The notes under the pieces: generated by a model
The model's database searches: none
Told to the model about the DNA's origin: nothing
Seen by the model: only the letters and a program-made list of their open reading frames with translations
Made by a program: the position numbers and the translations under genes
Shown here: in pieces, positions 1 to 50,146 of the stretch
Position numbering within the stretch: the stretch's first letter is position 1
Layout of the letters: each line of letters starts with the position of its first letter
Assembly: GCA_030650495.1 (NCBI GenBank)
Contig: JAUSEB010000032.1
Span: 1-50,146 of the forward strand
Direction: 5' to 3'
DNA length: 50,146 nucleotides
Source: Armatimonadota bacterium
GTDB lineage: Bacteria > Armatimonadota > UBA5829 > JAUSEB01

Positions 1-83
1 ATGTTAGTTTGTTCTCTAGCGCCATCCTGAGAATATGATGACGGTTTATGTCCCTAAGACTGATCTCGATGCCCTCTCTTTTC

Positions 84-135
84 ATGGGGACATTATCGCT
101 CTGCAGTTAATGGGGACATAATCGCTCTGCAATTA
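84..135. repeat. tandem 26-bp direct repeat, 2 copies
   Basis: atggggacattatcgctctgcagtta (84-109) is followed directly by atggggacataatcgctctgcaatta (110-135), 2 mismatches. It lies ~17 nt upstream of the -35 at 153. Confidence 0.85.
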
Positions 136-152
136 CAACTCTGCCAAACTCC

Positions 153-181
153 TTGCCCTCTCCAATCGGTTGCACTATAAT
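153..181 (+). promoter_or_regulatory. sigma70-type promoter TTGCCC-17-TATAAT for the ferredoxin gene
   Basis: ttgccc at 153-158, tataat at 176-181, 17-nt spacer. The TTG used as ORF-track start at 153 is the -35 itself. Confidence 0.5.
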
Positions 182-248
182 GTTAAGCGAAAATAACCCA
201 ACCGATGGGTATAACCCATCAGCAGTAAGCATAGAGAGGGGGGAACTA

Positions 249-437
249 ATGAAGGCTGAGATAGATCAGGATCTTTGCATAGGCGACGGCATCTGCGCGG
301 ACACTTGCCCTGAGGTCTTTGAGATGCGCGATGACAACCTGGCTTATGTTGTCGTTGATGATGTGCCCGCCGACGCCGAGGCGTCAGCTCAGGAGGCATT
401 CGAAGCTTGCCCAACGGACGCCATTAAGGTTTCGTAG
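249..437 (+). CDS. small single-cluster [4Fe-4S]/[3Fe-4S] ferredoxin (62 aa)
   Basis: Motifs CIGDGICADTCPEVF ... ACPTDAI. ATG at 249 is preceded by the purine-rich RBS agagagggggg (232-243). The longer 153 start lies in the promoter. Confidence 0.85.
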   Translation: MKAEIDQDLCIGDGICADTCPEVFEMRDDNLAYVVVDDVPADAEASAQEAFEACPTDAIKVS

Positions 438-453
438 CCGGCGTACGATGAAT

Positions 454-505
454 AAAGGTGGTGGGGGCTTGGACGCAGCAGTCCGAGAATCCGCCACCTT
501 TTGCT
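454..505 (+). terminator. possible intrinsic terminator after ferredoxin
   Basis: aaaggtgg (454-461) pairs with ccaccttt (494-501), enclosing an inner stem cttggac/gtccgag (468-474/481-487), followed by a short T run. The loop is large, so this is weak. Confidence 0.35.
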
Positions 506-510
506 TGTAC

Positions 511-600
511 GGGGAGTCGAGGGAGTCGAGTGAGAGTTGAAGGTTGAATGTTGAAGGTTTAAGGTATTGTTGCCAACACTCTCTCCTTCAACATTCAACA
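511..600. repeat. heptamer-array hairpin element (GGAGTCG / TGAAGGT units), copy 1 of 2
   Basis: ggggagtcgagggagtcgag..gttgaatgttgaagg (543-557) pairs with ccttcaacattcaac (585-599). A second copy lies at 37081-37198. Confidence 0.85.
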
Positions 601-615
601 TTACATCCTTGGTTT

Positions 616-660
616 GTTTCGGGATTTCCATTCCACTTCGCTCCATTCAAATCCCGAAAC
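616..660. repeat. gtttcggga-family palindrome
   Basis: gtttcgggattt (616-627) pairs with aaatcccgaaac (649-660), a 12-bp stem. The same stem family occurs at 6106, 11020, 30814, 32971 and 34350. Confidence 0.85.
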
Positions 661-679
661 AACGGCTCTGAGGTTCCCA

Positions 680-707
680 TTCTAACTCCTAACTTCTATC
701 TTCTATC
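680..707 (+). repeat. TTCTAAC heptamer array (4 units)
   Basis: ttctaac tcctaac ttctatc ttctatc. The stop codon of the minus-strand gene (703-705) lies in the last unit. Confidence 0.85.
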
Positions 708-1755
708 TTGCAATCCCAAACACATATATAGGATACAGAGCGTAGAAGAAACCGCCTATGAGGAGGGAATAGGGGCTGAGCCGTTTCCTGTAAGTCATCT
801 CGGCCCAGATGATTATCGTAGCTAGAATAGCTATCGCGGCGCTTGCCATCGCGCTCTTGTCGTGACTCAAGGCCCATGGGGTGAACAAAATCCCTATGGC
901 CGGGGTTATGCTGCTCTGAAATACCATCGCGCCGCTGATGTTGCCCAGCGCGAACGTGTCTTTCTTCTTCTTGACCCACGTGATGGAGTTGAACTTCTCC
1001 GGCAGCTCGGTCGCGATTGGCGCAATTATGAGGCCAAGGACAAGGCTGGAGACTCCAAGCGGCTTGGAAATGGCCGTCACGCTTTCCACGAACAACTTTG
1101 CGCCGATCAATATAGCCACAAGGCTTACCGCCACTTGCAAGGTTACTATCTTGAGATGCGGCAACACCGCGCTGCGATGGAAATGGAGAGGATTCGGCGT
1201 ATGATCAGCGCAATTGCCGCCTTCACCGGAGAAAGTACGCATCACATATTGGACGTAAGCCCCGACGAGGAACAACGCTATGGCTATCCTGACGGCGTAC
1301 CGGACTATTTCATTATCGCTGTGCATCCAAGGCAAGAAAGAGGCGCCTATTGCGACAATATAGACCATAAAGAACGCTCGCAGGTCCCTGCCCAGCACTT
1401 TGTGGTCTACCGTCATCTCCGTTTTGCGAATGCCGGCCCTGGCGAATACGATCACGGCAAGCCCGGTGATGAACATGGCTAGGGTGCTCAGCATCATAGG
1501 CGCGCCCAGTATGGCTCCAACGCCTACGTCGTGCGTCTTCGTCCCGGAAACCACGGCTATTATGGCAATGGATGTCTCAGGGAGGGCGGTACCTACCGCC
1601 GCCAAAACGCTACCGACCGCGCCTTCCGCCAACTGCAGTTTCTTTCCAAACCACTCTATACTGTTGGTGAACAGCTCGGCGGCTGCCAGAATCACCCCGA
1701 AGCTGACGGCGAGCAATACTACCGAGACTCCGATCGACATTTCAGGAAACGACAC
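703..1755 (-). CDS. CaCA-family Na+/Ca2+ (cation/Ca2+) exchanger membrane protein
   Basis: 350 aa, polytopic. Two alpha-repeat signatures, AVGTALPETSIAII and IAPIATELPEKFNSI. Confidence 0.85.
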   Translation of the reverse strand: MSFPEMSIGVSVVLLAVSFGVILAAAELFTNSIEWFGKKLQLAEGAVGSVLAAVGTALPETSIAIIAVVSGTKTHDVGVGAILGAPMMLSTLAMFITGLAVIVFARAGIRKTEMTVDHKVLGRDLRAFFMVYIVAIGASFLPWMHSDNEIVRYAVRIAIALFLVGAYVQYVMRTFSGEGGNCADHTPNPLHFHRSAVLPHLKIVTLQVAVSLVAILIGAKLFVESVTAISKPLGVSSLVLGLIIAPIATELPEKFNSITWVKKKKDTFALGNISGAMVFQSSITPAIGILFTPWALSHDKSAMASAAIAILATIIIWAEMTYRKRLSPYSLLIGGFFYALYPIYVFGIAR

Positions 1756-1802
1756 TTATAGGCTCCTTTCGCCTTATTATTTACTTTCGTTTAGCATGAT
1801 TT

Positions 1803-1909
1803 AACCTCCCCCAACCCCCCCTTCGTAAGGAGGGGAGTTCCGGGCTTCCCCCTTATAGGAAGGGAGCAATTATACTTCCCCCCTTTAGAAGGGGGGATTG
1901 AGGGGGGTT
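1803..1909. repeat. C-rich/G-rich three-hairpin element
   Basis: The outer arms aacctcccccaacccccc and ggggggattgaggggggtt enclose three small hairpins (ccccttcgtaaggagggg, ccctt-atagg-aaggg, cccccctttagaagggggg). Related copies lie at 44271-44344 and 25922-25958. Confidence 0.75.
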
Positions 1910-1916
1910 TTACTCA

Positions 1917-3161
1917 CTACTTCTGAACTGTTGGCTTTCGCCTTAGAAATATGAACGTTAATATCGTTGATACACTCAGCATAATTGCGCTCAGGACCAG
2001 CGGCGCGGAGTGGGCCTGGACAAATGGAACGCTGATCGAACCCTCATACATGTGTCCCCCGACAATCGCGCCCAATATGGCGCCGAGTCCCTGAGCCATG
2101 CCCACGGTTCCAAGAATCTCTCCTCGACGGGAAGACGAGGTCATCTCGGAAATCAGGGCAAGCCAGGCAGGCATAGCCATAAGGAAGCCCACACCGAGCA
2201 ACGAGCCGCCCAACACTAACGCCGGCTGGGCTCTGGTCGTGGCGATAACCCACATGGCGGTAGCCGCTATTAGAACTCCCAGCCTGACCGAACGCACTTT
2301 GCCCCATTTGTCGCCCAACCTGCCCAACGGCATAGCCAAAACCGCCAGCGTCGCGGCGGCGGGAAGGAGCAGCCAACCGTAGCCTTTTTCAGTAAGCCCA
2401 AGTTCGTCCATGGCGTACAATTTGACGATGGGAATCAACACGCCGACGCCGCCAAAAGCAAAAAACACCATTGCCAACATCTCCGGGATGGCGCGCAGGC
2501 TGTAAAGCAAAGAAGAAAGATGAATCGGCTGCGGCTCCTCCAAATGCGTCTCATGCCTGTGGGGCGCGGTTCGCTTTGGAATAGCCGCCAGGGCGATAAT
2601 GACCGTAAGTGCGAACATGCCGCCTATCGTGTAAAATACATACCGCTCGGAGCCGGTATACTCGCTCACCGCTCCTCCCACCAGCGGCCCCAGGGCAATG
2701 CCCGCCATATATGTGACGTTCAGGACGCTCATCGCCACGCTGCGATTCTTTTCATCGACCGTGTCCCCAACAAGCGCGAAGGCCGTGGGCCAAATTGCCG
2801 CCGCGCCGAGTCCATCCAAAATGCGAAGGGAGATCAAAGCCGCCGGGTCGACGGCCCTGGCGGTCAGGAACGCGGCGGCGCAGGAAGCTATTGGTCCGGC
2901 GATCAGAAGCGGCCTTCGGCCAACACGGTCGCCGAGAGCGCCCAGGGCGGGCCTGAACAACGCTTCCACCAGGAGGAAAGTCGCCAGTATCCAACCCAGC
3001 CATCCCGCGCTCAACTTCAGCTCTTTGACTACATAAGGTTGCAGCGCGGATTGGTTCATCGTGGCGTAACCAAGCTCCGCCAACAGGGCGATGACACCCA
3101 GGCCGGCGATAGCCCTACGCGCGGGAGCCTTTGACCATAGACCTTTGAGAAAAACCGTCAA
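1917..3161 (-). CDS. MFS transporter
   Basis: 414 aa with ~12 hydrophobic segments. MFS loop motif GALGDRVGRRPLL between TM2 and TM3. Confidence 0.85.
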   Translation of the reverse strand: MTVFLKGLWSKAPARRAIAGLGVIALLAELGYATMNQSALQPYVVKELKLSAGWLGWILATFLLVEALFRPALGALGDRVGRRPLLIAGPIASCAAAFLTARAVDPAALISLRILDGLGAAAIWPTAFALVGDTVDEKNRSVAMSVLNVTYMAGIALGPLVGGAVSEYTGSERYVFYTIGGMFALTVIIALAAIPKRTAPHRHETHLEEPQPIHLSSLLYSLRAIPEMLAMVFFAFGGVGVLIPIVKLYAMDELGLTEKGYGWLLLPAAATLAVLAMPLGRLGDKWGKVRSVRLGVLIAATAMWVIATTRAQPALVLGGSLLGVGFLMAMPAWLALISEMTSSSRRGEILGTVGMAQGLGAILGAIVGGHMYEGSISVPFVQAHSAPLVLSAIMLSVSTILTFIFLRRKPTVQK

Positions 3162-3181
3162 ATTCCGCTCTTAGCCTCCGA

Positions 3182-3219
3182 TTTAGAAGTTAGAAGTTGG
3201 AAGTTAGAAGGTAGGAGTT
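3182..3219 (-). repeat. GTTAGAA heptamer array (reverse orientation of TTCTAAC)
   Basis: tttagaa gttagaa gttggaa gttagaa ggtagga. This is the inverted partner of the array at 3413-3447. Confidence 0.85.
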
Positions 3220-3223
3220 GATA

Positions 3224-3359
3224 TGCTGCGGGAATGGTCTTACAGCAGAGACTTACACATTTAATCCACCACAATTCCCGCAGCTTGGTAGGCGATATTG
3301 CTGCGGGAACTACCTTATGCTTAAACAAAACTTTATCCAAACACACCGTTCCCGCAGCA
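3224..3359. repeat. two tandem ~60-nt hairpins with TGCTGCGGGAA stems
   Basis: tgctgcgggaat (3224-3235) pairs with attcccgcagc (3274-3284); tgctgcgggaac (3299-3310) pairs with gttcccgcagca (3348-3359). The ~38-nt loops share tt(a)atcca(a/c)c. Confidence 0.8.
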
Positions 3360-3412
3360 TAGAACTTTGGTATTGACATAGGGAGTCCGAAACACCGGCG
3401 CCGCCTACCTCA

Positions 3413-3447
3413 TTCTAACTTCTAACTCCTAACTTCTAACTTCTAAC
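3413..3447 (+). repeat. TTCTAAC heptamer array (5 units)
   Basis: ttctaac ttctaac tcctaac ttctaac ttctaac. The stop codon of the oxidoreductase gene (3443-3445) is inside the last unit. Confidence 0.9.
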
Positions 3448-4483
3448 CAATCTCCACTTCCTTGCCCGTCTTGGCGGACTTATATATCGCGTCGATTATC
3501 TTGGCCGTGATGAGACACTGCTCGCCGGTCACGAGAACCTCCGTGTCATTTCTAATGGCGTTTAGAAAGGCAATGATCTCCTGCTGGTATATATCGACCG
3601 TCGGCAAGGACACCGGCGTTACGTCTATCAATACTCCATGCTTTTCCTTGAACATCTTCACCGGCGTCATTTCGCAGCCGCCTTCAGTCCCTACGAGCGT
3701 TGCGTTGAAAATACCATGGTCTATATTGGCCGCAAAGCTGGACTCTACGACCATACTCGCGCCGTTCTCGAACCGCACAAAACCTGCCGCGAAATCCTCC
3801 ACGGTGTAGGTCTTAGGGTCCCAAGGCCCCCATGCGTTGCAGACGCCTTCTCGATTTCCGAATTTGGTGCAGGCCATGCCGGTAGCCGAAATCGGTTTGG
3901 GATGCCCCATAAGCCAAAGGGTCGTGTCCATCGCATGCACGCCGATGTCTATGAGCGGCCCGCCTCCCTGCTTTTCCTTGTTGGTGAAAACACCCCACGA
4001 AGGAACGCCCCGGCGGCGAGTCGCCTGAGCTTTTGCGTAGTAAACCTCGCCCATCTCCCCGTCGTCGACAAACCGCTTCAGGGCCTGGTTGCCGGGCTGG
4101 AAACGTATGCAATGAGCCACTTGCAGCTTTTTTTTGTTCCTATGCGCGGCGTCCACCATAACCTGAGCTTCGGCGGCGGTTCTGGCTATCGGCTTTTCGA
4201 CGATAACATGCTTCCCGGCGTTAAGACTGGCTACAGCAGCGGGGCTGTGAAAGTTATTCGGCGTGCAAACGTCCACCGCGTCGATCTCATCCAGCTTGAG
4301 CATCTCATTGTAGTCGGTGAACACGCGCTTCACGTTATATTTTTCAGCGACGGTCTTAGCAACATCCGGCAGAATATCGCAAATAGCGTAAATTTCCACA
4401 TCGGTCATCGCGGCATAATGCGGCAGGTGGTTTCCCTGACAGATGCTTCCCGTTCCTATAAAACCGATTTTCAATTTCTTCAA
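3443..4483 (-). CDS. Gfo/Idh/MocA family NAD(P)-dependent oxidoreductase
   Basis: N-terminal Rossmann motif KIGFIGTGSI and the EKP motif HVIVEKPIA. 346 aa. Confidence 0.85.
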   Translation of the reverse strand: MKKLKIGFIGTGSICQGNHLPHYAAMTDVEIYAICDILPDVAKTVAEKYNVKRVFTDYNEMLKLDEIDAVDVCTPNNFHSPAAVASLNAGKHVIVEKPIARTAAEAQVMVDAAHRNKKKLQVAHCIRFQPGNQALKRFVDDGEMGEVYYAKAQATRRRGVPSWGVFTNKEKQGGGPLIDIGVHAMDTTLWLMGHPKPISATGMACTKFGNREGVCNAWGPWDPKTYTVEDFAAGFVRFENGASMVVESSFAANIDHGIFNATLVGTEGGCEMTPVKMFKEKHGVLIDVTPVSLPTVDIYQQEIIAFLNAIRNDTEVLVTGEQCLITAKIIDAIYKSAKTGKEVEIG

Positions 4484-4512
4484 CGGCGCCCTCCTGGTTG
4501 CATTATATTAAA

Positions 4513-4563
4513 GGAGTCGGCGCCTTCGGCGCCGGCATCGGCAGCAGGCTACCGATGCAACAA
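4513..4563. repeat. double-hairpin repeat (reverse-complement copy of 25872-25923)
   Basis: Hairpins ggcgcc-ttc-ggcgcc and gcatcgg-cagcaggcta-ccgatgc. It aligns to the reverse complement of 25872-25923 with compensatory changes in both stems. Confidence 0.85.
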
Positions 4564-4577
4564 CAATAACTTGTCTA

Positions 4578-4619
4578 TTCTAACTTCTAACTTCTAACTC
4601 CTAACTTCTTACTTCTATC
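4578..4619 (+). repeat. TTCTAAC heptamer array (6 units)
   Basis: ttctaac x3, tcctaac, ttcttac, ttctatc. The rtcB stop codon (4615-4617) is inside the last unit. Confidence 0.9.
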
Positions 4620-6072
4620 CCTTCGCCACGCCCAGCGGCCGCATCTTGGCGACTTTTCTCGAAATGCCCGCCCCGTGTACGGCGTCGACTACGTCCGACA
4701 CATCCTTATAAGCATACGACGCCTCTTCCGGGAGCGTTCCTCGACTCTGGGCCCTCACGATTATCCCCTTCGCTTCCAAATCCCTTTGAACATCCTGGCC
4801 GCTTGCCCGCTTCATGGCCGCATGGCGGCTCATCAGCCTGCCCGCCCCGTGGCACGTTGAACCGAACGTCTGGCGCATCGCCTGGTCGGTTCCCACCAAT
4901 AAGAAGGAATACCGGCCCATATCGCCGGGAACGAGAACCGGCTGCCCGACTTTTCGATACGCGGCGGGTATGTCCGGGTTGCCGGGTCCGAACGCGCGAG
5001 TCGCGCCCTTGCGGTGCACGCAAAGGGACATGGTCTTGCCATCGACCTCATGCTCTTCTATTTTCGCTATGTTGTGAGCGACATCGTAGATCTGGCGCAG
5101 GCCCAGTTTATGCGCCCCGGCTCCCATTATACGCTCAAATGCCTCCCGTACCCAGTGCGCGATTGCCTGCCTGTTCGCCCAGGCGTAGTTCGCGGCGCAG
5201 GCCATGGCTCCCATATACTCTTTGCCCTCACGGGAGTTCACCGGCGCGCAGGCCAATTGGCGGTCGGGTATATCTATATTATAACGCTTTACGGCGCCTT
5301 GCATAACCTCCAGGCTGTCATCGCACACTTGATGCCCGAAACCGCGCGAGCCTGTGTGTATCATCACCGTGATTTGGCCGGGGCCGAAAATGCCGAACGT
5401 AGCGGCGGCGGCGTCATCGTAAATCTCATCCACGACCTGTATCTCAAGAAAATGGTTTCCGCTGCCGAGCGTGCCGAGCTGCGGTCGGCCTCGCTTTACT
5501 GCTTCGTTGGAGACGAATTCCGGCGTGGCTCCGGGGATACATCCGCCCTGCTCGGTCGCTTCGAGGTCGTCGTTCCAGCCGATGCCGTGTTCGACCATCC
5601 ATCGCGCGCCTTTTTTCATAACCTGCGCCAGCTCCGCCTCGTTCACCCTGATCCGGCCTTCGCTGCCGACACCGGCGGGCACGTCGCGGAACAGTTGATC
5701 GACCAAATCCCTGATCTTAGGCTGGACTTCCTCGATAGTGAGGTCGGTCCTGAGCATCCGCACACCGCAGTTGATGTCGAAACCCACGCCGCCCGGCGAG
5801 ACGACGCCGTCATCCACGGAAGTCGCCGCCACGCCGCCAATCGGGAAGCCGTAGCCCCAGTGGATATCCGGCATGGCCATCGATTTGCCCTGAATGCCGG
5901 GGAGAAACGCGACATTCGCGACCTGCTCCAGCGCCTCATCGTGGGTAATCGCCTCCATCATCCGCTCAGTCGCGTAGACAAGGCCGTCGGTCCGCATCCC
6001 GGACTTATAGGATTTGGGTATCAGCCATCTATAGTCATCAATTTGTTTGAGTCTCTTAGACCAGTCTGTCAT
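4615..6072 (-). CDS. rtcB: RNA-splicing ligase RtcB (3'-phosphate/5'-hydroxy RNA ligase)
   Basis: Motifs MPDIHWGYGFPIGG, GVGFDINCGVR, GSGNHFLEIQ, HTGSRGFGHQV, HRKGATRA and CHGAGR. ATG at 6072 is preceded by ggaagagg. The 6132 start would add 20 aa read from a palindromic repeat. Confidence 0.93.
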   Translation of the reverse strand: MTDWSKRLKQIDDYRWLIPKSYKSGMRTDGLVYATERMMEAITHDEALEQVANVAFLPGIQGKSMAMPDIHWGYGFPIGGVAATSVDDGVVSPGGVGFDINCGVRMLRTDLTIEEVQPKIRDLVDQLFRDVPAGVGSEGRIRVNEAELAQVMKKGARWMVEHGIGWNDDLEATEQGGCIPGATPEFVSNEAVKRGRPQLGTLGSGNHFLEIQVVDEIYDDAAAATFGIFGPGQITVMIHTGSRGFGHQVCDDSLEVMQGAVKRYNIDIPDRQLACAPVNSREGKEYMGAMACAANYAWANRQAIAHWVREAFERIMGAGAHKLGLRQIYDVAHNIAKIEEHEVDGKTMSLCVHRKGATRAFGPGNPDIPAAYRKVGQPVLVPGDMGRYSFLLVGTDQAMRQTFGSTCHGAGRLMSRHAAMKRASGQDVQRDLEAKGIIVRAQSRGTLPEEASYAYKDVSDVVDAVHGAGISRKVAKMRPLGVAKG

Positions 6073-6105
6073 ATTATTTGCCTCTTCCTGACGGAGGATA
6101 TATCG

Positions 6106-6130
6106 GTTTCGGCATTTGAAATGCCGAAAC
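6106..6130. repeat. perfect 12-bp palindrome gtttcggcattt/aaatgccgaaac in the rtcB leader
   Basis: gtttcggcattt g aaatgccgaaac. A member of the gtttcgg..ccgaaac family. Confidence 0.85.
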
Positions 6131-6177
6131 ACCGAATACGTGATACCCGGTCAGGGGTTGGTCGGAACAGAAAATCC

Positions 6178-6244
6178 GTGAACGCCGCGGCGAGCGCTCA
6201 CTACAATGGCGAACAGTAGGGAACAGACGCCGTTCCGTTCCCTA
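6178..6244. repeat. two-hairpin repeat, copy 1 of 2
   Basis: gtgaacgccgcggcgagcgctcac...tagggaacagacgccgttccgttcccta aligns with 38989-39058. It overlaps the stop codon of the GT4 gene. Confidence 0.8.
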
Positions 6245-7435
6245 ATCGACACCCCAAGTACTCCGTGAATGCTCGTCCGCGACGCGACGGTATACTTCCA
6301 GCGTTCTTTCGGCGATACGCGGCCAGGCGAAGACGTTTCGCACTTTCATATAAGCCGTCCCGGCCATGGATTTCGCCGCGCCGGGGTTCGTGAGCGACTG
6401 AGTTATTCCCCATGCAAGCGAATCTGGGTTTCCGGCCCATGTCGTGATTCCCGTAACGCCGTGGTCGACGACCTCCCGCAGCCCGCCTACGTCGGATGTG
6501 ACCACGGGGACCTTCGCCGCCATAGCTTCCAGCGCGACTATGCCGAAAGGCTCGTAAAGGCTTGGGAAGACGGCAATGTCCGCGATGTTATAAATCTTCA
6601 GGAGCGTATCGTCGTCGATGTAGCCGGTGAAAAAGACTTTATCGGCGATGCCCAAATCCTCGGCCTGTTGGCGCAAATCGGTTCTATCTCCACCTCCGAC
6701 GATCAGCAGCTTGGCCGGCAGTTCAGCCGCGCTAATCTTAGACATAGCCTCGATCAACACCCCCGCGCCTTTTTCGTTCACCATTCTGCCGACGAAGAAG
6801 ATTATCTTTTCATCGTCCCCGGCGAAGGTCCGGCGGAACGATTTCCTATCGAAATCTATCTCGAACTTCTTCCAGTCCACGCCGTTAGGGATAACGTCGA
6901 TCTTGTCCGCCGAGGTTCCTAGGGCGCGGATTATCTCCTCTTTCATGAAATGGCTGCAGCAGATAACCCGCCATGCCTCGAAAGCAAGCTCCCATTCCAC
7001 CTGGTTTATGTAGCGATGAAGATCGGTGTGTATCCCGTAATTCCTGCCGTATTCGGTGGCGTGTATGGTGGCGACTACGGGCAATTTATGCTTGAGTTTT
7101 AAGCTCTTCGCCGCGTATTCCGCGAGCCAGTCATGCGCGTGGATGAGAACGGGTTCCTTGCCATGTTCTGCAAGCAGCTCATCGGCCTTTTGCTCCGTTA
7201 AGTCGTTTAGATGCTTCACCCATTTGACGAAATCGCCGTCGCTCTCCCCCGCCTTTACTCTATAAACATTTACACCGTTTATCTCTTCTTTTTCGGGAGC
7301 TTCGGGATGCTCGCAGGTGATTACGTCTATCTGAACGTCTTTAGCGGCGAGCGCGTCGCAAATCTCGTAAACATGGCGGGAGACGCCGCCGATGATCCTG
7401 GGAGGGTATTCCCAGGAAAGCATTAGAATTCGCAT
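6242..7435 (-). CDS. GT4-family glycosyltransferase (GT-B fold, glycogen-synthase-like)
   Basis: N-terminus MRILMLSWEYPPRIIGGVSRHV and C-terminal E-x7-E region FPSLYEPFGIVALEAMAAKVPVV. 397 aa. Confidence 0.85.
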   Translation of the reverse strand: MRILMLSWEYPPRIIGGVSRHVYEICDALAAKDVQIDVITCEHPEAPEKEEINGVNVYRVKAGESDGDFVKWVKHLNDLTEQKADELLAEHGKEPVLIHAHDWLAEYAAKSLKLKHKLPVVATIHATEYGRNYGIHTDLHRYINQVEWELAFEAWRVICCSHFMKEEIIRALGTSADKIDVIPNGVDWKKFEIDFDRKSFRRTFAGDDEKIIFFVGRMVNEKGAGVLIEAMSKISAAELPAKLLIVGGGDRTDLRQQAEDLGIADKVFFTGYIDDDTLLKIYNIADIAVFPSLYEPFGIVALEAMAAKVPVVTSDVGGLREVVDHGVTGITTWAGNPDSLAWGITQSLTNPGAAKSMAGTAYMKVRNVFAWPRIAERTLEVYRRVADEHSRSTWGVD

Positions 7436-7452
7436 TTGTTATATTTAAGCGC

Positions 7453-7484
7453 AGCTGTCAGCTGTCAGCTGACAGCTGACAGCT
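7453..7484. repeat. perfect 32-nt palindrome (AGCTGTC)2(AGCTGAC)2AGCT
   Basis: agctgtcagctgtcagctgacagctgacagct equals its own reverse complement. It encodes the last residues (..QLSADS) and the stop codon of the DUF721 gene. Confidence 0.95.
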
Positions 7485-8039
7485 AAAACAAATCAACCCC
7501 TTATAAAGATCGCCGCATTTGCGGCACTTGCGCCAGCCGCGCGCTAACCTCCACTGCTCAAACTTCTGGCCGGACTCCATGGCGTTTCGGATTTTCGCGG
7601 CCAGCTTCTCATCCGTCACGCCCTCGGCGGCTTGGGCAACTCGCTTGAGTTCATTTCCGCCAAGCTCGATGTCCTGAATCTCATTAGGCGACGGGTGGTC
7701 TTCTTCCTCCCCGCCGGCGGCGTCTTTGGCCTTCTTGAGACCGCTCCCTGAGAACCTGATATCCTTAATTACCTGCCCGCCCGCCCGCTTGTTCAGCTCC
7801 TCGATTATTCGCGGCTTCAGGAAAGTAAGCTCCTGCGCCCAAGTGGAGCTTCGGCAGTTTACAAATAGTATCCCATCGCGGATGGTATCCGGCGCGGATG
7901 CGGACGCCGCTTTTTCCCCCACCACTTCCGCCCAGTAAGACGCGGCCTTCTCCTGATTCGTCCTGGTTTCCAGATGGTATCGTTTGAGGGTACCGGAAAC
8001 CAAATCCTTCATGCTCGACAAGTCCGACCGCCTTCTCAT
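7458..8039 (-). CDS. DUF721 (DciA-like) protein with C-terminal CxxC...CxxC extension
   Basis: The segment WAEVVGEKAASASAPDTIRDGILFVNCRSSTWAQELTFLKPRIIEELNKRAGGQVIKDIRF is typical DUF721. The C-terminus carries CRKCGDLYKGLICFSC. Its ATG overlaps the recF stop (ATGA at 8036-8039). Confidence 0.8.
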   Translation of the reverse strand: MRRRSDLSSMKDLVSGTLKRYHLETRTNQEKAASYWAEVVGEKAASASAPDTIRDGILFVNCRSSTWAQELTFLKPRIIEELNKRAGGQVIKDIRFSGSGLKKAKDAAGGEEEDHPSPNEIQDIELGGNELKRVAQAAEGVTDEKLAAKIRNAMESGQKFEQWRLARGWRKCRKCGDLYKGLICFSCQLSADS

Positions 8040-9154
8040 GCCCTGGCCACCTCCCCGGAAGAAACGTTGAACACCGCGCTGTCCGAAATTATCTCATTGG
8101 AAAACTCGTCAAGTCCGGTAGCTGTTGCGAACGTCTGGCATTTTCCGAACGTGAGATCGAACACGTGCGAGCGGCGCCGCTCGTCAAGCTCCGCCATCAC
8201 GTCGTCTAATAGAACCACCGGTGGTTCGCCGACCATGTCCTCCGCCAGTTGTATCTCGGCCAATTTGACCGCAAGGGCAGTCGTCCGCTGCTGCCCCTGG
8301 GAGCCGAAATATCTCGCGTCCATGCCGTTTATACGAAATGAAATATCGTCCCGATGTGGGCCTCTTACGGTGATGCCGCGCGCCAATTCCTGCTGCCTGC
8401 ATTCGAGCAAATCGTTTTTGAACCGATCGGCGACTTCCTCGACCGTGTCGGTTTCATTTACTGAAACGCTCGGCTCATATTGAATCTCAAGTTCCTCCAC
8501 TCCACCGGTCAATTGACTGTGAATCCGGGAAGCAATCTCCGCCAAATGTGTTATGAAATCAAACCGCGCTTTTAGCATAATCGATCCAAAACCCGTAAGC
8601 TGCTCATCCCAGATGGAAAGAGTTTCGGCTCCATGTCCATGAGCTTTTAATGTCTTGAGAAGCGCGTTGCGTTGTTCCAGCGCCCGTTTGTAGCCCCCGA
8701 GAGCGTAAACATACTCTCCGCGCAATTGGGATACTTCCAGGTTCAGAAACCTTCTTCTTTCCGAGGGGTCGCCTTTTATCATTTCCAAATCTTCCGCGCT
8801 GAATATCACCGCGTTGAGCTGGCCGATAGCGTCCGCTATTTTGGAGTGTCTTACTTTATTGAGTCTTACAATCTTTTTCTCAAGCCTGCTGAGTATAACC
8901 TCGATTTTTATGTCGTTCTGTTCTTCTCTGACGACATCAGCGTATGCCCTTGCCGTGTCTTCTCCCACTCTTATCAGGTCGGTATCTCGATTAGTTCGAT
9001 GAGATTTCGTCGTAGCCAGCAAATATACGGCTTCGAGCAGGTTGCTTTTACCTTGAGCGTTCGGCCCTACAAAGATATTGATAGCAGGGCCCGGTTCGAT
9101 CCGCTGCGAAGCGTAGTTTCTGAAATTATTAAGCTGGATTTCTCGAATATGCAT
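8036..9154 (-). CDS. recF: DNA replication/repair protein RecF
   Basis: Walker A GPNAQGKSNLLEA, signature SQGQQRTTALAVKLA, Walker B VVLLDDVMAELD. 372 aa. Confidence 0.95.
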   Translation of the reverse strand: MHIREIQLNNFRNYASQRIEPGPAINIFVGPNAQGKSNLLEAVYLLATTKSHRTNRDTDLIRVGEDTARAYADVVREEQNDIKIEVILSRLEKKIVRLNKVRHSKIADAIGQLNAVIFSAEDLEMIKGDPSERRRFLNLEVSQLRGEYVYALGGYKRALEQRNALLKTLKAHGHGAETLSIWDEQLTGFGSIMLKARFDFITHLAEIASRIHSQLTGGVEELEIQYEPSVSVNETDTVEEVADRFKNDLLECRQQELARGITVRGPHRDDISFRINGMDARYFGSQGQQRTTALAVKLAEIQLAEDMVGEPPVVLLDDVMAELDERRRSHVFDLTFGKCQTFATATGLDEFSNEIISDSAVFNVSSGEVARA

Positions 9155-9174
9155 TGATTTAGTATTACGATCAC

Positions 9175-9252
9175 GTCATTCCGAACATAATAAGGAATCT
9201 GCTTTTTCTGAATTCGGTATAAAAGCAGATTTCTCGACTTCGCTCGAAATGA
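9175..9252. mobile_element. diverged short member of the gtcattc...gaatgac MITE-like family
   Basis: The ends gtcattccgaacataataaggaatc and gatttctcgacttcgctcgaaatgac flank a palindromic core tgcttttt...aaaagca. Confidence 0.55.
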
Positions 9253-9261
9253 CAAAACAGT

Positions 9262-9515
9262 CAGCCGGCGCGTATTTCCTAATACTATATATTATACTTA
9301 TTTGGTAGTAGTGGTAGTAGTCACTGTGGAAACTGTGGAAATCCGGGAATTCCAAGCGCGGCCACGAGGAAAATCGGATGTGCATAAAATAATATGTTTA
9401 GGAAGCTCAACTGTGAGGAATAGTACTTGTTTTCCACAAGAGTCCACATGGAAAAATCGAAAAGAAGAGTCCACACGTCGTCCACAGAGTTATCATCAGG
9501 TAACTAACAGAGTTA
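9262..9515. other. candidate oriC segment: AT-rich tract plus DnaA-box cluster
   Basis: AT-rich tract at 9274-9303. Box-like 9-mers at 9324-9332, 9333-9341, 9379-9387, 9430-9438, 9440-9448, 9467-9475 and 9478-9486 (TCCACA/TGTGGA cores). It lies between dnaA and recF. Confidence 0.6.
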
Positions 9516-10883
9516 TTAACACCCGTTTCGGAGCTTGTTGGTAAGCTCGTCGAGAGCGCGGACAAGAGAGGCGTCCGAAGCCGCAAGCTCTTTAACCTTG
9601 GCGCACGCATGCAGTACGGTCGAGTGGTCTCTCCCGCCGAACGCCCTTCCTATGCTGACCAGGGACGCTGATGTGAGTTCTCGCGCAAGGTACATGGCCA
9701 CCTGGCGGGCAATAACAAGCTCTTTTGTTCTCCTGGCTCCCGTGAGGTCTTCCTGAGAGACGGAGAACTTGAGGCACACGGCCTCCTGGACCGCCGCCGG
9801 GTCCAAAGCACGCGGGGCGGAATCGCCGAAATACCCGCCGAGAACGTCTGCGGCGAGAGTTGGCGTGACGGGCATTTTCATAAGAGAGGCGTATGCGTGA
9901 AGTTTGATCAGCGCGCCTTCAAGCGCCCTTATGTTGGAACGAATCAGCTTGGCGATATACAAAATCACGTCGTCCGGCAGGGTCATATTCTCGTCGAGGG
10001 CCTTCTGCTGGAGTATGGCCATTCGGGTTTCCAGATCAGGCTCGACTATGTCGGCGACGAGGCCGCATTCAAATCTGGAAAGAAGCCGCTCGTCGAGCTG
10101 CAGGTCTTTCGGCGGCTTGTCGCTCGATAAGACGATCTGTTTCCGAGTCTCGTAAAGGGCGTTATATGTGTGGAAGAATTCTTCTTCGGTGCGTTCTTTG
10201 CCTGCGATGAACTGGATATCGTCCACCAGCCAAACGTCAACGTTTCGATATTTCCTGCGGAACTCAGAGTTGCTGCGCTCTCTAAGCGACGTGACGTAGT
10301 GATGGGTGAAGGTCTCGCCTGATACGTAGACCACCCGCGCGTTGGGTTTGGACTCAACTACTTTTTGCCCTATGGCGTGAAGCAGGTGGGTTTTGCCAAG
10401 CCCCGGTCCGCCGTAAAGGAACAAGGGATTATAGGTCTTGCCGGGCCGCTCGGCTACCGCGAAGCAGCTCGCGTGCGCCAGGCGGTTGCAGGGGCCGACG
10501 ACGAAGGTGTCGAACGTATAATGGTCGTTCAGCGGTAGAGAGAAAGGATCCTCCCGCGATTTTCTTGGCGCCGGTTGGGGAAGTTTTTGCTGGGTTACAG
10601 GCGGGTCTACAGACTCCCCGTATGCCAACTGTATGGTAACGTCCATCTCCAGGAACGAGTCCAGGATAGCCTTTATGGTTTTAAGGTGTTTGCTTTCTAT
10701 CCAGCGCTTCGCGAAAAGGCTGGCAGTGCCAAGCAGCATTACTTTGCCGTCGAAGTCCAGGGGTATGATGGGCCTGATCCAGGTATTGAATGAGGCTTTG
10801 TTCGATTGAGCGGCAAGCGTGTCCAGCACGTGTTGCCAAGCTTGCTGAAGAATCGCGTCTAGTTCATCTTCACCTAATTGCAT
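9516..10883 (-). CDS. dnaA: chromosomal replication initiator DnaA
   Basis: Walker [14 protein letters not shown], Walker [11 protein letters not shown]-terminal DNA-binding region [30 protein letters not shown] prefer the ATG at 10883, because the TTG at 10985 lies inside the predicted promoter. Confidence 0.93.
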
Positions 10884-10956
10884 CTGCCTGTCCACGGCTG
10901 ATTTTACCTCTGGTATTGGACTTGGTGGGCGGCTCAAGAACCCTCCAGCGGACGGT

Positions 10957-10985
10957 ATTATAGCAGACGGACGGGGGCATAGCAA
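10957..10985 (-). promoter_or_regulatory. dnaA promoter TTGCTA-17-TATAAT (minus strand)
   Basis: The plus strand reads attata at 10957-10962 and tagcaa at 10980-10985, with a 17-nt spacer. This gives a ~70-nt leader to the ATG at 10883. Confidence 0.55.
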
Positions 10986-11019
10986 CAGGTTTTCGGGGTT
11001 TGGAAAAATATAATTTTCC

Positions 11020-11084
11020 GATGTTTCGGGATTTTTGTCTCAACATGCCTAGCGGGCTTAATCTAACCGAAATCCCGAAACATC
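11020..11084. repeat. gtttcggga-family hairpin (15-bp stem)
   Basis: gatgtttcgggattt (11020-11034) pairs with aaatcccgaaacatc (11070-11084). The same stem and right flank occur at 34350-34451. Confidence 0.9.
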
Positions 11085-11086
11085 AA

Positions 11087-11149
11087 CTCATCACTCATCA
11101 CTCATCACTCATCACTCATCACTCGTTACTCGTTACTCATCGCTCATTA
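11087..11149 (+). repeat. CTCATCA heptamer array (9 units)
   Basis: ctcatca x5, ctcgtta x2, ctcatcg, ctcatta. Confidence 0.95.
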
Positions 11150-11171
11150 CTGGCCGCTCCCTCCCGCAGGT

Positions 11172-11199
11172 TTCCAACAGCCTCCCGCCTAACTATTAT
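11172..11199 (+). promoter_or_regulatory. possible promoter TTCCAA-16-TATTAT
   Basis: ttccaa at 11172-11177 and tattat at 11194-11199, upstream of the RBS gagagg and the ATG at 11226. Confidence 0.3.
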
Positions 11200-11225
11200 G
11201 TATCCACCCACGAGAGGTATTTGTA

Positions 11226-12596
11226 ATGAAAACTCTTATAGCCGTAATCGCGGCCGTCTTGTTTCTCGCGGGCCAGGCGTCCGCCGGTGAAATCACCGTT
11301 CATTCCTCGAAACGGTACTTCCAGGCCGCTTCGGGCAAGCCAGTTTTCCTGCTTGGTTACTATTGCTGGGCGTCCGTCGCTCCCGGATATTACATCGAGT
11401 CGCCGCAGCGGTACGCGGATATGATCACAAATGGCGCGCCCCATAAGATCAACTACATTCGCTTCAGCCTTGGAATCAACGCCCTTGGCGGCGGCGGCAA
11501 GCATTACTGGGATGCGCGAAAAACGCCCACGCCCTTTATGTATATCAACGGCAAGGCGGATTTGGACAAATGGAACCCGATATTCTGGGACGGCCTGAAA
11601 TATCACGCCGAGCTTGCCAAGCGACATGGCGTTATGCTGCACGTGTGCCTGTTCGACGGCGTGGACATACGTGGTGGTGATCGCGCGCACCGCTGGATAA
11701 ACTCCTACTGGAATATCGACAACCAGGTAAGAGATTTCTACGGCGACCTCGATGTGATTACTAACGACGGCAACACGGACGAGAACGGCGAATTCTATCG
11801 GGTGAGAGATTTCGCGAACAACACCGGGGTCGGGTATTACCAGCGCAAGATCATCGACAAAGCCTTGGCTGTGACCGCTCCTTATGACAACATTTTCTAT
11901 GAAATCGGAAACGAGATGATGGATTCCCGCGCCGATTGGAATTCGCTCGTGATCGAATATGTGAAGTCGAAGACCAAGAAGGCGATTACGCAAAACGGCG
12001 GGCGGCTGGCCTACAACGCCGACGGCTGCGCTGAACATAATCCGAACACGCCGGATGATGTTAAGAAGTCACTGGAGTCTCTTACCGGCAAGGGATACCC
12101 GTTCTGGCTGGACCCGGACGGCTCCCGGTTGGGTCGTGGAACCCCAGATGACCTCCGCCGCGCGGTTTGGTATTCCTTTGCCGGTGGCGCAGCCGGATGG
12201 GGCAGCTTCAACACCAGTTTCGACCGGCGTGGTATGCTCAAAACGGAAACGGCTGTCTATTACGGAAATTTGGCCGAGTTCATCGAGGAGTCGGGAGTCA
12301 GATTCTGGGAGATGGTCCCGCACCACGGCCTAGTCAGCAACAACAAAGTCAACTCCTGCATTTCAAAGGACGCTTACGAATATGTTGTATATGTGCTTGC
12401 CGACCCATCCGTGGAAGTCAACCTCCAGGATGTGACCGAAAAGGCCATTTGCCGGATTTACGATACAAAGGCCGGTGTATGGGGAGCCGAACAGGAAGTC
12501 CAGGGCGGACGCTTGCGCAAGTTCGAGAAACCGGCAGGAGCAGATGACTGGGCGATTCATATCAAGGCCGAGCCGGTGAGGTTGGGTGTTAGGTGA
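11226..12596 (+). CDS. secreted putative glycoside hydrolase (clan GH-A, GH5-like TIM barrel)
   Basis: Signal peptide MKTLIAVIAAVLFLAGQASA. FYEIGNE resembles the clan GH-A acid/base NE motif. 456 aa. The family assignment is tentative. Confidence 0.6.
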   Translation: MKTLIAVIAAVLFLAGQASAGEITVHSSKRYFQAASGKPVFLLGYYCWASVAPGYYIESPQRYADMITNGAPHKINYIRFSLGINALGGGGKHYWDARKTPTPFMYINGKADLDKWNPIFWDGLKYHAELAKRHGVMLHVCLFDGVDIRGGDRAHRWINSYWNIDNQVRDFYGDLDVITNDGNTDENGEFYRVRDFANNTGVGYYQRKIIDKALAVTAPYDNIFYEIGNEMMDSRADWNSLVIEYVKSKTKKAITQNGGRLAYNADGCAEHNPNTPDDVKKSLESLTGKGYPFWLDPDGSRLGRGTPDDLRRAVWYSFAGGAAGWGSFNTSFDRRGMLKTETAVYYGNLAEFIEESGVRFWEMVPHHGLVSNNKVNSCISKDAYEYVVYVLADPSVEVNLQDVTEKAICRIYDTKAGVWGAEQEVQGGRLRKFEKPAGADDWAIHIKAEPVRLGVR

Positions 12597-12709
12597 TAGG
12601 TGATGGGTGTTAGTGATAGGTGTTGGGTGCTAGGTGATGGGTGTTGGGGAAACCGGAACCATCAACGATCTTCCCCCCATCCCCCAACACCTAATACCCA
12701 ACACCCACC
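12575..12709. repeat. GGTGTTG/GGTGATA heptamer array folding on a CAACACC array
   Basis: The left arm (12575-12649; ggtgata ggtgatg ggtgtta ...) and right arm ccccccatcccccaacacctaatacccaacacccacc (12673-12709) are imperfect complements. The stop TGA at 12594-12596 lies inside the array. Confidence 0.85.
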
Positions 12710-12740
12710 AGTACAATTACCGGTTTTGAACCACGTTTGA

Positions 12741-12769
12741 TTGACACGTTATGCCCTTTGCGCTAACCT
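12741..12769 (+). promoter_or_regulatory. possible promoter TTGACA-17-TAACCT
   Basis: ttgaca at 12741-12746 and taacct at 12764-12769, upstream of the GH9 gene. Confidence 0.3.
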
Positions 12770-12882
12770 GAATCAAGGGATCGCGCCCGCCATCCAAGCG
12801 CGAATCGCAGTCGAAGTAAGAGTTCAGGGTGACGTGTATTCCTCATCAACAGTGAACTGTTACGCAGTCGGAGTACGCGGAG

Positions 12883-15800
12883 ATGATTCTGATGCGGCGG
12901 GTAATTTTATTATTCCTCACATTTTGCGCCGTCCTATTGCCGCGCGTGGACGCCCTTGCTCTCGACGTTTTAGTGAACCAGGTCGGCTTTGAGCCGAACT
13001 CGCCGAAAGCGTTTCGGGTACAACGAGCAACGGATTACGCGGGAGACGGAACGTTTTCCGTAAAACGAGTCTCCGACAACGCCGAGGTCTACGCAGGTTC
13101 CCTAACAAGAAAGGGCGGCTTGTGGGACAAGTGGTATTGGCAGGGCGACTTCAGCTCCTACCAGATCCCCGGTGAATATTATATAAGCGCGGCCGCCGGC
13201 GGAGAAACCAATACATCCTACAACTTCAACATCAGCCCCGGCTATTTGCTGGATAAAACCGGAAAGCTCGCTTATCAATACTTCCTCACCCAAAGATGCG
13301 GCACAAGCGTCTCCGTTCAATATCAGGATTGCGACGGCAACACTATCAACTGGTCGCACAACGCCTGCCACCTCGACGACGGTTACCTCAAGCCGGACGG
13401 CCCCCAATTAGACGAGGTTGGCGGATGGCATGACGCGGGCGATTACAACAAGTTCCCCCATGGCTTCGGGGCGAACGGCGTTTTCGACCTCCTTTGGCTC
13501 TACGAATCTAACAAGACTTACTACGACGCAATTGACGCTAACGCGAATAATATCCCCGACATCATCGAGGAAGCCCGGCATCAGGCCCGCTGGCTGGTTA
13601 AGATGGTCCAGCCGAGCGGACATATAATGGGGGGAACGCAGATACGCCGAAGCGGCCCAACCTGGGTAAGGCCGGAAAACGACACGGACAACGTTATCGG
13701 CAACTCCGATGATCGCTGGATTACATTGGGAGACGAAGGCACTCCGCAGGAAACCGTCTGCTCCGCCGCCCTGATAAAGATGCATCGCGTGTTGGCCTCC
13801 AAAGGACTTCCTACGGAGAATTTCGCGCAGAAGGCGCTCGATATTTGGAACCACAGGGTTGCTATTGGGCAGGCTGGAGGGCATAACAACCTCGGCGCCG
13901 GAGCGCATCAAATATGGGCGGGGCTTGACCTTTACGCCGTGTTTGGACAGCAGAACTGCTGGGATAGGGCGGTGCAAAGAATCGATGATCTGTCGGGTCC
14001 CATTATCAGCAATCCAGCGTTTTACGACAATATGATTTACTGCGAGGGTCCTGGTTACGAACTGGGAGTCCTTGCCTGGTTTGCGCGGACCTACCCGCAA
14101 ACCGCGCAGGCCGCCAACGCCCGAACCGCTGTTCAAGCCCTCATGGATCACTATATCAACTATCTCGCAAGCCCGCAGATCGGTCTCATGAGGCGCGTTG
14201 ACACCGAATACGGCGGCGGACAACTCCTTTACTTCCCGACAAATTCGGACTGGAACGGTTTCTTCTGCGGCATAAACCGCCTCTATTTGGTGGTGTTATT
14301 CGGGGCCGTCGAATCATATAAGCTCATCGGTGATCCCGCATATCTCAAGTTCGCGCTCGATCAATACGACTGGGTTATGGGCGCGAACTATAACCGCATT
14401 TGCATGATGGAGGCCGCCGGGGACAACAATCTCAACAAATATCACAGCAGATACGATACGTTTATCGCCAACGGCGTCCAGCCTGGCGTGGTCCCGAATG
14501 GATACGTCCGCGTATATTCAACCGGCCTGCCGAATATGGACCTCACCGGCGCAAGATACCAGACCAACGAAGGCTGGCTCATAAACAGCGCCGCTTATGC
14601 GATAGGCCTCTCGGCGTTTACGGTCTTCACCGACAGCGCGCAAATCGTTTCCGACACGATTCCATCCGTAATGTACACCGGCCGGACCTACTCTGTTTCA
14701 GTTGTGGTGAAGAACACGGGATATATCCCCTGGACGTTTGCAACCGGTTATAAGCTCGGCGCGGTCGACGACTCCGACCCGTTCGCTCCGGGGAGAGCCG
14801 ATCTCGCGGGCGGCGACTCGATCGGCGCGGGCCAGCAGAAGACATTTACTTTCACGATGACGGCTCCCGCCACAACGGGGACTTACACAACCGACTGGCG
14901 GATGGTCCACGAGCAAGTCTGCTGGTTCGGCGACACGCTCGCCAAGCAGGTTCAGGTATTCGACAGCGCGCCGCCCGCGGCTGTGGTCAGTCTTACGGCA
15001 ACTCCCGGCGACCAGCAGGTTGCGCTTTCGTGGGTCAATCCGAGCAGCGCGAACTTTACGGGAACTATGATACGCTGGAAAATCAATAGTTATCCCAGCA
15101 GCATTACAGATGGCTCGATTGTAGTCGATAAACCAAACGTCCCAGGCTCAACCGACAGCTATGTGCAAATAAGCAGAACAAACGGGATGACTTTCTGCTA
15201 CCGCGCGTTCTCGCATAACGACATCCCGGCCTACAACACCGCGTCGTCGGTCACGGCCACCGCCGTTCCCGCGTACGACCCCCTCTGGCTGAATGAGACT
15301 TTTAACCCTTACACGAACGGGAACTTAGGCGGGCAGGGCAACTGGACGACGCAAAGCGGAACAACCTCCGCCCAGGTCGAATCGGCATTTGTCCCAACGG
15401 GAGGAGTAAGAGCCGTCTTGCTGGACAGCGCAGCCGCCGGAGGCTCCATCAAGAACCACTATAACGGCTTTAACAAGAAATCGTTTGGCTATCAATACGT
15501 GAGCTTTGACGTTGCCCAGGACTACACCGGAGACCAGGGCGTTAAATTCGGCTCAATCTATGTTTACGCGGACAACTCATCAACCGAGATAGCAAGAGTG
15601 GACTGTATGAGCGGCAGGTGGATGCTCGACCACGGCGATGGCTCAGCCTTCATCGTGTCCTCGGTCACTCCCAACACTTGGTATAACATCAAGATAGGCT
15701 TCGACATGCCCCAAAAGAAGCTCGACTGCTGGGTCAACGGCATACAAATAGCCTCAAATTATTCTTTTAAGGGAACTGGGACGAACATAGCCAAAATAAC

Positions 15801-16746
15801 CGTCGCCACTGATAGGCAGGCGGCTCTTTCAGTCCAGAAGCTCTACGTGGACAATATAAGAGGAGAAACAAGACCCGCCGCCCCGACTACGCTGACGGAT
15901 GACGGAGTTTACACAGGCTCTCTCACCAAACTCCACTGCTCCTGGAGCGCGGTTACCGGAGCGACCCAGTATCGCTACGCCATCGGAACGACCCCAGGCG
16001 GAACCAACATTCGCAACTGGACAAGCAACGGCGCGCCAACCGATGTGTCAGCGACGGAATTGTCTTTGGTTGAGAACCAGACCTACTATTTCTCCGCTAT
16101 GGCCGGGAACGCCTATGGAACCTGGGGGCCGTCGACAAACTCAAACGGCATTTCCACCGCCACCGGGGTAAACATCCAGCAGGCCAAAGCCCTAAACGAC
16201 GGGCAGATAAGGGCTATCAGAGATAAGGTCGTCTCCGCCGCTTTTTCCGGTTATTTCTATATACAAGAGCAAGACAAGCCATTTGGAATCATGGCCGTCT
16301 CATCTGCCACAGTCTCGCCTGGACAGCTTGTCGACGTCGCGGGCCCAATTGGCGGGGCTGACTCAGAGAGATTCATATACTTAACGGGAAACGCCGTAAA
16401 CTTCGCGTCCGGCCCCGGCTCCCCTCCTCCCATAGCTATAGGTAACTCCGCTCTCGGCGGAGTTGCGTTAAACGATAAAACGCCCGGCATAACAGGCGGC
16501 GTAGGTTTGAACAACATCGGGCTGCTGGTGAGGACAGGGGGGCGCGTCACTGAAGTCGATCCGTCGGGAAACTACTTCAGGATCAGCGACGGTTCAAAAC
16601 AGATTAAGATATTGAGCGAAAGCCTTGCGGAGCCGTCCGGCGAGCCTTATGTCGTCGTCACCGGCATTTGCGCGCGCGACGCCTCCGACGGCGAGCCGCG
16701 CGCGGCCGTCCGGCCCAGAACGCAGGCGGATATAGCGGAGTTCTGA
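12883..16746 (+). CDS. secreted multidomain GH9 endoglucanase-like protein (1287 aa)
   Basis: Signal peptide, then an Ig-like N-domain motif VNQVGFEPNSPK, the GH9 signature GGWHDAGDYNKF and a later YQTNEGWLINSAAY. These are followed by an NBR1-like Ig domain, FN3 (PGDQQVALSWVNP) and a ~600-aa C-terminal module shared with the next gene. The start may be the ATG at 12892. Confidence 0.85.
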   Translation: MILMRRVILLFLTFCAVLLPRVDALALDVLVNQVGFEPNSPKAFRVQRATDYAGDGTFSVKRVSDNAEVYAGSLTRKGGLWDKWYWQGDFSSYQIPGEYYISAAAGGETNTSYNFNISPGYLLDKTGKLAYQYFLTQRCGTSVSVQYQDCDGNTINWSHNACHLDDGYLKPDGPQLDEVGGWHDAGDYNKFPHGFGANGVFDLLWLYESNKTYYDAIDANANNIPDIIEEARHQARWLVKMVQPSGHIMGGTQIRRSGPTWVRPENDTDNVIGNSDDRWITLGDEGTPQETVCSAALIKMHRVLASKGLPTENFAQKALDIWNHRVAIGQAGGHNNLGAGAHQIWAGLDLYAVFGQQNCWDRAVQRIDDLSGPIISNPAFYDNMIYCEGPGYELGVLAWFARTYPQTAQAANARTAVQALMDHYINYLASPQIGLMRRVDTEYGGGQLLYFPTNSDWNGFFCGINRLYLVVLFGAVESYKLIGDPAYLKFALDQYDWVMGANYNRICMMEAAGDNNLNKYHSRYDTFIANGVQPGVVPNGYVRVYSTGLPNMDLTGARYQTNEGWLINSAAYAIGLSAFTVFTDSAQIVSDTIPSVMYTGRTYSVSVVVKNTGYIPWTFATGYKLGAVDDSDPFAPGRADLAGGDSIGAGQQKTFTFTMTAPATTGTYTTDWRMVHEQVCWFGDTLAKQVQVFDSAPPAAVVSLTATPGDQQVALSWVNPSSANFTGTMIRWKINSYPSSITDGSIVVDKPNVPGSTDSYVQISRTNGMTFCYRAFSHNDIPAYNTASSVTATAVPAYDPLWLNETFNPYTNGNLGGQGNWTTQSGTTSAQVESAFVPTGGVRAVLLDSAAAGGSIKNHYNGFNKKSFGYQYVSFDVAQDYTGDQGVKFGSIYVYADNSSTEIARVDCMSGRWMLDHGDGSAFIVSSVTPNTWYNIKIGFDMPQKKLDCWVNGIQIASNYSFKGTGTNIAKITVATDRQAALSVQKLYVDNIRGETRPAAPTTLTDDGVYTGSLTKLHCSWSAVTGATQYRYAIGTTPGGTNIRNWTSNGAPTDVSATELSLVENQTYYFSAMAGNAYGTWGPSTNSNGISTATGVNIQQAKALNDGQIRAIRDKVVSAAFSGYFYIQEQDKPFGIMAVSSATVSPGQLVDVAGPIGGADSERFIYLTGNAVNFASGPGSPPPIAIGNSALGGVALNDKTPGITGGVGLNNIGLLVRTGGRVTEVDPSGNYFRISDGSKQIKILSESLAEPSGEPYVVVTGICARDASDGEPRAAVRPRTQADIAEF

Positions 16747-16865
16747 AAAACAGGTATATCGAAAGCTCGCAAGTCGGGCTACAATAGAAATAAGGAAGGC
16801 CGTAGGATAGCGCTTGCCGCCGTTAACACGAGTCCCTCCGTAATTAAGTGTAAAGGCGCATTAGT

Positions 16866-19800
16866 ATGAAGGTGAAAGGAACGTTCGCATCCGCGAGCAG
16901 GCCCATAATGGCCGCGCTTGCGTTCTTCTTCTTGTCGGCGGCGTCAGCCGCCGCCGCTCTGGTTTTCGATGATCCATTGACCACCGGGACGACCATCGGC
17001 GTCCGGGACAACGGCCAGGGGCAGTTTGTCTCCGGCGGGTGGAAGGTCACTTCTCACTCGGACAACATCCGCTACACTCCTCCCACCCCAATCGAGGATG
17101 GCGCGGTAGAGTTCGATGTGATTGGCCTCAAGCCGTCGGACACGCAGAATCCCGACGGGATGTTGATGGCCATGTACGACGCCTCGTCCGGCAATCCGCG
17201 TTTTGCCAACAATCTGACCAATCCCTGGCGTTTCGCATGGCATCGTTTCGGCAATGACCCCGGCGGCCATTCAAACGAGTTTAAGATGTTCTTGACGACC
17301 CACGGCATGAATCAGTACGATGATTTCGCCCAACTGGGGGCTTACACTTGGAGCCAGACCGTTACTTATCACTTCAAGGTTACCTGGAGAGACGGCGTTT
17401 TCCGCTACTATGTGAATGGAACCGACGCGAATGAATGGCCGTTCATATACAGAGAAGTCTACCGTCCGGCGACCCACGACATACGCATAGGCTCGGATAC
17501 TACAAATAAGGCTATCACCGACGCTGTTTATTCCAATGTCAAGATTTACGACTACGCGGCGGCGCCGATTGCCCCTTACATCAAAAGCCCCGCCAACGGC
17601 ATATCAAAGAGCCTGACCCCAATCATCGACTGGACGGGAGAGCGGCACGATAGATTTGAAGTACATGTCGCCACGTCAAGCGACCCAAATACTGGGATAG
17701 TATGGGATTCGGGCGAGGTAGTAAGCTCAAACAGCTACTGCGTATCAGGCTCGCTTTTGGATAACACGGCCTACTACACCCACGTCCGCCTGCGCAACGA
17801 CAAAGGCTGGGGAGCATGGGCGAGCAAAGGGTTCACCACAAGCCAAAGCGGAACCGCCCATATCTCAAAATACGGCGAGTATGAGGCGGCTCTCACTACA
17901 ACCAACAACTACGCCAACCCCTATACACAAGTCACCCTTTCCGCCACATTCACCGGCCCGACAAAGACGATAACGGTAAACGGTTTCTGGGACGGGGGGA
18001 ACTTATACAAGATCAGAATGATGCCGACGGAGCCTGGGACTTGGAGTTGGACGACTACGTCAAATGACAGCCAGCTTAACGGCAGGACCGGAAGCTTCGT
18101 CTGCGATGGCTCCACAAGCAAAGGTTATGTCAAAGTCTCAACCGCTTATCCTTACACCTTCGAATGGACCGACGGCACGCCTTTCTTCCTGCTTGGAGAT
18201 ACGATGTGGCATATTTGGTACAACATCCGCTACTCCGACGGCGCGCTCCAGGGCATGATGGACGCCCGGTCGGCCCAGCATTTCAACCAAATACAAGGCG
18301 TATTGCATGCCTATTGCCATAACGAAGGCGGCGGGATATACAGCGTTCAAGACCCCAGCGGCGGCAGATGGGACTGCGATAAGCTGAACCCGGATTACTT
18401 CAAATGGGTGGACGAGAAAGTCAACTACATGAATTCCAAGGGTATCGTCGCGACACTGTTCTTCTCCTGGGGCAATGAAGGCTACAAAGAGTACAATTCG
18501 CCGAACCAGTACATCAACTACATAAAGTATCTCGTTTCGAGGTACGCCTCTAAGAACGTCTTCTGGGTTATCGTAGGCGAGTATGAGGAAGCGGGAGAGT
18601 CGGATAGTAACTGGATATCCTATATGAATACGGTGTATAACAACGACCCGTACAAGCATCCGATCAGCATGCATACCATACATAATACCAATGATTTCGG
18701 CAACGTGACCGCCCACTCTTTCATAGGACAGCAGCACAAGGCTACTTCGCCGCAGATGGGGCAGTATGTCGCCGACTCGCGGATATTCAATAAGCCGGTC
18801 GTGAATTTAGAATACGGTTATGAAAGTACTATCAGCGGCAAACCGATACAATTGGCCGATGAAGTCCGCCAGGACCATTACGCGATTTCGCTTTCGGGTG
18901 GATACGGCGTTTACGGCAACGCTTTGCCCGGTTTTCTTACCTATCATGTCAGCGCCGGTTTCAACCCATTGGCTACCGAAACAATCGGGGCGGAGTATAT
19001 GAAGATACTCTATGAATTCTTCGAGGAGACGAGTTTCCACCGGCTTTCGCCGTCGCAGGGTTTGGTAAGCGCGGGTATTTGCTCCGCCTGGGCCGATAAC
19101 GAATATATCGTCCAGCTTCTGGCCGGAGGAAGCGTGACGGTCAATCTCTCCGCCGCAAGCGGAACCTTCTACGTCGATTGGTTCGACCCAAGAATAGGAG
19201 TGAGATACAGTTCGGGGACGACGACCGGCGGCGCAAGCAGGGTCTTCACCGCCCCCGGCGCGAACGACTGGATACTGCACATACACAAAAACGTCATTCC
19301 GCCCAGGCGCGGCAGGGCCATCGGTTTTGCGGCTGCCGCCGGAGACGGCCGGGTATGCCTGTCCTGGACCAATCCCAGCGATAGTGACTTCACCGGCACT
19401 ATGATTAGATATGACACCGTCGGCTATCCCACCGACCCTGCTGACGGCTTTTTGCTGATCGACAAGGCGAATACGCCCGGTTCAAATGATGCTTATATCC
19501 ACAACGGTTTGACCAACGGGACCAGATACTACTATTCGGCTTTCTCGCACAACGGCGCTCCCGAATACGCGGGAGGGGTGAGCGCATCCGCGATGTCTGC
19601 TCCATGCGCCAATCTAAGCGTCAAAACCGCCGGAAGTATTACCATCGACGGCAACCCGGGCGATTGGAATTTGCCTGAATTTGCCACCTACATCAGGGGA
19701 GGGCAGACCGGGACTGGTGATACGGCGCTTGTCGGTTATGACGGCGGGACCCTCTACTACGGCGGATACTGGACGGGCGGTGTCTTGCCCGCAAGCGCAG

Positions 19801-22118
19801 CCGACCATACGGCCAAAGTATACAGCCGGGCCGATTCGACATACCAATACTTCCTGGTCCGCTGCGATGACGACCAGATGAATTTCGCCAATCCGGCTTC
19901 CGCCAACTGGGCGAACGACTGCGTAGAGTTTTACATCGACCCAAGCAATAACCATGGATCGGCTTCTATCATCAATTCCACATCTGATTTCCAGCTTGTC
20001 ATAGACTGCGACAATCAGAAGAACGTCTATCAGACAACCGGCGGATACGCGACGACTGTCTTAACCGGAGTTACATCATCGGTTGTTAGAGACTCGACAG
20101 GCTGGTGGGCTGAGGTCAGGATACAAAAATCCGCGACCGATCCCAATATGCTTGCAAATGGAATCTTTGGCGTTGACTTCGCTTTCCGCGATAACGACAA
20201 CCCGGACGCCACCTATTTCTACGGCAGCCCGGACGCAAGTACGATGTACGGCTGGAGCGACAACACAATCGGCGCCGGTTTCCCATCTAAGATTCCCGAC
20301 AAATGGGGAGACGCGGTTTTCCTGGATACGACTCCTCCCGCGCCGATTACGAATTTCGCGGCGACTCCCGGCGATCAGCAGATCACTTTATCCTGGACAA
20401 ATCCCAACGACCCTGCTTTTGCCGGAGTAATGATAAGGCATAAGACGACCGGCTATCCCACAAGCGCCACCGACGGCGAATTTGTGCTGAACAGGCTGGA
20501 AGCGCCAGGGGCTAACAGCTCCTTCACTCACATTGGACTCACAAATGGCGTGACTTATTATTACAGAGCGTTTTCCTTCGATTCGGCATCGAACTACAAC
20601 ACATCCACATCAGTAACGGTCTCGTCGTCGCCGATATTCAACGCGCTCTGGCTTAACGAGATATTCGACCCTTACAACAATGGAAATTTGGGCGGCCAGG
20701 GGAACTGGCTTTCCGAGCCTGGCGTCACAAATGCGCAGGTGCAGTCAGCCGTCGCGGCGGGTGGAAGCGGCAAATCGGCATTGCTCGACAGCGCTGCGGC
20801 GGTGGGAACCGTCATGAACACGATCCAGGGTTTCCCCAAGAGAAATTCAGGCTATCAATACCTGAGCTTTGATCTCCTGCTGACTTGGTCCGGCTCCAGC
20901 AGCCTGGTGTATGGCGGCATATCCATATATCCCGATGATTACCCGAACGAGATCGCAAGGCTGGATTGCACGGCGGGGACTTGGACGATTGTGTCGGGAT
21001 CGGGAACCGCGACGCTCCAATCCCCGGTCACGCAAAACACCTGGTACAACATAAAACTCGGCTTCGATTTCACTCAGAGAAGAATAGAGGTCTGGGTAAA
21101 CGGCGTGAAGAAACCGCTGAGCCTTTTCTTCAACGGCAGCGGCACGAACATCTCAAGGATAGTTGTCTCCACAAACCGGGTCACCGCGCTTTCGGCCCAG
21201 AAGCTCTACGTGGACAACATAAGAGGCGAAACCTCTCCTCCCGCCCCGATTGCCGTGACGGACGACGGGGCCTACACCGGCTCTCTCACCAGGCTGCACT
21301 GCTCCTGGACTTCGGGAGGAGTAGGAGCATCCAAATACCAGTACGGCATCGGCACATTGCCGGGATTAGTCAACGTTACAGGCTGGACAAACGTGGAATC
21401 CGCAACGGAAGTGATAGATGACGGCCTCAGCCTCTTGGAAAACAGAACCTACTACTTCACGGTCAAAGCCGGAAACAGTTATGGGGTTTGGAGTTCGGCG
21501 GTGAACTCGAATGGAATAAAGACGGCTTATATTGTGACCCTGCAAGGCTCCAAAAACCTGCCAAACGGCTTACCGACGGAATTTAAGGGAATAAGCGGCG
21601 GTGTGGTCTCGGCGGTTTTCTCTGATTGTTTCTACATACAAGACCCTGATATGCCCTTTGGCCTGAGAGTTACCCCGGCGGCTTCCGTCGCCGTCAGCAA
21701 TGAGGTAGATGTGGCGGGAATTATGAAAGGCGCCAACTCCGAAAGATATATAGACATTACGGGCAACACGCCTATTGTCATAATCCCCGGTCCCGGCGAG
21801 CCTGGTCCTTTGGGGATGACAAACTTCGCTCTTGGCGGCTCTGTTCTTAACGATAAAACTCCGGGAGTTGATGGTGGAGTCGGCTTAAACAACATAGGCT
21901 CACTTGTAAGAGTGTTTGGCAGGGTTAGCCCAATCGATTCCACTAGCTTTTGGGTCGATGACGGCTCCGGCCCGGTGAAGGTCTTGAGTGGAGATTTGGT
22001 GGAGCCGACAGGGACTCCTTATGTCGTAGTAACTGGAATAAGCGTCCTCGACACATCAGTTTCACCCGCCGGAAGGGCGATAAGGCCAAGAACGCAGGCG
22101 GATATAGTGGAGTTTTAA
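16866..22118 (+). CDS. secreted giant multidomain glycoside hydrolase (LamG-like, FN3, DUF5060 + DUF4038/GH140-like, CBM9-like, shared C-terminal module; 1750 aa)
   Basis: Signal peptide MAALAFFFLSAASAAAA. DUF5060-like VTLSATFTGPTKTITVNGFWDGGNLYKIRMMPTEPGTWSW. DUF4038/GH140-like DGTPFFLLGDTMWHI. CBM9-like ITIDGNPGDW..NDCVEFYIDP. Two FN3 domains. The C-terminal ~600 aa are paralogous to 14971-16746. Confidence 0.8.
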   Translation: MKVKGTFASASRPIMAALAFFFLSAASAAAALVFDDPLTTGTTIGVRDNGQGQFVSGGWKVTSHSDNIRYTPPTPIEDGAVEFDVIGLKPSDTQNPDGMLMAMYDASSGNPRFANNLTNPWRFAWHRFGNDPGGHSNEFKMFLTTHGMNQYDDFAQLGAYTWSQTVTYHFKVTWRDGVFRYYVNGTDANEWPFIYREVYRPATHDIRIGSDTTNKAITDAVYSNVKIYDYAAAPIAPYIKSPANGISKSLTPIIDWTGERHDRFEVHVATSSDPNTGIVWDSGEVVSSNSYCVSGSLLDNTAYYTHVRLRNDKGWGAWASKGFTTSQSGTAHISKYGEYEAALTTTNNYANPYTQVTLSATFTGPTKTITVNGFWDGGNLYKIRMMPTEPGTWSWTTTSNDSQLNGRTGSFVCDGSTSKGYVKVSTAYPYTFEWTDGTPFFLLGDTMWHIWYNIRYSDGALQGMMDARSAQHFNQIQGVLHAYCHNEGGGIYSVQDPSGGRWDCDKLNPDYFKWVDEKVNYMNSKGIVATLFFSWGNEGYKEYNSPNQYINYIKYLVSRYASKNVFWVIVGEYEEAGESDSNWISYMNTVYNNDPYKHPISMHTIHNTNDFGNVTAHSFIGQQHKATSPQMGQYVADSRIFNKPVVNLEYGYESTISGKPIQLADEVRQDHYAISLSGGYGVYGNALPGFLTYHVSAGFNPLATETIGAEYMKILYEFFEETSFHRLSPSQGLVSAGICSAWADNEYIVQLLAGGSVTVNLSAASGTFYVDWFDPRIGVRYSSGTTTGGASRVFTAPGANDWILHIHKNVIPPRRGRAIGFAAAAGDGRVCLSWTNPSDSDFTGTMIRYDTVGYPTDPADGFLLIDKANTPGSNDAYIHNGLTNGTRYYYSAFSHNGAPEYAGGVSASAMSAPCANLSVKTAGSITIDGNPGDWNLPEFATYIRGGQTGTGDTALVGYDGGTLYYGGYWTGGVLPASAADHTAKVYSRADSTYQYFLVRCDDDQMNFANPASANWANDCVEFYIDPSNNHGSASIINSTSDFQLVIDCDNQKNVYQTTGGYATTVLTGVTSSVVRDSTGWWAEVRIQKSATDPNMLANGIFGVDFAFRDNDNPDATYFYGSPDASTMYGWSDNTIGAGFPSKIPDKWGDAVFLDTTPPAPITNFAATPGDQQITLSWTNPNDPAFAGVMIRHKTTGYPTSATDGEFVLNRLEAPGANSSFTHIGLTNGVTYYYRAFSFDSASNYNTSTSVTVSSSPIFNALWLNEIFDPYNNGNLGGQGNWLSEPGVTNAQVQSAVAAGGSGKSALLDSAAAVGTVMNTIQGFPKRNSGYQYLSFDLLLTWSGSSSLVYGGISIYPDDYPNEIARLDCTAGTWTIVSGSGTATLQSPVTQNTWYNIKLGFDFTQRRIEVWVNGVKKPLSLFFNGSGTNISRIVVSTNRVTALSAQKLYVDNIRGETSPPAPIAVTDDGAYTGSLTRLHCSWTSGGVGASKYQYGIGTLPGLVNVTGWTNVESATEVIDDGLSLLENRTYYFTVKAGNSYGVWSSAVNSNGIKTAYIVTLQGSKNLPNGLPTEFKGISGGVVSAVFSDCFYIQDPDMPFGLRVTPAASVAVSNEVDVAGIMKGANSERYIDITGNTPIVIIPGPGEPGPLGMTNFALGGSVLNDKTPGVDGGVGLNNIGSLVRVFGRVSPIDSTSFWVDDGSGPVKVLSGDLVEPTGTPYVVVTGISVLDTSVSPAGRAIRPRTQADIVEF

Positions 22119-22172
22119 TGTACATGGTTCCGGATTTGCAATCCGTTCGGGATTAAAAATCCCATTATCATA

Positions 22173-22208
22173 GGTTCCGGTTTTTCAGTCCGGAGCCTTT
22201 TTTATTTT
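22173..22208 (+). terminator. rho-independent terminator after the 1750-aa gene
   Basis: ggttccgg (22173-22180) pairs with tccggagcc (22189-22197), 8 bp including one G-T, followed by ttttttatttt. Confidence 0.7.
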
Positions 22209-22216
22209 AAATCATA

Positions 22217-22245
22217 TTGACCTTCTACCAAGCAAGGTTTAATAT
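22217..22245 (+). promoter_or_regulatory. promoter TTGACC-17-TAATAT for bfr
   Basis: ttgacc at 22217-22222 and taatat at 22240-22245. The ORF-track TTG start at 22217 is the -35. Confidence 0.55.
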
Positions 22246-22306
22246 AGCTTGGAAACAGGTAGTTTATCCAAGTACTTATGAGCCACATCGAGAGAGGAGC
22301 AGTCAA

Positions 22307-22765
22307 GTGAGCAAAAAAGTCATAGATCTACTAAATCAAGCGCGTGAGAGAGAATTGCACGCTATTATGTCCTATATGGTTCAGCATTACGAGCTGGACG
22401 ACGCCGGGTACGACAAGCTCGGCAGCCGGATTAAGGAGATAGCGATAGCCGAGATGAAACACGCTGAAGAGCTTGGGGAGAGAATACTCTTCCTTGGCGG
22501 CGTGCCCGCCACAAAACCGGCGGCGGACGTTAAAAAGGGATTGAGCATTCCAGACATGATGAAGCATGACATCGGCCTGGAAACCGACGCGGTGAAGATG
22601 TATAACAGCTCCGCCGTTACTTGCGCCGCCGAGGGGGACAACGTTTCAAAGGCGATCTTTGAAAAGCTTCTCGATGACGAAGAGGGGCATCTCGACGAGT
22701 TCCAAAAGACTATAGAGCACATCGAGAAACTCGGTGATGTGTATATCAACTCGCTGATCGGTTGA
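22307..22765 (+). CDS. bfr: bacterioferritin
   Basis: Aligns by eye to E. coli Bfr: IAIAEMKHAEELGERILFLGG (with the heme-ligand Met) and LLDDEEGHLDEF. GTG at 22307 is preceded by gagaggag (22292-22299). Confidence 0.9.
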   Translation: MSKKVIDLLNQARERELHAIMSYMVQHYELDDAGYDKLGSRIKEIAIAEMKHAEELGERILFLGGVPATKPAADVKKGLSIPDMMKHDIGLETDAVKMYNSSAVTCAAEGDNVSKAIFEKLLDDEEGHLDEFQKTIEHIEKLGDVYINSLIG

Positions 22766-22812
22766 TGGTTGATGGTTGATGGTTGATGGCCCTGGATTTG
22801 CAATCCAGGGCC
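22753..22812. repeat. GGTTGAT heptamer array (4-5 units) followed by a GC hairpin
   Basis: ggttgat x4 (22760-22787), with the bfr stop TGA at 22763-22765 in the first unit. Then the hairpin ggccctggatttgcaatccagggcc (22788-22812), with no T run after it. Confidence 0.9.
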
Positions 22813-22823
22813 TTGAGGTCTTC

Positions 22824-22843
22824 GTCGGATTTCCGAATCCGAC
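22824..22843. repeat. small palindrome gtcggat..atccgac
   Basis: gtcggatttccgaatccgac. It is related to ccggattcggaaatccgg and ggcgattcggaaatcgcc at 45917-45970. Confidence 0.7.
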
Positions 22844-22921
22844 ACCTCTTATTCCGTTTCGCGCGCGATGGCGTATCAATACTGTCGAAGTTCGATCATT
22901 GGGCTTGTTTTTGGAGGTTTT

Positions 22922-22965
22922 CACCCTCACCCCGGCCCTCCCCCTCCTAACTTCTAACTCCTAAC
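22922..22965 (+). repeat. half C-rich element plus TTCTAAC array (3 units)
   Basis: caccctcaccccggccctccccc, then tcctaac ttctaac tcctaac (22945-22965). Confidence 0.8.
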
Positions 22966-23000
22966 CAGCATCTGTTGCTTCTGCTTGGGTATAAGGAAAT

Positions 23001-25835
23001 ATGAAGCGTGACACTAGTGAGCAAGAAATGCGGTCACAGAGAGAATTCGTGGTCGGTGTCTGGGAAGGGCTTTTGACGGCGTTCGACGCCTGCCCGTCCG
23101 CAACGCTGATTATAGACAAATCAGGAACCATCATCTTCGCAAACAGGTGGGCCAAGGATGTTCTTGGGATGCCGGCTGAGGACCTAATAGGAAAGCCGGT
23201 GGATGAAGTTGGCGCGCGTTTAGCTCACATTGATGGCTCATCTGTAAAGTCAAACGATCTGCCGTTTGCTGTTGCGCTGCGAGAACGCCGCCAGCCGCCG
23301 GATGTCGAACTACTGCTCACGACTCCAAGAGGTAATTCCAAGAAAGTCACAGCAAGCGCGGCGCCATTGTTGGACCAGTCCGGCAAGCTGATCGGCGCGG
23401 CGGTAAGTTTTTATGACACCGCGGAGTGGAAACTAGTTGAGCAGGAGATACGAGACTCAGAACAGCGTTATAAATCCCTGTTTGAAGCAAATCCGCACCC
23501 AATGTGGGTTTACGATCTGCAAACACTTCGTTTTCTTGCGGTCAATGACGCCGCCATTGAACACTACGGATACTCTCGTGAAGAATTCTTATCAATGACC
23601 ATAGCGGACATCCACCCTCCGGAAGATATTCCCGCGCTCTTAAAAAATATCGAGGAAGTAACCGAAGGACTCGATATTGCCGGCGTTTGGAGGCATCGGA
23701 AAAAGGACGGAACTATAATCGATGTGGATATAGTTTCGCATACCTTAGTCTTTGGAGGCAAACGAGCCGAACTCGCCTTAGCCAACGATATTACTGAGCG
23801 AAAGCAAGCTGAAGATGCTCTTAGAGAGAGCGAAGGAAAATATCGAACGGTTGTTGAGCGCGCCAACGACGGCATCGTTATCATTCAAGACAACATTTTG
23901 AAGTATGCTAATCAGAAGGCGGCGGATATGCTTGGCCGTAATATTGAAGAGGGAGTCGGGCTGCCGTATGATAAATTTGTACACCCCGACGAACTTGAAA
24001 AAGTCCACGATGCAAACATCCGGCGGTTCAAAGGCGAGGATGTGCCACCCTACGAAATGGCGATGGTGCACAAAGATGGGTCAAGAGTGGAGGTCGAGAT
24101 CAACGGCGCTCGAATCACTTACCAGGATAAGCCGGCTCTTCTTATAATCATCCGCGATATAACCGAGCGAAAGCATGTGTTGGAGGCGCTGAAGGAGAGC
24201 GAGGAGCGCCTGCAGGCGGTTATTGACAACAGCCCGGCGGTGATCTATGTAAAAGATATTGAAGGCCGAATGGTTTTAGTCAACCGTCAATACGCGGAAT
24301 TACTAGGCGCCTCCAAAGAGCAAATCATCGGCAAGACCGAGTATGAGCTGTTGCCGAGAGAAGCGGTAGATGAGTATCGCGCCCACGATTTGAGAGTTCT
24401 TGAGACCAGAGAGCCGCTCAAATTCGAGGAACAGATTTCTCTTGAGGATATAGTCCGGACTTTCGTATCCGTCAAATTCCCTCTTCGTGATTCAGATGGA
24501 AATATCTATGCGATCTGCGGTGTATCGACCGACATAACCGAGCGCATACAAATGGAAGAGAGGCTGCGACAGACCACATCGGAGCTTGAAGCCATATTCA
24601 GGGCGCTGCCGGATATTTATTTCAGAGTGGACGCCGACGGCGTGATTGTTGATTATAAAGCGGGACGGATGGAAGATTTCTTTGTTTCGCCTGAGGAATT
24701 CCTCGGCAAGAATTACGCGGACGTGCTTCCGCATAGGGTGGCCGAGAAGCTAAAGAAGGGCATCCGGCATGCCGTCGAGACGGAAGACCTGGTTACAGTG
24801 GAATATTCCCTGTCAATGCCAAAGGGTGTTCAAATATACGAAGCGAGGATAGTCCCATTCAAGGATGGACAGATCATTGAGATAATCCGAAATATCACTG
24901 AAACGAGATCGGCTACAGGAGCGGTCGAACGGTCTGAGGCCAAATATAGGGATCTGGTAGAAGACATCTCCGACTGGGTGTGGCAGGTGGATCGTGAAGG
25001 CCGTTACACCTATAGCAGTCCGGCCGTTGAAAAGATACTGGGCTATAAACCAGAGGAGGTAATCGGCAAGTCCGCCTTTGATCTCATTATCCCAGAGGAT
25101 CGCGAGCATAGCTGGAAGGCTTTCCGTGAAGCTTTGGAGCTCGGCAAGGAACTTGAGGCCCTACCCAACCGCAACAGGCATAAGAACGGGTCTGTCCGTC
25201 ATCTTGAAACGAAGGGTTCTCCCGTGTTCGACGACAAAGGCGGCGTCATAGGGTTTAGAGGTATAGATAGAGACGTGACGGACCGGATGGTCGCGGAGGA
25301 AGAGAAGCGCCGGTTCTTCAAGACCACCATCTGGGTGTTCACCGATGGCAAACTGGATATCGTTACGCCGGAGGAAGCCGGGGAACTCTTCCAGGCCGCG
25401 GACATGACGGCCCCTATTACAAATCCAGTAGACGCGAGCGCTGCCAGGCGATCGGTGCGCCAGGCTTTGCAGGACCATGGCCTGGTGGGAGACCGCCTGG
25501 ACGGATTCATAATAGCCGCCGGCGAGGCGATCAGCAACGCCATAAAACATGCCGGCGGCGGTATTGTAAGCTCAGGAATACACGAAGGCAGAGTCTGGGT
25601 TTCTATTGCGGATAAGGGGCCTGGAATGGAACACTTGTGGCTTCCGCGAATCGCCTTGGAGAAGGGCTACTCTACAAAGCCGTCACTTGGCCTCGGCTAT
25701 TCGATCATCCTTGACGCCGCGGATAAAGTATCTCTTTCCACTGGGCCGGAGGGCACTCAAGTAGTGTTGGAGAAGAATCTAATACCCCCTGAGCCTCCCA
25801 CTACGCCTATAGAACTGCTTCCGGATACATGGTGA
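23001..25835 (+). CDS. multi-PAS (about six) sensor protein with C-terminal GHKL ATPase of the RsbW/SpoIIAB serine-kinase type
   Basis: Repeated PAS units are each closed by ..DITERK/DITERI/DVTDR. The C-terminus has an N-box AGEAISNAIKHAGGG, a G1 box ADKGPGM and a G2 box SLGLGYSII. I saw no HisKA H-box or receiver domain. Confidence 0.8.
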   Translation: MKRDTSEQEMRSQREFVVGVWEGLLTAFDACPSATLIIDKSGTIIFANRWAKDVLGMPAEDLIGKPVDEVGARLAHIDGSSVKSNDLPFAVALRERRQPPDVELLLTTPRGNSKKVTASAAPLLDQSGKLIGAAVSFYDTAEWKLVEQEIRDSEQRYKSLFEANPHPMWVYDLQTLRFLAVNDAAIEHYGYSREEFLSMTIADIHPPEDIPALLKNIEEVTEGLDIAGVWRHRKKDGTIIDVDIVSHTLVFGGKRAELALANDITERKQAEDALRESEGKYRTVVERANDGIVIIQDNILKYANQKAADMLGRNIEEGVGLPYDKFVHPDELEKVHDANIRRFKGEDVPPYEMAMVHKDGSRVEVEINGARITYQDKPALLIIIRDITERKHVLEALKESEERLQAVIDNSPAVIYVKDIEGRMVLVNRQYAELLGASKEQIIGKTEYELLPREAVDEYRAHDLRVLETREPLKFEEQISLEDIVRTFVSVKFPLRDSDGNIYAICGVSTDITERIQMEERLRQTTSELEAIFRALPDIYFRVDADGVIVDYKAGRMEDFFVSPEEFLGKNYADVLPHRVAEKLKKGIRHAVETEDLVTVEYSLSMPKGVQIYEARIVPFKDGQIIEIIRNITETRSATGAVERSEAKYRDLVEDISDWVWQVDREGRYTYSSPAVEKILGYKPEEVIGKSAFDLIIPEDREHSWKAFREALELGKELEALPNRNRHKNGSVRHLETKGSPVFDDKGGVIGFRGIDRDVTDRMVAEEEKRRFFKTTIWVFTDGKLDIVTPEEAGELFQAADMTAPITNPVDASAARRSVRQALQDHGLVGDRLDGFIIAAGEAISNAIKHAGGGIVSSGIHEGRVWVSIADKGPGMEHLWLPRIALEKGYSTKPSLGLGYSIILDAADKVSLSTGPEGTQVVLEKNLIPPEPPTTPIELLPDTW

Positions 25836-25958
25836 GGTAGGGGAGTAGAGAGAGTCGAGGGAGTAGAGAGATTGTTGCTTCGGTAGCCTGCTGCCGAAGC
25901 CAGCGCCGAAGGCGCTGAACTCCCTCTCCCTTGACGGGAGAGGGTTGGGGTGAGGGTG
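25836..25958. repeat. composite repeat: GGAGTAG-type heptamers, double-hairpin repeat, C/G-rich hairpin
   Basis: ggtaggggagtagagagagtcgagggagtagagag (25836-25870); ttgttgcttcggtagcctgctgccgaagccagcgccgaaggcgctgaactcc (25872-25923, reverse complement of 4513-4563); ccctctcccttgacgggagagggttggggtgagggtg. Confidence 0.85.
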
Positions 25959-26027
25959 AAAAGTTGTAATCACATCATCCTATCGATAGAAACTATTGAT
26001 CGCGTGCGAAACAGAACTGACAACCAA

Positions 26028-26858
26028 CTATTCAGCCGCCAATATCTCCCGCGCTATCCTTGCGTTTTCCTGTATCTGATTTGCGTGTTTACTGAAAACC
26101 CCGACGGTCACTGTGTCAATCGGCTTGATGTTCGAGTAGGCGAACTCGAACGCCCGGCGAACTTCCTCCGCCGAACCACACCGTCTTCCTGCTCCGAGTA
26201 TCTTAAACGCGACCACCGGCTTGCTTACTTGCCTGATTGTCCGGCACATCCTCTCAGGATCATCCTGCAAAAACTGCTCCTCATGCGCCCTTCCGGTAGC
26301 GACGAAACTCTCTCGCGGCGTTCTACTTAGGTTGTAGAAGCAGCAGGCGTAAAAATCCAAATCCCATCCCTGCGACTCCACTTCCTCGATAACTTCAGGA
26401 TCGTGCGCGCCAAGTCCGATTGCAACGCCCAAGTCGCGCATCATCTTCAGCCGCTCGCGCATTACCCCAAGCCGTCCCATTTGGTAATGCTCGTCAGTCA
26501 CTCCGCCATGCAGATATACAGCCGACGCGCCCCAAGCCTTTATCTGCTGTACGTAGGTGGGAAAATCGCCGATCTCCGGGGCTGTCTGAGCCAGCCATTT
26601 GATAGCGCCGCCCTCATCCCAATACTCTTTCAACAACCGGCGGATGTGCATATCCGCCCTTAGCTGAGCAGTGGTGATGCCGCATCTTTCGCATTCGCGC
26701 AGGTCGTTCTTGATATTGGCGACCGTGTAGTAGTCCAGCATATCATTGCTTAATTCAACGCTCAGGTGGGAGTTTCCGGCGAAGGGATTGCCGCCTACCA
26801 TCAACCGGGAGACGGTCAGGTTTCCCAGTTGGACTTGAGGGAGAGTCATGCTGTCCAT
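26028..26858 (-). CDS. hypothetical protein (276 aa), family not recognised
   Basis: A long ORF with coding-like composition and no competing recognised gene. The N-terminus QLGNLTVSRLMVGGNPFAG is vaguely aldo-keto-reductase/TIM-barrel-like, but this is only an impression. Confidence 0.6.
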   Translation of the reverse strand: MDSMTLPQVQLGNLTVSRLMVGGNPFAGNSHLSVELSNDMLDYYTVANIKNDLRECERCGITTAQLRADMHIRRLLKEYWDEGGAIKWLAQTAPEIGDFPTYVQQIKAWGASAVYLHGGVTDEHYQMGRLGVMRERLKMMRDLGVAIGLGAHDPEVIEEVESQGWDLDFYACCFYNLSRTPRESFVATGRAHEEQFLQDDPERMCRTIRQVSKPVVAFKILGAGRRCGSAEEVRRAFEFAYSNIKPIDTVTVGVFSKHANQIQENARIAREILAAE

Positions 26859-26973
26859 TCAGAACCTCACTTGCAGTATATGCGGCGCCACAATAACCAC
26901 TTCGACACAACAGGCTCCGTTACCCTGCTCTATTAATCACGAAAGCACGAAATTTCAGAAAACACGGATGGGA

Positions 26974-27000
26974 AAGCTGTCAGCTGTCAACTGACAGCTT
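26974..27000. repeat. AGCTGTC-family palindrome
   Basis: aagctgtcag (26974-26983) pairs with ctgacagctt (26991-27000); 7-nt loop. Confidence 0.9.
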
Positions 27001-27012
27001 GAAACTAAGCTC

Positions 27013-27041
27013 TTGCAATACGGCCCGCTAACGAATAGAAT
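27013..27041 (+). promoter_or_regulatory. promoter TTGCAA-17-TAGAAT, predicted leaderless transcript
   Basis: ttgcaa at 27013-27018 and tagaat at 27036-27041. The ATG at 27049 lies 7 nt after the -10 and has no Shine-Dalgarno. Confidence 0.45.
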
Positions 27042-27048
27042 CTGCGTA

Positions 27049-27543
27049 ATGGCAAACACTCAACAATCAGGAACACGAATATACACAATCGGCCACAGCA
27101 GCCACACTCCCGAAGAGTTCGTCAGGCTTTTACGATTGCACGAAATCAAGCTGGTGGTCGATGTCCGCAGCGCGCCCTATAGCAAATACACGCCGCAGTT
27201 CAATAAGTCGGAATTGGAATATATGCTCACCCAGGCGCAAATAGGTTATCGTTACTCCGGCCAACAGCTTGGCGGCAAACCATCCGACGAGTCTCTTTAC
27301 ACGCCTTCGGGCGCTCCCGATTTCGACGGCATCGCATCACGGCCTGAGTTCGCGCGGGAGCTTGAGGCGGTTATCGGCTTAGCGCGCGAGGAGGCAATCG
27401 CCATAATGTGCAGCGAGGGCGAACCAATAATGTGTCACCGCGAACGCCTGCTGGCGCGGCATCTGCGGTCAATGGACGTGGAAGTCCTGCACATACTCCC
27501 GGACGGAACGCTGCTGCGGCAGGAACAAGGGACGTTGTTTTAG
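27049..27543 (+). CDS. DUF488 domain protein (164 aa)
   Basis: RIYTIGHSSHTPEEFVRLL..VVDVRSAPYSKYTPQF...YSGQQLGG...IMCSEGEPIMCHRERL is the typical DUF488 (PF04343, YeaO-like) motif pattern. Confidence 0.85.
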   Translation: MANTQQSGTRIYTIGHSSHTPEEFVRLLRLHEIKLVVDVRSAPYSKYTPQFNKSELEYMLTQAQIGYRYSGQQLGGKPSDESLYTPSGAPDFDGIASRPEFARELEAVIGLAREEAIAIMCSEGEPIMCHRERLLARHLRSMDVEVLHILPDGTLLRQEQGTLF

Positions 27544-27578
27544 CTTTATATTCTATTCAGAGGTAACCAAGAGGGGAT

Positions 27579-29564
27579 TTGAAAAATATCATTCAGCAAT
27601 TAGCGCTAACAATGACTTTCCTATTAGTGGGAAGCGTGTCAGTCACGCAGGCGGCGGAAGCTCCAAAACCAAAAGTTGAGGCTCCTGCTTCCGTTGAAGC
27701 CGCCGATTCAAGGCTGGACCAGAAAATAACCTATAAGGCTGAAAAAGCCACGCTTCCGAAGGTTCTTTCTGACATCAGCAAGCAGACCGGCGTCCTGATG
27801 GGAGTTGCGCCCGGCTCGCGGTTTTGGTCCGTGCGTCAAAGGAAAGTATCTCTTTTCATCAAGGACATGCCTCTTCGCGAGTTTATGAACCAGCTTGAGA
27901 CTCTTCTCGATTACCATTTCACCCGCCAGGGAGAGCCTGACAAATGGGTTTATGCGATCTGGCAGGATATGAAAGGACGAAAAAAAGAGCAGGATACGAT
28001 TCAGCTTCAAAAAGTGGAACTGGAACGGCATCTCAGGCGCGTGATAGATGAGACTCTCAGGGACGCTGAACTCGCGATGCTTATGTTGCCCGAAGACGCG
28101 GAGAAAATAAGGGCGCGTAATCCCTGGCTTGCTTACCTTGCGGGAAATCCAAGAGGAAGAGCTTACGCCGAGCTTCTGATGTCTATTCCCAGGGAGAAGT
28201 TCGATATGCTGATGGATAGAGAGAGACACGGTTTCAGCCTTGAATTATCCGAACTTCCACCGAAAGGGCAGGATGCGCTCAAGAAAATCCAGTCGTTGAT
28301 TGACTTTGATAGGATCATTAAGGACTACGATGGTTACAATGAAAACAAAGATTCCCTGAACGCCCGGCAAGTGACGGAAATATCGCTTTATAATCCAATG
28401 TGTGGCGAAGTAGATAGTTACCCGACACCCCCGCTGCCGTTTTGGCTTAATGTGCAAGCCGGTTCTTTTGGGGTGGATACATTCGTGATTGCGCGGTCTG
28501 ATGTCCCTATGAGTGACATCAAAATATCCCCAGGTGAATGGAATGATGAAGAACGATCCGCGAGAGAAATGCATTCGGATAATCTGCGCGCGCTAAATGA
28601 GAAATCCATCAAGAAAGATAATGAAAAACCGGACCCCGACCTCGAACGCGCAGCCGACTATACGGGAAAGAAACCGGCTGAAGGTCAAAAACAAATAGAC
28701 TTCGAGATGGAGCAATTGGCCGGCCTGTTCGGTCTTAATGTGATGTATGAATGCTTCCCCATTGGCAACTCCGGCTCCATAACCCATGGGAATGAACGCA
28801 AATTGCAAAGGGTCTTGGAAGATTTGGTCTCCCAATATCGCCTTGGTTGGACAAAAACAGGCAATTTGGTCAAGTTCCGCTATCAGAACTGGGCTGAGAG
28901 ACGGTCGTGGGAGATACCCGATGAGTGGGTGCAAGGCTGGCTGGCGCAAATAGAGGAGAAACTGGAACTCGATTTCGACGCGATGGTAGATATGGCGGCC
29001 AGATTGACCGACGCTCAGATCACTCACAACTTCGGTATGTCTTCCGCCAATTGTATTGACGACCCATTGCTTGTTCATGTATTCCTTGCGGCTAACGCCC
29101 ATACAGCGGCTGATGGGCGCGTATTTCTTGAGTTATATGGACGTTTGACTCCGGCGCGAAAAGCCATGATCTGGAGCGAAGAAGGCCTGTCGTTTGAAGA
29201 GATTATGGATGACCCTCTTTATGGAAGGGAATCTCCAACAATAGGCAGCGCTCCGATTTATGATGGCTCTGTTCAGCTTACTAAAAGAAAAATTCCGAAC
29301 TCTCAAGATGACGCCGTATTCTTAGGCGTGAAACAGCGTGTATGGCTAAGAGATTTGTCCCCCGAAGATAGAGAGAGTGTGAACTCCTTCAAACTACAAG
29401 AAGACGTATCGGTGAAAATGGACAACGATTTTGTTGAAATAAGCATGAGTGGAGATTCCCCATTGTTCCCGGTGGACCATGCGAGAGTCAAGGCCGCGCT
29501 TGATAAGCTGAAGCAGGCGCGGGAAAAGGCCGCCGAAGAGAAAAAACAGGCCGGGCAAGATTAA
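27579..29564 (+). CDS. secreted hypothetical protein (661 aa), family not recognised
   Basis: TTG start after gagggga. Signal peptide MKNIIQQLALTMTFLLVGSVSVTQAAEA. The N-terminal segment KATLPKVLSDISKQTGVLMGV is faintly STN/secretin-N-like. Lys/Glu-rich C-terminus. Confidence 0.7.
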   Translation: MKNIIQQLALTMTFLLVGSVSVTQAAEAPKPKVEAPASVEAADSRLDQKITYKAEKATLPKVLSDISKQTGVLMGVAPGSRFWSVRQRKVSLFIKDMPLREFMNQLETLLDYHFTRQGEPDKWVYAIWQDMKGRKKEQDTIQLQKVELERHLRRVIDETLRDAELAMLMLPEDAEKIRARNPWLAYLAGNPRGRAYAELLMSIPREKFDMLMDRERHGFSLELSELPPKGQDALKKIQSLIDFDRIIKDYDGYNENKDSLNARQVTEISLYNPMCGEVDSYPTPPLPFWLNVQAGSFGVDTFVIARSDVPMSDIKISPGEWNDEERSAREMHSDNLRALNEKSIKKDNEKPDPDLERAADYTGKKPAEGQKQIDFEMEQLAGLFGLNVMYECFPIGNSGSITHGNERKLQRVLEDLVSQYRLGWTKTGNLVKFRYQNWAERRSWEIPDEWVQGWLAQIEEKLELDFDAMVDMAARLTDAQITHNFGMSSANCIDDPLLVHVFLAANAHTAADGRVFLELYGRLTPARKAMIWSEEGLSFEEIMDDPLYGRESPTIGSAPIYDGSVQLTKRKIPNSQDDAVFLGVKQRVWLRDLSPEDRESVNSFKLQEDVSVKMDNDFVEISMSGDSPLFPVDHARVKAALDKLKQAREKAAEEKKQAGQD

Positions 29565-29581
29565 AGTCGAAGGGGTTTATT

Positions 29582-30022
29582 TTGACTATCTATACAATAG
29601 GCCACACGAAGAAGAACCTGAAAAAGTTCATCGAACTGCTCACCGGCGCGGGCGTTGACGCCGTGATAGACATACGCCTCAACAACAAGTCCCAGCTTGC
29701 GGGTTACGCCAAGCAGGACGACCTGTCATTTCTATTGGAGACGTGTTTCAACATACGCTATCTGCATTTGCCTGAACTTGCGCCGACAAAAGAATTGCTC
29801 GACCGTTATCGCACTGACAAGAATTGGCAGCAATATGAGTTAGAATTCACTGAAATCATCCGCGAGCGTGACGCAATAGCGCGCGCAATGCCGGTTATCT
29901 CAGAGTTCGAGCGACCATGCCTGCTCTGCAGCGAGCATCAACCGGCGAAATGCCATAGGAGGCTTGTCGCGGAGCTATTCGCGGCGCGGGATAACGGCCT
30001 GGAGGTGGTCCATCTGCCGTGA
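29582..30022 (+). CDS. DUF488 domain protein, second diverged paralogue (146 aa)
   Basis: TIYTIGHTKKNLKKFIELL..VIDIRLNNKSQ...LLCSEHQPAKCHRRLVAE. TTG start after gaagggg. Confidence 0.85.
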   Translation: MTIYTIGHTKKNLKKFIELLTGAGVDAVIDIRLNNKSQLAGYAKQDDLSFLLETCFNIRYLHLPELAPTKELLDRYRTDKNWQQYELEFTEIIRERDAIARAMPVISEFERPCLLCSEHQPAKCHRRLVAELFAARDNGLEVVHLP

Positions 30023-30702
30023 CGGACGAGATCGTAGTACTTGCGGTCACTAAGATGTTGAGCGGGATGTGCATCGGAGGCATTTCGCTATCGACTGGCG
30101 AGTGGGTCAGGCCGATCAAGGAGTTCGGGACCATACTCCCCGGCGACCTGGCTTACGTGGACGGCGCCCCAATTCGCCCATTTGATGTGGTCGAGTTTTC
30201 ATTGGCCAAACATCGGCCAAAGGCTCCTCACATAGAGGATTGGGTTTGCGACTTCATAAGAGAACGCCCGGTATTAGCCCGGCGGTTGGAAGAGCGGGAA
30301 CGAGAGGCGTTCCTACAAAAACATGCCGAGCCGGGCGGCTACGAGGAAATCACGAATCAGAAACGATCACTCTGCCTACTCGACTCGCAGGAGGCGCAGG
30401 CGCTTTTCTCATTGGACGCTTATTCGGGCAAGTACCAAGCCAGACTCTATTTTCCCGCTCTTGGACGGCAGCGCGCCGTCCCCGTCACCGACATCAAGTG
30501 GAGGGCATTGGGAAGGCGTTTGATTGGAGATGGAGGGCGCGTAAAGCTAAGCGCGGAGCAATTGCGCGAGATAACCGGGGCGCGTAGTATCTATCCGGCC
30601 ATTGGGCTGAGCCGCCAGTACGAGGGGAAGTTCTGGCCGCTGATAGTCGGGGTCCACTGTTTGCCGGATTATGAGGCCGAAGTTGACTACAGGAATTTGT
30701 GA
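30019..30702 (+). CDS. hypothetical protein (227 aa) translationally coupled to DUF488 and RecQ
   Basis: The GTG start overlaps the DUF488 stop (GTGA, 30019-22), and its own stop TGA (30700-02) overlaps the recQ start. The N-terminus VVLAVTKMLSGMCIGGISLSTGEWVRPI is not a family I can name with confidence. Confidence 0.7.
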   Translation: MTDEIVVLAVTKMLSGMCIGGISLSTGEWVRPIKEFGTILPGDLAYVDGAPIRPFDVVEFSLAKHRPKAPHIEDWVCDFIRERPVLARRLEEREREAFLQKHAEPGGYEEITNQKRSLCLLDSQEAQALFSLDAYSGKYQARLYFPALGRQRAVPVTDIKWRALGRRLIGDGGRVKLSAEQLREITGARSIYPAIGLSRQYEGKFWPLIVGVHCLPDYEAEVDYRNL

Positions 30703-32957
30703 TGAAATGGACATTTAGGCTAAATAAACCGGACGATAAGCTTGAACCGGCGGGCGCTCCCACCGGATACAGGAAAGAGGGATTTGCTCGTCCTCGGCGA
30801 GTTGGCGGAGTTGGTTTCGGGAACAAGATTCCCGAAACACCAACAACACCAAACACTAAGTCGGTTTCGGGGAAAGGGTTCCCCGAAACAACGGGAACAC
30901 CAAATTCCAAGCCGGTTTCGGGGAAGGGGTTCCCCGAAACAACGAGCGAATTCGTCCGCGAGCCTCTGCGGGAGCCTGAGACAAATCCTGAGTTGGAAGC
31001 GAATCTGAGGAAGCTCTTCGGCCACAGTTCGTTTCGCAAGGGACAGCAGGCGATTATCGAATCAATTTTGGATGGCAAAAGCACGCTTGCTATCATGCCG
31101 ACCGGCGCGGGCAAGTCGTTGTGCTATCAACTTCCCGCGCTCCTTGCGGACCCGACGACACTCGTCGTTTCGCCTCTTATAGCTCTTATGAAGGACCAGG
31201 TCGAGGGGCTGCCCGACACGGTTCAACATGCGACTACGCTTATTAACAGTTCCCTGGAAAGCGATGATCTGGAAAAGCGTGTCGCGGAAATAAAAGCCGG
31301 ACGTTATAAGCTGGTCTATGCGGCTCCTGAGCGGCTCCGGCAGCGTCCTTTTCTTCACGCTCTGGCGACGTGTGGGATTTCACTGCTTGTTGTGGACGAG
31401 GCCCACTGCCTGAGCATGTGGGGCCATGATTTCCGTCCCGATTATCTATACATCGGCAAGGCTTTGGATATGCTCGGCAACCCGACGCTTTTAGCGATGA
31501 CGGCCACCGCCGCGCCGGAAACACAACGGGAAATCTCGGCCTATCTGGGCCGCAAGCTTGAGATTGTGAACGCGGGGACCTTCAGGCCAAATCTCAGGCT
31601 TGAGTCCAGGATTCTTAAAAACAACGAGGAGAAAGCGCGGGAGTTAGTCGCTCTTTGCAACGAGATGAGCGGTTCGGGCATAGTCTATGTTTCGTCCCGC
31701 GAGCGCGCGGAGCGGCTGGCAATTCTTCTGCGCAGGCACAATGTCCGCGCAAAATACTATCATGCCGGGATGGAGCCGCAGGAGCGCAGTCAGACACAGG
31801 ATGAGTTTATGGATGACCGATATAGAGTCATAGTCGCTACGGTCGCGTTCGGGATGGGCGTGGATAAAGCCGACGTGCGATTTGTGATTCACTATTCGCT
31901 GCCTCATTCCATCGAGAACTACTATCAGGAAGCCGGGCGGGCGGGACGCGACGGCAAGCCTTCGCGCTGCATTCTGTTGAGCACATCGAGCGATAAGGCC
32001 AATCTGACCCGCTGGATGAACAGCGAGCGGATAAACATGGAGAACCTCCGGGACACGTACCGCGCGATCACACGGCGAATACCGTCGGGCGGCGGCAACA
32101 TAATCCACGACGATGATCTGCGGCGTGACGCGCAAATTGACGAGACAAAGACGCGCGTGGCCATCAGTTTGTTGGAAAAAGCCGGTATGCTTGTCCGGCA
32201 CTTCGACCTGCCGGTGACCGCAAACATAGGCGTTCGATCAGCGGGAGGAATTACAGATCAGGAGTTCACCCAATTTGTCGACAAAGCGCGGCTCCGGCCT
32301 AATCAGCGCCTGGCTATCGAGACTTTGGAACTGGTCGAACGCACGGGGATTCCCGCCACTGAAATCGAAGGCTTGCTCCTCAAATGGCGCGACTTTGGGT
32401 GGATTAACTATCGAAGCTCAGGCCGCGCCATGTTCTTAGAGAGGCCTCCCGCCAGGCCGGGAATGCGCGAGCTTCTTGATGACATGCTGCGCAGATATGA
32501 GAGCGAGCAGTTACGGCGGGTGGAGCGCATGGCCGAATACGCCAAGAGCAAGCATTGCAGGCACGGTATGATCGCCGCTCATTTCGGCGACGCTCCCATC
32601 AAACGCTGCGGCCAGTGTGACGTTTGCGATCCGGGGAAGACCTCATCCGCCGCTCCCGCCCCGACTGGGCCAAGCGTGTCGAAAGCGGAGACACGAGCGA
32701 TTATACTTCAAGCCGTCGCCACGGTTCCATATCCCGTTGGCTGGACGGGACTTTTCAGGCTGCTTAAAGGCTCGATTGAAAGCTCGATCACAAAAGACAA
32801 ATGTCCATATTTCGGCGCGCTGGCGGGGGAGACCAAATCGGAGGTTGAGAACGCTATTAGCGAGCTATTGGAACAAGGCTATCTGGAGCGTGACACCGGC
32901 GAATTCCGCCTGCTTTCCCTCACGGCAAAGGGCCGCGCCGCGATTAAATCCACGTAA
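30699..32957 (+). CDS. recQ: RecQ-family ATP-dependent DNA helicase with ~100-aa repeat-encoded N-terminal extension
   Basis: Motif I MPTGAGKSLCYQLPA, DEAH box LVVDEAHCLSMWGHDFRPDY, VATVAFGMGVDKADVRFVIHYSLPHSIENYYQEAGRAGRDG, Zn-binding CRHG..CGQCDVC. An in-frame TTG at 30993 is an alternative start downstream of the repeats. Confidence 0.9.
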   Translation: MMKWTFRLNKPDDKLEPAGAPTGYRKEGFARPRRVGGVGFGNKIPETPTTPNTKSVSGKGFPETTGTPNSKPVSGKGFPETTSEFVREPLREPETNPELEANLRKLFGHSSFRKGQQAIIESILDGKSTLAIMPTGAGKSLCYQLPALLADPTTLVVSPLIALMKDQVEGLPDTVQHATTLINSSLESDDLEKRVAEIKAGRYKLVYAAPERLRQRPFLHALATCGISLLVVDEAHCLSMWGHDFRPDYLYIGKALDMLGNPTLLAMTATAAPETQREISAYLGRKLEIVNAGTFRPNLRLESRILKNNEEKARELVALCNEMSGSGIVYVSSRERAERLAILLRRHNVRAKYYHAGMEPQERSQTQDEFMDDRYRVIVATVAFGMGVDKADVRFVIHYSLPHSIENYYQEAGRAGRDGKPSRCILLSTSSDKANLTRWMNSERINMENLRDTYRAITRRIPSGGGNIIHDDDLRRDAQIDETKTRVAISLLEKAGMLVRHFDLPVTANIGVRSAGGITDQEFTQFVDKARLRPNQRLAIETLELVERTGIPATEIEGLLLKWRDFGWINYRSSGRAMFLERPPARPGMRELLDDMLRRYESEQLRRVERMAEYAKSKHCRHGMIAAHFGDAPIKRCGQCDVCDPGKTSSAAPAPTGPSVSKAETRAIILQAVATVPYPVGWTGLFRLLKGSIESSITKDKCPYFGALAGETKSEVENAISELLEQGYLERDTGEFRLLSLTAKGRAAIKST
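30813..30944 (+). repeat. three tandem ~50-nt units, each with a gtttcggg(g)a..tcccc(g)aaac palindrome, inside the recQ 5' region
   Basis: Palindromes at 30814-30838, 30864-30889 and 30915-30940. They are read in frame as GFGNKIPETP / VSGKGFPETT / VSGKGFPETT. Confidence 0.9.
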
Positions 32958-32969
32958 TCATCGTTAATC

Positions 32970-33000
32970 GGTTTCGGGAACAAGATTCCCGAAACACCAA
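32970..33000 (+). repeat. 31-nt exact copy of 30813-30843 immediately after the recQ stop
   Basis: ggtttcgggaacaagattcccgaaacaccaa is identical at both places; 10-bp stem palindrome. Confidence 0.95.
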
Positions 33001-33022
33001 ATTAGATAACGTAACGCATACC

Positions 33023-33143
33023 GTCATCCTGAGCGAAGCCGAAGGATCTACACAGGCCCCGATTTTCGAGGGCAGGTAAGGGATAAGTCGAGACGTTACG
33101 TTATATATACAACTGATTAGATTCTTCACTTCGTTCAGAATGA
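33023..33143 (+). mobile_element. MITE-like element, copy A (variant core)
   Basis: The ends gtcatcctgagcgaagccgaaggatc and gattcttcacttcgttcagaatgac are followed by gggtttgcggc. The core edges tacacagg.. and ..tatatatacaactgattag match copy C, but the middle differs. Confidence 0.7.
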
Positions 33144-33178
33144 CGGGTTTGCGGCGCTTTCTGCGCTTCATCCCCCAA

Positions 33179-34318
33179 TCATTCAGCTTCCTTGGGCGTG
33201 GATTCAGCCTCGACCGGTCTGAAGAACAGGCCTGAAACTTCTAAAGAGCTGTTGAAAGTGACTTGTATATCGATCTTGCCGTTTTCAAACTTGCAGCCTA
33301 CAAATACAACGTCATACGGAGCGACTTTCTCCACCCGCGAGCCGGTTCGACGATTGAACGCGCCGCCTTTCTCAGCTATATCCTGCCAAGCTTTGGCAAG
33401 TTTCGCGGCGGGCAGGGCAGCCTTCATCTGATTATCAAAACTCTGCGCCGCTGTCAAGAAGTCGTCTTTCAAAAGGAGATCGACAAATGCTTCCGCGCAC
33501 GACTTCAATTCCGCTTCGCTGGCCGCCTCTTTCGTCATAACATCAAAACCACTGATCTGCCTGCTCTCGTCGAAATTGATGTTGAGCATCAGGGTGGATT
33601 TCTCGAACTCGCAGGCCAGAAGCACGGCCGTGGATTTGCCCGTGGACGCAACCCCGCCGCGAGCGTCTCCGCATTTCTTGAAAGCTCCGTTGGCGGAGAG
33701 CGCTCGCTCCCACTTCTGCTTCAGTTTCGCCGCGCCGGTTTCGGCGTTTGTGGCGTCAGTTGTAAAAGTCACCGCGTCGGAATACTCCTTTTTTGCCAGA
33801 ACCCCGACAAACTCGCCAGCCAGAGACACGAGTTTCTCATCCGGCGGAGGCGGTTTCAATACTGATAAATTCTGTTGTGAAGCCTCGCCTGTTGGCTGGC
33901 TAACGGCTGGAGCCTGCTGAACGGGCAGAAAATAAAGTCCACTGACACGTTTGGATGTGTTAAAAGCGATCTGGATGTTGACAACAGACTTCTGAAATTC
34001 AGATTTCGCGACCACAACATCGAATCGCTGGCCATCCTGATCGGCAACCTCGAGGTGAACGCCAAGCTGGCCTTTGTATGCGCCGGCCTGCTCTATCAAA
34101 GCTTTCCAGTTCTGCCGGAGTTTGTCTTCGGGCATTGTCGCTTTCATGTTGCTGTCGAAGTTTCTGACGACTCTGGAGAAATCCTCCTTTACCAGATAAT
34201 CGATAATCGTATTCGCGGCGGGCACAAGAGCGCCTGCCCGCGATGCGGATTGTTGGGCTAGAACCGCCTGGGCCGATAGTGAGAATATTATTAAAACGGC
34301 GCAAACAAGCTTTTTCAC
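33179..34318 (-). CDS. secreted protein with three tandem DUF3887-like domains
   Basis: Signal peptide MKKLVCAVLIIFSLSAQAVLA. The pattern F(D)xxMKxxxPxxKLxxxWxxxxxxxGAFxx...V..FN.S..VSG(L/F) occurs three times. Confidence 0.7.
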   Translation of the reverse strand: MKKLVCAVLIIFSLSAQAVLAQQSASRAGALVPAANTIIDYLVKEDFSRVVRNFDSNMKATMPEDKLRQNWKALIEQAGAYKGQLGVHLEVADQDGQRFDVVVAKSEFQKSVVNIQIAFNTSKRVSGLYFLPVQQAPAVSQPTGEASQQNLSVLKPPPPDEKLVSLAGEFVGVLAKKEYSDAVTFTTDATNAETGAAKLKQKWERALSANGAFKKCGDARGGVASTGKSTAVLLACEFEKSTLMLNINFDESRQISGFDVMTKEAASEAELKSCAEAFVDLLLKDDFLTAAQSFDNQMKAALPAAKLAKAWQDIAEKGGAFNRRTGSRVEKVAPYDVVFVGCKFENGKIDIQVTFNSSLEVSGLFFRPVEAESTPKEAE

Positions 34319-34349
34319 TTATATCTCCTTTAAGTGCGCGTTACTTTTA

Positions 34350-34451
34350 CGATGTTTCGGGATTTTGGTTATCCGCTATCCGATGTATCTTCTCTAACCA
34401 AAGCTTTCCGTATACCTTGGCTTATCCCATAGCCGAAATCCCGAAACATCG
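34350..34451. repeat. gtttcggga-family hairpin (16-bp stem, 70-nt loop)
   Basis: cgatgtttcgggattt (34350-34365) pairs with aaatcccgaaacatcg (34436-34451). Confidence 0.9.
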
Positions 34452-34454
34452 GAC

Positions 34455-34553
34455 AAAAGTCCTATATACCTGTAGCCTAGGGCCTTGTGCCCGTCAATTC
34501 ACGATCGAGTTGACTGCAATATGACGCCCACAAGGGGCTAGGCTACGGTTTTT
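34455..34553 (+). repeat. 99-nt gtagcctaggg long-hairpin repeat, near-identical copy of 46953-47051
   Basis: aaaagtcctatatacctgtagcctaggg...ggctaggctacggttttt; 94/99 identical by hand alignment. It supplies the last 7 codons and the stop of the 818-aa gene. Confidence 0.9.
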
Positions 34554-36994
34554 ACATCCGCCCAAACCGGGCTGGACCAGGCGATATGTTTGTTCTCCTG
34601 TATCACGCGCAGGTAGTAGTAGCTGTTCTCAGAGAAGTCCTGGTCAACAAAGTCTATTGACAGGCTTTTACGCGATTTCAGTTCATCCTGCCCCATTTCA
34701 TAGATTACCTTGTTATTCTTGAATATGACCGCGTTGGTCATGGGCTTGATGGATTCGACCACTGCTGATATGCGAGGCTTCCCGGCGGCGGCGTATTCCG
34801 TTCCCATGATGTGTCCATCCACGCGGAAATCGACGAATATCTTATCCCCCGTCGTGGCGTAACACCTCTTGGCAAGCAGGGCTTCGATTATACCTTTCCG
34901 GCTGATCTCTTTGACCAGCACGGCAGCCACCCCGATTCCCATCGCATTGTGGTCGCCGCTTGCGATAAAGCCCATTCTATGGCCGCGAGCCAGCGCGTCC
35001 TGAACGTAACATCCTTTGTATTTAGTCGGATTTGGAATTTGACGCGGACATCCCTCGTATTCCATCGAACTGCGGCACTGAAACATCTCCACGACACACT
35101 GAAAATGCGGATCATGAAAGTCCCAGTCCATCGGATGTCCGATGTCGGCGGAGTGATGCGGAATGGTGACGGCTTCAATCTTCTTCTCTCGCAGCAAGTT
35201 CCAGACTTTATCCATTCGACTGGACTCTTCCAGATTGGCGTCATATACCGCCTTACCTTGCCATACGAATTTCGCGGCGTCTTCGCCGGATCCGAATATC
35301 ACATTCCGGTGGCCTGAACTCGGAGGCTTGTTTTTGCCGATAAACGTCCATTCATAAGCGGGAAGGGCCACATAGTAGGGAGGGTCGTCATAAAACTCAG
35401 CCGCTCTGCGAGTCTTCCGCCAGGCTGCTTCGTAGAGGTCGAATCCATGGTCCGTCATAGCCATGAAATCGTAGCCCTCGACATCAAATCCGTAACGGTA
35501 GTTGTCATCGAGGATGCCGTCCGAACCATCGATCCAACAGCGCGAGAATAGAGTGTGCTCGTGCAGATTGCCGAACAGCAGGATGTACTTTTCACCGCCC
35601 ACTTTCACCGTGCGGTGGGGCGGTCTCGCGCGTCCGAAAACCGTTGGCTTGAACTCACCGGCGGAGGCTTCCCGCAGCGCAGGCTGCCGATTGCCCGTAT
35701 TGGAAACCGGCGGCTTGGCCCGCGCCACACGAATTCCGCTTTTAATCTTCTCCACGGGCGTCGCCAGATAATCGTCCACCTGCCAGGCTATCCAGAATGA
35801 GCCAAGTCCATCCGGCGTGACGGCAGGCTTGCCGATTCTGCCCAGCTCGGCATCTTCCAGCGCGCTCACCGGCTGCGTCCAACCATTTTTCGAGTCCAGG
35901 CAACTTGCTCTCATATACCATGCACGTCTGAGTTCCATGGATGCGCGAGAGAACAGCCGGATTTCGCCGGAGTCGCCCTCCAGCAGGGTTGGGTAATGAT
36001 CGTTACCGCTGTCCAATACTGTTTGCTTGCCGGACCCCGCCTGCCATAATTGGCCGTCTTGATAGCACACGGCCTTACATTCCATCTGCCCGTGATAGCT
36101 CAGCCCAGTCTTTGAAGGAGACATGCGCTGGTAAGACACCCAGACTCGACCGTCAGCATCACATAAGACCGACGGATTGCAGTTCGTGTTAATCACGTGC
36201 TGCCCTTCTCTTCCAATCGCGATGTCTATCTCTTTGCCTACGGATTCGCTCCCAGGGTCGTAACGCCTGAGATGGACATTCCTCTGGCGGTCGCGCACGG
36301 CGGAATAGGCCACCCAAACCGTCCCGGATGGATCCACATCGAGCGCCGGGTTATAAGCGTTTGTCTTGCCGTCCGTGATGTGGACAGTTTTACCCCACGC
36401 GCCGCTATGATATTGCTTTACGCAAATCCTGAACCTGCCTTTTTGGTACGATTCCCACGCAAGCCAAAATGTATTATCTTTTCCTGATGTTAGGCAGGGA
36501 TTCAGCGCCTTACCTCTGCCGCCACGAACAGTTTGTGGGCGGCCAAATGTGGAGCCGTTGTACAAACTGCTTTCCAGAGACCACTTCCCACTGTCTATCT
36601 TTATCCAGACAATCATCGGCGCGCCGCCTGGAGCGCAAGCAATACATGGCGTCTCGTACTTTCCCGGTTGTTCAGTCACCGGCAACGGCGCCGACCACTT
36701 GCCCCGGCGCTCATTGACCAGAACCATCTCCATATCCTGCTCCAGCCTGTTTAGCCATGCGACCCAAACGGCGCCATTCCTGTCCGATGCGATGCAGGGA
36801 CTGTCCGCATAGCCTTCGCCGTCGGGAGATATAACTTGTGAGTCGAACAGCTCGAACGGGTTGTTATCTTGTACGGGGCCGGTCAAATCGGCCAGGCTCT
36901 CCGCGTTGGACAATAACAAGCCGGGACCCCCGACAAACGCCGCGGCTCCCGCGGCCCCGATAGTTTTCATGAACTTACGTCTGCTTATGCCCAT
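34538..36994 (-). CDS. Tat-signal protein: N-terminal propeller-like repeats fused to a PHP/DUF3604-like metallophosphoesterase domain (818 aa)
   Basis: Twin-arginine leader MGISRRKFMKTIGAAGAAAF. Recurrent xxW(V/I/L)AW/Y strands: VWVAWL, FWLAWE, VWVAYS, VWVSYQ, FWIAWQ. C-terminal LFGNLHEHTLFS..MTDHGFD..IPHHSA..GDHN metal-ligand pattern. Confidence 0.65.
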   Translation of the reverse strand: MGISRRKFMKTIGAAGAAAFVGGPGLLLSNAESLADLTGPVQDNNPFELFDSQVISPDGEGYADSPCIASDRNGAVWVAWLNRLEQDMEMVLVNERRGKWSAPLPVTEQPGKYETPCIACAPGGAPMIVWIKIDSGKWSLESSLYNGSTFGRPQTVRGGRGKALNPCLTSGKDNTFWLAWESYQKGRFRICVKQYHSGAWGKTVHITDGKTNAYNPALDVDPSGTVWVAYSAVRDRQRNVHLRRYDPGSESVGKEIDIAIGREGQHVINTNCNPSVLCDADGRVWVSYQRMSPSKTGLSYHGQMECKAVCYQDGQLWQAGSGKQTVLDSGNDHYPTLLEGDSGEIRLFSRASMELRRAWYMRASCLDSKNGWTQPVSALEDAELGRIGKPAVTPDGLGSFWIAWQVDDYLATPVEKIKSGIRVARAKPPVSNTGNRQPALREASAGEFKPTVFGRARPPHRTVKVGGEKYILLFGNLHEHTLFSRCWIDGSDGILDDNYRYGFDVEGYDFMAMTDHGFDLYEAAWRKTRRAAEFYDDPPYYVALPAYEWTFIGKNKPPSSGHRNVIFGSGEDAAKFVWQGKAVYDANLEESSRMDKVWNLLREKKIEAVTIPHHSADIGHPMDWDFHDPHFQCVVEMFQCRSSMEYEGCPRQIPNPTKYKGCYVQDALARGHRMGFIASGDHNAMGIGVAAVLVKEISRKGIIEALLAKRCYATTGDKIFVDFRVDGHIMGTEYAAAGKPRISAVVESIKPMTNAVIFKNNKVIYEMGQDELKSRKSLSIDFVDQDFSENSYYYLRVIQENKHIAWSSPVWADVKTVA

Positions 36995-37080
36995 ATCTAT
37001 TCCTTCAAAATAATCACTAAATACAGAATAGCGCTTCTTGGCGAATTTGTCTGTTATAGAATAGGGTATATCAACGGAAA

Positions 37081-37198
37081 AGGGAGTCGAGAGTCGAGGG
37101 ATAGTTGAAGGTTGAATGTTGAAGGTTTAAGGTATCGCTTGCGCCACGCTCCCCTTCAACATTCAACGTTAAGCATTCAACTCTCTAAACTCTCAACT
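37081..37198. repeat. heptamer-array hairpin element, copy 2 of 2 (see 511-600)
   Basis: gggagtcgagagtcgaggga..gttgaatgttgaagg..ccttcaacattcaac..tctctaaactctcaactc. Confidence 0.85.
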
Positions 37199-37200
37199 CA

Positions 37201-37240
37201 TATCTGCGTTTATCTGTGTCCATCGGCGTTCATCTGCGTT
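37201..37240 (+). repeat. decamer tandem repeat x4
   Basis: atctgcgttt atctgtgtcc atcggcgttc atctgcgttc. Confidence 0.85.
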
Positions 37241-37331
37241 CTTTTCCAAACCCTCAACCCTTACCACTTGTGGTTCAGTATTTAGCGGCGTTGGGTAATA
37301 AGCCGTCTGGTCGAAATGCGCGCCTCGTTGG

Positions 37332-37361
37332 TTGACAATCTGAGCGCGCGAGGGCTATAAT
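37332..37361 (+). promoter_or_regulatory. consensus promoter TTGACA-18-TATAAT
   Basis: ttgaca at 37332-37337 and tataat at 37356-37361, upstream of the phosphohexomutase gene. Confidence 0.6.
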
Positions 37362-37397
37362 TGCCAAAATTCCCCCTGCTGAAAGGTTCTTTGCTTG

Positions 37398-38759
37398 ATG
37401 CCTACTGATACTCAAAAAGATATATCCAAGGAAATTTTCAAAGCTTACGACATTAGGGGCCTCTACCCGTCCGAACTGGATGAGGACGCCGCATATCGCA
37501 TCGCCCGCGCCTTTGCCTCGGCGCTTAATCCAAAGGTAGTGGTGTTGGGCCGCGACATGCGCGAAAGCGGTCCCGCGATTAGCGACGCCACCGCCAAAGG
37601 GCTTATGGACCAGGGCGCGGATGTGATTGACGTCGGCCTTACCAGCACGTCGATGTATTATTATGCGGTGAACGCGCTGAATGGAGAAGCCGGAGTTATG
37701 GTCACCGCCTCCCACAACCCCGCGCAATACACGGGATTTAAGATGACCGGAGCCGGAGCCATTCCGAGCATAGTCAAGGTGAGCAACGAAGAACTTTGGC
37801 GGCTGGCGAATGAAGGCAGTTTCCCGGAACCGGCGCAAAAGGGGAAATCCCTCGGTCAAGCGGACGTCCTGGAAGACTATGTGACCGCTATTCTTGAAAA
37901 CACCGGAGTTTCCAGCTTAGGCGATCTGAAGATAGTCGTGGACGCTGGAAACGGAATGGCCGGTATGATTCTTCCGCATATATTCGAGCGGGTTGGGAGC
38001 AAGCCTATCCCACTATTCTGGGAGTTGGACGGGAGATTCCCGAACCACGAGGCAAATCCATTAAAAGAGGAAACGCTGGAGCAGCTAAAAGCAACCGTTA
38101 TTAGAGAGAAGGCTGACCTCGGCGTTGCGTACGACGGCGACGCGGACAGAGTGGCGTTCGTCGATGAGACCGGCAGGAGCATCTCCGGCGACTTCATCAC
38201 CGCTTTAATCGCCAGGGAAATGCTCAAGAAGGCTCCCGGAGCCAGGATAATGTATGATCTTAGAAGCAGTTGGGTCGTGCCGGAAGAGATAGAAAAAGCC
38301 GGAGGCGAAGCGGTCAAATGCCGCGTGGGCCATGGTCTTATCAAGAAGCAAATGCGCGAAGAGGGCGGCTATTTCGCCGGAGAGCTGTCATCGCACTACT
38401 ACTTCTCCGACTTCTACTACACCGATAACGGCGATTTGGCGATGCTCAATATCATCAAGCAGATGCTTTCGACCGGCAAGAAAATGTCGGAGTTGGTGAA
38501 CCCACTCCGAAGGTATTTCCACAGCGGTGAGATCAATTCCAAGGTCAAAGATGTTCCCGAGAAACTGGCGGAGTTGGAGAAAACCTACGGCAGCGGAAAA
38601 ATGCTTCACCTTGACGGTCTTTCCGTGGAGTTCGACGACTGGTGGTTCAACGTCCGCCCCAGCAACACCGAGCCGCTGCTTCGACTCAACCTTGAAGCCA
38701 AAACAAAAGAGAAGATGGAAGAGAAAAAGGCCGAACTGCTGGAGTTGATAAGAAGTTAG
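37398..38759 (+). CDS. phosphomannomutase/phosphoglucomutase (alpha-D-phosphohexomutase family)
   Basis: Active-site loop TASHNPAQYTGFK and metal loop AYDGDADRVAF. ATG at 37398, one codon after the TTG used by the ORF track. Confidence 0.92.
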   Translation: MPTDTQKDISKEIFKAYDIRGLYPSELDEDAAYRIARAFASALNPKVVVLGRDMRESGPAISDATAKGLMDQGADVIDVGLTSTSMYYYAVNALNGEAGVMVTASHNPAQYTGFKMTGAGAIPSIVKVSNEELWRLANEGSFPEPAQKGKSLGQADVLEDYVTAILENTGVSSLGDLKIVVDAGNGMAGMILPHIFERVGSKPIPLFWELDGRFPNHEANPLKEETLEQLKATVIREKADLGVAYDGDADRVAFVDETGRSISGDFITALIAREMLKKAPGARIMYDLRSSWVVPEEIEKAGGEAVKCRVGHGLIKKQMREEGGYFAGELSSHYYFSDFYYTDNGDLAMLNIIKQMLSTGKKMSELVNPLRRYFHSGEINSKVKDVPEKLAELEKTYGSGKMLHLDGLSVEFDDWWFNVRPSNTEPLLRLNLEAKTKEKMEEKKAELLELIRS

Positions 38760-38763
38760 GGAG

Positions 38764-38794
38764 GCTATCAGCTGTCAGCTATCAGCTGACAGCT
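38764..38794. repeat. AGCTGTC-family palindrome
   Basis: agctgtcagct (38770-38780) pairs with agctgacagct (38784-38794), loop atc. It is preceded by a degenerate unit gctatc. Confidence 0.9.
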
Positions 38795-38845
38795 TGGCGC
38801 CGATTGCGCCGGGACACTCGTCTTTTAAGACAACGCCTCACTCAT

Positions 38846-38952
38846 GTCATTCTGAGGAGCGAAGCGACGAAGAATCTAATCTGTTGTATATATAGCGTAA
38901 CGCATATACATATTTACAGCCTGTGTAGATCCTTCACTTCGTTCAGGATGAC
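38846..38952 (-). mobile_element. MITE-like element, copy B (107 nt, inverted relative to copy C)
   Basis: The reverse complement matches 47104-47210 at 98/107 positions by hand alignment. The ends are gtcattctgaggagcgaagcgacgaagaatc and gatccttcacttcgttcaggatgac. Confidence 0.8.
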
Positions 38953-38988
38953 GGGTTTACAGCGAATTCATAAATAACCAAGACGACA

Positions 38989-39058
38989 GTGGGAACGCTG
39001 CGGCGAGCGTTCCCTACGGAATCTGATTGTAGGGAACGGACGCCGTTCCGTTCCGACA
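38989..39058. repeat. two-hairpin repeat, copy 2 of 2 (see 6178-6244)
   Basis: Hairpins gggaacgctgcggcgagcgttccc (38991-39014) and gggaacggacgccgttcc (39032-39049). Confidence 0.8.
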
Positions 39059-39059
39059 T

Positions 39060-39091
39060 AGCTGTCAGCTGAAAGCTGACAGCTGACAGCT
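39060..39091. repeat. AGCTGTC-family palindrome
   Basis: agctgtcagct gaa agctgacagct is identical to the core at 47257-47281, plus an extra gacagct. Confidence 0.9.
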
Positions 39092-39111
39092 AAAAACGCG
39101 GAGGTAATTTT

Positions 39112-40395
39112 TTGCTCGACGCCAAGTTCATACGACAAAATCCCGATATAGTTCGCCAAGCCCTGATAAACAGGCAGAACGATACAAAGGCGCTGGATGA
39201 GTTCCTTGAACTCGACGAGACTAGGCGCGGCCTGCTTGTCGAGTCGGAATCCCTGAAGGCGGAGCGAAATCGCGAGTCCGAAGAGATTGCCAAGATGAAG
39301 AAGGCCGGGCAGGACGCGAGCGCGGATATTGCGCGTATGCGCGAGGTGTCGGACAGGATAAAGGAGCTTGACGCCAAAGTTAAGGAAGTCGAAGAACGGC
39401 TCGATGTCGTAACTCTCAACATCCCCAACATTCCGCACGAGACAACGCCCGTTGGAAAAGACGCGGCTGATAATGTGCCCGTCAAGACCATCGGCGAGCC
39501 GCGCAAGTTCGACTTCGATCCCGCCCCGCACTGGGAATTGGGGACGATGCTTGATATTCTCGACTTCGAGCGCGGCAGCAAAATTACCGGCAGCGGGTTT
39601 ATACTCTACAAAGGACTGGGAGCCAGGCTGGAACGCGCGCTGTTCAACTGGATGCTCGACCTGCATACTCAGAAGCACGGCTATACTGAAGTCTTCCCGC
39701 CGTTTTTGGTAAACAGGCAGTCGATGATCGGCACGGGGCAAATCCCCAAGATGGAAGACGATATGTATCACTGCAACGAGGACGATCTGTTCCTTGACCC
39801 GACCGCCGAGGTTCCGGTAACGAACATCCACCGTGACGAGATACTGAACGCCGAGGATTTGCCGATCTACTACACCGCCTATTCCGCCTGTTTCCGCAGG
39901 GAGGCCGGGGCCGCCGGAAAGGACACTCGCGGGCTTCTGCGCGTGCACCAATTTAATAAAGTGGAAATGGTGAAGTTCACCACGCCGGAAACGTCTTACG
40001 ATGAGCACGAGTCGCTTTTGCAAAACGCGGAAGAGGTCTTCCAGCTTCTCGAAATCCCGTATAGAGTGTTACTCCTTTGCACGGGCGACATCAGCTTCGC
40101 GTCGGCCAAATGTTACGATGTCGAAGCCTGGGCGCCGGGAGTCGGCCAGTGGCTGGAAGTGTCATCGTGCAGCAACTTCGAGGACTTCCAAGCGCGGCGC
40201 GCCAACATCAAGTTCCGGCGGGAACGCGGCGCAAAACCGGAGTTCCTCCACACGCTAAACGCTTCGGGAGTCGCCCTGCCGCGAACCTTCATCGCCGTAT
40301 TGGAAAACTACCAGCAGCCGGACGGAACGATAGTCGTGCCTAAGGTGTTAAGGCCGTATATGGGCGGGGTGGAAGTGATTGGGAAGCGGAAGTAG
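39112..40395 (+). CDS. serS: seryl-tRNA synthetase
   Basis: Class II motifs [21 protein letters not shown] and [20 protein letters not shown], with an N-terminal coiled-coil arm. TTG start after ggagg. Confidence 0.95.
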
Positions 40396-40404
40396 CCTTA
40401 GATA

Positions 40405-41181
40405 TTGAACAACCTCTGTTCCTACGATGCCATAGTTTTCGATCTCTTCGACACGCTGTACCCCTGGGGGCCGGACAAATATTCCAAGGCTCTTAATGCG
40501 CTGTGCGACACCGTTGCCTCTCATTGCCCATCGTCCAACGCTGAAGACATACATGCGCGGTATATGGACATACGTGTGCGGATGTCGGCGGAGAATTTGT
40601 CACGATTGGTTGAAAATGATTTTACGTTCGCCATACGCGAACTCGTGGGTTGTTTTACTGATAAAGATAACGAAGAGATCGTTGCAAAGAGCATACACAA
40701 CTATGACTCCGCGCTGGCGGGAGCTTTAACGCTGCCGGATGGCGTGTCGGATCTGCTGCGCCGCCTCTCGGCCAATTACAAACTCGGCGTCTTGTCCAAC
40801 TACCCCACCGCCGGAGGAATCCGAATGGCGCTTGAGCGTGACGATTTGACTCCTATGCTGGCCGCTATCGTCGTTTCTTCCGAAGTGGGGTTCATCAAGC
40901 CCCACCCCGCCATGTTCCAAACCGTGTGCGACAAACTGGATTGTGATCCCGGTAAAATACTATTCGTCGGCGACACGTGGGAAAGTGATGTTGTAGGAGC
41001 TTGTCTTGCGGGAATGCCCTGCGTACGCATTACGCCTTCGCAATCCGGAATCGAGCAAGGACAATTCTTCAACGGACACATACGCAAATGGCTGGAATCG
41101 CAGGCCAATCTTGAGTGGAAAAAAGCCCAGCCGCTGGTAGAGCTTATGAGCGTTTTACGGCTCGAAGACTGGCTTAGCTGA
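40405..41181 (+). CDS. HAD-superfamily hydrolase
   Basis: Motif I IVFDLFDTL, motif II VLSNYP, motif IV FVGDTWESDVVGA. TTG start. Confidence 0.8.
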   Translation: MNNLCSYDAIVFDLFDTLYPWGPDKYSKALNALCDTVASHCPSSNAEDIHARYMDIRVRMSAENLSRLVENDFTFAIRELVGCFTDKDNEEIVAKSIHNYDSALAGALTLPDGVSDLLRRLSANYKLGVLSNYPTAGGIRMALERDDLTPMLAAIVVSSEVGFIKPHPAMFQTVCDKLDCDPGKILFVGDTWESDVVGACLAGMPCVRITPSQSGIEQGQFFNGHIRKWLESQANLEWKKAQPLVELMSVLRLEDWLS

Positions 41182-41274
41182 TTCCAAATTGCGGCTGGAT
41201 TGGTCGTCTTAATACTCAGAGATCATTGACCTGAGCAATATTAATTCCAGCTTAAGATTTTGACACCATTTCCA

Positions 41275-41303
41275 TTGACGCGCTTGAGGCAGTGTGGTAA
41301 ACT
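41275..41303 (+). promoter_or_regulatory. possible atp operon promoter TTGACG-17-TAAACT
   Basis: ttgacg at 41275-41280 and taaact at 41298-41303, preceded by a tgg extended -10-like element. Confidence 0.4.
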
Positions 41304-41320
41304 TCTTCAGGCCTTTTGAG

Positions 41321-41352
41321 GAATCACGCGCTGCTATTATGGCGCGTGATTC
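41321..41352 (+). promoter_or_regulatory. perfect 11-bp stem-loop in the atp leader
   Basis: gaatcacgcgc (41321-41331), loop tgctattatg, gcgcgtgattc (41342-41352). It ends 10 nt before the RBS caggag. Confidence 0.6.
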
Positions 41353-41369
41353 TTTCGTGTGACAGGAGA

Positions 41370-41597
41370 ATGGCGATGGCTGGACAAGACTACAAATGGA
41401 TGAGAAAAGCCGGTCTTGCGTCCAGCATCGGCCTGTTGTTTGTGGTCTCTATTGTCATGGGCTGGGCATTTGGATCGTGGCTCGATAAGAAGCTGGGGAC
41501 AACGCCCTGGTTGATGCTTGTGTTTACGATACTTGGTATCGTAGCAGGCTTTGTCGAGATGATCCGAATAGCACAGCAGCTTGCAAAAGAGGACTAA
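41370..41597 (+). CDS. atpZ: AtpZ/AtpI-family small membrane protein (ATP synthase gene 1)
   Basis: AGLASSIGLLFVVSIVMGWAFGSWLDKKLGTTPWLMLVFTILGIVAGF forms two TM helices. ATG at 41370 after caggag. Confidence 0.75.
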   Translation: MAMAGQDYKWMRKAGLASSIGLLFVVSIVMGWAFGSWLDKKLGTTPWLMLVFTILGIVAGFVEMIRIAQQLAKED

Positions 41598-42033
41598 CAG
41601 TTTTACGGATAACAGAGAGAATGGTAAGAGAGCTTTGGATTCCGGTTTCATAAAACGGGTTTATAGAACATCCATCGCGGTCTGGCTATTTGCCCTTTTG
41701 TGGTGCGCCGTGCTGGCAAACGGTCCCGCGGCCGCCGGAATCACAATCGGTTTTGGCATATCGCTCGGTTCGTTTATGATATTGGAGCGTCTGGTGAAAG
41801 CGATATTTACGCCCGACGCAGCCGAGGAATCACGCCGGGCTATTAAGCGGTTATTAGCAATCGCCGCGCTGAAGTACGCAGTGATCGCGGCTATACTTTG
41901 GGGAGTTTTCAAGCTCGGCTGGGTAAGTCCTGTCGGACTTGCTATAGGTATCGGGCTGCCGCAAGCGGTGATATTCCTTAAAGCGCTAGGGAAGACACTG
42001 ACGGTTGGTCCGGAATCAGGTGGGAGACAATAG
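41581..42033 (+). CDS. atpI: ATP synthase subunit I
   Basis: Hydrophobic helices, GITIGFGISLGSFMILERL .. AALKYAVIAAILWGVF .. GLAIGIGLPQAVIFLKAL. The start is uncertain: TTG at 41581 overlaps atpZ, and an in-frame TTG at 41635 is the alternative. Confidence 0.7.
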   Translation: MQKRTNSFTDNRENGKRALDSGFIKRVYRTSIAVWLFALLWCAVLANGPAAAGITIGFGISLGSFMILERLVKAIFTPDAAEESRRAIKRLLAIAALKYAVIAAILWGVFKLGWVSPVGLAIGIGLPQAVIFLKALGKTLTVGPESGGRQ

Positions 42034-42750
42034 TTGGAGCATCATCACGGTTCAGGCCTTGTCGAAGGAAATCCGTGGACATTAGTTGGAATGTCCTGGA
42101 TAGTCATATTGACCCTGGCTATAATCTCATATTTGGGAATGCGGAATCGAGGCAAAATACCCGGTCCACTTCAAAGCATTTTGGAGTTCGCCGTGTCCGG
42201 CATGTTCAACTTTATCGAGGGCATAATCGGACACGATGGTAGAAAATACGCTCCGTTTATCACAACCCTGTTTTTCTACATCCTGTTTCTAAATTTACTG
42301 GGTATAATCCCCGGCCTTCGCTCCCCGACAAGCGCGCTGAACATGACAATCGCACTGGCGCTGTGCTCGTTTTTTTACGTTCAATTCCAGGCAATTCGCC
42401 AAAATGGACCGGTGAAATACGTTAAGCATTTCTGGGGCGATCCGTGGTGGTTGGGATTTCTCATGTTTCCTATTCACATCATTGGGGAATTGGCGAAGCC
42501 GCTTTCGCTCTCGATTCGTCTTTTCGGAAACATCTTCGGCGAAGACAAGATAATCGTTATACTTGCGGCGATGTCGCCATATATAATCAAACCTTGGTTG
42601 AAATTACTGCCGATTCAGTTCCCAATGATGGCATTTGGGGTTTTCACCAGCTTTATTCAAGCTTTGATATTCACTGTTCTCACGGCGGGCTATCTGACGG
42701 TTTTGATAAGCCATGCCGAGGAAGCAACTACTCTCGCCGAACAACATTAG
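42034..42750 (+). CDS. atpB: F0 ATP synthase subunit a
   Basis: LSLSIRLFGNIFGED carries the essential Arg. TTG start after ggtgggag. Confidence 0.93.
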   Translation: MEHHHGSGLVEGNPWTLVGMSWIVILTLAIISYLGMRNRGKIPGPLQSILEFAVSGMFNFIEGIIGHDGRKYAPFITTLFFYILFLNLLGIIPGLRSPTSALNMTIALALCSFFYVQFQAIRQNGPVKYVKHFWGDPWWLGFLMFPIHIIGELAKPLSLSIRLFGNIFGEDKIIVILAAMSPYIIKPWLKLLPIQFPMMAFGVFTSFIQALIFTVLTAGYLTVLISHAEEATTLAEQH

Positions 42751-42771
42751 CATAATGGGAGGAGGTTCATA

Positions 42772-43038
42772 ATGGTTTATTTTGCAGCGCTTGCGATTGC
42801 CGTGGGACTCGGACTGCCGATAGCGGTCCTTTCGGCGGCAATTGGACAGGGTAAGGTCGGCGCCGCCGCTATGGAGGGAATCGCCCGTCAGCCGGAGGCA
42901 GCGGGGAAAATCCAATTGGCTATGATGATCGCGCTCGGTTTCATTGAGTCGTTAGTCATCTACTCGCTTCTGATGTTTTTCCTGCTCATGCCAAAGCTGC
43001 CGGACACGATGAAAATTATGGATTACCTCGGTAAGTAA
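42772..43038 (+). CDS. atpE: F0 ATP synthase subunit c
   Basis: [19 protein letters not shown] loop and the carboxylate helix [14 protein letters not shown]. Confidence 0.93.
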
Positions 43039-43056
43039 CCGGCGCTCTGATTTATT

Positions 43057-43149
43057 GGGAGTGTTCAAAAACCGTAGCCTAGCCCTTTATGGGCGTCGTG
43101 ACGGGGACAAGCCCCTAGGCTACAGGAAATAGAAATTTTGAACACTCCC
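43057..43149. repeat. nested palindrome (gggagtgttcaaaaa / gtagcctag family) in the atpE-atpF spacer
   Basis: gggagtgttcaaaaa (43057-43071) pairs with ttttgaacactccc (43136-43149). Inner pair gtagcctag..ctaggctac. Confidence 0.9.
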
Positions 43150-43204
43150 TACTGCGACGGTATCTTTGAAAAAGAAGAACCCGCGGGCGATAGGAGGGTC
43201 TTGA

Positions 43205-43708
43205 TTGAGTATCTTTGAGCAACTTGGCATAGACCCCAAGTTGATTGTAGTTAATATAGTTAGTTTCGTGATTCTTCTTGCGATTCTGAAGAAGTTCCTC
43301 TACGGCCCCGTGACTCAATTGATTGCGAGCCGTGCTGAGGACATTCGTTCAGCGTATTCCGCCGCTGAGGACGAAAAAGCCAAGATGGAGGAGCTTCGGG
43401 CGGATTACGAGCGCAGGCTGGCCGATATAGAGTCCGAAGCCCGGCAGCGGATTCAGGAAAGCGTAAAGGAAGCGCAGGGGATTCGTGAGCAGTTGTTGAC
43501 CGAAGCGCGGGCAAATGCGGACAAGATTATGACCCGCGCCGAAGAAGAACTTATCCGCGAACGCGAGAAAGCAGTTGTCGAGCTTCGCCGGGAAGTGGTG
43601 GATTTGACTATCAACGCGGCGAGCAAGCTGGTCGAAAAGTCGCTTGACGACCCCGGCCACAGGCGGCTGGTTGACGAGTTCATTGAAAGCGTCGGAGCCA
43701 AAAAGTGA
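43205..43708 (+). CDS. atpF: F0 ATP synthase subunit b
   Basis: N-terminal TM helix plus a long charged helix. TTG start after taggaggg. Position in the operon supports the call. Confidence 0.88.
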   Translation: MSIFEQLGIDPKLIVVNIVSFVILLAILKKFLYGPVTQLIASRAEDIRSAYSAAEDEKAKMEELRADYERRLADIESEARQRIQESVKEAQGIREQLLTEARANADKIMTRAEEELIREREKAVVELRREVVDLTINAASKLVEKSLDDPGHRRLVDEFIESVGAKK

Positions 43709-44244
43709 TCGACAGCAGGATAACCAGGCGATACGTGACCGCGCTGTACGACGCGGCGGAGAAGGCGGGAGTCCCTGACCTTGTGGAGAGCGACCTCGGT
43801 TTGATCACGTACACTCTGGAAAGTATGCCTAACCTTCGAGACGCGCTTTTGCAGCCTCTTATTCCGGCTTCGAGGAAAAAAGAAATCGTCTCTCAGGTGT
43901 TTCAGGGCAAGGTCCATGATATTACTCTGCACTATTTGTTCCTTATCATCGATATGGACCGCGCCGAAGTCATCGAGCAGACGGAGTCCGAATTCATCCG
44001 TATCGCGAACGAACGGCGAGGGATTATCGCCGCTGAAGTTCGCTGCGCGGTGGAATTGACGCAGGAGCAAATCAAACGGCTAAAAGAGAAATTGGATGCC
44101 TATACGGGCAAAAAGGTTGAAATAAGTTTGTTAATAGATGAGTCGCTCATCGGCGGGTTGAGCGTGAAAATCGGCGACACCGTATTGGACGGAAGCATCA
44201 CCGGCTATCTGGCCCGGCTGAAAGAGCAATTGTTGAAAAGTTGA
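43705..44244 (+). CDS. atpH: F1 ATP synthase subunit delta (OSCP)
   Basis: The GTG start overlaps the atpF stop (GTGA). RYVTALYDAAEK..., C-terminal LIGGLSVKIGDTVLDGSI. Confidence 0.9.
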   Translation: MIDSRITRRYVTALYDAAEKAGVPDLVESDLGLITYTLESMPNLRDALLQPLIPASRKKEIVSQVFQGKVHDITLHYLFLIIDMDRAEVIEQTESEFIRIANERRGIIAAEVRCAVELTQEQIKRLKEKLDAYTGKKVEISLLIDESLIGGLSVKIGDTVLDGSITGYLARLKEQLLKS

Positions 44245-44383
44245 GAGTTTAGGGTTTAGGGTTGAGAGAAACCTCCCCCTAACCCCCTCCCACAGGGAGG
44301 GGGGATTTGCCCCCTCTCCTTTTAGGGGAGGGTTGGGGTGGGGTCTTATTCTAACTTCTAACTTCCAACTTCTAACCTCTAAA
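44243..44383. repeat. composite spacer: TAGGGTT heptamers, C-rich multi-hairpin element, TTCTAAC array
   Basis: gagagtt tagggtt tagggtt gagagaa (44243-44270); acctccccctaaccccctcccacagggagggggg..cccctctccttttaggggagggttggggtggggt (44271-44344); ttctaac x2, ttccaac, ttctaac, ctctaaa (44349-44383). Confidence 0.85.
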
Positions 44384-44396
44384 TGGGAGTGACAAT

Positions 44397-45911
44397 ATGG
44401 CGGTAACGATCAGGCCTGAAGAAGTAACTACTATACTGGAACAGCAGCTTGCGGGCTACAAAAAGGAACTGCGGGAGGTCGGCGTCGGCACGGTTTTGCA
44501 GGTCGGCGACGGCATCGCGCGCATTTACGGCTTGCAGGACGTTATGGCGAGTGAGCTGGTGGAGTTTCCAAATGGCGTTATGGGAATGACGCTGAACCTT
44601 GAAGAAAACAATATCGGCTGCATCATTTTAGGCTCCGACGTGGGGATAAAAGAAGGCGACATTGTTAAGCGCACCGGACGCATCGCCGACGTTCCCGTTG
44701 GCGGCGCAATGACCGGGCGCGTGGTGGACGCTCTTGGAAACCCGATTGACGGCAAAGGGCCGGTTGTCACAACCGAGCGGCGGCATATTGAAGGCCACGC
44801 TCCCGGCGTCGTAGAGCGAATGCCTGTCAACCAGTCTTTGCAGACCGGCCTGAAGTCGATCGACTCGATGATCCCGATTGGCCGGGGACAGAGAGAGCTT
44901 ATCATCGGCGACCGCCAGACCGGAAAGACCGCCATCGCCGTGGATACCATTTTGAACCAGAAGGGCCAGGATGTGTTCTGCATTTACGTTGCGATAGGCC
45001 AGAAGATGTCTACAGTCGCGCAAATCGTGCAGACGTTTGAGGAAAACGGCGCCATGGAATATACGACCGTCGTCGCGGCGACCGCCGGCGACCCGGCTCC
45101 CCAGCAGTATATCGCGCCTTATGCGGGCTGCGCTCTGGGCGAGTATTTCCGCGATAACGGCAAGCACGCATTGGTAATTTACGACGATCTTTCAAAGCAC
45201 GCGCAGGCTTACAGAGAGGTTTCGCTTCTGCTTCGCCGGCCGCCGGGCCGCGAGGCTTATCCCGGCGACATCTTTTATTTGCACGCGAGACTCCTGGAGC
45301 GCGCCGCGAAGTTGAACGAAGAGCTTGGCAGCGGAAGTCTGACCGCCCTGCCGATCATCGAAACCCAGGCGGGAGACGTTTCGGCGTATATTCCTACGAA
45401 CGTCATCTCAATCACCGATGGGCAGATTTATCTTGAAAGCGATTTGTTCTATTCCGGCATCCGTCCCGCTATCAACATCGGCGTGTCGGTCTCAAGAGTA
45501 GGAAGCAAGGCGCAAATCCCGGCGATGAAGAAAGTGGCGGGAAGCCTCAAGATGGACTTGGCGAGATATTGGGAGCTTCAGGCGTTCGCCCAGTTCTCAA
45601 GCGACCTCGATAAAGTAACTTTAGCCCAGCTTGGACGCGGAGAGCGGATTGTGGAAGTCCTCAAACAACCGCAGTATACGCCAATACCCGTTGAAGACCA
45701 GGTTATGATTATCTACGTGGCGACGAACGGCTACCTGGACGATTTGCCCGTTCCCGCTATCAAGAAGTTCGAGCGCGAGTTCTACACGTTTATGCATGAC
45801 AAATATCCTGAGCTTGGGCTGCAAATCAAGCAGACCGGCAAACTGACTGATGAGAACATAGAGACACTAAAGAAAGCGGCAACGGAGTTTAAATCGGAGT
45901 TTAGAGTTTAG
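44397..45911 (+). CDS. atpA: F1 ATP synthase subunit alpha
   Basis: Walker [14 protein letters not shown]; 504 aa; RBS gggagtg. Confidence 0.97.
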
Positions 45912-46006
45912 AGAAACCGGATTCGGAAATCCGGCCTTAGCTTTGGGGTGGCGATTCGGAAATCGCCACCCAGTCCCGTTCTCTCAACTCTCAACTCTCA
46001 ACTAAC
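45897..46006. repeat. GAGTTTA array / two small palindromes / TCTCAAC array
   Basis: gagtttagagtttagag overlaps the atpA stop at 45909-45911. Then ccggattcggaaatccgg (45917-45934), ggtggcgattcggaaatcgccacc (45947-45970) and tctcaac x3 (45982-46002). The two arrays are complementary apart from one mismatch per unit. Confidence 0.85.
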
Positions 46007-46858
46007 ATGGGTATGCGAGACATCCGGACCAGGATCAAAGTAGTCCGGAACATAGAGAAAATAACGAGCGCGATGAAGATGGTCGCCGCAGCGCGCCTGA
46101 AGAAGGCGCAAAACAAGGCAGAGGCCGCCCGCCCGTACGCCAACATGATGAGCCTGGTTATGGAGAGCTTGTCGCGGGCGTCGGCGGGAATAGAGCATCC
46201 GCTTCTCGAAGTCAGGCCGGAAGAGAACATCGCGGTTATCGTCATCGGCGCCGATAGAGGATTGGCCGGAAGCTATAACTCCAACGTTATGCGCAGGACT
46301 ATTGAGCTTCTGCGCGGCAGGGACGAACAGAGCGTCCGCCTTGTCCTGCTTGGCCGGAAATCCGTGAACTTTTTCCGCAAGAGGAAATACCCGGTCGCCG
46401 CGACGCTCAGCGTCCCGACTTCCAACGTGGGATTTGCCGACATTAGGCCGGTCGCCGCGAAGATTCGAGACTTGTTTGAATCGAAGGAAGTAGACGCGGT
46501 CTATCTCGTATATTCGCAATTCGTAACGGCGATGACCCAGCGGCCAACCGCTATAAAGCTGCTGCCTATCGAGCCTTCCGTGGGCGAGGAAGAGCCTGGC
46601 GGCGAGTTCATCTTCGAGCCGGGAGCCGAAGTACTCCTCGGCAGGCTTTTGCCGCGTTACGTTGACACGCAGATTTACAGAGCGTTGGTCGAGGCTGTTG
46701 CCAGCGAACACGGGGCCAGAATGACATCGATGTCCGCCGCGACCAAAAACGCGGGCGAGATGATAGACAATTTGACACTTTCATATAACAAAGCGCGCCA
46801 GGCCGCGATCACGAAAGAAATATCGGAGATCGTGAGCGCGGCGGAGGCGTTGAAATAG
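46007..46858 (+). CDS. atpG: F1 ATP synthase subunit gamma
   Basis: IRTRIKVVRNIEKITSAMKMVAAARL N-terminus and ITKEISEIVSAAEAL C-terminus. Confidence 0.95.
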   Translation: MGMRDIRTRIKVVRNIEKITSAMKMVAAARLKKAQNKAEAARPYANMMSLVMESLSRASAGIEHPLLEVRPEENIAVIVIGADRGLAGSYNSNVMRRTIELLRGRDEQSVRLVLLGRKSVNFFRKRKYPVAATLSVPTSNVGFADIRPVAAKIRDLFESKEVDAVYLVYSQFVTAMTQRPTAIKLLPIEPSVGEEEPGGEFIFEPGAEVLLGRLLPRYVDTQIYRALVEAVASEHGARMTSMSAATKNAGEMIDNLTLSYNKARQAAITKEISEIVSAAEALK

Positions 46859-46916
46859 CTATCAGTTATCAGTTATCAGCTGTCAGCTGTCAGCTGTCAG
46901 CTGACAGCTGACAGCT
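46857..46916. repeat. AGCTGTC-family array/palindrome (8.5 units)
   Basis: agctatc agttatc agttatc agctgtc x3 agctgac x2 agct. It starts inside the atpG stop codon. Confidence 0.95.
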
Positions 46917-46923
46917 TTGGGAT

Positions 46924-47078
46924 CGGCTTCGGCTTCAAAGAGGGAGTGTTCAAAAAGTCCTATATACCTGTAGCCTAGGGCTTTATGCCCGTCAATTCAC
47001 GCTCAGGTTGACTGCAATATGACGCCCACAAGGGGCTAGGCTACGGTTTTTGAACACTCCCAAGAACAAGCCGAAGCA
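46924..47078. repeat. three-layer nested palindrome
   Basis: gcttcggctt/aagccgaagc (outer), gggagtgttcaaaaa/tttttgaacactccc (46942-46956 / 47047-47061), gtagcctaggg/ggctaggctac (inner). The inner 99 nt is nearly identical to 34455-34553. Confidence 0.9.
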
Positions 47079-47103
47079 TATTTAGCCGACACTTCGCTAT
47101 TCC

Positions 47104-47210
47104 TTCATTCTGAACGAAGTGAAGAATCTACACAGGTAGTAAATATGTATATACGTTATGCTATATATACAACAAATTAGATTATTCGTCGCTTCGCTCC
47201 TCAGAATGAC
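47104..47210 (+). mobile_element. MITE-like element, copy C (107 nt)
   Basis: The ends ttcattctgaacgaagtgaagaatc and gattattcgtcgcttcgctcctcagaatgac flank an AT-rich core. It is followed by gggtttgcggc. Confidence 0.8.
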
Positions 47211-47254
47211 GGGTTTGCGGCTGTCGTTTAGTGAATGATGGCTGCTAGTGAAAG

Positions 47255-48715
<1,461 letters not shown>

Positions 48716-48730
48716 ATAAGCATAGGATGA

Positions 48731-48935
48731 CTATCCTTCGGCTCGTTCTTTGGAGCCGAAGACAACGTAGCATTGACGGCTTCGGCTTCAAAATGGGAGT
48801 GTTCAAAAACCGTAGCCCCGGCCCTTGTGGCCGGTCGGGCGACAGTGAAATCTACCTCAGCAGACGGGGCACAAGGCCCCGAGCTACAGAGGAATCGGCA
48901 TTTTTGAACATTCCAGAAAACGAGCCGAAGGATAG
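48731..48935. repeat. 205-nt multi-layer nested palindrome filling the atpD-atpC spacer
   Basis: A perfect 17-bp outer stem: ctatccttcggctcgtt (48731-48747) pairs with aacgagccgaaggatag (48919-48935). Inside are gccgaag/cttcggc, gggagtgttcaaaaa/tttttgaacattcc and gtagcc..gagctac. Confidence 0.9.
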
Positions 48936-48961
48936 CTAAAAGGAAACAGAGTACTTAGAAT

Positions 48962-49384
48962 ATGGCCGGCAGAACGTTTCGGTTGGAAATAGTGACTCCA
49001 GAGCGCGTCGTGATAGCCGATGACACGATTACGTCAGTAGTCGCGCCTGGGTCGGAAGGTTATTTGGGCGTAATGGCCAATCACGCGCCCTTGCTGACGG
49101 AGTTGATGGTCGGCCAGGTTGACATCAGACGCTCCGATGACTCCGAAACGGGTGTCGCCACAAGCGGCGGCTTCATGGAAGTCAGCGCAAATAGGGTCAT
49201 AATCCTTGCCGATACGGCGGAGCTTGCCGAAGAGATCGACATAACCCGCGCCGAAGAGGCAAAACGTCGCGCGGAAGTACGGCTCAGCAGGCGCAATGAG
49301 GATGAAGTAGATTCCGCAAGGGCTGAGACGGCGGTATCTCGCGCGATGAACCGGCTGCACGTGGTCGAGCATTTCCGCAGGTAA
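48962..49384 (+). CDS. atpC: F1 ATP synthase subunit epsilon
   Basis: LEIVTPERVV..., GYLGVMANHAPLLTEL, GGFMEV, and a C-terminal helical hairpin. Confidence 0.93.
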   Translation: MAGRTFRLEIVTPERVVIADDTITSVVAPGSEGYLGVMANHAPLLTELMVGQVDIRRSDDSETGVATSGGFMEVSANRVIILADTAELAEEIDITRAEEAKRRAEVRLSRRNEDEVDSARAETAVSRAMNRLHVVEHFRR

Positions 49385-49387
49385 ATT

Positions 49388-49415
49388 GGTTGTCGGTCGA
49401 TGGTTGATAGTTCAG
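49388..49415 (+). repeat. degenerate GGTTGAT heptamer array (4 units)
   Basis: ggttgtc ggtcgat ggttgat agttcag, directly after the atpC stop. Confidence 0.7.
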
Positions 49416-49424
49416 GGAACGAAT

Positions 49425-50146
49425 ATGAGAAAATTTTCCTCAACCTTGATTGTAATAAGCCTCATCTCTTTGCTCTTCATTTCATCCATCCCAATTCAAG
49501 CGCAAACTCCCAATTCCCAAGAGATTTGGATGGGGGTCTACCTGGGAGATATGAAACTTGGCTATATGAGCATGTCCTCCACGAAAACGCAATATAACGG
49601 CCGGGACGCGTATCGATCAGACGTCATCATGCGCACGAAGATGATGCTTCTCGGCGCGCGGATTCGGCAAGACATCAACATGGTTGTGTACACGGATCTC
49701 GAACAAAAACCAATCTTCGAGGTATTCGAGATGTCTTCGGGCGGGCAGACATCCAGGATCGAGGCGGAATTCAAGCCTGACGTGATCGAGTGCAAACACG
49801 TCTCGCAGGGAGTAGTCACTCCTAAAAGCATTCCGATACCGCCTGGAACCAACCTCACGGATGACTCAAGTCTTTACGGCGTTGGCGGTAAAAAAGTGCA
49901 GGTCGGCGATAAGTTCTCAGCAAACTATTTTAATCCTTTGACCTTCACCATCGATCCGCTCACATCGGAAGTAACGCATCGTGAGAAGCTGGAACTGCGT
50001 GGCAAGACCTACGACGTCTTTGTCGTGAAAAGAAACTCGCCCATGGAAGACATGACGCTGTGGGTCGATGAGAACGGCGAACCTATTCAAATCATTATGA
50101 AGGTCACAATGATCCGCGAGACCAAAGAGGAAGCCATGGCCGGACT
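49425..50146 (+). CDS. secreted hypothetical protein, 5' part (runs off the window; not in the ORF track)
   Basis: ATG at 49425 after aggga. Signal peptide MRKFSSTLIVISLISLLFISSIPIQA. I read 240 codons with no stop to the window end. Confidence 0.7.
   Translation, partial: MRKFSSTLIVISLISLLFISSIPIQAQTPNSQEIWMGVYLGDMKLGYMSMSSTKTQYNGRDAYRSDVIMRTKMMLLGARIRQDINMVVYTDLEQKPIFEVFEMSSGGQTSRIEAEFKPDVIECKHVSQGVVTPKSIPIPPGTNLTDDSSLYGVGGKKVQVGDKFSANYFNPLTFTIDPLTSEVTHREKLELRGKTYDVFVVKRNSPMEDMTLWVDENGEPIQIIMKVTMIRETKEEAMAG

Follow-up and report, generated by a model that had tools for sequence, protein, structure and literature searches.

The window that we analysed, a stretch of 50,146 nucleotides, carries arrays of about ten unrelated seven-nucleotide units, and it raises the question of how such arrays arise and what they would do between genes. 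The explanation that we favour, with a probability of roughly 0.6, is that they are dispersed heptanucleotide arrays that would be born at gene ends, resized and copied, and that would form transcribed intercistronic stems.

Period-7 arrays occupy the non-coding DNA of the window

Tandem Repeats Finder (TRF) returned 45 repeat rows in the window, 24 of them with period 7, and confirmed essentially all the heptamer arrays located by the original prediction. An independent autocorrelation scan of the window found 24-26 period-7 arrays, compared with 0-6 arrays for periods 4-6, 8 and 10-12 and 8 for period 9, and block shuffling of the window left 1.35 period-7 arrays against the ~24 observed. 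Non-coding DNA makes up 12% of the window and holds, or overlaps at its edge, 23 of the 24 TRF period-7 rows (binomial P = 2e-20), as expected from the intergenic placement that had been proposed; the sole coding exception (34195-34209) comprises just 2.1 copies and scores 30. The array density is 0.5 per kb in this one 50-kb contig, and about 17 arrays are either self-complementary or matched by an inverted array, which bears out the frequent pairing with inverted arrays. The units fall into two classes, those that are C-free on one strand (for example GTTAGAA, GTTGAAG and GAGTTTA) and the self-complementary AGCTGWC. A period of 7 holds for most arrays but not, as had been claimed, for all, given that TRF assigns period 9 to 512-534 (GGAGTCG) and 25837-25868 (GGAGTAG), and the supposed GGTTGAT array at 49388-49415 is too degenerate for both TRF and the autocorrelation scan.

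An assembly artefact, which had also been considered, is effectively refuted, since array sequences were identical within three pairs of assemblies of relatives from different sources (ENA/Logan, NCBI/Logan and ENA/JGI, whose members may share reads) and every array is far shorter than a read. The arrays outside the atp cluster are the following.

512-602, plus strand: hairpin element, copy 1, downstream of a ferredoxin gene in a convergent spacer (TRF; fold z = -2.8), made of 2.6 copies of GGGAGTCGA (period 9, 512-534), 4.3 of GTTGAAG (536-565, C-free 5' arm) and 2.3 of TTCAACA (587-602, G-free 3' arm)
680-709, plus: 4.3 copies of TTCTAAC; read in the direction of the minus-strand Na/Ca exchanger gene the unit is GTTAGAA, and the TAG stop of that gene (703-705) comes from the outermost unit
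3183-3219, plus: 5.3 copies of TTAGAAG, read as CTTCTAA in the mRNA (minus strand); this 3' arm of the stem closing the GFO-to-MFS spacer stops 18 nt short of the MFS transporter start, and GGAGG lies in the gap
3413-3447, plus: 5.0 copies of TTCTAAC forming the 5' arm of that stem; relative to the GFO/IDH oxidoreductase gene the unit reads GTTAGAA, and the outermost one holds the TAG stop of this gene (3443-3445)
4578-4617, plus: 5.7 copies of TTCTAAC, single, GTTAGAA in the RtcB sense, the outermost unit providing the RtcB TAG stop (4615-4617)
7452-7484, unstranded: perfect palindrome of two AGCTGTC and then two AGCTGAC (TRF; hairpin -28.6 kcal/mol, z = -5.6), occupying the whole 22-nt spacer from the stop of a DciA-like gene to a glycosyltransferase start
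11081-11151, plus: 10 copies of CTCATCA, G-poor, single, in the spacer separating dnaA from a divergent 456-aa ORF whose status is uncertain
12581-12710, plus: hairpin upstream of a GH9 gene, 9.9 copies of GGTGWTR (C-free, 12581-12648) and an inverted CAACACC-type array (G-free, 12674-12710); duplex -54 kcal/mol, fold z = -2.3
22755-22789, plus: 4.9 copies of GGTTGAT overlapping the Dps/ferritin stop codon (22763-22765); the unit recurs in the relative L081 (3536-3570, reverse complement)
22944-22965, plus: 3.1 copies of TCCTAAC/TTCTAAC, G-free, 33 nt before a PAS sensor kinase start, weakly complementary to 22755-22789 (duplex -14 kcal/mol)
25837-25868, plus: G-rich repeat of period 9 (or 18) directly after the PAS kinase stop codon (TRF), akin to 507-539
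26975-26999, unstranded: 3.6 copies of AGCTGTC/AACTGAC, self-complementary, 13 nt before a DUF488 gene start
37084-37181, plus: hairpin element, copy 2, in the divergent spacer between a DUF3604 gene and a phosphoglucomutase (PGM) gene; 2.1 copies of GAGTCGA, 4.3 of GTTGAAG and 3.9 of TTCAACA, the GTTGAAG/CTTCAAC part spanning 37104-37181 in TRF
38764-38794, plus: 4.4 copies of AGCTATC/AGCTGTC/AGCTGAC, 5' arm of the PGM-to-serS spacer, starting 4 nt past the phosphoglucomutase stop
39060-39095, plus: AGCTGTC AGCTGAA AGCTGAC AGCTGAC AGCTAA, 3' arm of that spacer, stopping 14 nt short of the serS start with GGAGG in the gap; duplex with 38760-38798 of -58 kcal/mol

Arrays start at stop codons and follow a strand rule

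A C-free array starts in, or at most 3 nt from, the upstream stop codon at 12 of 14 stop boundaries, compared with 4.0 expected (P<5e-5), or at 10 of 12 once two doubtful arrays are removed, and most of these arrays contain the stop themselves. The complementary G-free array, or an AGCTGWC unit, often ends 4-33 nt ahead of the next start codon; with spacers this short, such closeness to starts is not more than chance would give (P = 0.23), and a further count gave 11/64 against 5/60. After a stop, the G-rich strand is in sense with ratios of 7:1 in the window, 2:0 in close relatives and 26:7 in other phyla, and independent (GTTAGAA)n metagenome arrays follow the same orientation (34/65 vs 10/62, Fisher P = 1.8e-5), giving a rule pooled across phyla of 69 vs 18 (P = 3e-8). 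Inverted pairs likewise present the G-rich arm first (28 vs 8). Single arrays are common, both in the window (680, 4578 and 11081) and among metagenome TTCTAAC arrays, most of which are single, indicating that pairing is dispensable for the stop-codon rule. No promoter-like or terminator-like consensus sites were found on the arrays, nor promoter-like sites within the atp spacers, which is consistent with read-through transcription.

This geometry bears on whether the arrays could be contingency loci. Heptanucleotide repeats drive phase variation at the hmw1A promoter/5'UTR of Haemophilus influenzae, as two reports describe (PMC12721329, PMC8262952), but the arrays of the window come after stops, between housekeeping cistrons, and not inside ORFs or between -35 and -10 elements; phase variation is, together with assembly artefact, an extremely improbable explanation.

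Paired arms close atp-cluster spacers in predicted folds

The atp genes of the window form a single atpZ-I-B-E-F-H-A-G-D-C cluster with the following arrays.

44237-44269, plus strand: GTTGAGA/GTTTAGG, C-free, 5' arm of the atpH-to-atpA spacer, with the atpH TGA stop (44242-44244) in its first unit (TRF row: TTTAGGG, 44247-44263)
44349-44382, plus: G-free array of 4.9 TTCTAAC copies that stops 13 nt short of the atpA start; the succession of its variant units and its junction with the Shine-Dalgarno sequence match those of the array before the MFS gene
45897-45913, plus: 2.4 copies of GAGTTTA, overlapping the last four codons of atpA and its TAG stop (45909-45911)
45981-46003, plus: 3.3 copies of CTCTCAA, G-free 3' arm reaching the atpG start (46007 or 46013), without a Shine-Dalgarno sequence
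46857-46916, plus: 8.6 copies of AGCTATC/AGTTATC/AGCTGTC/AGCTGAC, starting in the atpG TAG stop (46856-46858) and forming the 5' arm of the spacer of 459 nt between atpG and atpD
47257-47302, plus: AGCTGTC AGCTGAA AGCTGAC AGCTGAT AGCTAAT AGTTAAC, 3' arm of that spacer, stopping 17 nt short of the atpD start with GGAGG in the gap
49388-49415, plus: degenerate GGTTGTC GGTCGAT GGTTGAT AGTTCAG, lying 3 nt downstream of the end of atpC with 9 nt left to the following gene, below detection thresholds; L083 has an orthologous GGTTGAC array after its atpC stop

Predicted folds bring the two arms together so that they close the whole spacer, and small palindromic elements inserted between them form the loop; arm duplexes have -20 to -67 kcal/mol and the folds z-scores of -2.3 to -8.7. 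The strongest duplex joins the atpG-to-atpD arms (-67 kcal/mol); the atpA-to-atpG fold (45890-46012) reaches -48.9 kcal/mol (z = -4.8) with its arms paired, and the GFO-to-MFS fold (3162-3460, minus strand) -121 kcal/mol (z = -8.7), where the arms also pair (duplex -42 kcal/mol). As an anatomical description, the "structural punctuation" of the original prediction is therefore apt, with arrays starting at stops and paired arms closing spacers. The atpH-to-atpA arms pair through G-U (duplex of -20 kcal/mol for the sense strand and -14 for the antisense strand; fold z = -2.7), but the arm-only duplex energies are -450.8 in sense and -461.1 in antisense, and without a sense-strand (G-U) advantage the complementarity appears to have arisen in the DNA and is not demonstrably selected in mRNA.

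A period-7 array precedes atpG in all 6 close relatives (G-free in L081, L083, L205 and L207, G-poor in L206 and L208), and the Shine-Dalgarno sequence is absent there in the window and in 5 of the 6, L081 having AAGG; in L207 and L083 this array is barely complementary to the one after atpA. The heptamers could accordingly be multivalent sites for a regulator that binds RNA or DNA (S1, a Csp or CsrA-like protein or an unknown factor) controlling translation or transcription of the adjoining genes, and a Nostoc preprint, in which deletion of heptamer repeats is reported to alter recO reporter activity (10.1101/2022.06.06.494920), points the same way. We consider this unlikely: about ten units in 50 kb need many factors or very loose specificity, units turn over at the same site between close relatives, the adjoining genes have no common function and the window holds no array-linked regulator gene.

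Arrays are resized in place and copied between junctions

The blocks before serS and atpD (39058-39093 and 47255-47290) are 97% identical, the two hairpin copies (523-603 and 37091-37171) 86% identical over 81 nt with variant units in matching order, and 3413-3457 and 4585-4629 89% identical over 45 nt; matching variant-unit order thus recurs at unrelated junctions. Copy number and unit sequence vary between paralogous and orthologous arrays, and relatives carry arrays at matching junctions with other units and other inserted cargo. These comparisons show directly that arrays grow and shrink in place and spread as blocks between junctions, which is within reach of ordinary slippage and recombination.

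A rival account holds that the hairpins are mobile MITE/REP-like non-autonomous elements with heptamer arrays as terminal inverted repeats, inserted next to stops by a transposase encoded elsewhere, with later elements nested in the loop. The GTTGAAG hairpins and the AGCTGWC blocks would fit it, as would an array+GAAACC+CCCCCTAACCCCCTCC module found at atpH-to-atpA in the window and at atpA-to-atpG in L083 and L208, a cargo that changes from relative to relative (in L207 it includes a 23S_rRNA_IVP gene), and the insertion-like boundary of the atpG-to-atpD spacer, which in the window and L207 reads TAGCT[array-cargo-array]AGCTTCAAA(T/C)GGAGG. The same spacer is 459 nt in the window, 86 nt in L083 and 17 nt (TAGCTTCAAACGGAGG) in L081, but this "empty site" is equally explicable as a deletion between direct repeats. 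No transposase was found in the window and no consistent target-site duplication was identified, single arrays are common and the two arms differ in copy number. Moreover, the GAGTTTA array at the end of atpA appears to have grown from native 3' coding sequence, as L205, a relative lacking this particular array, has CAGTTTACAGTCTAG at this site, and derivation of this arm from atpA's own coding end argues for local birth and against mobile hairpins, which we regard as possible but doubtful.

Arrays could also be neutral debris, slippage by-products tolerated in non-coding DNA without any RNA or regulatory role, and stop adjacency would then follow from ancestral spacers of a few nt, where any growth touches a stop. 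In more distant Armatimonadota-like relatives atpA and atpG do overlap stop to start or lie 4 nt apart, with tiny junctions (TAATG, TGATG and TAACAAATG) in L001-L003, and the atpG-to-atpD spacer of L081 has its 17 nt; arrays are quickly gained, lost and changed in unit among relatives with 72-82% AtpG identity, arm pairing has no sense-strand bias, and 35 years of published work have found no clear function for heptamer repeats (PMC4692102; PMC4679880). However, both strands of TTCTAAC/GTTAGAA carry stops in all three frames, so slippage alone predicts no orientation, and this conflicts with the strong strand rule across phyla. Arrays also adjoin stops in non-operon spacers of 130-280 nt, and the G-free or G-poor array before atpG is kept in all 6 close relatives despite unit turnover. 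Neutrality is in our view improbable, a little more so than mobility.

Our preferred explanation, local birth followed by resizing and copying, would start from chance 7-nt proto-repeats at gene ends, as in atpA, where CAGTTTACAGTCTAG may have become GAGTTTAGAGTTTAG..., which slipped-strand mispairing could then resize. Template switching, gene conversion or hairpin-block transposition would produce symmetry and copies elsewhere, and survival would be limited to sites where a 7-nt length change cannot shift a reading frame. The arrays would be transcribed because they lie within polycistronic units, the atp cluster among them, and arms of 20-45 bp in transcripts could form REP-like intercistronic stems that would be cut by RNase III or would shield 3' ends. 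If a start codon directly follows the 3' arm, as at atpA-to-atpG, the stem may mask the initiation region until it is opened by a ribosome that terminates in the 5' arm, and translation would then be coupled across an inflated spacer. The unit length of 7 nt is not explained by the measured features.

Comparison with known heptanucleotide repeats

Despite the likeness to cyanobacterial STRR, the contig is not cyanobacterial, as the original prediction had also judged from its single atp cluster, and the nearest relatives of its AtpA and AtpG come from Armatimonadota MAGs. A mechanism specific to this lineage, with dedicated enzymes that make or spread 7-nt units, had been proposed, and a period fixed at 7 over about ten unrelated units, together with a density of 0.5 per kb in the window against 0-1 arrays per 20 kb in L001-L003, would speak for it. 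We found no candidate generator gene linked to the arrays in the window, birth from a coding-sequence proto-repeat needs slippage alone, and heptamer arrays also occur in unrelated phyla and published cases; the proposal is not supported and we consider it very unlikely. The hairpin-of-heptamers architecture is also present in Acidobacteriota, Synergistia and Nitrospiraceae atp loci, and three copies of TTCTAAC occur in at least 120 contigs from metagenomes, whose GC ranges between 0.31 and 0.68.

The arrays of the window, which comes from an uncultured bacterium that is probably a member of the Armatimonadota, match in kind the dispersed heptanucleotide repeats of cyanobacteria (STRR), Xanthomonas and Nostoc. 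GGGAATC of Xanthomonas and GGGGAYT of Nostoc have the same stop-codon and strand geometry, and most of those repeats are transcribed (PMC4692102), while TAACTGA of Beggiatoaceae (PMC4679880) resembles the array without a Shine-Dalgarno sequence before atpG in the window and its relatives. Heptanucleotide over-representation, sense-strand stop adjacency and inverted pairs are described in two published accounts (PMC4679880, which summarises Mrazek 2007, and PMC4692102), and the slippage hypothesis for heptamers is that of Mrazek 2007 in the summary of PMC4679880. Bacterial heptanucleotide repeats are thus already described, and the window is not a new kind of system but a further example of them.

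Heptanucleotide arrays lie in the spacers between genes

Tandem Repeats Finder reproduced, at period 7, the array coordinates of the original prediction, with 24 of its 45 rows for the window having this period, and an autocorrelation scan of the window found 24-26 period-7 arrays against 1.35 in shuffled sequence. The same scan gave 0-6 arrays for periods 4-6, 8 and 10-12, and 8 for period 9. The claim that the period is always 7 held for 24 arrays and failed for 512-534 and 25837-25868, both of period 9, while the array proposed at 49388-49415 was too degenerate to be detected by Tandem Repeats Finder. The intergenic placement was borne out, as 23 of the 24 period-7 arrays fall within the 12% non-coding share of the window, edge overlaps included (P = 2e-20), and their overlap with ORFs is confined to the final 1-6 codons. 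The arrays thus show both the excess over chance and the exclusion from coding sequence by which long simple sequence repeats (LSSR) are recognized in the sense of Mrazek 2007.

An assembly artefact, a concern attached to the original prediction, is excluded because three pairs of assemblies of relatives, obtained from different sources, are identical through the arrays and because every array is far shorter than a read. Other candidates also fail. A CRISPR is ruled out by the absence of spacers of unique sequence, and a telomere-like or contaminant origin by TTTAGGG being present in only 2.4 copies, within the atp cluster; this stretch (44247-44263) equals the plant-type telomere repeat by coincidence and could trip contamination filters. 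Nor are the arrays placed like those of phase-variable contingency loci, in which the repeat is inside an ORF or a promoter spacer of a surface or virulence gene; they follow stop codons and sit among housekeeping cistrons.

Host and gene content

Among 185,579 species genomes, the best match of AtpA (78%) is to an Armatimonadota MAG. The best AtpG matches reach 82%, 80% and 79%, and the last of these, together with several named matches of lower identity, is labelled Armatimonadota or Armatimonadetes; the called atpG start in the window is the second ATG. With these nearest neighbours and a single atpZ-I-B-E-F-H-A-G-D-C cluster, the host is not a cyanobacterium, in agreement with the original prediction. 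No known RNA families or tRNAs were found in the window, a complete contig of 50,146 bp whose genes are arranged as follows.

Genes of the window
Up to ~11 kb, minus strand: Na/Ca exchanger, MFS transporter, GFO/IDH oxidoreductase, RtcB, GT4 glycosyltransferase, DciA-like, RecF and DnaA genes
153-437, plus strand: ferredoxin gene, the sole plus-strand gene of the leftmost ~11 kb
From ~11 kb, almost all plus strand: minus-strand exceptions at 26028-26858, 33179-34318 and 34538-36994
Right of ~11 kb: two very large glycoside hydrolases, Dps, PAS sensor kinase, DUF488/DuOB/RecQ cluster, phosphoglucomutase, SerRS, HAD hydrolase and the atp cluster

A replication origin is likely at 9155-9515, in the dnaA-recF spacer. 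DnaA-box-like motifs cluster in this spacer (ACTGTGGAA twice, TTTTCCACA and GTCCACA three times), and no dnaN lies between dnaA and recF. Gene strand switches near 11 kb, from nearly all minus on the left (ferredoxin excepted) to mostly plus on the right, and the cumulative GC skew of the window turns only at about 18-22 kb.

The ORFs at 12883-16746 and 16866-22118, which by length could be taken for rpoB and rpoC, are according to Pfam GH9 cellulase-like and apiosidase-like/CBM9 proteins; with glycoside hydrolases in place of rpoB and rpoC, the 'alternate beta-prime' story of PMC4679880 has no bearing on the window. Both are of secreted type (1287 aa, GH9+CelD_N, and 1750 aa, DUF5060+apiosidase-like+CBM9) and have internal paralogous segments in common, always offset by 5363 nt. 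A 456-aa ORF (11226-12596) that lies between dnaA and the GH9 gene and a 280-aa ORF on the opposite strand are both without Pfam match; the doubtful gene status of the former matters for calling the array at 12581-12648 stop-adjacent. Further right, 27013-32957 encodes DUF488, a 661-aa ORF without Pfam match, a second DUF488, DuOB (dual OB) and a RecQ-like helicase, with overlapping or very short junctions, a string suggestive of an operon involved in conflict or defence.

Arrays are anchored at stop codons and obey a strand rule

Two classes of unit can be distinguished. Those of the first have one strand devoid of C (GTTAGAA, GTTGAAG, GTTGAGA, GAGTTTA, TTTAGGG, GGTTGAT, GGTGWTR and TGATGAG), and the second consists of AGCTGTC and AGCTGAC, a run of the one followed by a run of the other being a perfect palindrome because the two units are mutual reverse complements.

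Among array-bearing spacers, an array overlaps the stop codon, or begins no more than 3 nt from it, at 12 of the 14 stop-codon boundaries, compared with 4.0 at random (P<5e-5); without two doubtful arrays the count is 10/12. In most stop-anchored arrays the first unit itself supplies the stop codon: the Na/Ca exchanger, GFO and RtcB genes end with the TAG of GATAGAA or GTTAGAA, atpH with the TGA of GTTGAGA and atpG with the TAG of TAGCTATC. The orientation follows a rule, with the C-free, G-rich version in sense at gene ends and the G-free version before starts in all 10 informative spacers on our reading, and with a strand asymmetry at stops of 7:1 in the window and 69:18 when all data are pooled. 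The provision of stops in three frames is not a sufficient cause of this orientation, since GTTAGAA (TAG) and TTCTAAC (TAA) both supply them. Nearness to start codons shows only a trend that does not exceed chance (P = 0.23; in a separate comparison, 11/64 vs 5/60). With replichores split at the likely origin near 9.2-11.2 kb, no replication-strand rule is evident, TTCTAAC being on the plus strand in 3 of 4 left and 2 of 2 right arrays, which are very small numbers. None of the 30 terminator-like matches in the window falls on an array, their count being at shuffle level, and no promoter-like match coincides with an array or lies inside the atp spacers.

Paired arrays are predicted to close spacers around small palindromes

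In minimum-energy folds of the GFO-to-MFS, atpH-to-atpA, atpA-to-atpG, atpG-to-atpD and PGM-to-serS spacers (named after the flanking genes), the array at the stop pairs with the array before the next start, making the spacer one closed domain. The three spacers tested had fold z-scores of -8.7, -4.8 and -2.7, and the palindrome at 7452-7484 one of -5.6; arm duplex energies ranged from -20 to -67 kcal/mol. The window holds at least 9 inverted pairs or self-complementary arrays. The spacers GFO-to-MFS, PGM-to-serS, atpG-to-atpD and atpA-to-atpG are each closed by a predicted stem of about 19-45 bp; with transcription assumed from the operon context, a transcript would here contain double-stranded RNA stems of at least about 20 bp.

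Other small, dispersed palindromes occupy the loops between the arms and are hereafter called cargo.

Palindromes and other repeats of the window
613-665, 11022-11085, 34352-34450, 6105-6135: palindrome family GTTTCGGG(A/G)...CCCGAAACAACGG (abbreviated GTTTCGGG...CCCGAAAC), clade-wide and frequent as cargo; in relatives at L081 9876-9905 and in the atpA-atpG spacers of L206 and L207
1800-1915, 25920-25960, 44271-44343: C-run/G-run palindrome family CCCCCTAACCCCCTCC...GGGAGGGGGG...GGGTTGGGGTGRGG (abbreviated CCCCCTAACCCCCTCC...GGGAGGGG)
43056-43150, 46924-47063, 48777-48915: nested palindrome GGCTTCGGCTTCAAA-GGGAGTGTTCAAAAA ... GTAGCCTAGGGC...GCCCCTAGGCTAC ... TTTTTGAACACTCCC, in three atp spacers
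34455-34565: further nested GGGAGTGTTCAAAAA/GTAGCCTAGGGC copy, 111 nt, 91% identical, beside a DUF3604 gene
32990-33160, 38840-38970, 47090-47225: MITE-like element of ~115 nt with inverted ends GTCATYCTGAGSRGCGAAG...CTTCRCTTCGYTCAGRATGAC and an AT-rich core
30813-30945: 51-nt tandem repeat, 2.6 copies, GGTTTCGGGG...CCCCGAAAC hairpins with a CA-rich linker, in the 5' part of the RecQ-like ORF 30699-32957
37202-37241: ATCTGCGTTC, four copies at period 10, beside the hairpin of the divergent spacer that precedes phosphoglucomutase
84-135: 26-nt unit, two copies, at the contig start
37332-37361: perfect TTGACA-18-TATAAT promoter-like site

The L206 copy of the GTTTCGGG hairpin is close to that at 613-665. 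The CCCCCTAACCCCCTCC family occupies the atpH-atpA junction in the window and the atpA-atpG junction in the relatives L083 and L208, each time beside a G-type array ending in GAAACC, and two of the three MITE-like copies lie inside array-bracketed spacers. A 31-nt hairpin identical to that of the 51-nt repeat follows the stop of the RecQ-like ORF (32970-33000); the true RecQ start probably lies downstream of about 30950, or else the hairpins are translated.

One of the two main rivals to our account, both partly compatible with it, is that the arrays belong to mobile hairpin elements. Each family is represented in these 50 kb by two or three copies with 86-97% identity, whose termini coincide with the arrays themselves. 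The window contains no transposase, RAYT or other, no target-site duplication was found, and the AGCT flanking the atpG-to-atpD insertion belongs to the array unit itself. A DDE_5 gene occurs in L083 only, 8 kb off.

Arrays grow in place, are copied in blocks and turn over

The atp loci of relatives allow the birth of an array to be traced. The atpA coding sequence ends in CAGTTTACAGTCTAG in the close relative L205 and in CAGTTTACATTCTGA in the more distant L002, both of which are already an imperfect 7-nt direct repeat, and in four other genomes this end has been turned stepwise into an array running beyond the stop.

The 3' end of atpA
L207: CAGTTTAGAGTGTAGAGTGGAG
Window: GAGTTTAGAGTTTAGAG
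L081: GAGTTTAGAGTTTAGTGTTTAGAGTTGAGAG
L083: GGGTTTAGAGTTGAGGGTTGAGGG

The spacers have lengthened in some genomes: atpA and atpG overlap or are 4 nt apart in the more distant Armatimonadota-like loci L001-L003 and are 95-200 nt apart in the clade of the window, the atpG-to-atpD spacer measures 17 nt in L081 (TAGCTTCAAACGGAGG), 459 nt in the window and 511 nt in L207, and the atpD-to-atpC spacer 246 nt in the window vs 3 nt in relatives. In the window and L207 the atpG-to-atpD spacer reads TAGCT[array...cargo...array]AGCTTCAAA(T/C)GGAGG, and L208 retains a two-unit array remnant there.

Copying of whole blocks is evident from 39058-39093 and 47255-47290 (97% identical, with the order of variant units retained), 523-603 and 37091-37171 (86%, loop included), and 3413-3457 and 4585-4629 (89%). 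Before atpA and before the MFS gene, moreover, the units follow one and the same order, TTCTAAC TTCCAAC TTCTAAC YTCTAAA, as far as the Shine-Dalgarno sequence. At orthologous junctions the units turn over: among relatives with 72-82% AtpG identity those before atpG are CTCTCAA, CAACCAA, CAACTGT or CGACTAA and those after atpG are AGCTGWC, AGTGGCT or none, and the cargo at array-bearing junctions is different in every genome. In L207 (72% AtpG identity) the atpG-atpD spacer includes, at 1132-1491, a 119-aa gene of the 23S_rRNA_IVP family (E = 4e-38); its product is a bAvd-like four-helix bundle, and the gene is flanked by two AGCTGAC arrays. Slippage combined with either recombination or template switching suffices to account for growth, copying and turnover, and nothing indicates a special enzyme, contrary to the dedicated generating mechanism first proposed.

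Heptamer hairpins occur in other phyla

The original prediction had also tied this mechanism to one lineage, a restriction contradicted by our comparison set of 80 atp loci of other species, several of which have hairpins built of heptamers, some at the atpA-atpG junction.

Loci of other phyla with heptamer hairpins
L029, Vicinamibacterales: 29 arrays in 21 kb, GTAGKCA / CTACTGM
L058, Acidobacteriota: 17 arrays, CAGAAGA / TCTTCTG, and GGGATTC
L048, Synergistia: 10 arrays, GTTGAGA / CTCAACC
L030, Nitrospiraceae: 8 arrays, TTCTTAC / TTCTAAC

The exact 21-mer of three TTCTAAC units was found in at least 120 metagenome contigs with a GC content of 0.31-0.68, mostly as a single array, and we used these contigs for a test of orientation and not of lineage-wide density. 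(GTTAGAA)n stands at the end of a same-strand frame of at least 100 codons in 34 of 65 testable cases, compared with 10 of 62 for the opposite orientation and 3.2 at random. Skewed period-7 arrays in other phyla favour the strand rule by 26:7, and the G-rich arm leads in 28 inverted pairs vs 8, some of the 8 being tandem-hairpin artefacts.

Possible roles of the paired arrays

We give our overall account of the arrays a probability of roughly 0.6. Within it, their identity as a known type of heptanucleotide repeat is nearly certain, and for a function of the paired arrays as RNA stems the odds are about even. Presumably transcribed as parts of operons, the stems of 20-45 bp could serve as RNase III sites or behave like intercistronic hairpins of the REP type. 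Between atpA and atpG the 3' arm extends as far as the start codon and a Shine-Dalgarno sequence is lacking; here the stem would keep the site of atpG initiation concealed until a ribosome terminating within the 5' arm opened it. The E. coli atpH-atpA junction shows structure-mediated translational coupling, and the coupling proposed here would follow the same logic. Whether the stems are processed or serve as coupling devices is directly testable on a few atp junctions.

The second main rival holds that the arrays are neutral debris. Three observations count against a selected RNA role: the arms have no sense-specific G-U advantage, many arrays are single, and some orthologous arm pairs are barely complementary. 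In the test for selection at the RNA level, sense arm duplexes (-450.8) and antisense ones (-461.1) revealed no bias, and the sense advantage of whole spacers is due to internal elements and not to the arms.

REP/BIME and MITE-like palindromes of proteobacteria are dispersed intergenic hairpins, typically located just after stops inside operons, and REP/BIME palindromes are transcribed and serve as 3'-end stabilisers or processing sites. By analogy, if they have a function, paired arrays would most likely work like them; unlike REP, the stems of the window are made of tandem 7-nt units, and we do not claim REP membership.

Comparison with known heptamer repeats

Heptanucleotide repeats of bacteria became known in 1990 (STRR); we know of no function or mechanism established for them. 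The STRR heptanucleotides of heterocystous cyanobacteria, reportedly described by Mazel et al. in 1990, resemble the arrays of the window in being tandem 7-nt units of several families, dispersed and non-coding, and differ in their cyanobacterial host, stop-codon anchoring and arm pairing being documented here for the window arrays; the units of the window presumably match none of those of STRR. Where PMC4692102 refers to STRR, it cites three heptanucleotides in Calothrix PCC 7601. Among the matches listed in our literature search, none linked Armatimonadota or Armatimonadetes with heptamer repeats.

As far as it is related in PMC4679880, the survey of Mrazek, Guo and Shah (2007) found heptamers to be the commonest class of 5-11-nt repeats in the majority of the repeat-rich prokaryotes examined, with a sporadic phylogenetic spread, polymerase slippage as proposed origin and units of non-multiple-of-three length kept out of coding DNA; in that account it is a statistical survey, without the spacer-closing hairpins and block copying of the window. 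The TAACTGA arrays of marine Beggiatoaceae, some Cyanobacteria and Bacteroidetes (MacGregor 2015, PMC4679880) comprise 2-6 copies a few nt upstream of starts without canonical ribosome-binding site and, in Beggiatoaceae, a single dominant unit with an inverted partner in 1 of 170. The array before atpG likewise abuts a start without Shine-Dalgarno sequence, the units likewise recur across distant phyla, and the corresponding array of L206 carries CTGATAACTGA, which we liken to the TAACTGA repeats; unlike these, with their emphasis on start codons, the window has many units, frequent inverted pairs and the stop codon as robust anchor.

Tandem heptamers (GACAGAT) are found at the RNase III site of the Coxiella IVS (PMC4990558). 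Array-bracketed spacers share with the RNase III-excised IVS of 23S rRNA a long stem, here predicted, around dispensable cargo, which in L207 is a 23S_rRNA_IVP-family gene; they differ in that the host RNA is an mRNA spacer and that the cargo in the window consists of small palindromes and not of an IVP gene. An unlikely reading, though worth stating, is that mRNA contains an IVS-like arrangement of which the paired arrays are the functional part. The C-free arm, fixed at the stop, and the G-free arm before the start would then zip co-transcriptionally, the stem would enclose selfish palindromes, or an IVP gene, that had landed in an operon junction, and cleavage by RNase III or opening by a terminating ribosome would let the junction work despite its cargo; the G-first chirality, which is seen in five phyla or more and with units that do not form G4, would have been selected at the mRNA level. 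If true, bacterial operons would follow a general architectural rule that has gone unrecognised, and heptamer repeats would at last have a function.

The closest precedent is provided by the GGGAATC repeats of Xanthomonas and the GGGGA(C/T)T repeats of Nostoc PCC 7120 (Rehm et al. 2015, PMC4692102), which form hundreds of dispersed intergenic arrays of about 2-18 units, mostly transcribed and mostly between co-oriented genes. Their G-rich strand is in sense within 50 bp of a stop or overlapping it, while upstream of ORFs the sense strand is the C-rich one; a Xanthomonas genome has 70-75 inverted pairs, and length and sequence vary at one junction between close relatives. The window arrays share the strand rule at stops and the frequent nearby inverted pairs, and their positional geometry is essentially already described for these repeats. 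Unlike them, the main units of the window (GTTAGAA, GTTGAAG, GAGTTTA, GGTTGAT and AGCTGWC) have no G-tracts, GGG being limited to the 2.4 copies of TTTAGGG and parts of the GGTGWTR array; about ten unit families coexist in 50 kb where those repeats have one dominant unit, entire spacers containing small palindromes are bracketed by the arms, and the phylum differs. That the stop and strand rule holds with units unable to form quadruplexes, and in further phyla, weakens an explanation by quadruplexes. To the known systems our results therefore add a further phylum, many co-existing unit families of which the main ones are non-quadruplex, an array birth traceable to the last atpA codons, and a spacer-closing arrangement in which arrays persist at orthologous junctions while units and cargo turn over.

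Follow-up and report, generated by a model that had tools for sequence, protein, structure and literature searches.

The locus considered here lies in a 50,146-nt stretch of Armatimonadota DNA (the window) and brings together two DUF488 proteins, a protein of 227 residues and a RecQ-family helicase, with a gene for a 661-residue protein between the DUF488 genes. It raises the question of whether these proteins form a functional unit and, if so, on which substrate the unit acts.

Organization of the operon

The operon consists of a promoter and five genes:

27013..27041, + strand: sigma-70-type promoter, TTGCAA-17-TAGAAT (promoter scan)
27049..27543, + strand: DUF488 paralogue 1 (DUF488-1; PDC-M45B type), 164 aa (profile matches)
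27579..29564, + strand: 661-aa protein with a signal-peptide-like N-terminal segment (ORF)
29582..30022, + strand: DUF488 paralogue 2 (DUF488-2; DUF488-N3a / PDC-M45C type), 146 aa, TTG start (profile matches)
30019..30702, + strand: DuOB (dual OB-fold) protein, 227 aa, GTG start (profile match)
30702..32957, + strand: RecQ-family helicase, ATG start (profile matches, conserved overlap)

The first-pass annotation had described five genes on one strand, and these were found at the positions listed, the last ORF running from 30699/30702 to 32957. The gaps of 35 and 17 nt between the first three genes and the overlapping junctions GTGA (30019-30022) and GTGATGA (30699-30705) were likewise as it had described them. 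The GTG start of DuOB overlaps the DUF488-2 stop via GTGA, and the RecQ ATG (30702) shares 1 nt with the DuOB stop (TGATG). Comparison with related loci showed that the overlapping junctions are kept in close relatives. In related loci, a TTGA overlap joins DUF488-1 to DUF488-2 and the later junctions are 4-nt overlaps; the DuOB/RecQ junction is TGATG or TAATG in the window and in the related loci L001 and L043. A RecQ start at GTG 30699 was rejected, the conserved start being ATG 30702.

The promoter has counterparts in L001 (TTGCAT-17-TACAAT) and L043 (TTGCGC-17-TACAAT), and the -35 hexamer, the -10 hexamer and the distance to the ATG are all kept in both. The TTG at 27013, which is the -35 hexamer of this conserved promoter, was rejected as a start codon. 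Because ATG 27049 sits only 7 nt past the -10 hexamer, the operon mRNA is probably leaderless or nearly so.

Conservation of the gene set

The order DUF488, DUF488-N3a, DuOB, RecQ is found in some 25-30 species belonging to the Armatimonadota, Chloroflexota and Poribacteria. The survey covered 38 related genome loci from at least three phyla. Both DUF488 genes are present in 28 of the 31 loci with upstream room and RecQ in 24 of the 27 with downstream room, and the gene order never varies. Some relatives are without RecQ (L003, L004, L017 and L044) or without DUF488 (L008, L017 and L020), and the unit is therefore modular, not obligate. In other lineages DuOB is fused to a full RecQ in two proteins (P0248, P0348) and to RQC/HRDC modules in three (P0310, P0369, P0362), and DuOB-RecQ fusions are found directly downstream of DUF488 and DUF488-N3a. 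The conserved order and the fusions behind both DUF488 genes indicate one functional unit. These counts, the overlaps and the fusions thus give good support to the earlier proposal of a joint action of DUF488, the 227-aa protein and RecQ.

The set of two DUF488 proteins, DuOB and RecQ is real, widely conserved and already catalogued computationally, in Pfam and as a PADLOC candidate. The initial statement that no described system has this composition fails, since the small genes match the A, B and C models of the PADLOC candidate PDC-M45 and Pfam holds both DuOB and DUF488-N3a. Embedding in BREX, DISARM or type I RM loci was the ground on which PDC systems were nominated, and PDC-M45 is a three-family candidate cassette predicted via guilt-by-embedding, without a helicase (Payne et al., bioRxiv 10.1101/2024.01.29.577857). 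The window shares with it DuOB (M45A), the longer DUF488 (M45B) and DUF488-N3a (M45C), but the archetype has the order A-B-C and no helicase, whereas the window has B-(661-aa insert)-C-A-RecQ. The window DuOB is also divergent, the M45A model covering residues 2-78 only, and its context is chromosomal and housekeeping, whereas a defence locus surrounds the archetype.

The inserted gene

The 661-aa protein has no match in the 38 related loci and no Pfam, NCBIfam, PADLOC or PDB match. Only 6 homologues were found among 5.8 billion proteins; their genes follow that of a SurA-like PPIase, and none has DUF488 nearby. A rough count had suggested a low GC content for the gene, and its direction was right: the GC is 0.488, and the GC3 of 0.524 is the lowest in comparison with the 27 other window genes (mean 0.651, sd 0.046). 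Absence from related loci, homologues elsewhere and the lowest GC3 bear out the guess of a later insertion. Judged by its sequence and distribution, the gene is a lineage-specific insertion, unrelated to and outside the DUF488-DuOB-RecQ system. The insertion point is exactly the ancestral TTGA overlap between DUF488-1 and DUF488-2.

The DUF488 proteins

Both DUF488 proteins open with xIYTIGHx and carry C.E...CHR, as had been noted at the outset. DUF488-1 matches PF04343 of Pfam (7.7e-20) and PDC-M45B of PADLOC (1.8e-47), and DUF488-2 matches PF04343 (2.1e-22), PF22751 (2.4e-11) and PDC-M45C (3.1e-49), scoring above the Pfam cut-off for DUF488-N3a. The two are homologous, with an hhalign probability of 99.1%. 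In alignments, G-H-S, D.R and C.E...CHR are invariant in DUF488-1 (16 orthologues), and C116, E118, C124, H125 and R126 are invariant in DUF488-2. Since both paralogues keep an invariant Cys-x-Glu...Cys-His-Arg centre, they probably form a heteromeric pair.

In the AF2 model of DUF488-2 (pLDDT 88), Cys116 closes strand 112-116 and His125-Arg126 start helix 125-136; the Cys/His/Arg centre of the model is a putative catalytic arrangement of the strand-loop-helix type. A Foldseek search of the PDB with this model did not recover the PTP, rhodanese or RapZ-C folds, and the best match was a generic Rossmann-like domain (E 2e-3). Burroughs and Aravind reportedly put DUF488 in the rhodanese-phosphatase superfamily in 2023 and are said to have predicted DNA-end processing, set within nucleic-acid-modifying conflict systems. 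The window proteins resemble this superfamily in their conserved Cys/His/Arg centre and its strand-loop-helix setting in the model, but the DUF488 spacing is C-x9-R, or CHR, rather than the classical C-x5-R.

DuOB and the helicase

The 227-aa protein is not the orphan it was first taken for: it matches PF22557 DuOB (3.5e-21, 76.7 bits, Pfam cut-off 27) and has 564 homologues. Its PADLOC match to PDC-M45A (8.3e-12) is confined to the N-terminal residues given above; hhalign finds the relationship with 91% probability across about 130 columns. The AF2 model (pLDDT 93.4, pTM 0.90) has two beta-rich domains. Its weak top Foldseek matches are all tandem-OB DNA binders (HIN-200, RADX, LEF-3 and Teb1) and fall short of significance (best E 0.014, TM 0.34 or lower).

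The helicase has Pfam matches to DEAD (9.4e-28), Helicase_C (4.3e-23), RecQ_Zn_bind (5.9e-10) and RQC (8.8e-09). It scores 378.5 against TIGR00614 (cut-off 219.8) and 457 against the canonical RecQ equivalog, below the cut-off of 640. A 97-aa low-complexity tail is followed by the helicase core, the zinc-binding domain and RQC, without HRDC. RecQ helicases work with OB-fold partners, bacterial RecQ with SSB and eukaryotic BLM with RMI1/RMI2 and RPA. The window similarly joins a RecQ-family helicase to a multi-OB-fold protein, here via operon coupling and gene fusions. DuOB, however, shows no detectable sequence similarity and no significant structural resemblance to SSB, RPA or RMI, and the window system differs from RecQ-SSB and BLM by the addition of two putative enzymes and by a RecQ that lacks HRDC. 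The PADLOC models of DpdF (Dpd 7-deazaguanine system) and PsyrT score 462 and 367 bits on the helicase core, but the protein reaches only 237.7 against the NCBIfam DpdF equivalog cut-off of 550. Assignment as DpdF or PsyrT was rejected, the high scores being generic RecQ-core similarity; no other Dpd or PsyrA component was found in the window.

The N-terminal tail of the helicase

The tail region and the sequence behind the RecQ gene carry related repeats:

30813..30945, + strand: three REP-like hairpins, in frame in the RecQ N-terminal tail, period 51 nt (17 codons)
32970..33000, + strand: REP-like hairpin (palindrome 32971-32995), 13 nt past the RecQ stop

The hairpin past the RecQ stop and the copy at 30813-30843 agree at 31 of 31 positions. 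Its exact 25-mer was found on 91 metagenome contigs, where it lies mostly between genes and often has an inverted relative as a partner. This REP-like family has expanded in frame within the RecQ tail. The RecQ of this genome has lost the N-terminal TPR domain, and the REP-derived low-complexity tail took over, a secondary event in the lineage.

The tail is coding if RecQ starts at ATG 30702. This ATG, with its 1-nt overlap with the DuOB stop, is shared by the window (97-aa tail), L001 (40 aa) and L043 (17 aa), and the Chloroflexota TPR-RecQ ORF also begins directly after DuOB. Furthermore, the 97-codon frame is open in merely 1.2% of shuffles, the other two frames having 2 and 7 stops, and the hairpin period of 51 nt is divisible by 3. 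These observations speak against a start at the in-frame TTG 30993, which would turn the 290 nt from DuOB to the helicase core into a non-coding spacer full of REP hairpins and would leave DuOB and RecQ without translational coupling in this genome. Such a start is doubtful, yet it has several features of the tail on its side: no homologue in any related locus, a base composition (GC1 0.557, GC2 0.557, GC3 0.515) without the coding signature of GC3 above GC2 found in the other genes here (about 0.65 and 0.41), strong folding (RNA fold z-score -5.0 for the hairpin stretch), and a make-up largely of hairpins identical to the copy outside the gene and to a family that is dispersed and mostly intergenic.

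Proposed function

The DUF488 pair, DuOB and RecQ may be regarded, with about even confidence, as a single functional unit, transcribed together, whose target is DNA and which processes DNA ends. We infer the following scheme for its substrate, chemistry and biological role. The operon would be transcribed from the conserved promoter, its genes being chained via start-stop overlaps. RecQ would load on DNA at an end, a gap or a branched structure and unwind it, and DuOB, a predicted tandem OB-fold protein fused to RecQ in other lineages, would grip the single strand thus exposed or the ss/ds junction. The DUF488 pair would process a phosphate or sugar-phosphate group at the terminus of the exposed DNA in a cysteine-dependent reaction. 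Within the Armatimonadota/Chloroflexota clade to which the window belongs, the unit is found among housekeeping genes and looks like a chromosomal genome-maintenance module.

The first-pass annotation had raised a defence-island setting, which is not seen for this clade: just 2 of 113 proteins flanking the RecQ-linked loci match any PADLOC model (at 1e-10), and the neighbours are metabolic or housekeeping. Profile searches across the 50-kb window found no defence or mobility genes, and the window has no tRNA. DuOB has no tblastn match within phage or plasmid collections, and its identity roughly follows taxonomy among the related loci. Anti-phage or anti-plasmid defence, in which RecQ and DuOB would recognise invading DNA and the DUF488 pair would modify or disable its ends, is for these reasons the less likely role, and PDC-M45, of which the unit would be a helicase-equipped version, is itself a candidate only. 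The defence reading nevertheless draws on the matches of all three small proteins to the PDC-M45 models, on the embedding from which PDC candidates were nominated, and on more distant relatives. The PDC-M45 archetype lies inside a type III CRISPR-Cas locus on the Allochromatium tepidum plasmid pAt1, and a fused version comes immediately after HerA, a 535-aa unknown and a Dam-type (type II) methyltransferase, with a PIN toxin nearby. Relatives of DUF488-N3a occur in 165 plasmid records, and a DuOB-HEPN fusion exists.

Some of the same settings bear on the chemistry. The archetype is flanked by csx16 and csm6 in a CRISPR locus with cyclic-oligoadenylate signalling, and DUF488-N3a pairs with mSLOG-DUF4326 on enterobacterial plasmids; processing of terminal phosphates on ADP-ribose derivatives has been proposed for DUF4326 (PMC9503650). 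The CRISPR, HerA/methyltransferase and mSLOG-DUF4326 settings suit defence or nucleotide-signal processing as well as repair. The substrates of the DUF488 enzymes might thus be nucleotides, signals derived from nucleotides or the termini of RNA (e.g. ADP-ribose derivatives or cyclic-phosphate ends) instead of DNA ends, with RecQ and DuOB merely a sensor or scaffold. This is improbable in view of the close linkage and fusion, seen repeatedly, with OB folds and with a DNA helicase bearing RQC/HRDC DNA-binding modules, and Pfam finds no SLOG, CARF or similar sensor domain in the window cluster. A fortuitous adjacency without joint function, to which the relatives without RecQ or the DUF488 pair might point, is highly improbable and, at the level of sequence comparison, already contradicted by the cross-phylum order, the kept overlaps and the DuOB-RecQ fusions in the same context.

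Palindromic repeats

A further repeat lies at the left of the operon:

26976..26998 (about 26974-27000), unstranded: REP-like palindrome GCTGTCAGCTGTCAACTGACAGC, in the intergenic region between divergent genes, immediately before the operon promoter

The palindromes at 26974-27000 and 32971-32995 had been thought to delimit the gene block. Both exist, but the block is not delimited by them: the left palindrome is missing from the upstream regions of L001 and L043, the family of the right-hand hairpin also occurs three times inside the block, and the two palindromes belong to two distinct, genome-wide REP-like families. The left family, (GCTGTCA)n/(GCTGACA)n, occupies six intergenic sites (about 7454, 26976, 38771, 39061, 46879 and 47258), with 10 matches in the window versus 0.01 expected. 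Both palindromes resemble REP/BIME elements in being short, strong, dispersed hairpins whose copies are often inverted pairs; one of the two families differs from them in having three copies inside an ORF, in codon register.

Organization of the gene cluster

Translation of the window places five open reading frames on one strand, at the positions assigned to them by the first-pass annotation, and a sequence check found the gaps, the overlaps, the DUF488 motifs and the flanking palindromes at 26974-27000 and 32971-32995 where that annotation had placed them. The elements of the cluster are as follows.

Features of the cluster (window coordinates)
27013-27041, + strand: promoter TTGCAA-17-TAGAAT, with the ATG 7 nt past the -10 hexamer
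27049-27543, + strand: DUF488-1
27544-27578: intergenic gap of 35 nt
27579-29564, + strand: gene of a 661-aa protein
29565-29581: intergenic gap of 17 nt
29582-30022, + strand: DUF488-2
30019-30022: DUF488-2/DuOB junction, GTGA, the DUF488-2 stop being shared with the GTG start of DuOB
30019-30702, + strand: DuOB, 227 aa
30699-30705: DuOB/RecQ junction, GTGATGA
30702-32957, + strand: RecQ

The overlapping junctions recur in close relatives. There, DUF488-2 and DuOB also overlap by 4 nt, and DUF488-1 and DUF488-2 overlap by TTGA. The DuOB stop codon and the RecQ ATG share one base, in the form TGATG in the window and in L001 and in the form TAATG in L043, the latter two being loci of close relatives. 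The promoter is kept in both of these loci, which identifies the TTG at 27013 as part of its -35 element, and the operon mRNA is probably leaderless. A terminator scan returned sites no more numerous than in shuffled sequences, so that termination between the genes is without support. Rfam and tRNA scans of the cluster region gave no matches.

Protein families

The 227-aa protein had been described as an orphan. The Pfam search proposed at that time assigns it to PF22557, the dual OB-containing domain (DuOB; 3.5e-21; 76.7 bits, cut-off 27), with residues 4-162 aligned to profile positions 2-172 of 210. We know of no solved structure and no known function for DuOB.

Both DUF488 proteins pass PF04343 (72.2 and 80.4 bits; cut-off 22.2) and are clearly homologous to each other (hhalign probability 99.1%). 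DUF488-2 also passes PF22751, the 'active' subclade DUF488-N3a (44.4 bits, cut-off 27), which gave no Pfam match to DUF488-1. The N-termini read RIYTIGHS or TIYTIGHT and the motif segments MCSEGEPIMCHR or LLCSEHQPAKCHR. The motif C.E...CHR is kept in each paralogue over about 30 orthologues, and residues C116, E118, C124, H125 and R126 of DUF488-2 are invariant among 28 homologues; both paralogues are predicted to be catalytically intact. DUF488 is a large family, of which E. coli YeaO is presumably a member, and to our knowledge no activity has been assigned to it by experiment.

The fifth protein passes the RecQ family model TIGR00614 (378.5 bits, cut-off 219.8). Its translation has the MPTGAGKS and DEAH motifs, and its helicase core (DEAD, 9.4e-28; Helicase_C, 4.3e-23) is accompanied by RecQ_Zn_bind (40.2 bits, cut-off 25) and an RQC winged-helix domain (35.6 bits, cut-off 23). 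Assignment to the canonical bacterial RecQ was rejected, the scores being 457 against a cut-off of 640.2 for TIGR01389 and 362 against 1015 for NF008279, and Pfam finding no HRDC domain in the window protein. DpdF was rejected as well (NF041063, 237.7 against a cut-off of 550), and the cluster gave no further Dpd matches. Between Helicase_C and RecQ_Zn_bind lies a segment of about 150 aa without a Pfam match (RecQ residues ~445-598, in the stretch 30993-32957), which appears from full-length alignment with operon-linked RecQ homologues to be a clade-specific insert.

Structure models

Sequence and profile searches of the PDB gave no match for DUF488-1, DUF488-2, DuOB or the 661-aa family, and the structural comparison was made with predicted models. 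The AF2 model of DuOB (pLDDT 93.4, pTM 0.90) consists of two beta-rich halves. Foldseek searches with it in the PDB and in BFVD, the viral library, returned nothing significant (PDB E >= 0.014, TM <= 0.34); the top matches, weak and below significance, were the tandem-OB DNA binders HIN-200, RADX, LEF-3 and Teb1. DUF488-2 was modelled (pLDDT 88) as an alpha/beta domain of Rossmann-like type, for which Foldseek against the PDB found only generic Rossmann-like domains, none significant (best E 2e-3); PTP, rhodanese and RapZ were not among them. In the rhodanese-phosphatase superfamily, the proposed home of DUF488, a C-x5-R loop has its Cys at the end of a strand and its Arg opening the next helix. 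In the DUF488-2 model, C116 ends strand 112-116 and H125-R126 open helix 125-136, whereas the spacing is C-x9-R.

Conservation of the four-module unit

When species-representative genomes of GTDB were scanned with a DuOB alignment, 38 loci were obtained, in Armatimonadota, Chloroflexota (Anaerolineae, Ktedonobacterales, Caldilineaceae, Chloroflexia) and Poribacteria; the nearest DuOB relatives, at 70-71% identity, belong to Armatimonadota MAGs, which makes an origin of the window in this phylum probable. In tblastn comparisons of the window proteins with the related loci the order is fixed, on one strand, as DUF488-1, DUF488-2, DuOB and RecQ. Both DUF488 genes are present in 28 of the 31 loci with upstream room, and RecQ in 24 of the 27 with downstream room. 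RecQ is absent from L003, L004, L017 and L044, the last having a MatE gene after DuOB, and the DUF488 genes are absent from L008, L017 and L020; these exceptions show the unit to be modular.

An exhaustive profile search gave 1,046 DuOB cluster representatives, several of which are multidomain.

Multidomain DuOB proteins
P0248 (1,047 aa) and P0348 (900 aa): fusions of DuOB with a complete RecQ, HRDC included
P0310 and P0369: DuOB with RQC and/or HRDC
P0362: DuOB with RQC and HEAT repeats
P0320: DuOB with a HEPN domain

The two DuOB-RecQ fusion genes lie directly 3' of DUF488 and DUF488-N3a, which is the four-module order of the window. Together with the synteny, these fusions indicate that the four modules form one functional unit, and the conserved operon coupling and independent fusions mark DuOB as a dedicated partner of RecQ. 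The earlier proposal that DUF488, the 227-aa protein and RecQ act together is thus well supported by conserved order, overlapping junctions and fusions.

Fusions of DuOB to Swt1-like HEPN domains and HEAT repeats are found among P0320, P0321 and P0362. The N-terminal extensions of 130-180 aa in P0326, P0352 and P0378 gave no Pfam match; a similar extension is present in P0388. In other lineages the operon carries insertions of its own: DUF488-2 and DuOB are separated by a PD-(D/E)XK (PDDEXK_3) gene at 9349-9804 of L019 and at the corresponding place in L022, L027 and L037.

The 661-aa gene

None of the related loci has the 661-aa gene; their two DUF488 genes are direct neighbours or overlap. 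In the window the gene occupies precisely the site of the ancestral TTGA overlap: DUF488-1 has kept its C-terminal ...GTLF, and DUF488-2 its TTG start. Its GC content is 0.488 and its GC3 0.524, compared with 0.546 (sd 0.028) and 0.651 (sd 0.046) for the 27 other window genes measured, all of which exceed it in GC3. The rough count that had suggested a low GC content is therefore borne out at the level of the whole gene, and the low GC3 is in keeping with an origin that is recent or foreign. Judged from these sequence comparisons, the gene is an insertion into the operon; absence from relatives, position and GC3 all agree with the later arrival that had been suspected. It is probably co-transcribed with its neighbours, since no terminator-like site above background separates them.

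Only six homologues of the 661-aa protein, which belongs to a rare family of secreted proteins, were found among 5.8 billion proteins. Those examined are encoded 3' of a gene for a SurA-like PPIase (Rotamase_2) and not near DUF488 (L039-L042), a position that hints at an envelope or periplasmic role for the family. Family-model and PADLOC scans gave the protein no match, the best being a sub-threshold STN (13.2 bits against 28.4).

Palindromic repeats and the N-terminus of RecQ

The first-pass annotation regarded the cluster as a block delimited by palindromic repeats. Both repeats, however, belong to dispersed families and mark no boundary.

Palindromic repeats in the window
7454-7483, 26976-26998, 38771-38793, 39061-39090, 46879-46915, 47258-47280: heptamer palindrome (GCTGTCA)n(GCTGACA)n, intergenic
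30813-30945: hairpin GTTTCGGGAACAAGATTCCCGAAAC(ACC), three copies in the RecQ tail
32970-33000: hairpin GTTTCGGGAACAAGATTCCCGAAAC(ACC), after the RecQ stop

The heptamer family has 10 matches against 0.01 expected, with six intergenic sites in 50 kb. The GTTTCGGGAACAAGATTCCCGAAAC hairpin occurs on 91 metagenome contigs (L046-L125 among the loci), mostly between genes, and often adjoins an inverted relative, GGTGTATCGGGAATCTTGTTCCCGATAC. Both families are short imperfect palindromes in many dispersed, mostly intergenic copies; they are REP-like and genome-wide, and a role as boundaries of a mobile block was rejected for this reason. A LexA-type operator at the left palindrome was likewise rejected, as the repeat is dispersed and has no counterpart in L001 or L043.

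The RecQ reading frame of most loci in Chloroflexota and Poribacteria begins, immediately after DuOB, with a TPR domain of about 270-300 aa (TPR_16, 4.9e-10). This domain is conserved in most operon-linked RecQ homologues, including those of L002, L007, L009, L012, L013, L015, L016, L018 and L020. The RecQ proteins of the window, L001 and L043 are without TPR and have low-complexity tails of 97, 40 and 17 aa, respectively. The window tail contains three REP-like hairpins, in frame, with a period of 51 nt (17 codons), one of which agrees in 31 of 31 positions with the copy that follows the RecQ stop. The tail is without the codon-position GC signature of coding sequence, which an alternative start of RecQ at TTG 30993 would accommodate; its frame is open, however, as was the case in just 1.2% of shuffles. 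Initiation is rather likely to take place at ATG 30702, the conserved codon that shares a base with the DuOB stop. With a start at 30702, a disordered tail of the helicase would have taken up the REP copies.

In L019 and L037 the RecQ reading frame has an additional ~130-170 aa before the TPR domain, which by eye resemble a Vsr/DUF559-type endonuclease.

Relation to PDC-M45 and biological role

No system of this composition was known to the first-pass annotation, yet the cassette was already present in computational catalogues, as PADLOC PDC-M45 and as Pfam DuOB and DUF488-N3a. In PADLOC-DB, DUF488-1 matches PDC-M45B (1.8e-47), DUF488-2 matches PDC-M45C (3.1e-49) and DuOB matches PDC-M45A (8.3e-12, over residues 2-78 only), so that all three component families occur in the window, family A by a partial match. 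PDC systems are phage-defence candidates, nominated after a copy had been found within BREX, DISARM or type I RM loci; there are 145 of them, the three-family cassette PDC-M45 included, and they are untested candidates (Payne et al., 10.1101/2024.01.29.577857). The label "PDC-M" denotes a multi-gene candidate from guilt-by-embedding. A full-text literature search found nothing relevant on DuOB, DUF488-N3 or PDC-M45.

The archetype, on the Allochromatium tepidum plasmid pAt1, is a contiguous A-B-C, whereas in the window RecQ comes last, after B, the foreign 661-aa gene, C and A; the archetype is embedded in a defence locus, whereas the window cluster has housekeeping neighbours. By gene content and order, the window set is a chromosomal variant, rearranged and equipped with RecQ, of a cassette known from computational catalogues but uncharacterised by experiment, and it carries one insertion.

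The anti-phage role considered earlier would lead one to expect a defence-island setting, which the neighbourhood survey and the PADLOC models did not bear out in this clade. Metabolic or housekeeping genes flank the cluster in the window and in 37 related loci, among them those for rpsF, ssb, NFACT, PPIase, nitroreductase, glycoside hydrolases, SerRS and PGM. PADLOC models matched 2 of 113 flanking proteins of the 37 related loci at 1e-10, none of the 174 Pfam families found in the flanks recurs more than four times, and tblastn with DuOB gave no match in phage or plasmid collections. Distant cassettes have settings of a different, conflict type. The PDC-M45 archetype (DuOB, DUF488 and DUF488-N3a; pAt1, 4714-6438) lies between csx16/cas1 and csm6 in a type III CRISPR-Cas locus, a position from which a connection with cyclic-oligoadenylate signalling seems possible. 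DuOB, DUF488-N3a and DUF4326 occur together on a Citrobacter IncP plasmid, and DUF488 with mSLOG-DUF4326 on small enterobacterial plasmids. At 721-8703 of L141, and also in L142 and L143, genes for a HerA-like ATPase, a 535-aa protein of unknown function, a Dam-type (type II) methyltransferase, DUF488, DUF488-N3a and a DuOB-RecQ fusion are tightly arranged on one strand.

With housekeeping flanks in this clade and conflict-type settings of the distant cassettes, the biological role may be either repair or defence; genome maintenance is weighted somewhat above defence for this clade. We tentatively propose that the four-module unit might be a new DNA-end-processing pathway. Ends exposed by the dedicated RecQ together with its OB-fold partner would be acted on by a heteromeric, cysteine-dependent phosphatase-like pair of enzymes; some lineages would have co-opted the pathway for defence, and Chloroflexota and Armatimonadota would have kept it for housekeeping repair. 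If true, a new enzymatic activity would be assigned to a DUF that is widespread in bacteria. The link of DuOB to RecQ, the two DUF488 paralogues predicted to be intact and the joint occurrence of the four modules in at least three phyla make for a concrete, testable hypothesis and define a minimal gene set for biochemistry. The window copy is not the best one for such study, since a foreign gene has been inserted into it and REP copies have invaded the N-terminus of its helicase. The presence of the same gene set in housekeeping and in CRISPR-, HerA- or methyltransferase-linked neighbourhoods also bears on the interpretation of embedding-derived defence candidates.

The L141 cassette adjoins a PIN/AF2212-like pair, and its contig is probably archaeal. 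In the window, the divergent upstream neighbour (26028-26858, - strand) encodes a 276-aa protein without a Pfam match, and the convergent downstream neighbour (33179-34318, - strand) encodes a secreted protein with three DUF3887 repeats.
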